In this document: piece by piece, positions 1 through 32,000 of the stretch | Numbering within the stretch: position 1 is the first letter of the stretch | Layout of the letters: every line of letters starts with the position of its first letter | Origin: Planctomycetales bacterium | Lineage (GTDB): Bacteria; 4484-113; JAFGCY01 | Direction of reading: 5' to 3' | Assembly: GCA_022646745.1 (NCBI GenBank) | Contig: CP060262.1 | Span: 1,350,001-1,382,000, forward strand | DNA: 32,000 nt | Program-made: the position numbers and the translations under genes | Notes under the pieces: generated by a model | The model's input: only the letters and a program-made list of their open reading frames with translations | The model's database searches: none | What the model was told of the DNA's origin: nothing

Positions 1-1378
1 AGTAAAGCGTTGTCATCCCGTTGTGGCCGAACACCAGCGGCCGTCCGGCGATCTCCATCATCGCGAACTGGTCCTCATTGGACACGCTGGACTTCACCAT
101 CGGGCTCCAGCTGCTGCCGTCGCCATCAGCGCCAATCGTGTAGTAGCAGGTCTGGCCCACGTCCACGGGCACGCTGATCGCCGGCCGGTTGTCAACCACA
201 CCGAGCTCCGGCTGCCAGGCATCGGTATATGTGCCGGGCAGCTCGACTTTCGGTTCCCAGAGCAGGCCGGCCCGGTCTACGGACCGGCAATAGTACAGCC
301 GGCGGTCGCCATTGCCGGCGGACCAGGCAGCCGCAGGCCGGTTGTCAATTATTTCAAGCCGTGGCTCAGTGACGGACCAGCTTGCGTCGTAATGCTCAAT
401 CTCGGTGAGGTGCCACTGCTTCTCCCATTCTTGAGTCAGGTTGCCCGCCGGTCCCTCCCCAGCGGAACTGCCTGCCCGGACCCAGTAGCGATCGGCGAAG
501 GCGGGGCTGAGGTCTGTATGGCGGAACTGCTTGCGCTCAGCAGGACTATTGTCAATGTCTGCCAGGGCCAGGCTGACGACATTACGTGTCCCGGCGCCGT
601 TGGCAGCCGTTGCCTCGGAGGGATAGCCCTGGCCCTCCACACCAGCGTACAGAGTGTATCCTTCCACCAGGTTGCCGAAATGCACTGCGATCGGCGTGAT
701 ATCCGATACGTTGATCTCCCCGTTGCCATCGCCGTCGACCATGTACTCCATCTGGCCTTCACTGAAGGGCCCGCTGCGGCCGAGGTTGATCCCGAGCGGG
801 GTCAGGTCGGCGATGTTCACCTCGCCATTCTGGTCGTAGTCCCCGGGGTTCGTGTAGTACCAGCTGAGGATGCTCCAGCGCGCATTGCGTGATAGCTGTG
901 GCTGCGCATCGGCCACCGCGCTGGGCTTGCGCCGGACTTCCGCTCCGCGCCGGAACTCAATCGTCGCCAGCAGGCCGCTGCCATCCACGCCCGGCGGGTC
1001 AGCTCCCGGCTGCAGCTCACCGTACTGCACTCTGCCGCCGCCATTGCCCGCCAGCAGGTGGATCGCTTCGCTGCCCAGCAGCCCGGCACTGTCCGCCTCG
1101 CCTGCGGTCCACTGTGAGCTGTCGTAGGCGATCTCCAGGTAGGCATGGCTCAGGGCCTTTGCATTGGCAGCCTCGATGCTGACAATCGCTCGCTCGGCAT
1201 CCCGTTCAACCGACATCCGGAACTCAGCGCTGCCACCCATCGCAAAGCTCTCCGGCAGCACGCGCAGGCTGAATTCCTTGGCGCCTGCTGACTGCTCCGG
1301 ACCCGGGCCTGCCGCTCCGCAAGCGGCGAGCATGATGGCAAGCAGGCTTGCCTGCAGTAGTGTAATCAGTCTGTACAT
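1..1378 (-). CDS. Secreted lipoprotein with cohesin-like N-domain, dockerin-like Ca-binding repeat pair and Asp-box (BNR-like) propeller region; partial, C-terminus lies left of the window
   Basis: Absent from the ORF track because it has no stop in the window. Hand translation of the minus strand from ATG 1378-1376 (AGGAG 7 nt upstream) stays open to base 2. It reads MYRLITLLQASLLAIMLAAC (lipobox) ... LSRNARWSILSWYYTNPGDYDQNGEVNIADLTPLG ... VDGDGNGEINVSDITPI ... GADGDGSSWSP. It is a collinear paralogue of 2449..4422. The listed + ORF 23..892 is its antisense shadow. Confidence 0.8.
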   Translation of the reverse strand, partial: MYRLITLLQASLLAIMLAACGAAGPGPEQSAGAKEFSLRVLPESFAMGGSAEFRMSVERDAERAIVSIEAANAKALSHAYLEIAYDSSQWTAGEADSAGLLGSEAIHLLAGNGGGRVQYGELQPGADPPGVDGSGLLATIEFRRGAEVRRKPSAVADAQPQLSRNARWSILSWYYTNPGDYDQNGEVNIADLTPLGINLGRSGPFSEGQMEYMVDGDGNGEINVSDITPIAVHFGNLVEGYTLYAGVEGQGYPSEATAANGAGTRNVVSLALADIDNSPAERKQFRHTDLSPAFADRYWVRAGSSAGEGPAGNLTQEWEKQWHLTEIEHYDASWSVTEPRLEIIDNRPAAAWSAGNGDRRLYYCRSVDRAGLLWEPKVELPGTYTDAWQPELGVVDNRPAISVPVDVGQTCYYTIGADGDGSSWSPMVKSSVSNEDQFAMMEIAGRPLVFGHNGMTTLY

Positions 1379-1390
1379 GGCATTGCTCCT

Positions 1391-1439
1391 GCCCCCGCAT
1401 GGGGCAAACCGCTGTAATACCCATTATCCACAGCGGGTT
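1391..1439 (-). terminator. Two adjacent hairpins downstream of the EamA gene; weak terminator candidate
   Basis: GCCCC-cgcat-GGGGC (1391..1405), and AACCGCTGT / ACAGCGGGTT arms (1407..1415 and 1430..1439, one bulge). Only a short T run follows on the minus strand. Confidence 0.25.
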
Positions 1440-1485
1440 AAGCAATGGTTAAACACATGCGCAGAAGCCGCGGAATGCCGTGCCG

Positions 1486-2391
1486 TTACAGCGCAGCTTC
1501 ACTGCCGGTTGGGCGGCGCCGGGCGAGCCATTTCTCCACCGGCAGTTCGCTGATCACCATCGCCAGCACGATCAGCAGGCCGCCCACGGCGCGTACCTTC
1601 ACCATCTCCTCGCCGCCGAGTGTCCAGGCGAAGATCGCGGCGAACACCGGCTCCAGGCAGAACACCAGCGCGGTCGTGACCGGCGGCACGCCCTGCTGCG
1701 CCGTCAGCTGCAGCATGAAGGCGGATAGTGTCGGGATCAGCGTCAGGAACAGCACCCAGCCCATTGTCTCGGTGCTGCCGATGCCGAATGGCCGGCCCAT
1801 CGCCACTCCGCAGATCAGCGCCGTCAGGCCGGTGAACAGCAGCTGCTGGAAGTTCAGCACATGCACATTCATCCCGCTGTTGGTGTAGCGGTCGGCGTAC
1901 AGCACATGCGCGGCGTATGTCACGGCTGCCACGAGCGTCAGCATGTCGCCATAGTTGGCCTCGTGGAAGCCGCCGGTCAGCAGCCACAGCCCACAGATTG
2001 CGATGGCGACGGCCACGAGCCGTGGCCAGGGGGAGAGCGTACGGAAGCAGATCAGGTTCAGCAGCGGCACGAACACGATGAACAGGCCTGTGATGAAGCC
2101 GCTGTTGCTGGCGGTTGTGTGCTCCAGTCCGACGGTCTGGAACACGTAAAGCACGCCGAGGATCAGGCCCAGCAATGCACCGCTTTTCCAGTTGGTCCAC
2201 AGGTTGACCCGGCGCGCTGCCAGTGGCAGCGCCATCAGCGCGGCGGCGGCGAGGAAGCGCCAGGCCACCAGCGCGTAGGGGTCTATGTTGTCAAGGCTGT
2301 CCTTGACGATGTAGAAGGTGCTGCCCCAGACGGCGGCGCAGTAGATCAGCGCGAGTTCCGCCCAGGGGGAGCGTGTGAACAGCTTCAGCAC
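1486..2391 (-). CDS. EamA/DMT-superfamily permease (10-TM drug/metabolite transporter)
   Basis: 301-aa ORF that is hydrophobic throughout, with two EamA-like halves (AAVWGSTFYIVK..., GLEHTTASNSGFITGLFIVFVPLL...). GTG start at 2391, TAA stop at 1486. Confidence 0.85.
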   Translation of the reverse strand: MLKLFTRSPWAELALIYCAAVWGSTFYIVKDSLDNIDPYALVAWRFLAAAALMALPLAARRVNLWTNWKSGALLGLILGVLYVFQTVGLEHTTASNSGFITGLFIVFVPLLNLICFRTLSPWPRLVAVAIAICGLWLLTGGFHEANYGDMLTLVAAVTYAAHVLYADRYTNSGMNVHVLNFQQLLFTGLTALICGVAMGRPFGIGSTETMGWVLFLTLIPTLSAFMLQLTAQQGVPPVTTALVFCLEPVFAAIFAWTLGGEEMVKVRAVGGLLIVLAMVISELPVEKWLARRRPTGSEAAL

Positions 2392-2448
2392 CCCGGGATT
2401 ATAGGGCAGGCGGCGTCAGGCAGCTGCGCCACTGTGCACGGCCTTCAC

Positions 2449-4422
2449 TCAGTAGAACACACTGTAGATGAATCGCTTGTTCAGGGTGGTGTAGTCCGTG
2501 TACAGGATCGCGGTATTGCCCCTCACACTGATGATCCCGCCGACCAGCAGGTCGAAGCCTGACACTCCTGCTTCGAGTATTGGCAGGTCCTCCCAGTCGG
2601 CGATTTCGCCGCTTGGGCTGTGGTGCACCAGCAGGCCGGTGCTCGCAGGGCCCTGGTCATAGGCCCACAGCCCGCCATTGGCAGCCATGAACTGCATGCT
2701 GGTGTAGTACTCCAGGCCGAAGTCCAGCAGCTGGCCGGCGGTCCAGGTGGTGGCTTCCGCAGTTGTGGCCCGCAGTTCATACAGCCGCTGCGGGTTGCCG
2801 CGTACCAGCCAGGCCCGTGGCAGCCCGTTGACAAGCTGCAGGTCGGCGAAGCGCACGATGTCTCCCTCCTGGCTGATCGGCATTGACATCAGCGGCTGGA
2901 GGTTCGGACCGGAGGCATCAAACATCGCGAAACGGGCATCCATGTTCAGCAGGTCGTAGTAGGCGATCATCAGCCTGTTGCCATCACTGGTTGCATCCAC
3001 GTAGTCAGCCTGGGCCAGCGGGTTTTCGGGCAGGAACGATGTCGGCAGCGGTGCATTGCCGTGGTGGTCCAGGATGAAATGATCGGTGAAGCGGTATGTG
3101 ATCGCATGCAGGGAGTTGCCAGTCTGGAACGCATATTCCATGTATGTGTTGTATTCGTTGTTCATCTGCAGCTCCGTGCTCCAGCTGCTGCCCTCGGCAT
3201 CGCTGCCCTCGAAGTAGCACAGCCCCTTGTTGTGCACGGAATGGAAGATCCCCGGTCTCCCGCCGATGTCAAGCAGCCAGGGGGAGTTGTTGATGTTGCT
3301 GGACGAGGGCACGATCACCGGACTGGACCAGCTCGTACCGGCGGCATTCTCGCTGATGCAGTAATGCACCCGTCCGCCGTTGTTGCCGACCACCCATGCC
3401 GCCGCCGGCCGTCCGTCAATGATCGCGGCGCGTGGTGCACCGGTGGTGCCTCCGCTGGACTCGAACTCGAACAGCGTAGTGCTGTGCCACTGCCGTTCCC
3501 AGGCCGGCGTCAGTTCGCTGCTTGCATTGTTGCTGACGGCATTCACCCAGTAGCGGTCATCCAGCCGCACCTCCAGGTCGCTGACGCGGAAATTGCGGCG
3601 CTCGGACGGGGCACCGAGCGAGTCGGCCGTGTCAATGCTGGCAACGAGGCGTGCACTGCCAGTGTTAGGGTAGCCGCTGCCGTCCTTGCTGGCCCACAGT
3701 TCATAAGCGCTGACCGTGTTGCCGAAGTTCTGCCCGATCACTGAGATGTCCGCCAGGTTGATCTCACCGTTGCCATCGCCGTCCACAATCCACTGCGCGC
3801 TGTCGCTGGCAAATGGTCCCGTTGCGCCGAAGTTCTGCCCGAGCGGGGTCAGGTCTGAGATGCTGACGATCCCGTTCTGGTCGTAGTCGCCGGGGTTCAG
3901 GTAGCTCCACGAAAGGATGTTCCAGCGCGCATTGCGGGACAGGTCGGCCACTGCCGGTACGGCCTTGCTGGCAGTGCGCGGCGTACCGGGGCCTGGCTGG
4001 TCCAGCCGGAAACTGGCAATCCGCCCGTCAGCGCTGAATGGCTTGTCCATTGCCACCCAGCCGAACTGCAGTTCGCCATCGTGCACGAGCTGCAATGACA
4101 GGGGGCTGGCATCATCCAGTTCAGTGTGCAGGCTGCTGCTGAGCTGCCCGGCATCCTCTGCCAACGGGATGGCGATGTACAGGCTGCTCATTTCATTAAG
4201 CCCGTAGGCGTACAGTTCCAGCAGCTCACTGCCGCCGATCCGTGAGCGCTCCAGCCTGAAGCTGCCGCTGCTGAACTGCGTGCCATCGAGGATGCGCAAA
4301 GCCAGCGGACTGCGGGTGGCCGGCTCAGAGCGGGTGGCGGCATGTCCACCGGTGCAGGCTGCGCACAGCAGCAGCGGCAACAGGCCACTGGCGAGTGCTG
4401 ACAGGCATCTGCGAAGCTGCAT
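2449..4422 (-). CDS. Secreted lipoprotein with cohesin-like N-domain, dockerin-like repeat pair and Asp-box/BNR-like beta-propeller
   Basis: ORF 2449..4443. The preferred start is ATG 4422, giving MQLRRCLSALASGLLPLLLCAAC (lipobox). Dockerin-like NPGDYDQNGIVSISDLTPLGQNFG ... VDGDGNGEINLADISVIGQNFG. Asp-box-like SENAAGTSWS and GSDAEGSSWS. Paralogue of 1..1378. Confidence 0.8.
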   Translation of the reverse strand: MQLRRCLSALASGLLPLLLCAACTGGHAATRSEPATRSPLALRILDGTQFSSGSFRLERSRIGGSELLELYAYGLNEMSSLYIAIPLAEDAGQLSSSLHTELDDASPLSLQLVHDGELQFGWVAMDKPFSADGRIASFRLDQPGPGTPRTASKAVPAVADLSRNARWNILSWSYLNPGDYDQNGIVSISDLTPLGQNFGATGPFASDSAQWIVDGDGNGEINLADISVIGQNFGNTVSAYELWASKDGSGYPNTGSARLVASIDTADSLGAPSERRNFRVSDLEVRLDDRYWVNAVSNNASSELTPAWERQWHSTTLFEFESSGGTTGAPRAAIIDGRPAAAWVVGNNGGRVHYCISENAAGTSWSSPVIVPSSSNINNSPWLLDIGGRPGIFHSVHNKGLCYFEGSDAEGSSWSTELQMNNEYNTYMEYAFQTGNSLHAITYRFTDHFILDHHGNAPLPTSFLPENPLAQADYVDATSDGNRLMIAYYDLLNMDARFAMFDASGPNLQPLMSMPISQEGDIVRFADLQLVNGLPRAWLVRGNPQRLYELRATTAEATTWTAGQLLDFGLEYYTSMQFMAANGGLWAYDQGPASTGLLVHHSPSGEIADWEDLPILEAGVSGFDLLVGGIISVRGNTAILYTDYTTLNKRFIYSVFY

Positions 4423-4525
4423 CCGGTCCTCTGGGCCACCCACAGGGGTTTTACCCGCTTTTAATGTCTATCAGCAATCGCACAATAGGGCAAGTGTCAG
4501 GAACTGGAGAAAGGGGACTGCTGGC

Positions 4526-4771
4526 TCAGTCCAGTTCAGGGCGGCCCAGTTCCAGCCTGAGCCGGTAGCGCGCGAAGAGGATCCAGAACAGGCCGCTTGC
4601 GAGGCCGAGGAACTTCAGGACATGCCAGAACATGCGCCAGTTGAGCGCGGAGCCGGACATTTCATCGAGGTAGCGCCGGTCGTTCATCTGCAGCGCCAGC
4701 AGCACACTGACGACGAAGGCCACCAGCTGCAGCTGCCCCGGCCAGGCTTCACCATCGCGTCGGACCAGCAC
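4526..4771 (-). CDS. Small hydrophobic membrane protein; possibly the 3' remnant of a truncated ion-transport-like gene
   Basis: 81-aa ORF from ATG 4771. The same frame stays open upstream to a TAG at 4889-4891 (...LLHTILQYAHWLIVAIFLCEYIWRVLV...) with no ATG in that extension. That upstream stop coincides with the drop in GC content. Confidence 0.4.
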   Translation of the reverse strand: MLVRRDGEAWPGQLQLVAFVVSVLLALQMNDRRYLDEMSGSALNWRMFWHVLKFLGLASGLFWILFARYRLRLELGRPELD

Positions 4772-4961
4772 CCGCCAGATGTACTCGCAAAGGAAGATGG
4801 CGACAATCAGCCAGTGGGCGTACTGGAGGATGGTGTGGAGCAGGCTGGCGGACAGGGAAGCCTCCGGTGAATCAGTGCTGCGACCAATCTAGCACGGGAG
4901 GGATCCGACCTTTCTCGGAATGACAATGGTTAAGGCCTGGCAACAGCATCCAGAAAGCAAA

Positions 4962-4993
4962 AAACCGCGCCCTGGTTACCCACAACGCGGTTT
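4962..4993 (-). terminator. Rho-independent-type hairpin read on the minus strand
   Basis: AAACCGCG (4962..4969) pairs with CGCGGTTT (4986..4993) across a 16-nt loop. On the minus strand the stem is followed by a 6-T run (+ strand A run 4959..4964). Confidence 0.35.
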
Positions 4994-5060
4994 GCCCTTT
5001 CGGGTCGGTAATGATATTGTAACGATGATGTAATGACTTGTCAAGCTGACGGATTGATAA

Positions 5061-5708
5061 ATGGCAGATGTAGCAGTTTATGTAGATGGTTTCAATGTTT
5101 ACTTTGGGCTTAAGGCCTTGATGAGTAAAAGGCAGAGAGCCTGTTACAAATGGCTGGACTACTGGGCTTTGGGAGAGGGGCTGGTGCAGTCAAGCCCGCA
5201 TGCTGCCACTGGGGACAAGCTGGTCTCAGTGAAATACTTTTCCGCACTTGTGGAGGATGATAGGAATAAGGCAGGAAAGCACGCCGCTTACATTGAAGCG
5301 CTGAAATCAAGGGGGGTGGAAGTGATACTTGGACGCTATTACACTCAGATCGAAACATGCCGCAACCCATCATGCAGTTACACTTGGCGACGGGGTGAGG
5401 AAAAACAGTCTGATGTGGCCATTGGCATCCATATGCTGGCGGATGCATATAAAGGAATGTATCAGAAGGCAATTTTGGTTACGGGCGACAGTGACCAGGT
5501 GCCAACCATCAAGGCTGTAAGGAAGGCATTTCCAGGCAGGAGCGTTGTACTTGCATACCCACCGGAGAGGAGCAGGAACAATGACCTGGAATCGGTGCTT
5601 GAATCCGGTGCGACAATGCGCTTCAACAAATGGCTTGCACAATGCCAATTACCAGCCGCAATCAAAGTCAATGGCAAGCTGATAAGGTGCCCGGAAGAAT
5701 GGCGCTGA
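5061..5708 (+). CDS. NYN-domain (LabA/PIN-like) putative ribonuclease
   Basis: 215 aa. N-terminal VAVYVDGFNVYF, central EEKQSDVAIGIHML and VTGDSDQVP match the acidic-residue pattern of NYN nucleases (from recall). A Cys-rich CRNPSCSYTW insert is present. By eye the gene is clearly lower in GC than its surroundings. Confidence 0.75.
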   Translation: MADVAVYVDGFNVYFGLKALMSKRQRACYKWLDYWALGEGLVQSSPHAATGDKLVSVKYFSALVEDDRNKAGKHAAYIEALKSRGVEVILGRYYTQIETCRNPSCSYTWRRGEEKQSDVAIGIHMLADAYKGMYQKAILVTGDSDQVPTIKAVRKAFPGRSVVLAYPPERSRNNDLESVLESGATMRFNKWLAQCQLPAAIKVNGKLIRCPEEWR

Positions 5709-5745
5709 GGGGGGGGGAAAGCCGGCAGTGGCTCTGTAAGGTTGA

Positions 5746-8394
5746 TCACTCACCCCAGTGGTAACCGACTGCAGCGGCGTCCGCTTCCGTGATCAATCCG
5801 TCCAGGTCGGAATCGGCGAACACCGTCCAGTCCGGGTCATCCGATGACATTCCCACACGTGTGCGGATGAAGTCCAGGTCGGCCTGGTTCACCTGGCCGT
5901 CCGCGTTGGCATCGCCCGGCTGGCTGAAGATCCACAGCGGGATCTCGCGGATGGCTCCGGCTTCACTTCCATTGAAGGGTCTGATTCGCAGCAGCGCGAT
6001 GCGGTTGCCAAGTGCTGACAGGGGAATGCTGGCTGGGAAGTTGGAGCCCGTGTCGATGCTCTCAATATGGATGTCCTCGCTGCCGGAGTTGTCAAACGGT
6101 GCAAGGTCCAGTTCGTAATGCACCGCATCAGAACCTGTTGCTCCGGGCAGCGAAAGCTCCAGGTCGGGAACGCCAGCGGCTTCCCCGAGGAGCTGCCAGG
6201 CCTGCAGCCCGATGAATCCGCTGTTCGCGGACGCAGCCTGGCCACCCTCCCGCTGCAGTGCATTGTCAATCCAGGCACCGGGCAGGTGTGTATCCTCCCC
6301 GCTGCCAGCACCGTCTGATTCCAGCATGACCACCACATGCAGGGATTCACCGGCAAACGGTGAGAGATCCAGTTCGAACTGCTGCATCTCCTGCAGGCCA
6401 CTGAGTGCCGCCGGAAGCTCAGGCCCTTCAAATGTCAGCTGGCTGAAGCTCAGTCCGTTGTCAGTTGTGGCCAGGAAGCGCAGGAAGTCCCTGTCCTGCT
6501 CCAGGTTGCAGGCCGCCGATACCGACAGTGAAGGCTGCACCCTGCTGGAGAGGTCAATGCGGCGGCTTACGAGCAGTTCAGTACTCCATGCCCCGTAGCC
6601 AGACTGGCCGGACACCTGCGTGGCAGCCTGGAAGCCTGCCCCGCTCAGCAGCTGCCACTGGGTGCCGCCGCCGCTGCGAAGATCACCAATGTCCCAGCCC
6701 ATCGGTCCGAACTGCCGAAGCCGTGCCAGCAGGTCGTCGGAGCAGCCTGATGAGGGCAGTGAGCAGAGCAGGTTCAATCCAGTGTAGAAGTCCTCGCCAA
6801 AGCTGGCCAATCCCGTGCCACTGTTGTCAATCACCACAGGCAGGCTGCATTGCACAGTGCTCGTGGCATTGCCGGCGCGGATCACCAGCTCATGTGCACC
6901 ATCCGGCAGCATCGTCGTATCAATGGTGACACTTGCCGGTGCATCTTCGGCCCGGGCCAGCTCCATCCCATGCGCGCTGGCACTGAGCCAGTCCGCCTCG
7001 CCGATCACAAGCGGCTGCAGCTCCAGCATGCTGGACTGGGTCAGCTGGCCCAGCTGCGGTGCGCTGATTGACAATCCATTCAGCTTGTCAAACGCGGCCG
7101 CAATATCCAACCGGGGCACCGGATGCTCACCGAAGCCGGTGGTAGGCGCTCCGCTTGAGACCAGCAGCTCGCGCAGCTCAGCGGGAGTCAGGGTCGGGTC
7201 CTCGCTCAGCAGCAGTGCCGCCGCCCCGCTCACGAAGGCCGTGGCGTAACTGTTGCCGAAACCGGGCGAGACGTAGTCATCGTCGCTGTCCTTCCAGCAG
7301 CTCTTGAGGAACACCCCGGGGGCGGCGATGTCGATGTAGTCGCCGTAGCCGCACAGCTCCGGTACCCGCGCATCCAACGCATCTGTAGAGCCGACGGACA
7401 GCGCCGTGCCATAGGCGGCGGGATACCAGGGGAAGTCATTGTCCTCATTGCCAGCGCTGCAGACCAAAAGCACGCCCTTCTCCTCGAGGATGCGGCACAT
7501 CTCCTCCTCCAGCGGATTGGGGATCTTGCTGGCCCAGGAGTAGTTGATCACCTTCGCCCCGAGATCGGCGGCGAGCAGGGCGCCTTCGACGAGCTGTGCT
7601 CTGGAAGCTGAGAGATTGTATGAAACTCTAATTGGCAGTAGTTGACAATTACTAGCTACTCCAACTATTCCTATTGAGTTATTGGCCTGTGCTCCAATCA
7701 GACCAAAAATGTAAGTGCCATGACCATTGATGTCTTCAGGTAGACTGTCATTATCAATCAAATCAAATTTCACAGTTGGATAGTCGTTGATTAGTGTATT
7801 GTATTGACCCTGCAATTCTTGATGCTGGTAGTTAATGCCTGTATCGATTACAGCAATTGATGGTGGTTGATTTAATGGATTATTCCAAACTCCATCGAAG
7901 CCACAGTGAATTTGCCCCCACATTGGATGATAATCGGTCGCGGGGACACCTAGCGAATCCAGCCAATCAGGATCGTTGAAACCTGATGACATTGCAAAAC
8001 TATGCGTGTCAGGTAACAACTTAAATTTTTCACTTGAACAATAACTCTCACAAAAACTAGATAAGTTGTGTTTTTCTGAAAACGATATTCGAATAAATCC
8101 TAACAGATACTTGGTGAAGTCAATATCAATGGTACCCGCGTAATTGTCGACTGTCGTGCGTAACTCCTCCTCATGTAAAGCCTCAAAATTGCTACTACTC
8201 AGAATCACGCTACACTGTAGCTGAGTGTCTGCATAAACAGATGCATTGGCAATTGCTATCGTATTATCAACAGTGTGCGTTGTGGGCGAGCTACATGACA
8301 CATTCCAAGCCAAACTGAGCGGGCAAAACAAGGCTAGAAAAATTACTTTTTCAACATTCACATTTGCTACTCTAGCTGAACCACCTCCAACCAT
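5746..8394 (-). CDS. Subtilisin-family (S8) serine protease with large beta-rich middle region and C-terminal dockerin-like repeat
   Basis: 882 aa. Asp motif IAVIDTGINY, His motif NGHGTYIFGL, oxyanion SAGNEDN, Ser motif GNSYATAFVSGAAALLL. C-terminal GDANADGQVNQADLDFI ... DSDLDGLITEADAAAV. N-terminal hydrophobic signal KVIFLALFCPLSLAWNVSC. The exact start is uncertain: no clear SD precedes ATG 8394, and the ORF overlaps the fibre gene by 28 nt. Confidence 0.85.
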   Translation of the reverse strand: MVGGGSARVANVNVEKVIFLALFCPLSLAWNVSCSSPTTHTVDNTIAIANASVYADTQLQCSVILSSSNFEALHEEELRTTVDNYAGTIDIDFTKYLLGFIRISFSEKHNLSSFCESYCSSEKFKLLPDTHSFAMSSGFNDPDWLDSLGVPATDYHPMWGQIHCGFDGVWNNPLNQPPSIAVIDTGINYQHQELQGQYNTLINDYPTVKFDLIDNDSLPEDINGHGTYIFGLIGAQANNSIGIVGVASNCQLLPIRVSYNLSASRAQLVEGALLAADLGAKVINYSWASKIPNPLEEEMCRILEEKGVLLVCSAGNEDNDFPWYPAAYGTALSVGSTDALDARVPELCGYGDYIDIAAPGVFLKSCWKDSDDDYVSPGFGNSYATAFVSGAAALLLSEDPTLTPAELRELLVSSGAPTTGFGEHPVPRLDIAAAFDKLNGLSISAPQLGQLTQSSMLELQPLVIGEADWLSASAHGMELARAEDAPASVTIDTTMLPDGAHELVIRAGNATSTVQCSLPVVIDNSGTGLASFGEDFYTGLNLLCSLPSSGCSDDLLARLRQFGPMGWDIGDLRSGGGTQWQLLSGAGFQAATQVSGQSGYGAWSTELLVSRRIDLSSRVQPSLSVSAACNLEQDRDFLRFLATTDNGLSFSQLTFEGPELPAALSGLQEMQQFELDLSPFAGESLHVVVMLESDGAGSGEDTHLPGAWIDNALQREGGQAASANSGFIGLQAWQLLGEAAGVPDLELSLPGATGSDAVHYELDLAPFDNSGSEDIHIESIDTGSNFPASIPLSALGNRIALLRIRPFNGSEAGAIREIPLWIFSQPGDANADGQVNQADLDFIRTRVGMSSDDPDWTVFADSDLDGLITEADAAAVGYHWGE

Positions 8395-9434
8395 TCAAGG
8401 TGAACATTTGTATTGCCAACATTTGTTGCCGATGAAGTTCCCTGAATTGTTAGCGTGATGAATAGATTGTCAACACCAGATCCTAAGGATAGATCGCCAC
8501 TGCTGATAATTGTCCAGGTATCATCAGTGAGTGTGCCAATGAGATTGGTGCTTGATGCAACCAAACTTCCGCCCATGTCATTAATGGCGAGGTAAATCGA
8601 ATCAAGACGATCTGTGTCGACAACTTTCATGTGAGCTCTGAGAATTGCAGTGTTGCCAACCTGGCGTGCTGAAAGTGAGATGCATAACTGAAGTCCAGAA
8701 ACGATACTTCCGGTTATCTGCGTTGATGTCCAAGAAAGTATTAGAGCGTTATCGAGAATGATGCATGGTCCTAATGAAGTATCAAAAGTAGGATCAGAAT
8801 TGGTTTGAATTGATAAGCTAGCAGGTGAAGAACCTGTTGGGTATTCCTTTATGACCCACGGCAGGTTGATTTCGTTGTTGCCGCTTACGCTGTCACGGCT
8901 GCCGGCTGCCGGGAAGACCTGGCGGTGGACCACCTTCGTGCGCTCGTCAACGTAGTCCTTGTTGGTCAGGTCGTTGTCATTCGTCGGAGTGGCCGGGGTC
9001 TGGGGCGCGGTCGAGAATGTCTTCAATCCGGCGATGGCCTGGTTGCCGCTGGTGCGCACCACCGTGCTGTCCACCGCGAACTCCTCGCTCGCCAGACTGA
9101 GCCCGTCGCCAGCCGTGTAGTCCGGCGAATGCACGTCTATCTCGCTGGCCAGCTCATCCTGTGTGACCGTCGCCGCGCCGCTGCCGGTGATCGTGATCTC
9201 CCCGTCCAGCATCGGGTTGCCACTGCCGCCGGCGAGGCCTGTCACGAAACTCTCCGGCAGCGCTGGGTCATTAGTCACCCCGCCGCCACCCGCCGTCGAG
9301 CCTCCGCTGGACAGCGGCGCCGCCGCGCTGCCGCCCAGTGTGTCGCGCTGCTCCAGCGCCTGTTCAGTACGCCTGCGCGCATCAATCGCATCCCCGAGGC
9401 TGCCCGTCTGCTTCATCCTCCGCCTGATCGTCAT
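8367..9434 (-). CDS. Tail fibre / receptor-binding protein
   Basis: ORF 8367..9590 trimmed to ATG 9434. That start has GGAGGAG upstream and an ATGA overlap with the stop of the upstream gene. The protein has a Gly-rich N-terminal region and the DLTNKDYVD motif common in tail fibres. Its C-terminal ~190 aa lie in AT-rich DNA. It is the last gene of the tail module. Confidence 0.7.
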   Translation of the reverse strand: MTIRRRMKQTGSLGDAIDARRRTEQALEQRDTLGGSAAAPLSSGGSTAGGGGVTNDPALPESFVTGLAGGSGNPMLDGEITITGSGAATVTQDELASEIDVHSPDYTAGDGLSLASEEFAVDSTVVRTSGNQAIAGLKTFSTAPQTPATPTNDNDLTNKDYVDERTKVVHRQVFPAAGSRDSVSGNNEINLPWVIKEYPTGSSPASLSIQTNSDPTFDTSLGPCIILDNALILSWTSTQITGSIVSGLQLCISLSARQVGNTAILRAHMKVVDTDRLDSIYLAINDMGGSLVASSTNLIGTLTDDTWTIISSGDLSLGSGVDNLFITLTIQGTSSATNVGNTNVHLEWLEVVQLE

Positions 9435-11422
9435 TGCGTCTCCTCCGCCAGATAGTCCGTGCCGCCGATCACCGTCGCCCGCGGCGTATGCTCCACGCGC
9501 TCCACCAGCGCACTGACCGTGTTGCCAGCGCGATCCGTGCCTTCCACCGTCTGCCACAGCCGGATGCGCGGATCCGGCAGGCTGCGCCACTCGATTCCCG
9601 AGAGCTGCCTGAGGCTTTCCGCCAGCAGGTCGGTGGCCCGGTCCTGCGCCAGAAATTCATTGCCATCGAAGTCCGTGAACAAGGTGCGGTGCCTGCCGCC
9701 GAGCCTGGCCCAGAGCAGCGGGTGGTTGCGGATCAAGCGGTCGGTGAAGCCATCACCGTCATGGTCCGAGCTGTAGGTGTACTCCGTCGGCGGCATTGCC
9801 AGCGGGTCGATCTCGCGCACCACGCGGTATGTCTCCTCGCAGTACAGCTCCAGCTCCGCCAGCCCGATGCTCGGGTCGGACTGGTTGTCAAAACCATGCT
9901 TGTAGGCCCCGAGCTGCACCCGCAGGTAACGCAAGCGGGGCATCGTGATTTCATCCGGCCCGATTTCCAGCAGGCTGTGCGGCTCGAATCTGCCCTGCGC
10001 CAGCGGTGACAACAGGCGCCAGTCCAGGCCGTCAATGCTCGCCAGCACGCGGATCCCCGGCCAGAACAGGCCCTGGTGCCCGGCGGCACTGTTCAGGTTG
10101 CGGCTGCCCGGCATTACCGCCCGCAGGCGCTGCACGCGGCGCACTTCGCCGAGGTCGAACTGCATGAACCCATACCAGGAGTCGTAGAAGCCCGTGCCGC
10201 CATTCTCACTCGCCGCCAGGTGGTGCAGTGAAGCTCCGCGGCTGGTATCGCCATCGCACAGGAGCGGTGAGACTGCCGCGAAGGAACTGTCCGCGCCGAC
10301 ATTCAGCCCGTCCCAGCTGAACCAGTCTCCCTGAGTGGATATGTCACTGGCCACAGCCGTATCCGCCAGTACATTCACCGGCCGTTCCGACTTCCCGCTG
10401 ACAACCACCCGGCTGTACAGTGCGGAAATGTCACGTGGACGGCCACGCTCAGAGGCAGATAACAATAATGTGTCCGCCGTCTGCTGCTGCTCCACCAGGC
10501 GCAGCACGAACTTCGCCGCCTGCGGGTCATACCACAGCCTGAGGTTCGCCTGGTTGGCATCCCGCAGCCGCCTGAACAGTGCGCTGACGCTGCCCTGCCA
10601 GCTGATCGCACCGGCCGGAGACAGCCCGAGATCCGGTATGTCCAGCTCCGGGTCAGTCCGCCCCGGCCCGCCCTCGCTAGCCGGATACCTCAGTGCCGTG
10701 CGGTACACCTCCGCGAGGTCCAGCGTGCCCTCGATGTAACAGCGCACGCCGCTCAGCCAGTAGCTGTTGCCAGCCGTGTCCTCGAGGATGCTGAGCGTCC
10801 CGCCCGTCAGGTTGACCTGGTAATGCGAGGGCGAGACCTCAAGCGTCATCGCCGAGTCGTACCACAGGCGGATCTCGCCGGGCACGAAACTGCGCCGCCG
10901 CGTGCCGGGGTTGGCATCCTGGTTGAAGGCCGGGTCGCTGCCGCCGCTGTACGTGAAGCCGTAAATGCTGCCGAAGGCTCCACCGTTGACAAGCGACAAC
11001 TGCCTGACTGCGACCTCCGCCGTCTCATCCGGGCTCATTGCGATGTCGCATTCCGTCTCCGCCAGCAGACAGGACCAGTCGAGTGCCCTGAGCCGGATCA
11101 ATCCCTCGGACGGGTCCAGCTCGGTCACACGGCCGCGGAACAGCACTTCGCTTTCCGCGCCGATGGTCGCCGTCAGCTTCAGCTCAGACAACAGGCGCAG
11201 CGGGTTGCCCGCATCATCCGGGTCGGCCCAGTCCATTGCAGCATCAGGCACCTCGGCACGCAGGCGCGCGGCCCCGGAGGAATCATGCAGCAGGCGAAAA
11301 TCGGACAGAGGCAGCTCCACCCAAGCCATGTCGTCGGTCAGATCGGTGCGTGCCTCCAACTTCCAGCCCAGCAGCCGGCCGGGCCGCTTCAGTTCAGTTG
11401 TCGCCGCAGATGTGAATCCCAT
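9431..11422 (-). CDS. Tail hub / Tal-like baseplate protein with discoidin (F5/8 type C)-like carbohydrate-binding domain
   Basis: 663 aa, positioned after the Dit-like gene. Domain pattern MQFDLGEVRRVQRLRAV ... IRVLASIDGLDWRLL ... LRYLRVQL ... IGLAELELY. ATG 11422 has GGAG 6 nt upstream. Confidence 0.65.
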   Translation of the reverse strand: MGFTSAATTELKRPGRLLGWKLEARTDLTDDMAWVELPLSDFRLLHDSSGAARLRAEVPDAAMDWADPDDAGNPLRLLSELKLTATIGAESEVLFRGRVTELDPSEGLIRLRALDWSCLLAETECDIAMSPDETAEVAVRQLSLVNGGAFGSIYGFTYSGGSDPAFNQDANPGTRRRSFVPGEIRLWYDSAMTLEVSPSHYQVNLTGGTLSILEDTAGNSYWLSGVRCYIEGTLDLAEVYRTALRYPASEGGPGRTDPELDIPDLGLSPAGAISWQGSVSALFRRLRDANQANLRLWYDPQAAKFVLRLVEQQQTADTLLLSASERGRPRDISALYSRVVVSGKSERPVNVLADTAVASDISTQGDWFSWDGLNVGADSSFAAVSPLLCDGDTSRGASLHHLAASENGGTGFYDSWYGFMQFDLGEVRRVQRLRAVMPGSRNLNSAAGHQGLFWPGIRVLASIDGLDWRLLSPLAQGRFEPHSLLEIGPDEITMPRLRYLRVQLGAYKHGFDNQSDPSIGLAELELYCEETYRVVREIDPLAMPPTEYTYSSDHDGDGFTDRLIRNHPLLWARLGGRHRTLFTDFDGNEFLAQDRATDLLAESLRQLSGIEWRSLPDPRIRLWQTVEGTDRAGNTVSALVERVEHTPRATVIGGTDYLAEETQ

Positions 11423-11425
11423 TTG

Positions 11426-11941
11426 CTACTCCGTCCAGGGCCGTGCTGGGCTGGCCGCCGTATAACTACCCACGCTGTCGAAGTTGGCAAAGCTGCCGTC
11501 CTCCACAACATGGAACAGCGCGATATGCGGCAGGCCATTGTCAGCCTGCATCCCGAGATCGGCGGCGATTCCCTCCGGCAGGGCAGTCAGGCTGCCGCGC
11601 CAGGCCAGGTCGCGGCTGATTGAGATTCCGTCCGTAGCCTCGCCCGTGAACTCGCTGAAGATCACCAGTTCCGAGCGCTGCAGGTAGGCGCGCTCCAGCC
11701 AGTCCGCCACGCAAAGCCTGGTGGTAGCCGCCGCCGAGTTGGCAATGCTGAGCTGGAAGGGCCACAGTTCCAGCTCAAGCTGCACTACCCAGGCCTGCTC
11801 ACCGCTTTCCAGCCGGTGCACCAGGCCGTACAGGTCGCTTGCCTCCCTGAACGGTCGTGAGAACTTCGGCCTGACGGCGCTGCCGCTCAGCGTCAGGTGG
11901 TCGGACTGCGATTGCCAGATGCGGATGCGCGATGTGCTCAC
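11426..11941 (-). CDS. Distal tail protein (Dit)-like
   Basis: 171 aa. Assigned by position only, between the tape measure and the hub. GTGA overlap with the upstream stop. Confidence 0.4.
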   Translation of the reverse strand: MSTSRIRIWQSQSDHLTLSGSAVRPKFSRPFREASDLYGLVHRLESGEQAWVVQLELELWPFQLSIANSAAATTRLCVADWLERAYLQRSELVIFSEFTGEATDGISISRDLAWRGSLTALPEGIAADLGMQADNGLPHIALFHVVEDGSFANFDSVGSYTAASPARPWTE

Positions 11942-12576
11942 AGCTCAGCTCCCGGCCACAGGCCCTGCGCCGCATTCTCCTCCAGCAGGCGGCTGGCAAC
12001 ACGCGCGCTAATTACATCCTCGGCCCCGCTGCGGTAATCAAGTTCCACCGTGAAGGCCGGCCCGCGCGGCACGGCGCGTCCACCGAACAGGCGCGAAGCC
12101 GGGTTGAGTGCGAAGCCGAGATCCGTCACGGAGGGGAAGTTGACGACGCGTGCCTGCACCTCATTCGCTACCTGCACCGGCTGGCGCTTGCGCAGCAGCC
12201 GGTCCGCCAGCAGGCCGATGCCGGCCCCCAGCAGACCGCCGAGGATCCCGCCTCCTCCGCTGCCGCCACCAAGTGCGCGAGTCAGGCTGCCCGTGATGCC
12301 CTGGGTCAGCTTCGCAATCATGCTGCGCAGCGACTTCTGCAGCTCGGCGATGAATGGCGCCATGAGTGTGCGCGTCGACCCCGCCTGGCGCTGCCGCAGC
12401 TCAGCCCGCGATGTGCCGCCGGATGTCGCACTGGCAGCGCGCAGCGGCTCCAGCCCGCGCCGCAGCTCATCGCGCCAGCGTTCCAGCTGACCGCTCAGCT
12501 GCTCGGTGGATGCGCGCGCCTGGCCGAGGCTGCCCGCCAGCCGGTTCAGTGCCATCCGTGTCGTCTCAGTTGCCAT
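11938..12576 (-). CDS. Putative tape measure protein, unusually short (212 aa)
   Basis: Positioned after the chaperone pair. Helical N-terminus, then a Gly-rich hydrophobic segment GGGSGGGGILGGLLGAGIGLLADRLL. GGGGAGGA SD 5 nt upstream of ATG 12576. Confidence 0.5.
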   Translation of the reverse strand: MATETTRMALNRLAGSLGQARASTEQLSGQLERWRDELRRGLEPLRAASATSGGTSRAELRQRQAGSTRTLMAPFIAELQKSLRSMIAKLTQGITGSLTRALGGGSGGGGILGGLLGAGIGLLADRLLRKRQPVQVANEVQARVVNFPSVTDLGFALNPASRLFGGRAVPRGPAFTVELDYRSGAEDVISARVASRLLEENAAQGLWPGAEL

Positions 12577-12841
12577 GACTGTCCTCCCCCGCCGGATGCC
12601 TCCGGTGGAATGTGTCCCTCAGCGCATTGCTGCGCAGCTCGATCCCGCGCAGGGCCCGGCGCAGCTCCCGCTCATCCGTGAACGGGGCCGACAGCAGCCT
12701 GCGCCGCTCCGCCTCCAGCTCGTCCTGCGCTTCCCCATGCGCGATATGCAGCAGGCGGCACTGCACTTCCTCGCTGCCCATCCTGGCAATCTCCGCGCCA
12801 CCGTGTCCATGTGCGCGCAGTTTCAGCTCCAGCTCATGCAT
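12566..12841 (-). CDS. Tail assembly chaperone, downstream (-1 frame) part, lambda gpT-like by position
   Basis: 91-aa ORF in the -1 frame relative to 12844..13293. That frame is open across the junction in my hand translation. Confidence 0.4.
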   Translation of the reverse strand: MHELELKLRAHGHGGAEIARMGSEEVQCRLLHIAHGEAQDELEAERRRLLSAPFTDERELRRALRGIELRSNALRDTFHRRHPAGEDSHGN

Positions 12842-12843
12842 GC

Positions 12844-13293
12844 TCAGCTGTGCGGAACCTGGCTGGGGTCCGCCGGCTGTTGCGCATGCTGCCAGAGCCG
12901 CGCCAGCGCGCTGGAAAAATCCCGCAGGCCCGCCGGCTCATTGAAGTTCAGCTCAAGTGCCGCCGCTGCCAGCTCCAGCACGCTGCCGTGTTCCCAGCGT
13001 GACAGCTCCGCCTCGTCCAGCCCGCTGCACAGCGAGGCCAGCTTCAGCACCAGCTGCGGCGCGCTGCCAAGTTGCTTGAGCAGCTCATCGCCGCCATCGA
13101 TACCGCCTTCCGGCAGGCTGCCGACAAGTGTGCAAAACTCCTGCCAGAGCAGCTCAAAGCTGATCCAGTCCAGCCGCCTGAGTTGCACATGCCGCCCGTT
13201 GCCAAGCTGGATGTTGACTTGCCGTGGCAGCTCCAGCACGGCGTGGCTGGCCTGCTGCATCGTATCCACCTCTCTCTTCCTTCTCCTGCTCAC
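12844..13293 (-). CDS. Tail assembly chaperone, lambda gpG-like by position
   Basis: 149-aa acidic protein between the tube and tape-measure genes. GTG 13293 lies 4 nt after AAGGAGG; an alternative ATG is near 13260. Confidence 0.45.
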   Translation of the reverse strand: MSRRRKREVDTMQQASHAVLELPRQVNIQLGNGRHVQLRRLDWISFELLWQEFCTLVGSLPEGGIDGGDELLKQLGSAPQLVLKLASLCSGLDEAELSRWEHGSVLELAAAALELNFNEPAGLRDFSSALARLWQHAQQPADPSQVPHS

Positions 13294-13309
13294 ATGACCT
13301 CCTTATTCA

Positions 13310-13390
13310 GGTTGCTGGGTGCAGGTTGCAGGGTGCAGAAGAACCTGAATGCTGTTCCCTCTATGCAACCCGCAACCATTAACCTGCAAC
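13310..13390. repeat. Inverted arrays of 7-nt tandem repeats forming a long imperfect hairpin
   Basis: Left arm GGTTGCT GGGTGCA GGTTGCA GGGTGCA (13310..13337). Right arm ATGCAAC CCGCAAC CATTAAC CTGCAAC (13363..13390). This is the only sizeable intergenic gap in the particle operon. Confidence 0.8.
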
Positions 13391-13395
13391 CTGTC

Positions 13396-14244
13396 CTACG
13401 GCAGCCCCGGGCCGAACTGCTCAAGCACGCCGAAGGCCGTGCGCAGCAGGCCGACATTGCCATTCGCCGGGTCGTACATGCAGTCCCAGTCAAGCGCGAT
13501 GCCCTCGCCGAGCTGCTCTTCACTGAATGCGATGCCACTGCCCGGCATCACGGTGCTGACCCGGCTGAACTCGAACTCCAGCCCGGTCTCCATCCACGTG
13601 GACGGATCGCCGCCGTCCGTTGCCAGTTGCTGCAGCAGCACGCGGTGGTAACGCTCACTTGCATCCGGCGCGCCGATGCTCGTCGTGCTCGTGGCCTGGC
13701 GGCGCACACTGGCGATGAGCACCACGGGCTGGCCCTCGCCAATCGCTGTGCCCACACTGCGCCGGATCAGCCCCCGCTCGCTGTCAATCTCGTAATCCGC
13801 GGGGGAGCCGTATGTCACCAGCCCGTCGTAGGACCTGACCACCGGGGCCGGGCTGGCTTCCAGTGCCCAGGGGCGCAACAGCTCTGTCCAGTCACTGGCA
13901 TGCAGGTGCAGCACCTCGCTGTACTGCTCAACCCCCGCCGTGCTGCTGCTGACAGCTGCGCCCGGCCCGGCCAGCAGGCCGAGCGCCAAGGGAGAGGCCT
14001 ATTCCAGCAGGCGGAAGCTCAGCGAGTAACGCAGCGAGCGGCAGAACTGCGCCACCGGCTGCAGGGTGCCGCGCTGGCTGCCCAGCCGGTCGAGCTTCTC
14101 GCCCTCGACGGAGAATTCCGCATCCGCCACACGACCAAGCGGCTGCCAGGCCCCGTTGCCATTGTCCGCCAGCGGATCATGGATCGACAGCCGCGCGCCG
14201 CCGATGGTATGGAAGGGGTGGTAGCTGTAATTCGCCCCGCTCAT
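13396..14244 (-). pseudogene. Tail tube (major tail) protein gene interrupted by one in-frame TAG
   Basis: ORFs 13999..14244 (ATG start, GGAGGTG SD) and 13396..13989 (TTG start, no SD) are in the same frame. They are separated only by TAG 13999-14001 plus three codons. Read-through text is ...SLSFRLLE*ASPLALGLLAG..., which resembles a continuous tube-protein motif. Confidence 0.6.
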
Positions 14245-14657
14245 GCATTCACCTCCTGTGCGCTGTCAGCGATCGCCGTCAGCCCGAGTTCCGTCACCGA
14301 GCTGGCCAGCACCGGCCCGCCGGCCAGGGAGGCCGGTCGGGGGTAGCTGGTCTGCTGCCAGCGGATGCTGCGCAGTTCGGGCTGTTCGAGGCAGAAGCGG
14401 CTGATGCGGGCCCGGATCGCGGTGCTGAGGCTGCCCAGCTGGTTCATCAGGTCCGCCGGACGCGCTCCCGCCACCACCACGCGCAGCTCTATGCGTTGTT
14501 CAGAGACGGGATACCGTCCGCCCTGCTCGACCAGGCGCAGCACCGCCGCCGGATGCGCCGCCGGGTCCAGCCCGTCCGAGCGCACCTCCCGCAGTCCCAG
14601 CCCACCCGCTTCCTGCTGCAGCCAGGCAGTTAGCCTGCTGAAGATCGTCGTTGCCAT
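14241..14657 (-). CDS. Neck / tail-terminator-type head-tail joining protein
   Basis: ORF 14241..14666 (GTG start). ATG 14657 sits 8 nt after GGGAGG. Assigned by position between the connector and the tube gene. ATGA overlap with the tube gene start. Confidence 0.45.
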   Translation of the reverse strand: MATTIFSRLTAWLQQEAGGLGLREVRSDGLDPAAHPAAVLRLVEQGGRYPVSEQRIELRVVVAGARPADLMNQLGSLSTAIRARISRFCLEQPELRSIRWQQTSYPRPASLAGGPVLASSVTELGLTAIADSAQEVNA

Positions 14658-14670
14658 CTCCGTCACCTCC

Positions 14671-15114
14671 CTAGAATCCGCTCAGCTTGCGCTCGTCGAA
14701 CACGCTCTCGCTGTCCTGCGTGGAGGACCAGCCCGCCATCAGCGGCTGGCCGGGGTCGCCCCCGAGCCGCGCGTTGCCATTGGCAACCTCGGCCATGAAG
14801 CTCTCGACGGCCTCGCGCGATGCACTGAGCGGGTTGAGGCTGTCATCCACATAGCGACGCCGGTAGAGGAAGTACAGTGCGAGCGTGGCGTTGATGCGTT
14901 CCAGCCCGGCCATCACCAGCGGGTCCGCCAGGTCGACGCGCCCCATCAGGTAGCTGTCTACCAGGCTGCCGCCGTCACCGATGGCCTGCTGGATGATGTC
15001 GCGGGTGAGCGCGTCGTCAATGTCCGGCAGCGGGTTGACGTCATCCGCCAGCCCGGCCAGCACCTGCGGGTCCAGCCGCTTCTCGAGGTCCTCAATGCTC
15101 GTGTAGACCGCCAT
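14671..15114 (-). CDS. Head-tail connector protein, Mu gp36/DUF1320-like
   Basis: 147 aa. MAVYTSIEDLEKRLDPQVLAGLADD ... QQAIGDGGSLVDSYLMGRV ... LALYFLYRRR matches my recall of the DUF1320 pattern. It follows the capsid gene directly. Confidence 0.65.
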   Translation of the reverse strand: MAVYTSIEDLEKRLDPQVLAGLADDVNPLPDIDDALTRDIIQQAIGDGGSLVDSYLMGRVDLADPLVMAGLERINATLALYFLYRRRYVDDSLNPLSASREAVESFMAEVANGNARLGGDPGQPLMAGWSSTQDSESVFDERKLSGF

Positions 15115-15124
15115 CGTTCACCCC

Positions 15125-16039
15125 CTAGGCCGAACCGTCGCTGCCGACCGCCATCTGCCACAGGCCGTAGCCCGCGCCGCAGCGGCTGCGCACGCCGAAC
15201 TTGTAGGCATCGGCGCTGAACACGTACTCGTCATCGGGGCGCGTCACCGCGCTGAACTCCGGCCTCACGCGCCACTGGAACAGCAGCGGGCGCACCGGGT
15301 ACTGCGTTGCCAGCACGAACCAGTGGTTGGCGGGCACCCAGGGGCTGACCTGCAGGTTGAGCATGCCGCTCAGCCCATTGCCATCCGGCTTCTCGAGGTC
15401 CGTGCCGCCGCTGAGCACGATGCCCGTCGAGTTGAGCAGTTCACGTGCGGTGAAGTAGTTGTCGGGGCCGACGAGCAGGGTGTCCGGCAGCAGGCCAAAG
15501 GGCTTGCCGTGGTCATCCCTGAACGCCATCATGGTCTCAATCGCCAGCTTCAGGCTGGTGCTGCCCAGCTTGTCGGCCATCTTGTTGACCTGTGTGCCGC
15601 TTTCCCCCTGCTTATGGTCATCCGCGAAGAAGGCCTTGCCGTCATAGCCCGTGTCGGTGAAGCCGTTGGCCAGCAGGCCGACCACCAGCTCGTCCGGGTG
15701 GCTGGCCGCACGCAGCGCCAGCTCCTCGATGCGCGGCTTGAGCTGCGCCAGTCGGTCATCCTCGAAGGTCTCGCGGTCCACCTCGATCGAGGCCTCGAAG
15801 CGACGGTTGGCGATTTCGTAGTCGTTGGTGCGCAGCGCACCGGGCACGCGTTCGTCCGTCCATTCGCGCATCGCCGGCACCGCTCCGAGCCAGTTCCAGC
15901 TCTCCTTCGAATTGCTGCTGTCAACCACCGTTGACAGCTTCGCGTAGAGCGGGTCAGCGCCCTGGAAGCCGCGCTCGAACAGCGCGCGGAATCCCGTGAA
16001 TGAGGCTTCAAGGAAGTCTCGTGTTACCAGTCTTGCCAT
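15125..16039 (-). CDS. Major capsid protein, Mu gpT-like
   Basis: 304 aa. LYAKLSTVVDSSNSKESWNWLGAVPAMREWTDERV ... YEIANRRFEASIEVDRETFEDDRL matches recalled gpT-family motifs. Strong SD (TAGGAGGGG) before ATG 16039. Confidence 0.8.
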   Translation of the reverse strand: MARLVTRDFLEASFTGFRALFERGFQGADPLYAKLSTVVDSSNSKESWNWLGAVPAMREWTDERVPGALRTNDYEIANRRFEASIEVDRETFEDDRLAQLKPRIEELALRAASHPDELVVGLLANGFTDTGYDGKAFFADDHKQGESGTQVNKMADKLGSTSLKLAIETMMAFRDDHGKPFGLLPDTLLVGPDNYFTARELLNSTGIVLSGGTDLEKPDGNGLSGMLNLQVSPWVPANHWFVLATQYPVRPLLFQWRVRPEFSAVTRPDDEYVFSADAYKFGVRSRCGAGYGLWQMAVGSDGSA

Positions 16040-16051
16040 CTGTGTCCCCTC

Positions 16052-16483
16052 CTAGTGCAGGTCGATGCGCAGCCAGACGTCGGTGCCGTCGAAACCCTCG
16101 AGCCGGCCCGCCTGGATGTCATTGGTGACCGTGGACACCACGGCCACGGTCTGGTCGTCAACGATGTACAGCGGCTGGCCGAGGTCGGCCTGCGTGATGC
16201 TGCCGCCCTTGGCGAAGCTGAACACGCCGCGCGCCATCACGCGCACGTTCACATCACCGTCGCTGCCGGAGCTGTTGTCAGCGTCCTCGATCGCCACGCC
16301 GATGAAGGTCTGGCCAGCCGTGTCACTGCCGGGCACGGCATGTCCCGTGCTGTCGGCGCAGACGATACCGCCCTTGAAGATCTGTGTGGATCCCTTCACC
16401 TTGTGCGCCGTCACGGTTCCTTCGCGGTGGCGCGTGTACCTGCTCTCAGTCAGTGCCGTCATCCGTCCCTCCCGTCCGCTCAT
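16052..16483 (-). CDS. DUF2190-like beta-rich head protein (decoration/cement-like)
   Basis: 143-aa ORF. The more likely start is the second ATG at 16462 (GGGAGGG 4-5 nt upstream). Positioned between the protease/scaffold and capsid genes. Confidence 0.45.
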   Translation of the reverse strand: MSGREGRMTALTESRYTRHREGTVTAHKVKGSTQIFKGGIVCADSTGHAVPGSDTAGQTFIGVAIEDADNSSGSDGDVNVRVMARGVFSFAKGGSITQADLGQPLYIVDDQTVAVVSTVTNDIQAGRLEGFDGTDVWLRIDLH

Positions 16484-16895
16484 CGCGGATGTTCACATAT
16501 TCAATGTCCGACAGCCCGAGGCTGCCGGCGATCTCACGCTCGAACTCGCTGAGCTGCGTAAACAGCTCATGCCCCGCCGCCAGTTCCGTGTCCAGCTGCT
16601 GCACCGGTAGGCTGTGCAGCAGGCCGGTCAGGCAGTCCAGCGCGCTTTGCTCACTGCCATCCGCCAGCAATACCGCATCGGTGTTGCCAGCCGAGAGGCA
16701 GAGCAGCAGCCCGCGCAGCCCGCTGGCCTCCATTCCCGGTGTCAGGCGGCCAGCAATGCGCAGTTCCGACAGCAGTCCGTCCACCGCGACTTCATTGTCA
16801 CGGCGGCGGTAGTCCGCCAGCTCGCTTGCCAGCCGGCGGTTCTCTTCCCCGAGGCGCAGGATCTCACCCGCGCCAGCTGTGTTGCCAGAATCCAT
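16446..16895 (-). CDS. Possible nested scaffold protein (Mu gpZ-like) from an internal in-frame start
   Basis: In-frame ATG at 16895-16893, preceded by GGAGG (16905..16901) at 5-nt spacing. It would yield a 149-aa helical, acidic C-terminal product. Confidence 0.3.
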   Translation of the reverse strand: MDSGNTAGAGEILRLGEENRRLASELADYRRRDNEVAVDGLLSELRIAGRLTPGMEASGLRGLLLCLSAGNTDAVLLADGSEQSALDCLTGLLHSLPVQQLDTELAAGHELFTQLSEFEREIAGSLGLSDIEYVNIRDERTGGTDDGTD

Positions 16896-17363
16896 CTCTT
16901 CCTCCATCAGAACACTGAGCAGCCCGGCCCCGCTGTCTGCGGCCAGCACCGGTTCGGGCAGGGCCGGCAGGCCACGCACCGCCGGAGCGCGTGCCCCGAG
17001 CAGTGCCAGGCCGCGCAGGTAGGGCCCGCGCCCGTCCAGCTCCCGCCAGACCTCCGCCGAGCGTGCCGGCCAGCGGCCCTCCGTGATCTGCGTTGCCAGC
17101 CAGTGCGGCAGGCCCTCGATGTCGGCGCGCAGGTGCATGCAGTCGAAGCGCAGGGCGGAGATGCTGCCGAGTGCCGGCCCACTGTCGCTGTGGTCCAGGT
17201 TGATCGTTGCCAGGTGGTACTGCGGGTCGTAGTTCGCCGCGATCTCAGCCAGCTGCTGTTCGCTGAATTCCACCGGCCGGCCCTGCATGTCGCGGTAGCT
17301 GCCCGGCCGCAGGATCGCCACGTCCCGCAGCTTCAGCGGGCTTCCCGTTGTTGCCATCGTCAC
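16446..17363 (-). CDS. Prohead protease / scaffold fusion, Mu gpI-like
   Basis: 305 aa. N-terminal VAILRPGSYRDMQGRPVEFSEQQLAEIAANYDP ... INLDHSDSG fits the recalled Mu-like protein I family. The C-terminal half is helical and acidic (scaffold-like). GTGA overlap with the portal stop. Confidence 0.7.
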   Translation of the reverse strand: MTMATTGSPLKLRDVAILRPGSYRDMQGRPVEFSEQQLAEIAANYDPQYHLATINLDHSDSGPALGSISALRFDCMHLRADIEGLPHWLATQITEGRWPARSAEVWRELDGRGPYLRGLALLGARAPAVRGLPALPEPVLAADSGAGLLSVLMEEEMDSGNTAGAGEILRLGEENRRLASELADYRRRDNEVAVDGLLSELRIAGRLTPGMEASGLRGLLLCLSAGNTDAVLLADGSEQSALDCLTGLLHSLPVQQLDTELAAGHELFTQLSEFEREIAGSLGLSDIEYVNIRDERTGGTDDGTD

Positions 17364-18655
17364 TGTCCACCTCCCTGTGGTTTGCCGCCGTGCGGCAGGC
17401 TGCGTCCGTAGCGGGTGCAGAGCTGCTGCGGGTCCTGCTCGATGCCCTGCGCGGCGAGGAAGGCATCGATTTCCAGCTCGAGCCGGAGGTCGCGTTCCAG
17501 TGGCGCATCCAGCTCGAGGCGCGGCAGGCGGCCAAGCGCCTGCGGCATGTTCAGTTCCACGATCCAGCGCAGCAGTGTGCTCGTGATGATGCCGGCCAGC
17601 GCATTGGCATCGCTTCTGATGATGTCGGCGCGCACGTTCTCATGCACCTGGCCGAGTGCGTAGCTGCCCCGTCCGCCTTCGGACTGCGTGGTGAGAGTCT
17701 GCCCCAGCAGCGCCTTGCTCATCTCGCGGTTGCAGAACTCCAGCAGCTCGAGGTAGGTCTCCACGCTGCCCGAGCGTGCGCCCTCCAGCAGGCTGAGTTC
17801 CACGCCCTCGGGCAGCACGATGCCGGTTTCCTGCTGCAGGCTGCCGACGATCTTCCTCAGCTGCCGGCGCTCCTCAATGCCGGTGGACGGCGGATGCGTT
17901 GCCACCGTGGTCGGGCTGCCGAACTTCTCGCAGTACACCACCCAGAAGCGCAGCACCTGGCGCTTGAACCAGCTCAGCCACCACACGCATCTCAGCGCCG
18001 GCAGGCCGTAGGGGTTCTCGTGGCGGCCATAGGGCGCGAACACGATGAAGCGCCTGTCCGGCAGCGGCACGCCGCGCACCGGCTGCTCGCGGGTCAGGAG
18101 GCGCAATGAACTGTCGGCCGCGAACACGAAGCGGCGTGGGTGGCGCGACTTCACGCTGCAGGGCAGCAGGTACTCGCCGGAGAGCGAGCCATTATCAATC
18201 CGCTGCCGCCGCCAGAGCACCTCGCTGACACTTATGCCATAGGGCACCGCGTCCAGCAGCTCACTGAGCAAGTTGTCAGCCCCGCCCGGCCCGTCCAGGC
18301 AGCCGCTGCCCTCGAACAGCTGTGCGCATAGCTCGGCGGCCTGCCGGGCCAGCACGCTGTCGTCCGCTGGTACGACGCGCCGCTGCCAGCCGAGCACCGC
18401 GGCCCGCCGCTGGCCGACGAGCGAGGAGAGATGGGCATCCTTGTCCAGTGCCTCCTCGAACAGTCCCCAGGGCCAGTCATAGGCCGCCGAGGGCTGCTTC
18501 GCCGCCAGCAGCGGGTCACGGTTGGGGCGCACCCCGAGCCAGCCTGCCAGCGGTTCGTAGAGGTCGCTGGCAACGCCTGCAATCTCCCGACCGCCCGGCA
18601 CGGCAACGGATTGTTCACGGCGCGGCTGCGCCTTCTTCCTCCCTGAAAAGAGCAT
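17360..18655 (-). CDS. Portal protein, Mu gp29/DUF935-like
   Basis: 431 aa between the terminase and protease genes. TAGGAGGGAAGG precedes ATG 18655. The region LGQTLTTQSEGGRGSYALGQVHENVRADIIRSDA resembles DUF935 portals (from recall). Confidence 0.75.
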   Translation of the reverse strand: MLFSGRKKAQPRREQSVAVPGGREIAGVASDLYEPLAGWLGVRPNRDPLLAAKQPSAAYDWPWGLFEEALDKDAHLSSLVGQRRAAVLGWQRRVVPADDSVLARQAAELCAQLFEGSGCLDGPGGADNLLSELLDAVPYGISVSEVLWRRQRIDNGSLSGEYLLPCSVKSRHPRRFVFAADSSLRLLTREQPVRGVPLPDRRFIVFAPYGRHENPYGLPALRCVWWLSWFKRQVLRFWVVYCEKFGSPTTVATHPPSTGIEERRQLRKIVGSLQQETGIVLPEGVELSLLEGARSGSVETYLELLEFCNREMSKALLGQTLTTQSEGGRGSYALGQVHENVRADIIRSDANALAGIITSTLLRWIVELNMPQALGRLPRLELDAPLERDLRLELEIDAFLAAQGIEQDPQQLCTRYGRSLPHGGKPQGGGQ

Positions 18656-18664
18656 CCTTCCCTC

Positions 18665-20242
18665 CTAGAATCCGCTCGTGAAATGGCCGCTGCCATCATC
18701 GTCATCCGCGGGCCCCGTGCCCGCCAGAACCGCCATGCCGCGCCGCCTCCCGGCAGCCGTGGCCAGCTTGCCAGCCATGCCTCCCGCCTGCTGCGGGGCG
18801 ACCTCCATCGCCCGGGCGAGGGCATCAAGCTGGTCGTCATGCGCACCCGCCGGGTAGTGCAGCGCTTCCTCGAGGAAGGCCGCCAGCCAGTGCGCCGAAT
18901 CGGGGATTGCTAAGCGCCCACGCTGCACCTGCACCGCCATCGCATCAAGCCGCAGCTCCTTTCTGGAGTGCGCCGGCAGCGGTACGGCGGGCAGGCCACG
19001 GTCCAGCGCGGCCTGGGAGAGCACCGCCTGGTAGGCCGTGTTCTCGATGCCGATGCGCTGCGGGCGCCACAACTCATTGAGCCGCTCCAGCAGCGCAATC
19101 TGCTCGGCGAAGCGCAGGCGGGCCCGCTGCATGTCCAAGAGGAACAGGCGCTGTCCCGCGTCGTCAGTGCCGAGCACCGCCGCGCAGAACCAGTCGTGCC
19201 TGTCCCCCTGGCCGATGGCGGGGTCCACCCCGATGCTGATCCGCAGGCGTTCGTTGCCAAGGAAGATCCCGTCCGGCCTGATGGCAACACCGCCTGCGGC
19301 ATAGCGCGCGAAGTCCCCCTCCCTGAAGACCTGCTGCGCCAGTGAGACCGGACGGTTCATGTATTCCTGGCTGAAGGCACTGTGCCCGATCTCCTGGCGG
19401 CGCTGCTCCAGACGCTCGACGGTCCAGCGCTGCGGCCACAGGGGCCGGCCCTCGTCGTCCAGTGCTGCCAGCCGGACGCTCTGCCAGTGCGGCAGGCTGC
19501 CCTCGGCGATGCGCTGCATCAGGCGCGCCAGCGCGGAGTCGTGGTGCAGCAGCGTGCCGAGCCAGACCAGGCTGCCGGAGGTGATGTCCAGCGCATTGAC
19601 AAGCGCGTGGTCCAGCCAGTGGCTGAGCCGGTCGCGCTGTTCCGCACTGCGCACCATGTCGTCATCCTCCGGGTCGTCAAGCACCACGAGGTCCAGCCGG
19701 CTGCCGTTGGAGAGTTGGCCGCGCACGCGACCGAGCGCGCCGATGGTTGCCAGGCGCTGCCCGCCGGCGAGGATCAGCTGGCTGTCATTCCAGCTGACCT
19801 TCGTGCCACGCGCATCCAGCGCCGGGGCGATCCTTTCGCCGAACAGGAAGTGCAGCAGGCGGTTGCGCTCCAGCTCCGTGGTGATCATGCGCAGCCGGGC
19901 CTGGGCCTCCTCGCGGTTGGCGCAGACGATCAGGATGTTGCGCTTGTCCCCGCAGCAGAGCTGGTGCAGCACCAGCCCGAGCGTGCCGATGGTGGTCTTA
20001 GCATGCTCACGGGGCAGGGCACCGGCCAGCCTGTGCCCGGGCTGCATCGCCTCAAGCAGTTGCGCTGCCAGCTCGTGCTGGAAGCGGCCAAAAGGCAGGC
20101 CCAGCAGATCCGGCAGGCAGACAGCGCAGAAGCGCAGCAGGTCGGAGCGCATCGACCGCCGGGCCTGCTCACGCAGAATGGCGATCCGCGCATCAGCCGG
20201 CAACGGCCGGAAGGGGATGGGGACAGGAACGGAACTGGTCAT
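18665..20242 (-). CDS. Terminase large subunit
   Basis: About 525 aa. Walker-A-like ALPREHAKTT and Walker-B-like RLDLVVLDDPEDDD, with a C-terminal nuclease-like region. ATG 20242 overlaps the TGA of the upstream gene by 1 nt. The ORF track begins one codon earlier, at TTG 20245. Confidence 0.85.
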   Translation of the reverse strand: MTSSVPVPIPFRPLPADARIAILREQARRSMRSDLLRFCAVCLPDLLGLPFGRFQHELAAQLLEAMQPGHRLAGALPREHAKTTIGTLGLVLHQLCCGDKRNILIVCANREEAQARLRMITTELERNRLLHFLFGERIAPALDARGTKVSWNDSQLILAGGQRLATIGALGRVRGQLSNGSRLDLVVLDDPEDDDMVRSAEQRDRLSHWLDHALVNALDITSGSLVWLGTLLHHDSALARLMQRIAEGSLPHWQSVRLAALDDEGRPLWPQRWTVERLEQRRQEIGHSAFSQEYMNRPVSLAQQVFREGDFARYAAGGVAIRPDGIFLGNERLRISIGVDPAIGQGDRHDWFCAAVLGTDDAGQRLFLLDMQRARLRFAEQIALLERLNELWRPQRIGIENTAYQAVLSQAALDRGLPAVPLPAHSRKELRLDAMAVQVQRGRLAIPDSAHWLAAFLEEALHYPAGAHDDQLDALARAMEVAPQQAGGMAGKLATAAGRRRGMAVLAGTGPADDDDGSGHFTSGF

Positions 20243-20856
20243 CAACTGAAGTCCCTCCCGGCCGCTGCCTTATCCGCAGCATCATGCTGCGGCGTATCTG
20301 TTTGAGTGTTGGCAATATCAATCGGGTCTGCATCGCTGGCAGCATGCTGCCCCTCAACCAGCAGTTCACGGCTGGATTCAAGGCGCTCCAGCAGCAGCTC
20401 CAGGGACTTCAGTGATTCCTCTCCAGCCGGGGCCTCCAGCGCTGGTCCGCCTTCCAGCGGCACCTTCTCCACCAGCTTGCCGATGGTGTTCAGTGATGCA
20501 TTGTCTGTGGAGTCCAGCAGGGCGCGCATCAGCTTCTGGCGGTAGATCGCATGCAGCATCGCCGGCGTGACCACGCCGCTGTCCCGCAGCTGCAGGCGCA
20601 GGCGGCGGATTTCCGGCGAACGGGCGTAGCTATCCAGCTCATCCGCCGTGACACCGACGGCCTGGTGCCAGCCGCCACTCGGACGCTGGCCGGTGGCCAG
20701 CAGGATGCGCACCAGCACATCCGCGCCGTCGCCGCTGAACAGCTTCGCTTCATCAAGCGCGGCGCTGGCGGGCGGAGCAGCCTGTTGCTCCAGTTCCATA
20801 TAGGGCTGCGCCGTGCCATTCCCGTTGAGTCCGGCGGCCTGCTTCAGTGCATCCAT
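20242..20856 (-). CDS. Putative terminase small subunit
   Basis: 204 aa. Assigned by position only, immediately 5' of TerL. GGAGG lies 8 nt upstream of ATG 20856. Confidence 0.4.
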   Translation of the reverse strand: MDALKQAAGLNGNGTAQPYMELEQQAAPPASAALDEAKLFSGDGADVLVRILLATGQRPSGGWHQAVGVTADELDSYARSPEIRRLRLQLRDSGVVTPAMLHAIYRQKLMRALLDSTDNASLNTIGKLVEKVPLEGGPALEAPAGEESLKSLELLLERLESSRELLVEGQHAASDADPIDIANTQTDTPQHDAADKAAAGRDFS

Positions 20857-20858
20857 GC

Positions 20859-21110
20859 TCAGGACCTCCGGCGCGGCTGGTACTTCATCCGGCCGCGGCC
20901 ATCCTCGCGGGTCTGCTCGAACACCTCATGCGGCTGCAGCTCCATCCCGAGCTCGCTGCCGAGCGCTTCGCAGATACGGCCGGCCATCGTCGGCGAGGGT
21001 GGGTAGTAGCCATTCTCCAGGTGGGCGATGCTCGCGCGGGCCACCTTCGCGCGGTTTGCCAGCTGCTGCTGGGTCATTTCGGCGCAGAGGCGCCACTGCC
21101 TCAGTTTCAT
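20859..21110 (-). CDS. Cro/Ner-like XRE-family HTH regulator, first gene of the particle operon
   Basis: MKLRQWRLCAEMTQQQLANRAKVARASIAHLENG is an XRE-type HTH. ATG 21110 is preferred over ORF-track start 21140 because GGGGAGAGG lies directly upstream. Confidence 0.75.
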   Translation of the reverse strand: MKLRQWRLCAEMTQQQLANRAKVARASIAHLENGYYPPSPTMAGRICEALGSELGMELQPHEVFEQTREDGRGRMKYQPRRRS

Positions 21111-21169
21111 GTCCTCTCCCCGTTCACAAGAACTATACATATATATTGCTTATTGCCTTTCCACTTGAC

Positions 21170-21189
21170 GCATGAATATTTATTCATGC
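21170..21189. promoter_or_regulatory. Perfect 20-bp palindrome, candidate operator
   Basis: GCATGAATA-TT-TATTCATGC (9-bp arms). It lies in the AT-rich divergent region, between the predicted Cro-side promoter and the cro-like start codon. Confidence 0.5.
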
Positions 21190-21203
21190 CTCTGATGTTA
21201 GGG

Positions 21204-21231
21204 ATTTTACCAGATTAGTCGATTTAGTCAA
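21204..21231 (-). promoter_or_regulatory. Sigma70-type promoter for the cro-like/particle operon
   Basis: Minus strand reads TTGACT (21231..21226), a 16-nt spacer, then TAAAAT (21209..21204). The tandem GAT(T)TAGTC direct repeat (21213..21229) overlaps the -35 and spacer. Confidence 0.55.
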
Positions 21232-21257
21232 GAAATGAGGCAAGAATTAACATTTTG

Positions 21258-21286
21258 TTGCCTTTGTAAGACAACTGTGGTAAACT
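21258..21286 (+). promoter_or_regulatory. Sigma70-type promoter for the repressor gene, predicting a leaderless mRNA
   Basis: TTGCCT (21258..21263), a 17-nt spacer, then TAAACT (21281..21286). The ATG at 21293 lies 7 nt after the -10 element. No SD is present upstream of the ATG. Confidence 0.5.
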
Positions 21287-21292
21287 CCTGTC

Positions 21293-22033
21293 ATGCCTGA
21301 ACGGACCAGCATCCGGCAGCGAGCCGGGCTGTACTTACGATTCCTTAGGTTGAAGGCGGGCCTTGAGCAGTCCGCTGTCGCAGCACGGCTGGAGGTCAGC
21401 CAGCCCACCATCTCCCGGCTTGAAAAGGGGCTCGGCTCCCCGGAGCCCGGGCATATCGCGGCCTGGCTGGCGATCTGCCTCGAGCAGGGGGATGTGATGG
21501 GCCTGGACCAGGCCTCCGCCGTGCTGCGCCTGCTGCAGGACATCCTCGTGATGGATGAGGAGGGGCCGGCACTGGCCGCCGAACTGGACCGGCTCCTGAG
21601 CGCGATGGTCACCGAGCGGCCGGAAATGGCGGCGGGCGTGCCCTACTTCGCGGATGTGGCGGCCGGGCCCGGTGAGAGCCAGCAGCCTCGGGTGGAGCCG
21701 CGCAGCTACATCGAGGTGCCGGCCGGGGTGGTGGCACGCGACCCGCAGGCCTTTGCGCTGCGCATCGTCGGCGACAGCATGCAGCCGCTGCTCCTGGAGG
21801 GCGACATCGTTGTCATCAGCCCGGCGGCGCAGCTGATCGAGGGCTGCATCGTGGCGGCCTACGTTGAACCGGATGGCGACGTGGTGAAGCGCTACCATCC
21901 CTGCCGCTCGGCTGACTGCGAGGCACGGCTGCGCAGCGCCAACCCGGCCTATGCGGACATCAAGCTGGGCGGCGAGAACGGACGCTCCGGGCGGATCTGG
22001 GGCCGGGTGCTGTTCTGCCAGCGGGAGCTGTAG
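21293..22033 (+). CDS. CI/LexA-type repressor: N-terminal XRE HTH plus C-terminal S24 self-cleaving peptidase domain
   Basis: 246 aa. HTH is LRLKAGLEQSAVAARLEVSQPTISRLEKG. Ala-Gly cleavage-type site is DVAAGPGE (21662..21667). Catalytic-type Ser is in GDSMQP (21776..21778), with Lys in VVKRY. Confidence 0.85.
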   Translation: MPERTSIRQRAGLYLRFLRLKAGLEQSAVAARLEVSQPTISRLEKGLGSPEPGHIAAWLAICLEQGDVMGLDQASAVLRLLQDILVMDEEGPALAAELDRLLSAMVTERPEMAAGVPYFADVAAGPGESQQPRVEPRSYIEVPAGVVARDPQAFALRIVGDSMQPLLLEGDIVVISPAAQLIEGCIVAAYVEPDGDVVKRYHPCRSADCEARLRSANPAYADIKLGGENGRSGRIWGRVLFCQREL

Positions 22034-22053
22034 GAGGCCAGGCTGTCAGCCGC

Positions 22054-22110
22054 CGGGATGCGGGATGCGGGATGGGGGATGTGGGATGTGCGATGAGCGG
22101 GATGCGGGAC
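22054..22110. repeat. Tandem heptamer array (CGGGATG-type)
   Basis: CGGGATG x3, then GGGGATG, TGGGATG, TGCGATG, AGCGGGATG and CGGGAC. It directly abuts the left REP copy. Confidence 0.85.
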
Positions 22111-22112
22111 AC

Positions 22113-22889
22113 GGAGGTGCGCAACTTGCTTGCGCACAATGGAAAGTGGCAATCAATGCCAATGCTGGAAGGTACGCGGAAATGGACGTTGACAAGCACC
22201 TCGGATTCTACAAACATGGCAACCTCCCTCACCTGGATGTCGCTCGCGCGGTCCAGTTCATCACATTCAATCTGGTGGATGCAGTTCCACGAGAACAGAT
22301 GTACCGGAATGCACTTGGGCTGGGAGTCAGGAGCGGCCACGCTTATGCATTGAATGATCGCCAACTGGACCGCGGAAAAGGAAGCTGCATACTGTCCCGA
22401 CCTGACATTGCCTCTGTTGTGAAGAACTCGATTCTCAGGCGGGAACAGATTTCTCACCAGACCCTTGCCTGGGTGCTGATGCCCAACCATGTGCACATTC
22501 TGATCAAGCAGCTGGAAGGGTATCCAATATCGCGAGTGCTGAAACAGATCAAGGGCAGCTCGACGCATGAAATCAGGAGCATTACCGGCACAATAGAGCC
22601 GGTCTGGCAAATCGGCTACTTCGACAGAATGATCAGGGATGTTTTGCAGTTAAGGCGGACTATTGACTACATTCATCAGAATCCGGTTCATGCACGGCTT
22701 GTCGGGTCTGCCAGTGACTGGCCAATGAGCAGTTACAAAATGTATGACTGGCAGAAGCTGGCGGAATCACTGATGCTGCCTGTGGAATGGTTGGAAGAAA
22801 CTCAAGCGGATGACAGATTGGCTACTGGCTTGTCTCGAAATTGAGGCCATTGCAGCTTTTCATTGTGCGCAAGCAAGTTGCGCACCTCC
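22113..22889 (+). mobile_element. RAYT unit: Y1 (IS200-like) REP-associated transposase gene bracketed by exact inverted 29-bp REP sequences
   Basis: GGAGGTGCGCAACTTGCTTGCGCACAATG at 22113..22141, with its exact reverse complement at 22861..22889. Each copy contains an 8-bp stem, 5-nt loop hairpin (GTGCGCAA-cttgc-TTGCGCAC). Confidence 0.8.
22182..22844 (+). CDS. REP-associated tyrosine transposase (RAYT, IS200/Y1 HUH family)
   Basis: ORF 21951..22844 trimmed to the in-frame ATG 22182 (MDVDKHLGFYKHGNLPHLD), because the upstream part overlaps the repressor gene and the heptamer array. HUH motif is MPNHVHILI; catalytic Tyr motif is IDYIHQNPV. Confidence 0.8.
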   Translation: MDVDKHLGFYKHGNLPHLDVARAVQFITFNLVDAVPREQMYRNALGLGVRSGHAYALNDRQLDRGKGSCILSRPDIASVVKNSILRREQISHQTLAWVLMPNHVHILIKQLEGYPISRVLKQIKGSSTHEIRSITGTIEPVWQIGYFDRMIRDVLQLRRTIDYIHQNPVHARLVGSASDWPMSSYKMYDWQKLAESLMLPVEWLEETQADDRLATGLSRN

Positions 22890-22943
22890 GCTCACATCCC
22901 ACTCTGCATTTTGCTCACTACATTATTCGTGCAATCAATGCAG

Positions 22944-24089
22944 TCACGGCCGGTAACAGTTCAGCGTGCTTATCGGGGAATGGCTGGCGTTGGATTCACC
23001 GACCAGCACCAGCCCTCCACTTTCGGCCAGGCAGCTGCGCAGCGAGCGTGGCAGCACGGCGCGGAAGCTGAATATCCGCCTGAGGCGGCCATGCTCCAGC
23101 CGACAGGCTTCCATCGCGTCAGGACCGTAGGCAAACTGACGCAGCCAGCCGCGCAGCGGCAGGGAACTGGCCCGGCTGGCAAGCAGCTCGCCTGATTCTC
23201 CCTTGCCAAGGGAGTAGGCCGGCGGATCACTAGCAACGGCATACATGTTTTCGTTGCTGACAACCAGCAGTTCACCACCCAGCACGGCAAGGCCGTCGCG
23301 GCATTCCAGCACTGAAGTGATGTAGCCTGGCATTTCAGAGGCAGCCACCTGGTGCAGGCCGTCCGTGCTGCCCAGGCTGAACAGGGCCACCGTGCGGCTG
23401 TTGCCATAATCCCCCAGCCAGGGATCGCCGTAAAACTCAATCAGCGCATACAGGTCCGTGTCTGCCTGCCAGATACCCCCGACCAGGGGCGAGCTGCACT
23501 GCCGCGCCTTCAATGCAATGTTATCCGGCCCGAGCTGCAGCAGGAAATGACCATATCCCGATATCTCCAGACCGAGTCGGGCCGCGATTGAATCATCACT
23601 TTCATCCAGCAGCCTGCAGTACTGCAGCGAGCCACCATCAGGCAACCGGGCTGCCGAGAACACGCCATCAATTCCCAGCACATCCCGCAGATAGGAAACG
23701 GACTGCGGCGGCCGGGCTGCACCCTGCATGTCGAACTCAAGCAGGACACCCAGCTCGCCGCTGATCCTGATTCTCCCGTTGTCAACTGACATTCGTGGGT
23801 TGTAGTCACCCGGCATGGGCAGGTCGGGAACGGACCACTGAGTTGCACCGGTGGAGTCCAGCCTCGTCCGCGAAACATAAGCGTGGGTACCTCCCTGTCC
23901 ACCAACCTGCTGCAGCACGATGAAGCCAGCCTCGCCGTCCGCTTCAATCCCGATGATGTCGCCAGGCAGCTGCACCTGCCAGAGTGGCGCGCGCAGGCTC
24001 ATGCGCCAGAGCAGCAGCTGCCAGACGAACAACAGCAGCAGGGCCGGGACCAGCAGCAGGAAGAACAGCCATGCACGCCTGCGAAGCAT
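22944..24089 (-). CDS. Membrane-anchored beta-propeller-like protein (PQQ-like repeats), function unknown
   Basis: 381 aa. N-terminal TM helix AWLFFLLLVPALLLLFVWQLLLW, followed by repeated beta-strand-rich segments (e.g. DSTGATQWSV). Confidence 0.6.
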   Translation of the reverse strand: MLRRRAWLFFLLLVPALLLLFVWQLLLWRMSLRAPLWQVQLPGDIIGIEADGEAGFIVLQQVGGQGGTHAYVSRTRLDSTGATQWSVPDLPMPGDYNPRMSVDNGRIRISGELGVLLEFDMQGAARPPQSVSYLRDVLGIDGVFSAARLPDGGSLQYCRLLDESDDSIAARLGLEISGYGHFLLQLGPDNIALKARQCSSPLVGGIWQADTDLYALIEFYGDPWLGDYGNSRTVALFSLGSTDGLHQVAASEMPGYITSVLECRDGLAVLGGELLVVSNENMYAVASDPPAYSLGKGESGELLASRASSLPLRGWLRQFAYGPDAMEACRLEHGRLRRIFSFRAVLPRSLRSCLAESGGLVLVGESNASHSPISTLNCYRP

Positions 24090-24221
24090 GGCGTTACCTT
24101 AGCAGCGGTTGCGGTTACACAGCACTTCGGTTAACCGGCCACCGGGCCATGGTGTTCAGTCAATCCACACCTCCCGGATGTTCAAGCCAAGCCAGGATGG
24201 CAGGTGGCAAAGATCTGCTTG

Positions 24222-24251
24222 GCGTATCATTCTGGCAACGCAATGATACGC
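24222..24251. promoter_or_regulatory. Perfect 10-bp inverted repeat in a divergent intergenic region; candidate regulator site or RNA hairpin
   Basis: GCGTATCATT (24222..24231), a 10-nt loop, then AATGATACGC (24242..24251). A consensus TATAAT at 24300..24305 lies downstream, but its -35 is poor. Confidence 0.3.
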
Positions 24252-24336
24252 AAGGTTCAAAAACGGTTAAACTGCCCTGCTGCCCCACTTGGCGGGTCAT
24301 ATAATCGATTTACTGACCAGACGGGGAGAAAACGGC

Positions 24337-27255
24337 ATGCAGGTATTGGGTTTCCATGGCAGGATAACAAGGATACTGATCGCTACAGGATTGCTGCTGC
24401 TTGTTTCATGCGGTGGAGGCAGGGGAAGTGTGACAAGCAGCGAACTGGTGGCAAATGGCAGCCGGCCACTCAGCGGGCAGCTGGAAGCAACTGCATCACG
24501 CAGCTCCATAGCGGAGATTGACATCGCTGGGCTGGTGGCGCAGATCAGTTCCTGTACAGCACCGGCCGGGATCGACAGCGAGCTGTATGCAGAGCTGACG
24601 GCCGAGCTGGTGCGGGTGCTGGAGGAGCGTGGCACAGAGCGGATCATCGCTTCCCTGCCTGACCCGGAGAAGTCAAAGGTGACCGACCTCGCCATCAGTG
24701 GCGACAGCTCGCTGGCGACATTCAGCTGGAGCTATGCCAACCCTGCGGACTACGACCAGAATGGCGAAGTGAACATCGCAGACCTGACACCGGTCGGTGT
24801 GCACTTCGGCAAGGATTCCAGTGGCAGCGACTGGGCCACGGCCAGCATCGCCGACGGCGATGGCAACGGCCTCGTCAACCTGGCGGACATCACGCCGATC
24901 GGGCAGAATTACCTGAACCGCATCAACGGCTTCGAGCTGCAGCTGGGCGACAGCAGCGATGCGAGCGAGTGGACGCTAGCCGCCGATGTGGCTGTCAGCG
25001 AAGGCACGGTCTCCAGCGGCCGCCGCAGCTTCAGCTACGAACTTGCATCAGCATCCGAGGGCTGGTACCGCGCCGTGCCCTATGAGAATGGCAACCCGCG
25101 CAGCCTGGGTGAGCCTGGCAACACGGTGCAGCTGGCTGGATCCGACCCCTCGCCGAGTGGCTACAGTGAACCAGGTGGTCCTGGCAACAGCGGCACTACC
25201 CCCTTCAGCGGGCCTGCTTCTGAGCCGGATTCAGTAGAGACCAGGACCTTCGGCCAGGAGTATGAAGCACCCTTCGTGGGCCTGGACCAGAATGTCTACA
25301 CCGTGACCTCCCAGGCAGAAGCCGTCAGCTTCGACCCGGATGGCCAGTTGCGCTGGTCCGCTGAACTTAGCGACCTGGCCACGGATTACAGGCTCAACAG
25401 CAATGATGAACTGCTGGTGGGTTGCAATGACGGCATGTTGTTCCACTTAGACAGCATGGGCCAGCTGCAGGTTGCCTTTGACACAGGCCTGCTGCCCGCC
25501 GCTCCGGAGGTCTGTCCTGACGGTAGCTACCTGTGCATAGATAGTTCGGAAAGGAAACTGCACGCCTTTGATTCGGATGGCATGCACAAGTGGTCCTATC
25601 CCCAGGGCGCGCGGGTGGCGCGTGATGTGTTCTGTTCGGCAAATGGCAACATCTACGTGGCGGTGAGCGATCCCGCAGGCCAGCCAGATCCCGACCCGGC
25701 CAGCCTGGCCTGCCTGGATGGGAATGGAGTTGAGCTCTGGATAAGGGACGGCGCGGGGGATTCAACCCTAACCCAGGTCAGACCCGGTCTGGACAACAAG
25801 GTACTGTTCACGGAATTCTTCTATGTCTACTGCTATTCCCCGGAAGGAGAGCTGCTGTGGACACAGGACAAGCCGATCCGATCCTGGGCTGTGGGCAATG
25901 ATGGCACCGTTGCCATCGGCGGTGGCTTCAATTCCACGGACTCCTATTATCTCGTGTCCCCTGACGGGGATGATCTCGCCACCGTTACATCACCTGGGGA
26001 TGTGGAAGATATCGTGCTCGGCCAGGACGGCCGCGTTTTCTGGTACGACGTCTTCGAAGGCCTGAAGTCGAACCCCGGCAACGCCGGCGGATCATACTGG
26101 AATGACCATGGTAGCCGGGTTTATGGCAACGGAGATGCCAGTGGCAATCTCTACCAGGGTTTATCCATACTCAGGAAGATTGACAAGGAAGGCCAGATCA
26201 TCTGGGAGCGAGGTGAAGTTGCTGAAATCAGTATGCCACCGGTTTTCACTGCCGACAGTGGCTACTACCTCAATTACGGAGGCGGCATTGGGCGATTCAG
26301 CTCCGGTGGAGGCCAGCTCTGGGATTCTGGCAGCGGCGAGATGCTGACAGAGGGCAGTCCGGTGATCCGGCTGGATTCATCCGTCGTCTATTCCGCCGGG
26401 CGCAACTATGTCGAGGACGCAACCAATAAAGTTGAAGGTGTGGTACGGGCCCTGGACTCAGGGGGCAATCAGCTCTGGGAGCACAACGAACCTGGACTGA
26501 TACCCAGGCAGCCGAGGGCGGGCAGTGACGGCAGCATCTGTTTTCTGGCCCGGGATTCCATCAGTTCCACATTCGTGATGCTCAATGCAGACGGATCAGA
26601 GCGCTGGCGCAGGGACCTGGAAGCGGATTTTGCCAAGTATCCCGAGTGGACCCTGCTGCATACACAGCCCCAGGATAAGGTGTATGTTGCCTATCAGACA
26701 GGGGGCAAGCTGCTGCTAAGCTGCTGGAATGCTGACAATACAGAGGTGTTCAGCCACGAACTCATTTCGGAATCCGCTGAGGATAACAAAGTGCGGCAGG
26801 TGCTGGCCGCTGCAGATGGCAGCTGCCTGGGGGTCTTCAATGAGGATCTGCTGAGGCTGGATGCCGATGGCAACGTCCTCTGGCAGCAACCCGACCCCGG
26901 TGGCACGGATTTCAATGACGTCTGGTTGGGTGCGGCCCTGCTGGCGGACGGCAGCATCATCGCCAGTTTCCACTACCAGCTGCGCAAGCTGGACAGCAAC
27001 GGCAACGAAGTCTGGACAAGCAGTATCAGCCAGGGTGAGGCAAATGAATTCTTCAGCCGCATGCTGGTTGACAGCGAAGGCCGGATCTACGGCAGCACCG
27101 GCCAGGCCGTGCGCTGCTTCGATGGGGATGGCAGCCTGCTGTGGTCCCATCTGGTGCCCGGCAGCCAGCTGTATACACAGGCTGCGCCTGTACTGTCCCC
27201 GGCGGGAACGTTGTTCGCGGTGCTCAAGGATGCGCGGCTGCTCAGGGTTGATTGA
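24337..27255 (+). CDS. Large secreted lipoprotein with dockerin-like repeat pair and more than 10 PQQ/BamB-like beta-propeller repeats
   Basis: ORF 24289..27255. The preferred start is ATG 24337 (GGGGAG upstream), giving MQVLGFHGRITRILIATGLLLLVSC (lipobox). Dockerin-like NPADYDQNGEVNIADLTPVGVHFG ... DGDGNGLVNLADITPIGQNY. Recurrent DG..(L/E)W motifs: DGQLRWS, DGMHKWSY, GVELWIR, GELLWTQ, GNQLWEH, GSERWRR, GNVLWQQ, GNEVWTS, GSLLWSH. Confidence 0.8.
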   Translation: MQVLGFHGRITRILIATGLLLLVSCGGGRGSVTSSELVANGSRPLSGQLEATASRSSIAEIDIAGLVAQISSCTAPAGIDSELYAELTAELVRVLEERGTERIIASLPDPEKSKVTDLAISGDSSLATFSWSYANPADYDQNGEVNIADLTPVGVHFGKDSSGSDWATASIADGDGNGLVNLADITPIGQNYLNRINGFELQLGDSSDASEWTLAADVAVSEGTVSSGRRSFSYELASASEGWYRAVPYENGNPRSLGEPGNTVQLAGSDPSPSGYSEPGGPGNSGTTPFSGPASEPDSVETRTFGQEYEAPFVGLDQNVYTVTSQAEAVSFDPDGQLRWSAELSDLATDYRLNSNDELLVGCNDGMLFHLDSMGQLQVAFDTGLLPAAPEVCPDGSYLCIDSSERKLHAFDSDGMHKWSYPQGARVARDVFCSANGNIYVAVSDPAGQPDPDPASLACLDGNGVELWIRDGAGDSTLTQVRPGLDNKVLFTEFFYVYCYSPEGELLWTQDKPIRSWAVGNDGTVAIGGGFNSTDSYYLVSPDGDDLATVTSPGDVEDIVLGQDGRVFWYDVFEGLKSNPGNAGGSYWNDHGSRVYGNGDASGNLYQGLSILRKIDKEGQIIWERGEVAEISMPPVFTADSGYYLNYGGGIGRFSSGGGQLWDSGSGEMLTEGSPVIRLDSSVVYSAGRNYVEDATNKVEGVVRALDSGGNQLWEHNEPGLIPRQPRAGSDGSICFLARDSISSTFVMLNADGSERWRRDLEADFAKYPEWTLLHTQPQDKVYVAYQTGGKLLLSCWNADNTEVFSHELISESAEDNKVRQVLAAADGSCLGVFNEDLLRLDADGNVLWQQPDPGGTDFNDVWLGAALLADGSIIASFHYQLRKLDSNGNEVWTSSISQGEANEFFSRMLVDSEGRIYGSTGQAVRCFDGDGSLLWSHLVPGSQLYTQAAPVLSPAGTLFAVLKDARLLRVD

Positions 27256-27375
27256 CATTGATGAAATACAGAGGCCTGCTGGTTCTGTCTGGCAACGGTC
27301 TCGCCTGGCATTGCGCAGCTGCAGGTTGCATTGCCAGCCTGGCTGCCTGGGCTCCTTGCCAGGCATGCAACTCCA

Positions 27376-28398
27376 TTACTGCACCCGCACCCACTCCAGC
27401 AGGGACTGCATCAGGGACTTCTCGCGCACGAAGCCGCGGTTGACGCAGAACAGCATGTGCAGCTGCTCATCCGGGAAGTACCAGCAGCCGGAGGTGTAGC
27501 CCATCGTGTTGCCACCGTGGCCGAGGAAACTGCCCCAGTCGCGGCTGAAGGTCTGCACGCCGATGCCGTAGCCCTTGCCATGACCGGCGTCGGCGGCCTG
27601 CTGCATCACGGCGTACTGCGCATCGTCAAGCAGCTGCCCGCCGTGCAGCGCACGCATGAACTTCAGCAGGTCGCTGGCCGTTGTCAGGATCGCGCCGCCG
27701 TAGCCGTACAGGCTCCAGGCTTCGGCCTCCGTGATGTCAACGCCGCCCAGCTCCTCGCGGGCATAGCCGCGCAGCTCAAGCGGCTGGAAGGGTTCAGTGG
27801 CGGCGTAGACGGTGTCCGCCATGCCGAGCGGGTCCCAGACCATTTCATGCAGGTGCTCGCTCAGTTCACGGCCCGTTGCCATTCGCACGACTTCGCCGAG
27901 TACGACGTAGTTCGTGTTGGAGTAATGGAAGCCCTGGCCGGGCTCGAAGTAGCGCGGGTAGTGGTTGGCAATCTCGATGTTGTCAGCCGGCACCCAGCGC
28001 TTCGTGGCATTGTGCCTGAGCAGCGTGAGCGGCAGGTGGTACAACACCTCGCCGAAGCAGTGGATCCCGCTTTCATGCCGTGCCAGCATGCGCAGCGTGA
28101 TGTCGGACGCGAGCGGGATGTCCGCCATCCAGTTGGCAAGCACATCATCCAGCGAGAAGGCTCCGCTGGCTTCCAGGCGCAGGAGCACGGCGCCGATCAT
28201 CACCTTGAGTATGCTGCCCGCCGGCCACTGCTGCTCGAGGCGCACTGGTGTGACAGTGGCGACATCCGCCACGCCGCAGGCCAGGCTGTGCACTTCATCA
28301 CCGCGGGCCAGCACGGCCAGCGCCCCGGGTGCATCCAGCTCGCGGCGCGCAGCATTGAGCACATCGCGCAGTGAGGGACTCGTCTGGTCAGAAGTCAT
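27376..28398 (-). CDS. Beta-lactamase-fold serine hydrolase (class C / DD-peptidase-like)
   Basis: 340 aa with SxxK (GSILKV), YxN (YSNTNY) and HGG (LGHGGNTMGY) motifs in canonical order. Confidence 0.8.
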   Translation of the reverse strand: MTSDQTSPSLRDVLNAARRELDAPGALAVLARGDEVHSLACGVADVATVTPVRLEQQWPAGSILKVMIGAVLLRLEASGAFSLDDVLANWMADIPLASDITLRMLARHESGIHCFGEVLYHLPLTLLRHNATKRWVPADNIEIANHYPRYFEPGQGFHYSNTNYVVLGEVVRMATGRELSEHLHEMVWDPLGMADTVYAATEPFQPLELRGYAREELGGVDITEAEAWSLYGYGGAILTTASDLLKFMRALHGGQLLDDAQYAVMQQAADAGHGKGYGIGVQTFSRDWGSFLGHGGNTMGYTSGCWYFPDEQLHMLFCVNRGFVREKSLMQSLLEWVRVQ

Positions 28399-28425
28399 CG
28401 CGACAGATGATAGCCCTGGGAAAGA

Positions 28426-28495
28426 GGTGAGTGGTCAGTGGTCAGAAATCAGTTCATACAATCTGGCTACTGATGTCTGACTACTGGCTACTCCT
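28426..28495. repeat. 7-nt-periodic repeat array forming an imperfect ~20-bp hairpin
   Basis: Left arm GGTGAGT GGTCAGT GGTCAGA AATCAGT; right arm ATCTGGC TACTGAT GTCTGAC TACTGGC. The left arm GGTCAGTGGTCAGAAATCAGT pairs with the reverse complement of the right arm, apart from 3 mismatches. Confidence 0.75.
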
Positions 28496-28880
28496 TGCGC
28501 ATCCAGCTGGGCTTGAAGCTCGGGTCCATCATCCAGATCTCGTTCTCGGCGCAGCGGGCCAGGGCATGCCTGGGCTGCAGCTCGACCACGCGCTGGAAGG
28601 TCTTCATCGCCTCTTCCCTGCGGCCCTGGTTCTTGTAGATGAAACCGAGGTCCGTCAGGGCCTGCAGGTCCTCGCCATAGGCCTGCAGCAGCTTGTTGGC
28701 CTCACGCTCGGCATCCTCCATGCGACCGAGGTCGAACAGGGCGTTCACGAGCTTGGTATGGTTGCGCGCGTTGGGGTCCTGCCGGACCTTCATCTCAGCA
28801 TCCTCAAGCATCCTCTGCTTGCGGTTCACGTCAGCCACCTTGGCGGTGGCCTTCGCATCTCCGTAAAGTCTCTCGCTCAT
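28488..28880 (-). CDS. TPR-repeat protein
   Basis: 130 aa with helical TPR-like repeats (LVNALFDLGRMEDAEREANKLLQ, LTDLGFIYKNQGRREEAMKTFQRVVELQP). Confidence 0.7.
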   Translation of the reverse strand: MSERLYGDAKATAKVADVNRKQRMLEDAEMKVRQDPNARNHTKLVNALFDLGRMEDAEREANKLLQAYGEDLQALTDLGFIYKNQGRREEAMKTFQRVVELQPRHALARCAENEIWMMDPSFKPSWMRKE

Positions 28881-29069
28881 CTACTCAGAACTCCATTTTC
28901 AGCCAAACTGTGCGTCACATTCTAACCGATGGGGGGCCTGCCCATCAGCCGCCGCGTGCCGTGCAACGCCTGTTGATGCGGATTTAATGAGGGGACGCGT
29001 CCGATTCCCCAATCACGTGCCTCGATCCGCAAGCTTACCGCTTCCAACCGCTTCCTGCGGCTGGATATT

Positions 29070-30053
29070 CTATTCCACGATCTCGAAACTGAGCCTCGCG
29101 TTGAATGACATGTACGGGTCCACAAACAGAATACCCGTCAGCTTGCCATTTCCTTCACCGACGATCACGCAATAACCGCGGGTCCGGCCGGCCTCAAGGA
29201 AGCCGCACCATGCACCATCGCGCAGTTCGCCGTCAAACTTGAATCCGTCCTCGCTTTCCAGCTTGAGGCCATTGGCCCCGCGCCGGTAGCTGCCGTTGAC
29301 CTGGGTGCCGGACACCGAGCCCTTGAACTTGCCGCTCTGGGCAAATTCCATCGCGCTTGCGCCGGCCTGCATGTAGGCAATGCTGCCGCTGCTGCCGCGA
29401 TCGACTGTCAGGAAGGGCCCGCTGCGCATCAGCGACACATTGCGCAGCACTTCCTCACTGCCCTGGCTCAGCGCACTGCCGTCTGTACTGCGGATGGTGA
29501 GTTCATGCGAGGCACCACTGATCGTGTATGTCTTGCCGGATTTCCACAGCTCGGAGCGCACACCCTGCGGGTTGCGGCCGAACAGGGCCAGCCATTCGCC
29601 GGAAAGGTCGATTGAGCTTGACTGTGCCGGGGGAGCTGGTGGGGCCTGCTGCCCGGCATCATCGCTTTCGTCCGGGGCGGCTTCGTCTTCATCTGCGCCG
29701 GCGCAGGGCTGCTCATCCGAGGAACCATCCTCCTCGCCGGCTTCATCGCCTTCCGCAGAGGAATCATCCTGGCCTGTATCGGCGGAACCGTCATCCGCGC
29801 CGCCTTCATCCACGGTTCCTCCGCCGGATGTCTGGCCGCCGTCGGATGGGGTGTCGGAAGTGCCATCAGACGCCGCATCGCCGGACTGGGCTTCACCCAT
29901 CTGCGGGGAGCCCGAGGCTTCGCCACCACCGGCGCCGTCCTGTCCGGCCCAGCGTCCACGGCCGGGGCGCTCATTGCCGCCCTGCGGGCAGCCGCACAGC
30001 AGCAGGGCCAGTGCGGCGATGGATATCAGTTTCAGGTAATCAAGGGTGCGCAT
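29070..30053 (-). CDS. Lipoprotein with long acidic Gly/Asp/Ser-rich linker and C-terminal beta-rich domain
   Basis: 327 aa. MRTLDYLKLISIAALALLLCGC signal/lipobox, then a ~130-aa low-complexity acidic tract. Confidence 0.65.
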   Translation of the reverse strand: MRTLDYLKLISIAALALLLCGCPQGGNERPGRGRWAGQDGAGGGEASGSPQMGEAQSGDAASDGTSDTPSDGGQTSGGGTVDEGGADDGSADTGQDDSSAEGDEAGEEDGSSDEQPCAGADEDEAAPDESDDAGQQAPPAPPAQSSSIDLSGEWLALFGRNPQGVRSELWKSGKTYTISGASHELTIRSTDGSALSQGSEEVLRNVSLMRSGPFLTVDRGSSGSIAYMQAGASAMEFAQSGKFKGSVSGTQVNGSYRRGANGLKLESEDGFKFDGELRDGAWCGFLEAGRTRGYCVIVGEGNGKLTGILFVDPYMSFNARLSFEIVE

Positions 30054-30081
30054 TACCGGATATTATGACGCAGAGTCAGGA

Positions 30082-30495
30082 TCAGCGGTTACCGGACTGT
30101 TCCTGCTGTTCCCCCGCCGGAGGCAGTTTTGCGGCGGGCCTGGGTTTGATTGCGAAGTGGATGTAAATCGCCCCGAGCCCGATCATGCCGGGTACGAAGG
30201 CGAAGCCGAGCATGCGCGCCGGGCCGGGGAAGGCCGCGGCCGCCGCGATGCCGAGGAACAGCCCAAGCGTGCTGGCCAGCAGGATGATGCCCGCCTTCAG
30301 GTTGCCCTGTGGGTCGCCCTCGCGGTCATCAAGCTGGAAGTTGATCTCACGCGGGTCCAGGCCCTGGGCCATCGCCTTCTCGTAGAGGTCGGCCAGCCGC
30401 TCGGTGCGCCGGGCCTTGAGCCGCATGCCGTAGATCATGATCGCCATCGAGATGACGAAGATGATCAGGAATAACATTGCTGCGCCGTTGTCCAT
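30082..30495 (-). CDS. Small integral membrane protein (about 4 TM segments)
   Basis: 137 aa with hydrophobic segments and GAGG 9 nt upstream of ATG 30495. It lies 28 nt upstream of the lipoprotein gene, so the two likely form an operon. Confidence 0.6.
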   Translation of the reverse strand: MDNGAAMLFLIIFVISMAIMIYGMRLKARRTERLADLYEKAMAQGLDPREINFQLDDREGDPQGNLKAGIILLASTLGLFLGIAAAAAFPGPARMLGFAFVPGMIGLGAIYIHFAIKPRPAAKLPPAGEQQEQSGNR

Positions 30496-30730
30496 GTATG
30501 TCTGCCTCAGCGAATGGGAGTGCCGCGGGGCCGTCTGGGTTTCATTCTACAGCGGGAAGCTGGAAGAAGTCTGGATAGTTTTGATAGTAGGAATAGTGGG
30601 GGAAGTCAGGAATCTGGGAACAGGGACCGGGGACCTGTAGCGGCTGCTTCCAGCAGCCGGAGCAGGTTGGAGTTTGGCGTGGCGAGTTTGGATAGGGACC
30701 AGTAGCAGCGGCGCCCCCGCCGCTGAAATT

Positions 30731-30759
30731 GGAGGTGCGCAACTTGCTTGCGCACAATG
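30731..30759 (+). repeat. Third, orphan copy of the 29-bp REP element
   Basis: GGAGGTGCGCAACTTGCTTGCGCACAATG, identical to 22113..22141 and in the same orientation. Confidence 0.85.
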
Positions 30760-30870
30760 AAACGCCTGAACAGTCTGAATAGTTGGGAAGTGCGAATAGT
30801 GGAATCCTCCACGCCTGAGGCGTGCTGCGCGGCCTCCGGCCTTGCCTGGATGAATGCTTGCCTGCCGGTC

Positions 30871-30942
30871 CGGGATGAGATGTAAGGGAAGCGGGATGCA
30901 AGGGATGCGGGATGAGGGATGAGAAACGAGGGACGAGGGATG
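30871..30942. repeat. Tandem heptamer array (GGGATG-type), degenerate
   Basis: CGGGATG AGATGTA AGGGAAG CGGGATG CAAGGGATG CGGGATG AGGGATG AGAAACG AGGGACG AGGGATG. Confidence 0.8.
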
Positions 30943-30961
30943 AGGCATTCAGGTTGAAGTA

Positions 30962-31005
30962 GGGATGGGGTAATACCCCATCCCGGCGGCGGTATTACCG
31001 CCGCC
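30962..31005. other. Two abutting perfect hairpins
   Basis: GGGATGGGGTA-a-TACCCCATCCC (30962..30984), immediately followed by GGCGGCGGTA-t-TACCGCCGCC (30985..31005). No T run follows on either strand. Confidence 0.7.
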
Positions 31006-31206
31006 CTACGTCTCGCAGACTGATGGACGGCCTTAGCGGCATGCCCTTCTGAGTGTCAGGCTGGACCCCCGTTTGTTCTCCAGAGCCTGCGCAGCTTCGG
31101 CTTCGCCTCGCAACGCGGCTCCGATGGCACAGCCCTGCAGCGCCTCCGCTCACTCCAACCTCCACACTGCAACCTGTCCCCTTCTTGTCAGATTCTCATC
31201 TGACCT

Positions 31207-31269
31207 CCCTGCACCCTGCACCCTGCAACCTGCAACCGAAAACCCGAAACCGGAAACCCGAAACCTGAA
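31207..31269. repeat. Tandem heptamer array (CCCTGCA then ACCCGAA types)
   Basis: CCCTGCA x3, then ACCTGCA, ACCGAAA, ACCCGAA, ACCGGAA, ACCCGAA and ACCTGAA, with strict 7-nt phase. 31216..31234 is the exact reverse complement of 13320..13338. Confidence 0.85.
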
Positions 31270-31346
31270 GATCCCATGCAACTTTCCCCCCACTGAGCCA
31301 CTCCCACATCACAAGCGGCGATGGCCGCGGGGCATGAAGGAGTAAA

Positions 31347-31955
31347 ATGATGACGATCAGAGGTCTTTTACTGGGAGGATCAGCGCAGGCGGTGAGTCAG
31401 GCAAACGAGGAACTCGCGCTCTGTCAGCGGATCGCCCGTGGTGAACGGCATCTCTTCGGCGAGATCATCGACCGCTACAGCGGGCTGGTGGCCGGCAGCA
31501 TCGCCGGCCAGGGGGTCAGCCCCTCCGATGTGGAGGACCTGGCCCAGCTCACCTTCATCAATGTCTTCAAGGGCATCCATGGATTCCGCGGCGATGCCAA
31601 GTTGTCGAGCTGGATCTACCGCATCGCGGTGAACATCGCCCGCCAGCATCTCAAGAAGCAGTCCAGCCGCCCGGCGACCGACAGCATGGAGCAGCAGCTT
31701 GAGATCGGCCGCCAGCCCGCGGATGGACGCGAGGCCGGCGAGGACAGCATGCTGCGCCAGCGCGCACTCGACAGTGCAATGGCCCAGCTGCCGGAGAACC
31801 AGCGCACCGCCCTTTCGCTGTATTACTTCGAGGAGCTCAGCTACGAGGAGATCAGCGAGGCGATGCAGCAGAATATCAACACCGTGCGGACGCATATCCG
31901 CCGTGGCAAGCAGAAGCTGGCCACGATGATCGACGAGGGTGTGCTCGGGCCCTGA
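31347..31955 (+). CDS. ECF-type RNA polymerase sigma-70 family factor
   Basis: 202 aa. Region 2 is DLAQLTFINVFKGIHGFRGDAKLSSWIYRIAVNIA; region 4 is LPENQRTALSLYYFEELSYEEISEAMQQNINTVRTHIRRGKQKL. AAGGAG precedes the tandem ATGs at 31347 and 31350. Confidence 0.85.
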   Translation: MMTIRGLLLGGSAQAVSQANEELALCQRIARGERHLFGEIIDRYSGLVAGSIAGQGVSPSDVEDLAQLTFINVFKGIHGFRGDAKLSSWIYRIAVNIARQHLKKQSSRPATDSMEQQLEIGRQPADGREAGEDSMLRQRALDSAMAQLPENQRTALSLYYFEELSYEEISEAMQQNINTVRTHIRRGKQKLATMIDEGVLGP

Positions 31956-32000
31956 GGGGGCACCACTGCAACATCCAACGCTGCTTAGGGGTAATATTGA

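Follow-up and report, generated by a model that had tools for sequence, protein, structure and literature searches.

We analysed a 32,000-nucleotide stretch of a Planctomycetales bacterium genome (contig CP060262.1, forward-strand positions 1,350,001 to 1,382,000), hereafter the window, within which all coordinates are given. A 13.7-kb cluster lies in it, in which an unbroken chain of 16 co-directional minus-strand genes runs from 21110 down to 8367, as established from the listing of open reading frames and refinement of their starts, and a CI-type repressor gene occupies the opposite strand (21293-22033). From the repressor end, the features are:

21951-22844, RAYT gene (flank)
21293-22033, plus strand, CI-type repressor, XRE-type HTH with LexA-like S24 autopeptidase
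21141-21292, no strand, divergent switch region with a minus-strand promoter and an 18-bp palindrome
20859-21110, minus strand, Cro/Ner-like HTH protein, 83 aa (Pfam HTH_3, E 4e-11)
20242-20856, minus strand, small-terminase (TerS) candidate, 204 aa, by position only
18665-20242, minus strand, large terminase (TerL; phrog_38, E 9e-85; Terminase_6C, E 3e-10)
17360-18655, minus strand, Mu-type portal (DUF935; Portal_Mu, E 3e-91)
16446-17357, minus strand, head maturation protease/scaffold (phrog_976, E 2e-27)
16052-16462, minus strand, head decoration/cement protein (Phage_cement_2, E 2e-6; phrog_1731, E 3e-37)
15125-16039, minus strand, major capsid protein, Mu gpT family (Mu-like_gpT, E 3e-72)
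14671-15114, minus strand, head-tail adaptor, Mu gp36 family (Phage_Mu_Gp36, E 2e-13; phrog_195)
14241-14657, minus strand, neck protein, 138 aa, stopper by position only
13396-14244, minus strand, major tail (tube) protein gene, 282 codons, sub-threshold NCBIfam match
13306-13391, no strand, REP-like hairpin of inverted GGTTGCA heptamers, lying between the tube gene and the first chaperone candidate
12844-13293, minus strand, tail assembly chaperone candidate (start 13260 or 13293), by position
12566-12841, minus strand, second chaperone-position ORF, by position, in the -1 frame relative to the preceding gene
11938-12576, minus strand, tape measure (TMP) candidate, 212 aa, by position and composition
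11426-11941, minus strand, distal tail protein (Dit) candidate, by position
9431-11422, minus strand, baseplate hub (Tal/gp27-like), by AlphaFold (AF2) model and Foldseek
8367-9434, minus strand, tail fibre/receptor-binding protein, 355 aa (BppL_N, E 3e-9)
7600-8855, minus strand, low-GC (0.37-0.44) hypervariable cassette, delimited by breaks in nucleotide homology
5746-8394, S8 protease gene (flank)
5061-5708, NYN gene (flank)

Successive genes overlap or are separated by gaps of at most 12 nt, the sole exception being a 100-nt gap that holds the hairpin; just 2 nt lie between the Cro stop codon and the TerS ATG. GGAGG-like SD motifs precede most starts, and the GC content of the cluster is close to that of the host. 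Pfam and PHROG family searches found no integrase, transposase, replication or lysis genes in the cluster or the window, which also contains no tRNA and no Rfam family. A first-pass annotation, made from the letters alone, had described the tightly joined chain with its GGAGG-type SDs, the gene inventory, the direct step from cro to terminase and the absence of these four gene classes; profile searches of the ORFs bear this out, as they do the S8 protease, NYN and RAYT genes of the flanks, where PQQ-propeller and beta-lactamase-fold genes were also identified. Its fibre start at 9590 had to be moved to 9434.

The repressor matches Peptidase_S24 (Pfam, E 9e-18), HTH_31/HTH_3 and phrog_4 (E 5e-23), displays VAAG/PG (Ala-Gly site), GDSM and VVKRY motifs in its translation, and is 67-100% identical among close relatives. 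The adjoining switch region contains a minus-strand promoter (TTGACT, 21231-21226; 16-nt spacer; TAAAAT, 21209-21204) and, directly downstream of its -10, the 18-bp palindrome CATGAATAAATATTCATG (21171-21188), a putative operator. Promoter and palindrome are invariant in five loci, and conservation of the switch region reaches 82%, compared with about 75% for coding DNA. The cro start was placed at the SD-preceded ATG at 21110.

The identities of the head genes are established by these searches, whereas most tail assignments rest on position or structure. The closest solved capsid to the gpT-family protein is that of phage JBD30 (PDB 8rkc, E 9e-46), and the portal lacks a fused Mu-F domain. 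The TerS candidate, which has no Pfam, PHROG, NCBIfam or PDB match, belongs to a fast-evolving orphan family with just 17 relatives among 1.84 billion representatives; its AF2 model is all-helical and of low confidence (pLDDT 52). It may retain a helix-turn-helix-like segment, in contrast to the TerS proteins of gene transfer agents (GTAs), which have no DNA-binding domain. The 138-aa neck protein likewise matches no Pfam, PHROG or NCBIfam family; the neck of JBD30 consists of an adaptor and a stopper only (PMC11445458).

In the tail module, the tube protein matches NCBIfam tail_tube_6XGR at E 6e-6, below the family cut-off, and an in-frame amber TAG at 13999-14001 (codon 82, CAG to TAG) breaks its reading frame. 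All five close relatives examined carry CAG and a single intact tube ORF of 282-283 aa, while the TAG was found again in three independent metagenome contigs. Unless suppressed, the amber codon probably blocks tail assembly in the source genome, and the window copy of the operon may be tail-defective. The first chaperone candidate is present in all loci without a family match; the -1 frame of the second ORF is open for 32 codons upstream, and no canonical slippery heptamer was found at the two ORFs. The TMP candidate is helical with a Gly-rich hydrophobic segment, and scaling its 212 aa against the JBD30 TMP, in which 1158 aa correspond to 180 nm, gives a predicted tail length of about 30 nm. 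The Dit candidate, kept in all loci, has no PDB or family match.

The AF2 model of the hub (pLDDT 85) drew Foldseek matches to T5 pb3, Mu gp44, the MuSo2 43-kDa protein, CIS/VgrG hubs and CBM32 domains, which at the level of the predicted structure confirms a hub carrying an inserted CBM32/discoidin-type carbohydrate-binding module. Its homologues number only 41, every one inside the cluster's own element family. In the fibre, the N-terminal 190 aa are conserved and the C-terminal 165 aa or so are hypervariable: between the window and its relative L017 the two parts are 95% and 34% identical, and the C-terminal part is 34-45% identical among four full-length fibres. The hypervariable cassette, whose edges are sharp and common to the loci compared, spans this tip and the N-terminal 260 aa or so of the adjacent secreted S8 subtilase. 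Nucleotide homology to four relatives halts at 8855 and restarts at 7617 (L017) or 7590 (L012), with L011 and L024 stopping short of the far boundary; the relatives hold a non-alignable block of equally low GC in its place. Hypervariability of the fibre tip argues that particles meet cell surfaces.

The same layout, with CI opposing Cro-TerS-TerL-portal through to hub and fibre, occurs in at least 16 independent loci (portal identity 47-98%) from different habitats and an uncultured lineage, some of whose MAGs are labelled UBP7. None of the 16 contains integrase, transposase, replication or excision families, and their flanks are cellular genes. Portals are at least 47% identical inside this family, 43% in a decayed remnant and elsewhere at most 34%; a portal of 41% identity belongs to a complete Mu-like prophage that also has gp27 and lysis genes. 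By these portal identities the family is a discrete clade, and its closest phages are transposable, Mu-like and 31-38 kb long, with capsids 33-40% identical.

Examination of synteny and dN/dS, as the first-pass annotation had proposed, revealed five loci with common neighbours (window, L017, L011, L024 and L012; portals 73-98% identical to that of the window) and strong purifying selection on the structural genes. All five share the PQQ-propeller gene beside CI and four have an S8 protease after the fibre; the window and L011 both have beta-lactamase-fold, DUF6249 and 327-aa genes. In two close pairs, dN/dS is 0.015-0.19 (window-L017) and 0.04-0.36 (L011-L024) for every gene but the fibre, with the capsid at 0.015 and host flanking genes at 0.18-0.43. 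Between the window and L011, dS is 0.40-0.82 for element genes, 0.42-0.50 for two flank genes and 1.10 for a third, so element and host flank have diverged to a similar extent in this pair. No att-like, direct or terminal repeats were seen around the cluster, so that the flanking att duplications earlier named as a sign against domestication are missing. Relaxed selection and disruptions in orthologous loci had been named as another such sign; the low dN/dS speaks against the former, but about a third of related loci do have at least one disrupted gene. The hub is fragmented and the fibre truncated in L011, genes are split in L015, L021 and L022, and L029 is wrecked, which points to frequent decay, although misassembly may account for some of the splits.

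Among known systems, the JBD30/D3112-type transposable siphophages (Casadabanvirus) share with the cluster a left end where a lambda-like cI precedes a Ner/Cro-type gene, the DUF935 portal, protease/scaffold, decoration protein, gpT capsid and gp36-type adaptor, a neck of adaptor plus one more protein, and the non-contractile tail order of tube, chaperones, TMP, Dit and hub. JBD30 itself carries a cI repressor, a transposase and an adaptor-plus-stopper neck. Unlike these phages, the cluster lacks transposase A/B, the early region, late activators, lysis genes, a Mu gp27-type TerS and the Mu-F domain; it is 13.7 rather than about 37 kb long, its TMP is 212 rather than 1158 aa, and its tail proteins show no detectable sequence similarity to those of JBD30. 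Phage Mu shares the portal, capsid and adaptor families, a gp44-like hub fold and a left-end repressor and ner, but has MuA/MuB, ends, a contractile tail, an invertible G segment and a C/Mor cascade that the cluster does not.

The alphaproteobacterial RcGTA type resembles the cluster in its compact head-to-tail extent (about 14-15 kb), its order (TerS, TerL, portal, protease, capsid, adaptor and, further on, tube, chaperones, short TMP, Dit, hub and fibre), a TMP of near-identical length (about 216 aa), the lack of replication and integration genes, lysis outside the cluster, and chromosomal inheritance under purifying selection. It differs in host lineage and in control, which in RcGTA lies with host regulators such as CtrA/GafA and here with a linked CI/Cro switch bearing an S24 autopeptidase. 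The head here is of the Mu gpT/DUF935 lineage, whose homology predicts a large rather than a 4.5-kb capacity, and none of the domain families typical of RcGTA is among the cluster's Pfam matches. The first-pass annotation had not recognised this combination as a described GTA type; it is less unprecedented than was thought, since in the PBSX prophage of Bacillus an Xre-type repressor directly governs an SOS-inducible, structure-only late region that has no replication or integration genes and is chromosomally fixed. PBSX particles contain host DNA, as those of the cluster would. PBSX differs, however, in its contractile tail, own lysis cassette, late sigma factor, roughly double length and Xre repressor without an S24 domain, and is unrelated in sequence.

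Taken together, a gene content limited to switch, head and tail, recurrence in 16 loci, common flanks, the matching divergence of element and flank in the window-L011 pair, purifying selection, the constrained switch region, the end of inter-locus homology at the CI stop codon and the lack of att-like repeats support domestication, and the REP-like hairpin, RAYT insertions and near-host GC count for long residence. The cluster thus probably makes particles in domesticated form, and is less likely to be a virus or chance debris; it is possibly a new kind of GTA. The specific proposal that it is a domesticated SOS-inducible operon from a JBD30/D3112-like transposable temperate phage, with a Mu-type head and a non-contractile tail, we regard as an even bet. 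The ancestral phage would have shed everything between Ner/Cro and terminase (transposase A/B, early genes, late activators) and lysis, leaving an immunity switch fused straight to a virion operon and inherited with the chromosome. CI, whose domains and motifs are established, would by inference occupy the invariant palindrome beside the -10 of the strong promoter; upon DNA damage its self-cleavage would release a single transcript of about 13 kb from cro to fibre, an inference drawn from how closely the genes adjoin and from the absence of internal terminators. TerS/TerL, portal, protease-scaffold, capsid and decoration protein would then build a Mu-type head, and adaptor, stopper, tube, tape measure, Dit, CBM32-bearing hub and fibre the short tail. 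Because the element cannot replicate, excise or transpose, the resident chromosome is inferred to be its sole packaging substrate, and particles would carry host DNA, either at random as in GTAs or as headfuls begun near the locus; release would rely on functions outside the operon. A GTA-like function is plausible, but it is a functional claim beyond proof from sequence; neither particles nor packaged or transferred DNA have been observed, and all functional statements are inferences.

Several observations weigh against this domesticated, GTA-like reading. A head predicted by homology at about 60 nm and 37 kb capacity could hold the entire cluster, whereas known GTAs are unable to carry their own (PMC11841831). 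The helix-turn-helix-like segment that the TerS candidate may retain also counts against it. The tube nonsense mutation is fixed in at least three assemblies, and decay is frequent elsewhere. L013, whose portal (82% identity) is nearer to the window's than those of L011, L012 and L024, has a different CI-side flank, a misfit with a simple vertical history, and window-L017 dS is 0.08-0.37 inside the element against 0.04-0.09 in adjacent host genes, implying recombination or import.

A particle selected to adsorb to and harm competing strains, as PBSX or tailocins do, with DNA packaging incidental, is improbable. A repressor-controlled, structure-only cluster follows PBSX/pyocin logic, dS is higher in tail than in head genes, and the fibre tip diverges to the same degree in all full-length comparisons regardless of backbone relatedness; this, together with the hub's carbohydrate module, is as expected of proteins that set specificity when strains antagonise one another. 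Head genes should, however, be dispensable to a device that only kills, and here the entire head module, with terminase and portal, is constrained as strongly as the tail. There is also no linked lysis cassette, unlike in PBSX, and Pfam, PHROG and Foldseek revealed no toxin or lytic domain in TMP or hub.

The mismatched L013 flank, the excess of element dS in the window-L017 pair, at least three distinct genomic contexts across the family and two members binned as viral in IMG/VR would also suit a still-mobile element that makes its own virion, spreads horizontally and obtains replication, transposition and lysis from a co-resident Mu-like helper phage or the host, the more so as Mu-type heads package integrated DNA in situ. 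We think this unlikely. The contigs from IMG/VR are only short pieces of this operon, five loci keep the same neighbours at portal identities as low as 73%, and known satellites follow the opposite plan to this gene set, borrowing virions but retaining genes for integration and replication. Nucleotide homology between loci stops at the CI stop codon, with no conserved non-coding ends beyond, and in L024 just 78 bp separate the element from the next gene, leaving no room for Mu-type ends.

That the loci are decaying, functionless prophage debris conserved through recent ancestry draws on the amber stop, the damaged copies and the REP and RAYT colonisation, but appears decidedly unlikely: the full 16-gene order persists to 47% portal identity across habitats, dN/dS is no higher than in host flanking genes, the regulatory region is conserved above coding DNA, and neutral debris would not preserve 13 kb of intact frames once dS exceeds 0.5. 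The reading as a temperate phage that is complete yet minimal, at about 14 kb, is scarcely credible despite the lysogeny switch, the full virion module and, in more distant relatives, a possible holin in the form of a small membrane protein encoded next to the fibre on its far side, as replication, integration and excision genes are absent from all 16 loci, there is no endolysin and no att repeat, the chromosomal position is syntenic, and phages with homologous heads are all 31-38 kb.

The heptamer-repeat hairpin that the first-pass annotation had placed within the operon proved real (dG -42.2 kcal/mol, z -3.3), with a second copy outside the cluster at 31204-31265. It may act as an attenuator, and the content at its site differs between loci.

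Profile searches and the chain of open reading frames confirmed the central observation of the first-pass annotation, that a 16-gene structural operon is joined to a CI/Cro switch. The operon is an unbroken minus-strand chain that runs from 21110 to 8367 and faces a plus-strand repressor gene; consecutive genes overlap or are separated by a few nucleotides, GGAGG-like motifs precede most starts, and 2 nt lie between the TGA of cro and the ATG of the putative small terminase (TerS). The GC content of the window is ~62-70%, and no tRNA or Rfam family was found in it. The genes identified by profile or motif are:

21293-22033, plus strand: CI repressor, XRE-type helix-turn-helix (HTH) plus S24 LexA-like peptidase
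within 21110-8367, minus strand: Cro-like HTH protein (profile search)
same chain, minus strand: large terminase, TerL (phrog_38, E 9e-85)
same chain, minus strand: Mu-type DUF935 portal (Portal_Mu, E 3e-91)
same chain, minus strand: head protease/scaffold (phrog_976, E 2e-27)
same chain, minus strand: decoration protein (Phage_cement_2, phrog_1731)
same chain, minus strand: capsid (Mu-like_gpT, E 3e-72)
same chain, minus strand: gp36 adaptor (Phage_Mu_Gp36, E 2e-13)
same chain, minus strand: fibre (BppL_N shoulder motif)

Identities are weaker for the TerS candidate, a 138-aa neck protein, two ORFs in the chaperone position, a 212-aa tape measure protein and the distal tail protein (Dit), which rest on position and conservation only. 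The TerS candidate matched nothing in Pfam, PHROG, NCBIfam or PDB profile searches, its family reached only 17 members in an exhaustive HMMER search, and its AF2 model (pLDDT 52; short N-terminal helices, then long helices) is of low confidence; a fold search with it returned no meaningful match. The tube protein gave a sub-threshold match to NCBIfam tail_tube_6XGR (E 6e-6). When the hub, tube, Dit and stopper candidates were compared with all PDB chains by sequence and profile searches, no phage or GTA protein was matched, and only the hub was resolved, through structure: the AlphaFold model of this 663-aa protein (pLDDT 85) matches the T5 pb3 tip protein, Mu gp44 and the MuSo2 43-kDa protein, as well as contractile-injection-system and VgrG hubs and CBM32 lectin domains. 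On the strength of these matches, the predicted fold is that of a baseplate hub with an inserted sugar-binding module. A programmed frameshift between the chaperone-position ORFs was considered and rejected; their frames overlap in -1, but no canonical slippery heptamer is present.

VAAG/PG, GDSM and VVKRY are present in the translated CI; in self-cleaving repressors these are the motifs of the cleavage site and of the Ser/Lys residues. The AT-rich, 152-bp spacer between CI and cro holds a promoter (TTGACT, a 16-nt spacer and TAAAAT) directed towards cro, with a perfect 18-bp palindrome, CATGAATAAATATTCATG, just downstream of TAAAAT. Across five loci this spacer is 82% identical, as compared to ~75% for their coding DNA, and both the hexamers and the palindrome are invariant in the same five, a pattern of conservation that argues for a working operator-promoter.

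Relatives of the element were gathered by portal search, context look-ups and collection scans, yielding 16 independent loci that include the CI side. These derive from activated-sludge and other environmental metagenome assemblies, with MAGs labeled 'UBP7' in some instances and 'Planctomycetales bacterium' in others. All 16 loci, whose portals are 47-98% identical to that of the window, encode CI, a divergent Cro, a small protein, TerL, portal, protease, decoration protein, capsid and adaptor, and the gene order persists through the tail genes to the limit of each contig, and to the fibre where covered. Genes past CI are cellular (Clp, MutS, OTCase, thioredoxins, MFS, PAS sensors, PPK2, CinA and TPR proteins), and neither the window nor the flanks of the 16 loci yielded a transposase or rve family. 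Profile searches of the 32 kb likewise bore out the earlier statement that no integrase, transposase, replication or lysis family is encoded there.

The portal search delimits a discrete family. A match at 43% is a wrecked copy with its capsid gene cut by a serine recombinase, a match at 41% lies within an ordinary Mu-like prophage (L030) with DUF3164, a GH108 lysin (Glyco_hydro_108) and gp27, and the remaining metagenome portal matches are at or below 34%. The closest deposited phages are Mu-like, 31-38 kb in length, with capsids 33-40% identical, and the closest solved capsid is that of Pseudomonas phage JBD30. IMG/VR contained only two short fragments of the same operon and is therefore uninformative on free viral genomes. 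The wrecked copy (distant locus L029, 7498-16086) is without CI/Cro, carries an SNase gene along with the recombinase in its capsid gene, and has caspase-TPR genes upstream. In other distant relatives, a conserved 102-116-aa protein directly follows the fibre (loci L031, 13257-13607; L032, 13469-13807; L033, 14216-14524); it combines a single N-terminal hydrophobic segment with a charged tail and matches a PHROG holin family weakly (E 8e-4), making a holin possible, and a tblastn search of the window and its subclade detected no copy.

Inspection of the flanks indicates a shared chromosomal address. A PQQ-propeller gene lies beside CI in the window and in four close relatives (L017, L011, L024 and L012), and an S8 protease follows the fibre in four of these five loci in our comparisons, with the L011 gene calls also showing one. 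The window and L011 additionally share beta-lactamase-fold, DUF6249 and 327-aa genes. A second context is common to loci L016 and L025, and a third to L015 and L022; locus L013 has a portal 82% identical to the window's, nearer than those of the syntenic L011, L012 and L024, yet its CI-side flank differs. Nucleotide homology between loci does not extend past the CI stop codon, and with only 78 bp between CI and its neighbor in L024, no space is left there for Mu-type ends. A repeat search found no att sites or terminal repeats flanking 8367-22033. An AhpC/thioredoxin gene, which adjoins CI in L013, L015 and L022, was tried as a conserved ancestral site and discarded: the L013 copy is ~40% identical to the other two and is oriented opposite to that of L015.

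Nei-Gojobori estimates for the window and L017 gave dN/dS values of 0.015-0.19 for all element genes except the fibre (capsid 0.015), 0.40 for the fibre, and 0.18-0.43 for host flanking genes; for L011 and L024, all compared genes (hub and fibre not included) fall at 0.04-0.36. Both signs that the first-pass annotation had named as favoring domestication thus speak for it: purifying selection, as strong as on host genes in two close pairs (dN/dS 0.015-0.36, fibre excluded), and a recurrent location, with one CI-side neighbor gene in five loci and no flanking repeats. Between the window and L011, dS is 0.40-0.82 for element genes, 0.42-0.50 for two flank genes and 1.10 for a third, indicating a similar extent of divergence in the element and its flanks. 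When the window is compared with L017 (element, window 8367-22033; host flank, window 22944-28398), dS is lowest in the host flanking genes (0.04-0.09), higher in the genes of the switch and head (0.08-0.19), higher again in the stopper and tail genes (0.15-0.37), and reaches 0.66 in the fibre, a gradient that suggests recombinational import concentrated at, or entering from, the fibre end.

At the fibre end the sequence is hypervariable. The first 190 aa of the fibre are 95% identical between the window and L017, as compared to 34% for the last ~165 aa, and the tip is 34-45% identical among the four full-length fibres compared, regardless of how related their backbones are. DNA homology to all four relatives ends at window position 8855 and restarts at 7617 (L017) or 7590 (L012), inside the S8 catalytic domain; L011 and L024 stop short of this far boundary. 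The intervening cassette (window 7600-8855, L017 19674-20899, L012 19905-21179) is a low-GC (0.32-0.49) hypervariable block with sharp boundaries common between genomes, its GC being 0.37-0.44 in the window and similarly low in every relative, and it spans the fibre C-terminal domain together with the first ~260 aa of the secreted S8 subtilase next door. Long-term balancing selection could account for the cassette, as could a matched pair of fibre and surface protein. Membership of the S8 protease in the operon was rejected: in the window's subclade the gene lies next to the fibre and on the same strand, but distant relatives have none at that place. We treat it as a host neighbor that shares a recombination cassette.

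Not every copy is intact. The tube gene is a single ORF of 282-283 codons in five relatives, all with CAG at codon 82, whereas the window has an in-frame TAG there (13999-14001); the identical TAG occurs in three independent metagenome contigs from different samples. The nonsense mutation is recent, and the window's copy is probably tail-defective. Split or truncated genes also occur in L011 (hub and fibre) and in loci L015, L021 and L022, and part of these splits may be assembly errors. In L011 (17518-20142; MAG AC1.30) the hub is in four ORFs and the fibre is cut to 215 aa; the near-identical L024 element is intact, and the disruption reflects either real decay or long-read indel errors.

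The best reading of the locus is a domesticated, damage-inducible particle operon, with the particle role being inferred. The structure-only gene set, recurrent layout, shared address and purifying selection support, as a candidate, the domestication proposed by the first-pass annotation, and on this reading the element is an independent origin, from a Mu-type siphophage with its CI/Cro switch retained, among domesticated phage-particle clusters. Lacking amplification or excision, such an element would restrict its terminase to the chromosome, and its particles should carry host DNA (an inference); packaging could be either random, as for GTAs, or begun near the locus, as in lateral transduction.

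A serious alternative is that the particles act antagonistically, in the manner of PBSX, a role with which the hypervariable fibre tip agrees. We consider it unlikely, but not negligible, that the element is instead a non-replicating, non-excising device for in situ packaging, neither a classical GTA nor a dead prophage, whose headfuls from a pac site spread the locus. Here packaging by a Mu-type headful machine would begin from a pac site within or close to the element's terS, heads of ~37 kb would fill with the 13.7-kb operon and adjoining chromosome, and the cluster and its neighbors would spread among related cells via lateral-transduction-like transfer and homologous recombination. Such a cycle would explain why dS is higher in the element than in its flanks and increases in the direction of the fibre, why ancient fibre-tip/S8 alleles with sharp boundaries have been shuffled among backbones, and how a chromosomal address is kept fixed without an integrase. 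Kin recognition could even work through a matched ligand-receptor pair made up of the fibre tip and the variable N-terminus of the neighboring secreted S8/dockerin protein, which are inherited together.

An autonomous or satellite element is unlikely, given the absence of replication, integration or end sequences and the shared chromosomal address. The element has the Mu-type head module of a complete Mu-like phage (DUF935 portal, gpT capsid, gp36), but such phages carry a MuA DDE transposase and a MuB-type ATPase beside the repressor and ner, conserved ends with transposase-binding repeats and short target duplications, and lysis genes upstream of the packaging genes; the element has neither transposase nor ATPase, with Cro directly abutting TerS, and no such ends, and the window has no lysis genes, which are present in the L030 prophage. 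Capsid-forming PICIs and other satellites have an integrase and a replication module and use helper tails, whereas the element lacks integrase and primase and has its own tail module; tailocins, in turn, are tail genes without head or packaging genes, whereas a full head and terminase module is kept here under selection. Inert debris is unlikely, since the gene set is exclusively structural, its layout persists in loci with portals as little as 47% identical, the coding sequence is under selection no weaker than that on host genes, and the switch is more conserved still.

For a domesticated particle operon, the nearest points of comparison are RcGTA and JBD30. RcGTA has an HK97-type g5 capsid and tail proteins g12-g15, whereas the element's Pfam and PHROG matches are Mu-lineage only, and no RcGTA-associated family appeared in Pfam/PHROG searches of the window; the PDB profile searches bear on RcGTA only if its structures were among the chains searched, as we assume. 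The tape measures are close in length (~216 aa in RcGTA, 212 aa here). As a functional class, GTA particles package essentially random host DNA, with lysis and accessory genes at other loci. The element meets one feature of this class, having no genes for self-replication, excision or integration and being vertically inherited under purifying selection, as judged from gene content, synteny and dN/dS without a host-tree comparison. GTA particles hold 4-14 kb, too little for all the genes needed to make them, and the GTA small terminase is without a DNA-binding domain (PMC11841831). Heads homologous to the element's, in contrast, hold ~37 kb (JBD30 capsid, 596 Å; relatives, 31-38 kb) and predict space for the entire cluster; by this analogy a small, GTA-type capacity is argued against, the T number not being readable from sequence. 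JBD30, a transposable siphophage, encodes a lambda-like cI and a transposase and has a 596-Å capsid; its neck consists of adaptor and stopper only, and a 1158-aa tape measure serves a 180-nm tail (PMC11445458). The window's cluster looks, in gene content, like a JBD30/D3112-type genome minus everything between ner/cro and the terminase, and a tape measure cut to 212 aa predicts a tail of ~30 nm.

No previous account of an element like this emerged from literature searches. To our knowledge, only a handful of independent GTA domestications are recognized, none described as derived from a Mu-type transposable phage. A particle operon that derives from Mu, is controlled by CI/Cro and is conserved in an uncultured lineage would add another independent GTA origin and, if so, would extend phage domestication into particle makers past cultured Proteobacteria, spirochaetes and archaea. 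It would also be an unusually clean case, a complete lysogeny switch wired straight to a virion operon and suited to reconstitution in a heterologous host. A particle expected to be big enough for its own genes tests whether small heads keep GTAs 'selfless', and the low-GC, hypervariable fibre-tip cassette with fixed recombination boundaries offers a compact natural setting in which to study how balancing selection acts on receptor specificity.

The surroundings match the first-pass description, with a secreted, dockerin-bearing S8 subtilase and an NYN gene in one flank, and a RAYT, a PQQ-propeller surface protein, a beta-lactamase-fold gene, DUF6249 and a sigma factor in the other. Host repeats recur here. 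A hairpin of inverted heptamers (GGTTGCA/GGGTGCA) follows the tube gene at 13306-13391 (dG -42 kcal/mol, z -3.3), at an intergenic site whose content and length differ in each related locus, and a second copy of the same host repeat family lies upstream of the sigma-factor gene (31204-31265). The RAYT, an IS200-like Y1 transposase (21951-22890 with its repeats), occurs with the adjacent 381-aa gene in the window and L017 alone. Inverted repeats of 42 nt belonging to it stand on either side (22112-22153 and 22849-22890), and a solo copy of the repeat lies at 30731-30780; both sites are adjoined by arrays of the GGGATGC heptamer (22041-22111, 30871-30958). Three large ORFs (23-892; 2449-4443, repeat at 3697-3942; 24289-27255, repeat at 24722-24939) share 80-120-nt dockerin-like repeats that are 72-82% identical, which suggests that the element is surrounded by a family of secreted, dockerin-bearing surface proteins, the C-terminal dockerin of the S8 protease included. 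In distant relatives, restriction-modification or defence genes directly follow the element in two loci (L032, 15949-21021; L033, 14789-20694), and an N6/N4 DNA methyltransferase is inserted within the operon at the tube/chaperone junction in L016 and L033 (L033, 6425-7444). The NYN-domain gene of the window (5061-5708) has a GC content of 0.46-0.51, below its surroundings, and matches phrog_7929, a phage family of unknown function, over its full length (E 2e-18).

Follow-up and report, generated by a model that had tools for sequence, protein, structure and literature searches.

In T4 (gp37/gp38), Mu (S-U and S'-U' of the G segment), P2 (H-G) and the R-pyocins (fibre and chaperone), an exchangeable fibre tip travels with a downstream partner gene; the variable C-terminal part, which binds the receptor, comes after a conserved shaft and is swapped together with the adjacent gene, with crossovers in conserved sequence. 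The lactococcal phage receptor-binding proteins TP901-1 BppL and p2 ORF18 have a shoulder and neck followed by a swappable head, and we know of no protease partner for them. The staphylococcal agr locus has a single hypervariable block running from the 3' portion of agrB through the whole of agrD into the 5' portion of agrC, and the parts it encodes have to match one another. In phage T5 the gene for the lipoprotein Llp, which binds FhuA and blocks superinfection, lies directly downstream of the gene for receptor-binding pb5 (PMC9586334). In Rhs and CDI toxins a sharp demarcation motif separates the conserved, GC-rich core from a variable AT-rich C-terminal extension, which is accompanied by the next small ORF (PMC7259588).

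The locus described here lies in a 32,000-nucleotide window of Planctomycetales bacterium DNA (the whole stretch that was analysed), and its features are listed in Table 1. It has the shaft, variable tip and adjacent downstream partner of the T4, Mu, P2 and R-pyocin systems, but here that partner is neither a chaperone nor an adhesin of the Tfa/gp38 type; the block takes in only the N-terminal third of a lipoprotein-like subtilase of 882 aa, the far border falls inside the catalytic domain, neither an invertase nor inverted repeats were found here, and an extreme GC3 contrast (0.35 versus 0.77) is common to all alleles. As in the lactococcal proteins, a BppL_N motif stands just before the junction and a beta-sandwich head follows the conserved N-terminal part, although the likeness is limited to the 24 residues of BppL_N and the tip family is separate. 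As in the Rhs and CDI toxins, one ORF switches from GC-rich and conserved to AT-rich and variable at a conserved peptide motif and the variable block enters the next gene; however, in place of unrelated toxin domains the alleles here are homologues of equal length and one predicted fold, the gene downstream does not encode an immunity protein, and the block belongs to a virion structural module. The agr block likewise joins one gene's end to the next gene's start between conserved flanks, but it serves quorum sensing and shows discrete allele groups with demonstrated matching, whereas divergence here is star-like. T5 shares the position of an exported-lipoprotein gene directly 3' of a receptor-binding protein gene, but Llp is a small receptor-binding lipoprotein rather than an 880-aa protease and the two have no sequence relationship.

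Table 1. Features of the fibre-protease locus (window coordinates).
Feature	Position	Strand	Details and evidence
Tail-fibre / receptor-binding protein gene, 355 aa	8367..9434	-	ORF list; Pfam BppL_N E = 2.5e-9; PHROG tail-fibre families; start context
Variable fibre tip, 162 aa, GC3 0.36	8370..8855	-	AlphaFold2; Foldseek; allele identities
Left border, 27 nt GGCAACAACGAAATCAACCTGCCGTGG, encoding GNNEINLPW	8856..8882	-	Codon-aligned borders, 8 loci
S8 (thermitase-like) serine protease gene, 882 aa	5746..8394	-	Pfam PF00082 4.6e-44; PDB thermitase/AK.1 protease 1e-32; AlphaFold2 + Foldseek
Variable protease head, 267 aa, GC3 0.34	7594..8394	-	GC3; codon-aligned borders; PDB thermitase alignment
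Right border, 60 nt encoding LVEGALLAADLGAKVINYSW	7534..7593	-	Codon-aligned borders, 7 loci; identity profiles
GC-rich conserved protease body	5746..7533	-	Oxyanion Asn316 (7447-7449); catalytic Ser382 (7249-7251); beta-sandwich domains; dockerin-like end
Remaining head-tail structural cluster	9431..20856	-	PHROGs; Pfam; gene tables of related loci

The AT-rich patch spans fibre tip and protease head, and we consider it about 70% probable that it serves a conserved, phage-derived head-tail cluster of ~15 kb as a specificity cassette, replaced as a block and stably AT-rich in composition. The sequence-only reading had seen a GC drop here, and the discontinuity is plain in sliding-window GC (0.63–0.67 outside, 0.36–0.46 between about 7600 and 8870), in an ML two-breakpoint fit (edges 7605 and 8879; 113 nats better than a model without breaks) and in the in-frame GC3 of the same two ORFs (0.23–0.50 in the patch versus 0.57–0.93 beyond it). 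Between ~7605 and ~8879, GC goes from 0.65 to 0.41 and GC3 from ~0.77 to ~0.35, in one contiguous 1.26 kb block within a GC-rich, phage-like host cluster; the count of 21 G+C in 7621..7680 given in that reading is exact. As it also observed, the fibre and protease ORFs, both on the minus strand, are open across the whole patch; given the base composition of the patch, coding stretches of 162 and 267 codons would both be open by chance with a probability of ~4e-12, and the four non-coding frames have 27–37 stops. The fibre start is ATG 9434; its ATGA also contains the stop codon of the 663-aa gene upstream, and a GGAGGAG ribosome-binding site lies before it; a longer fibre ORF from GTG 9590 probably does not begin at the real start. 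The 28-nt overlap first reported between the two genes holds only with ATG 8394 as protease start. The public gene call P0143 begins at GTG 8361 instead, so that fibre stop and protease start are 5 nt apart; five related loci also have their protease start at most ~11 nt from the fibre stop.

The variable parts, first put at ~190 aa of fibre and ~260 aa of protease, measure 162 aa (197 aa if counted from KDYVD) and 267 aa. AlphaFold2 models fibre residues from about 200 to 355 with pLDDT 70–93, and Foldseek matches the tip to CBM4, CBM36 and MAM domains and to domains at the C-terminus of phage tailspikes and fibres. The tip, presumably the receptor-binding head domain, is predicted from this model to be a beta-sandwich (jelly-roll) resembling carbohydrate-binding modules, of the kind seen at phage fibre ends. 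Its family consists of ~170-aa C-terminal domains in 107 representative clusters, and the tip domain has no Pfam match.

The protease has, in order, a signal peptide with a lipobox-like Cys34, a pro-region, the S8 domain (aa 178–415), beta-domains and, at the C-terminus, a dockerin-like module (aa 826–876; Pfam Dockerin_1 0.0015). The signal peptide, Cys34 (8293–8295), the pro-region, Asp184 (7843–7845) and His225 (7720–7722) lie in the head, and Asn316 and Ser382 in the GC-rich part, so that a complete catalytic set is split by a junction inside the S8 domain between His225 and Asn316, in keeping with the sequence-only reading. A Cys ends the N-terminal hydrophobic stretch in 8 of 8 alleles; the AlphaFold2 model of the head is of low confidence (pLDDT <50), and structure lends no support to a targeting role.

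The borders are codon-sharp. GNNEINLPW is the last conserved stretch with GC-type codons, and from the next codon on all loci show AT-type codons and divergence. LVEGALLAADLGAKVINYSW is the beginning of the helix after the His strand, where GC-type codons and high between-lineage identity return; third-position identity there is 0.74–0.78, as opposed to ~0.55 in the backbone.

At least nine related loci, found in genome bins and in metagenomes, have the same 15-kb head-tail cluster, and the fibre gene is followed by the protease gene wherever the sequence extends far enough, which bears out the adjacency that had been proposed. The remainder of the cluster encodes a 204-aa ORF, large terminase, Mu-like portal, protease/scaffold, cement, gpT-like capsid, Mu Gp36, small tail genes and the 663-aa protein. 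Its carriers are uncultured, GC-rich bacteria of one small clade (bin labels: UBP7, "bacterium" or Planctomycetales), sampled here as ~10 lineages, all of them genome bins or metagenome contigs. Judged by these sequence comparisons, the patch is a variable slot that differs in every related genome found, and not a one-off foreign insertion. On either side of the patch the window aligns with L002 (91–96% DNA identity) and with L003 and L004 (~78%); the blastn alignments break at 8855 and about 7617, and the patches of these three loci are 1224–1283 bp long with a GC of 0.40–0.44; L005, L006/L007, L008, L012/L015 and L013 likewise have AT-rich patches of their own, between the same two borders. 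The identity profiles of the three close backbone pairs are square wells with the same edges, and in all three the block differs as a whole. The view that one continuous block covers fibre tip and protease head stands.

DNA identity is 44–52% in the patches versus 74–96% in the flanks, and patch protein identity among alleles is 29–55%, independent of backbone distance. Third-position identity is 0.25 in the patch (saturated), ~0.55 in the backbone and 0.74–0.82 over the ~30 codons adjoining the borders. In the flanks, positions 1 and 2 of the codons diverge far less than position 3, which signifies strong purifying selection on functional sequence, and the patch has diverged at least three times as much as flank third positions, more than neutral divergence would give. 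Allele GC3 is 0.25–0.46 (tips 0.34 ± 0.05, heads 0.37 ± 0.07) versus 0.75–0.77 for the backbone, in 8–9 independent alleles. Because the alleles are equally AT-rich and mutually saturated, AT-richness appears to be a standing property of the slot rather than the mark of a recent import. Both halves of the L004 patch contain stops and frameshifts, so the cassette can be lost.

Homologous recombination within the conserved flanks would exchange each allele as a single block, with diversifying, host-range-type selection acting on the receptor-binding tip. Among the ~10 lineages no allele was seen on more than one backbone, and no backbone at ≥99% identity carried two different alleles; we therefore infer block exchange from rate arguments. 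The earlier proposal of an exchangeable cassette is upheld in that the block differs as a cassette predicts, but beyond their shared hypervariability tip and head distances showed no correlation (Mantel r = 0.04, p = 0.44, n = 7). The AT-richness would be a stationary state of the slot and not a fading import trace; diverged alleles may be excluded from GC-biased gene conversion or from the selection acting on the flanks, and so lie near the AT-biased mutational equilibrium.

We tentatively suggest that the head varies to match the strain-specific surface structure that the tip binds. Alternatively, and somewhat unlikely in our estimation, selection acts on the tip only, and the head is swept along to the first stretch capable of crossover, the LVEGALLAADLGAKVINYSW helix, with no functional link between tip and protease. 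The uncorrelated tip and head distances are consistent with such hitch-hiking, as are the intrinsically weak constraint on signal peptides and pro-regions, the position of the right border at the most conserved 60 nt of the protease gene, with raised synonymous identity, and an alignment that places most of the usual substrate-specificity parts of subtilases inside the conserved body. On the other hand, an AT-rich head occurs only in proteases adjacent to a fibre, the stand-alone chromosomal paralogues (L009–L011) having uniform GC. In the nearest outgroup fibres (L014, L016) the tips are GC-rich and no S8 gene follows; AT-rich tip and protease thus co-occur, since these outgroups have neither. 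In addition, protease start and fibre stop are tightly coupled wherever both are visible, and ~100 aa of the catalytic domain, including the Asp and His, are only 45–50% identical among alleles, which exceeds what linkage to a nearby selected site needs. Tip and protease may be functionally coupled, and the two halves may also recombine independently.

A second possible cause of the AT-richness, which we regard as improbable, is that cassettes evolve in low-GC relatives or phages, an unsampled AT-rich reservoir, and are imported repeatedly via the conserved borders. The foreign-looking codon usage common to all alleles would fit, as would the raised synonymous identity by the borders if crossovers there were repeated, and the clade is thinly covered in public data. 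However, the recovered homologues with a related tip are all in GC-rich-type proteins or loci, GC-type codons reach the border codon in every locus without any imported AT-type flank, and at least eight independent recent imports would be required, none of them partly recovered towards host GC.

The sequence-only reading favoured a single event, in which a segment from a low-GC donor, with tip and head already neighbours, recently replaced both gene ends here. The sharp composition break and atypical codon usage of the patch agree with this, as does the wholly different slot sequence of the closest relative, L002; nonetheless, all relatives (75–96% flank identity) have their own equally AT-rich patch at the same borders, no allele is partly recovered towards host GC despite mutual saturation, and protein, profile and DNA searches found no AT-rich donor lineage, so we consider a one-off import very improbable.

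Targeted AT-biased hypermutation, by a diversity-generating-retroelement-like system or another local mutator, is scarcely credible. It could produce identical sharp borders in all lineages and synonymous saturation even at 92–96% identical backbones, and the distant fibre homologue L014 lies between two Avd-like genes (Avd is a retroelement accessory protein). Against it, the window contains no reverse transcriptase, template/variable repeat pair, border repeats or extra copies, and all positions vary, with indels too, rather than a patterned subset of sites. Moreover, L001 differs from the window by two mismatches (99.94% identity), one of them in the patch, and L012 and L015 are 99.92% identical with none there (one of three over the two pairs); in P0142, P0143, P0146 and P0150 the heads are unchanged, protein variants of the window's allele differing only outside the head. 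Because independent assemblies contain the same alleles without change, the patch reflects neither ongoing hypermutation nor a chimera. The metagenome-assembly origin of the sequences and the disrupted L004 patch could suggest an assembly chimera, a concern raised at the outset, or a decaying non-functional region, but this has a negligible probability given the same junctions in ENA, Logan, NCBI and JGI assemblies, the intact ORFs of 8 alleles, exactly equal tip lengths in all full-length alleles, catalytic Asp, His and scaffold residues kept across alleles, and a tip that folds with confidence in AlphaFold2.

If the slot is a block-replaced cassette and its head is indeed matched to the tip, the protease might be a receptor-destroying or exclusion enzyme, or one that opens the envelope. 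An exclusion role here is pure conjecture on our part, although a matched pair that binds and then neutralises a receptor, as with T5 pb5 and Llp, would make sense here too.

In a sliding-window analysis, GC content falls from 0.63–0.67 to 0.36–0.46 between positions ~7600 and ~8870 of the window, and a two-breakpoint likelihood fit places the edges of this AT-rich patch at 7605 and 8879, with GC of 0.41 within the patch and 0.65 beyond it; the fit gains 113 nats relative to a model with one composition throughout. GC at third codon positions (GC3) drops from 0.57–0.93 outside to 0.23–0.50 inside the patch within the same two reading frames, and the discontinuity far exceeds chance. The sequence-only reading had described an abrupt GC drop at ~7610–8870 and had proposed a quantitative GC and codon scan; the discontinuity is present in both, and our recount of nucleotides 7621..7680 gives exactly the 21 G+C that it reported. 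Its statement that both frames stay open across the patch is also borne out: the probability that stretches of 162 and 267 codons both lack stops is ~4e-12 given the patch's own base composition, and each of the four non-coding frames contains 27–37 stops (27–28 per frame on the opposite strand), so the patch is coding. The start of the protease gene is ambiguous, and the 28-nt overlap claimed for the two genes is present if it is ATG 8394 but is replaced by a 5-nt spacer if it is GTG 8361, the start in the public protein record P0143.

The most probable start of the fibre gene is ATG 9434, which overlaps the stop of the upstream gene for a 663-aa protein (ATGA) and is preceded by a GGAGGAG site. 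It is the final gene of the structural module, is on the minus strand and encodes 355 aa with a BppL_N motif (Pfam E = 2.5e-9) and matches to PHROG tail-fibre families; comparison with cultured phages gave one weak match only. Its tip is confidently modelled as a beta-sandwich (pLDDT 70–93) that is most similar in structure to CBM4, CBM36 and MAM domains and to domains at the distal ends of phage tailspikes, fibres and baseplate proteins, and as modelled the tip would fit a receptor-binding, probably glycan-binding, domain. Gene position, N-terminal motif and predicted sandwich are together those of a phage receptor-binding tail fibre with a modular head domain. The tip is exactly 162 aa long with a conserved scaffold in all eight full-length alleles (versions of the patch in different lineages). 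Among 1.84 billion representative proteins, a profile search recovered the tip family in 107 clusters, always as a C-terminal domain, and the members inspected from outside the clade are Ala/Gly/Arg-rich, that is, of the GC-rich type.

By sequence, the protein encoded 3' of the fibre is a thermitase-like subtilase of family S8, with the Asp-His-Ser order and the oxyanion Asn: alignment to the AK.1 protease and thermitase structures in the PDB (1e-32) finds D184, H225, N316 and S382 all in place, and these residues are invariant in our alignments. Its NCBIfam matches were to subtilases only, all below cutoff. As the sequence-only reading had proposed, the catalytic Asp and His lie in the patch, the Ser lies in the GC-rich remainder (the body) and one junction is inside the catalytic core; it falls between His225 and Asn316, with Asp184 upstream and Ser382 downstream. 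All eight head alleles have a hydrophobic N-terminus ending in x-[S/A]-C (LLGSC, LTSC, LYSC, GISC, STSC, ISSC, NVSC and MCAC), and this signal-peptide-like segment with its Cys suggests a lipoprotein; the window's own motif, NVSC, is non-canonical for a lipobox, and its start codon is ambiguous. An AlphaFold2 model of the head (aa 1–262) had pLDDT below 50 and was unusable, and the one hint of an I9-like pro-domain there is a weakly conserved [TV]-[IV]-G-x-Y-x-V motif.

Dockerin-like calcium-binding repeats (DYDQNG...DGDGNG...) occur in several predicted proteins of the window, and two of the reading frames that contain them begin with lipoprotein-like N-termini (LLLCAAC and LLLVSC). Since other lipoprotein-like proteins of the window carry dockerin-like modules, the protease looks like a member of a host surface-protein set, and these motifs hint that the organism may have a cohesin/dockerin-type surface display that includes it. 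In three related loci (L005, L006 and L008) a conserved ~100-aa membrane-protein ORF lies directly 3' of the protease, and no homologue of it was found after the protease in the window or in the relative L002.

A 204-aa ORF and the gene for the large terminase stand at one end of the head–tail gene cluster and the fibre and protease genes at the other; upstream of the fibre and on the same strand are genes for the large terminase, a Mu-like portal, a protease/scaffold, a cement protein, a gpT-like capsid protein, Mu Gp36 and small tail proteins. The structural genes are under purifying selection, and no integrase, replication or lysis genes were found in the window. Host-type genes (LexA-like repressor, IS200-like transposase and EamA transporter) are present on both sides, and the EamA gene downstream of the cluster is conserved in the relatives L002–L006. 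The cluster may thus be a gene-transfer-agent-like element that has been domesticated, or else a defective prophage of some age. Two regions outside it have moderately low GC (0.46–0.54): a NYN-domain gene just past the protease, which is common to the window and L002 and absent from L003 and L004, and an IS200-like Y1 transposase gene adjoining the LexA-like gene. A much smaller second variable spacer of 90–142 bp (GC 0.44–0.50 in L005 and L003) breaks the homology of close relatives in the tail-gene region; it is just upstream of the 663-aa gene in L005 and L003 and ~1.9 kb upstream of it in the window.

Features of the window and of related loci (positions are those of the window unless a locus is named)
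Feature	Position	Strand	Size	Remarks
S8 protease	8394..5746	minus	882 aa	
Protease, N-terminal hydrophobic segment				last residue Cys34
Protease, region between Cys34 segment and S8 domain			~140 aa	
Protease, thermitase-like S8 domain	aa 178-415			PF00082, E = 4.6e-44
Protease, beta-sandwich domains				downstream of S8 domain
Protease, dockerin-like module				C-terminal, weak
Left border of patch	8882-8856			peptide GNNEINLPW
Right border of patch	7593-7534			peptide LVEGALLAADLGAKVINYSW
Head-tail cluster	5746-20856	minus	~15 kb	head and tail genes only
Host-type genes flanking cluster	1486-2391; 21293-22844			
Dockerin-like repeats	671-891; 3719-3942; 24707-24939; 5767-5919			
NYN-domain gene region	5061-5708	plus		
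IS200-like Y1 transposase gene, next to LexA-like gene	21951-22844	plus		
Small variable spacer	~13304-13393; L005:6054-6195; L003:6216-6334			
Membrane-protein ORF	L005:11919-12239; L006:11908-12213; L008:3156-3467		~100 aa	
L002			patch 1224 bp	genome bin 'UBP7 HKST-UBA01'; 91-96% DNA identity to window
L003			patch 1266 bp	genome bin 'UBP7 HKST-UBA03'; ~78% DNA identity to window
L004			patch 1283 bp	genome bin AC1.30, 1.87-Mb contig; ~78% DNA identity to window
L004, broken tip and head	L004:8837-10119			
Outgroup fibre between bAvd family genes	L014:549-2449			
Outgroup 663-aa homologue, fibre and CHAP/amidase-like gene	L016:1639-6633			

A search with the full-length protease showed that the public record P0002 is near-identical to it from residue ~268 on and ~40–45% identical before that point. 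At the DNA level, L002, L003 and L004 align with the window on both flanks, and blastn alignments break at 8855 and ~7617; their own patches have GC 0.40–0.44 and their flanks 0.64–0.69. The same gene order and an AT-rich patch are present in the loci L005, L006/L007, L008, L012/L015 and L013, so the adjacency of a fibre gene and a following S8 gene, which the sequence-only reading had proposed to look for in other genomes, is found in L002–L008, L012/L015 and L013. The patch is essentially the sole low-GC segment and the main homology gap within each ~20-kb locus. In all loci, conservation and GC-type codons continue through GGC AAC AAC GAA ATC AAC CTG CCG TGG on the left and end there, and on the right they resume at CTC GTC GAA GGC ... 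TAC TCC TGG. When identity is profiled along the three pairs of nearest relatives (window/L002, L003/L004 and L005/L006), it forms square wells with common edges and does not recover at the fibre/protease gene junction.

Third-position identity between lineages is ~0.55 in the backbone, 0.74–0.82 in the ~30 border-adjacent codons and 0.25 (random) in the patch. Patch DNAs are 44–52% identical (63% for L003/L004) versus 74–96% in the flanks, which are under strong purifying selection, and divergence of the patch is at least three times the third-position divergence of the flanks, closest pairs included. Among alleles the tips are 29–55% and the heads 33–51% identical at the protein level in a star-like pattern unrelated to backbone distance, and tip and head distances are uncorrelated (Mantel r = 0.04, n = 7). 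Two allele classes seen by eye (window/L006 versus L002/L003/L005) were dropped because the identity matrix is star-like. GC3 is 0.34 ± 0.05 in the tips (n = 8) and 0.37 ± 0.07 in the heads (n = 7), compared to 0.75–0.77 ± 0.03 in the GC-rich parts of the same two genes; the sample is ~10 lineages, all metagenomic. The cassette can decay, as in L004, where tip and head are both broken by many stops and frameshifts and the flanks are intact. A separate 3.8-kb contig of the same AC1.30 bin encodes an intact fibre (P0152) whose tip is ~94% identical to the L003 allele, which suggests either that strains differ at the cassette or that one copy has decayed.

Seven public protease records (P0002, P0003, P0005, P0006, P0141, P0145 and P0147) start at or after the junction and are 633–746 aa long versus ~870–890 for full-length proteins, and the public fibre record P0154 is a 188-aa fragment. 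Evidently, gene finders trained on the GC-rich genome reject the AT-rich patch and truncate both genes, and as a consequence the signal peptide and pro-region are missing from the truncated protease entries, as are the catalytic Asp in most of them and the His in three.

In two outgroup loci, L014 and L016, the fibre tip is GC-rich throughout and the fibre gene is not followed by an S8 gene, and distant paralogues of the protease stand alone among housekeeping genes with uniform GC; thus, the AT-rich slot and the fibre–protease adjacency co-occur, and only in this clade. In L016 a 703-aa homologue of the 663-aa protein is followed by a 494-aa fibre, whose tip is GC-rich and belongs to the same family, and then by a gene that, judged by eye from sequence motifs, is CHAP/amidase-like; the protease of the clade occupies the position of this putative cell-wall hydrolase. 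In the Bacillus-phage records that we inspected (Tsamsa and BMBtp16) the S8 genes do not adjoin fibre genes. The L014 fibre, a distant homologue (P0129), lies between two genes of the PF05635/bAvd family, bAvd being an accessory protein of diversity-generating retroelements; no template/variable repeat pair was found in this 3-kb contig, and it is possible that the tip family diversifies there by another mechanism.

We conclude, with a probability of about 70%, that the patch is a block-replaced specificity cassette with a stationary AT-rich composition. The receptor-binding tip would be under diversifying selection, homologous recombination between conserved flanks would swap whole alleles, and the slot would hold its AT-rich composition throughout. 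The exchangeable fibre–protease cassette of the sequence-only reading is partly supported, in that the block differs between the same two borders and the adjacency is conserved; exchange is deduced from comparison, and the distances gave no sign that tip and head covary. Expression-linked codon selection is excluded, since the GC3 contrast lies within single genes. The AT-richness could reflect diverged alleles that are shielded from a recombination-linked GC-raising force and lie near an AT-biased mutational equilibrium; a reported association of bacterial GC content with recombination (PMC4450053) is consistent with this, as is the universal excess of GC-to-AT mutations (PMC2936529).

The head may be matched to the tip as a receptor-destroying, exclusion or envelope-opening enzyme. 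That it merely hitch-hikes to the next conserved crossover point is, in our estimation, rather unlikely: the null Mantel test and the location of the usual subtilase specificity elements in the conserved body favor hitch-hiking, whereas the co-occurrence of AT-rich slot and protease adjacency argues for matching. The origin of the AT-richness in a continuing supply of alleles from an unsampled AT-rich reservoir is improbable. BLAST with the patch, which had been suggested as a route to the donor lineage, and our other searches yielded no donor: patch DNA matched none of 50,697 phage records, the protease alignment found no relatives in IMG/VR, a first JGI metagenome scan, with protease patterns, returned nothing, a second, with fibre patterns, returned only L015 (which carries the L012 allele) and distant fibres, and tip profile searches also gave no donor. 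No exact-protein record was found for the window's protease or P0002. A one-off horizontal import, the single foreign segment of the sequence-only reading, is very improbable, as the relatives each carry their own AT-rich patch; because synonymous sites are saturated and yet no allele has shifted toward host composition, the alleles cannot stem from one ancient import that then recovered in the ordinary way.

Targeted hypermutation is likewise very improbable, since the same alleles are found unchanged across independent samples: those of L002 and L006 recur as P0146 and P0150, and L012 (ENA) and L015 (JGI) have the same allele and differ at just one position, which is not in the patch. Pfam scans found no reverse-transcriptase domain in the window's main ORFs, and no repeat or extra copy of the patch was found within the 32-kb window or within ~10 kb on either side in the relatives. 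A diversity-generating retroelement target was rejected on these grounds (no reverse transcriptase, no repeat pair) and because the variation is not adenine-restricted; Avd-like neighbours are confined to the distant locus L014. A fibre segment of the invertible or shufflon kind (Mu Gin / P1 Cin) was rejected because there are no inverted (or direct) repeats at the patch borders, every frame on the opposite strand of the patch is closed by stops and no invertase lies in the window; no tRNA or Rfam element was found in our search of the window. An assembly chimera, which the sequence-only reading had raised, or decay of the patch has a negligible chance of being correct, since the window's allele, 7594 junction included, recurs in the independent ENA contig L001 (99.94% identical; two mismatches, one in the patch) and in P0141, P0142 and P0143 from NCBI, ENA and Logan assemblies, with amino-acid differences outside the head only.

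The cassette logic of the patch is the same as that of the fibre tips of T4 gp37/38, Mu S-U, P2 H-G and the R-pyocin fibre with its chaperone. A fibre plus Tfa/gp38-type chaperone cassette was rejected because the downstream gene encodes an S8 protease, and that gene has no chaperone family match in Pfam, PHROGs or NCBIfam. In architecture the patch resembles Rhs proteins, in which a GC-rich core carries an AT-rich extension (PMC7259588), and the agr hypervariable block; the likeness to Rhs and CDI systems is one of compositional architecture only, and a polymorphic toxin/immunity cassette was rejected because the tips are all homologous, 162 aa long and of one predicted fold, with a protease downstream. 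T5 pb5 and Llp are analogous in logic to the candidate tip–protease match (PMC9586334). The patch lacks a defining feature of each known family: chaperone, invertase, toxin/immunity pair and retroelement are all absent.

We also consider, as an unlikely proposition when taken whole, that the slot is at once a natural experiment on GC maintenance and a matched two-part specificity module. Alleles too diverged to recombine mutually would escape the GC-biased gene conversion or selection that would keep the genome at GC3 ~0.77, and the cassette would lie at an AT-biased mutational equilibrium of ~0.35. The tip would be directed at the same strain-variable envelope structure as the surface-anchored head of the subtilase, and a domesticated gene-transfer-agent-like particle would have in the protease its cognate enzyme for receptor destruction, exclusion or opening of the envelope.

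New here are the cassette partner, made up of the N-terminal third of a lipoprotein-like subtilase with a border within the catalytic domain, an AT regime that is stationary across at least eight saturated alleles, and the host clade; a putative swappable host-range module is delimited to the codon. The results point to a previously unreported partner for a receptor-binding tip, namely the part of an exported subtilase that comprises signal peptide, pro-region and the Asp and His, and suggest that surface-target binding and proteolysis may be specified jointly. At least eight saturated alleles at GC3 ~0.35 within genes that are otherwise ~0.77 make it possible to test directly whether recombination-linked maintenance of GC or a foreign pool accounts for the contrast. 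If the slot is indeed both natural experiment and matched module, it would show, inside single genes, which force keeps bacterial GC high and would explain why hypervariable surface-specificity loci are frequently AT-rich.
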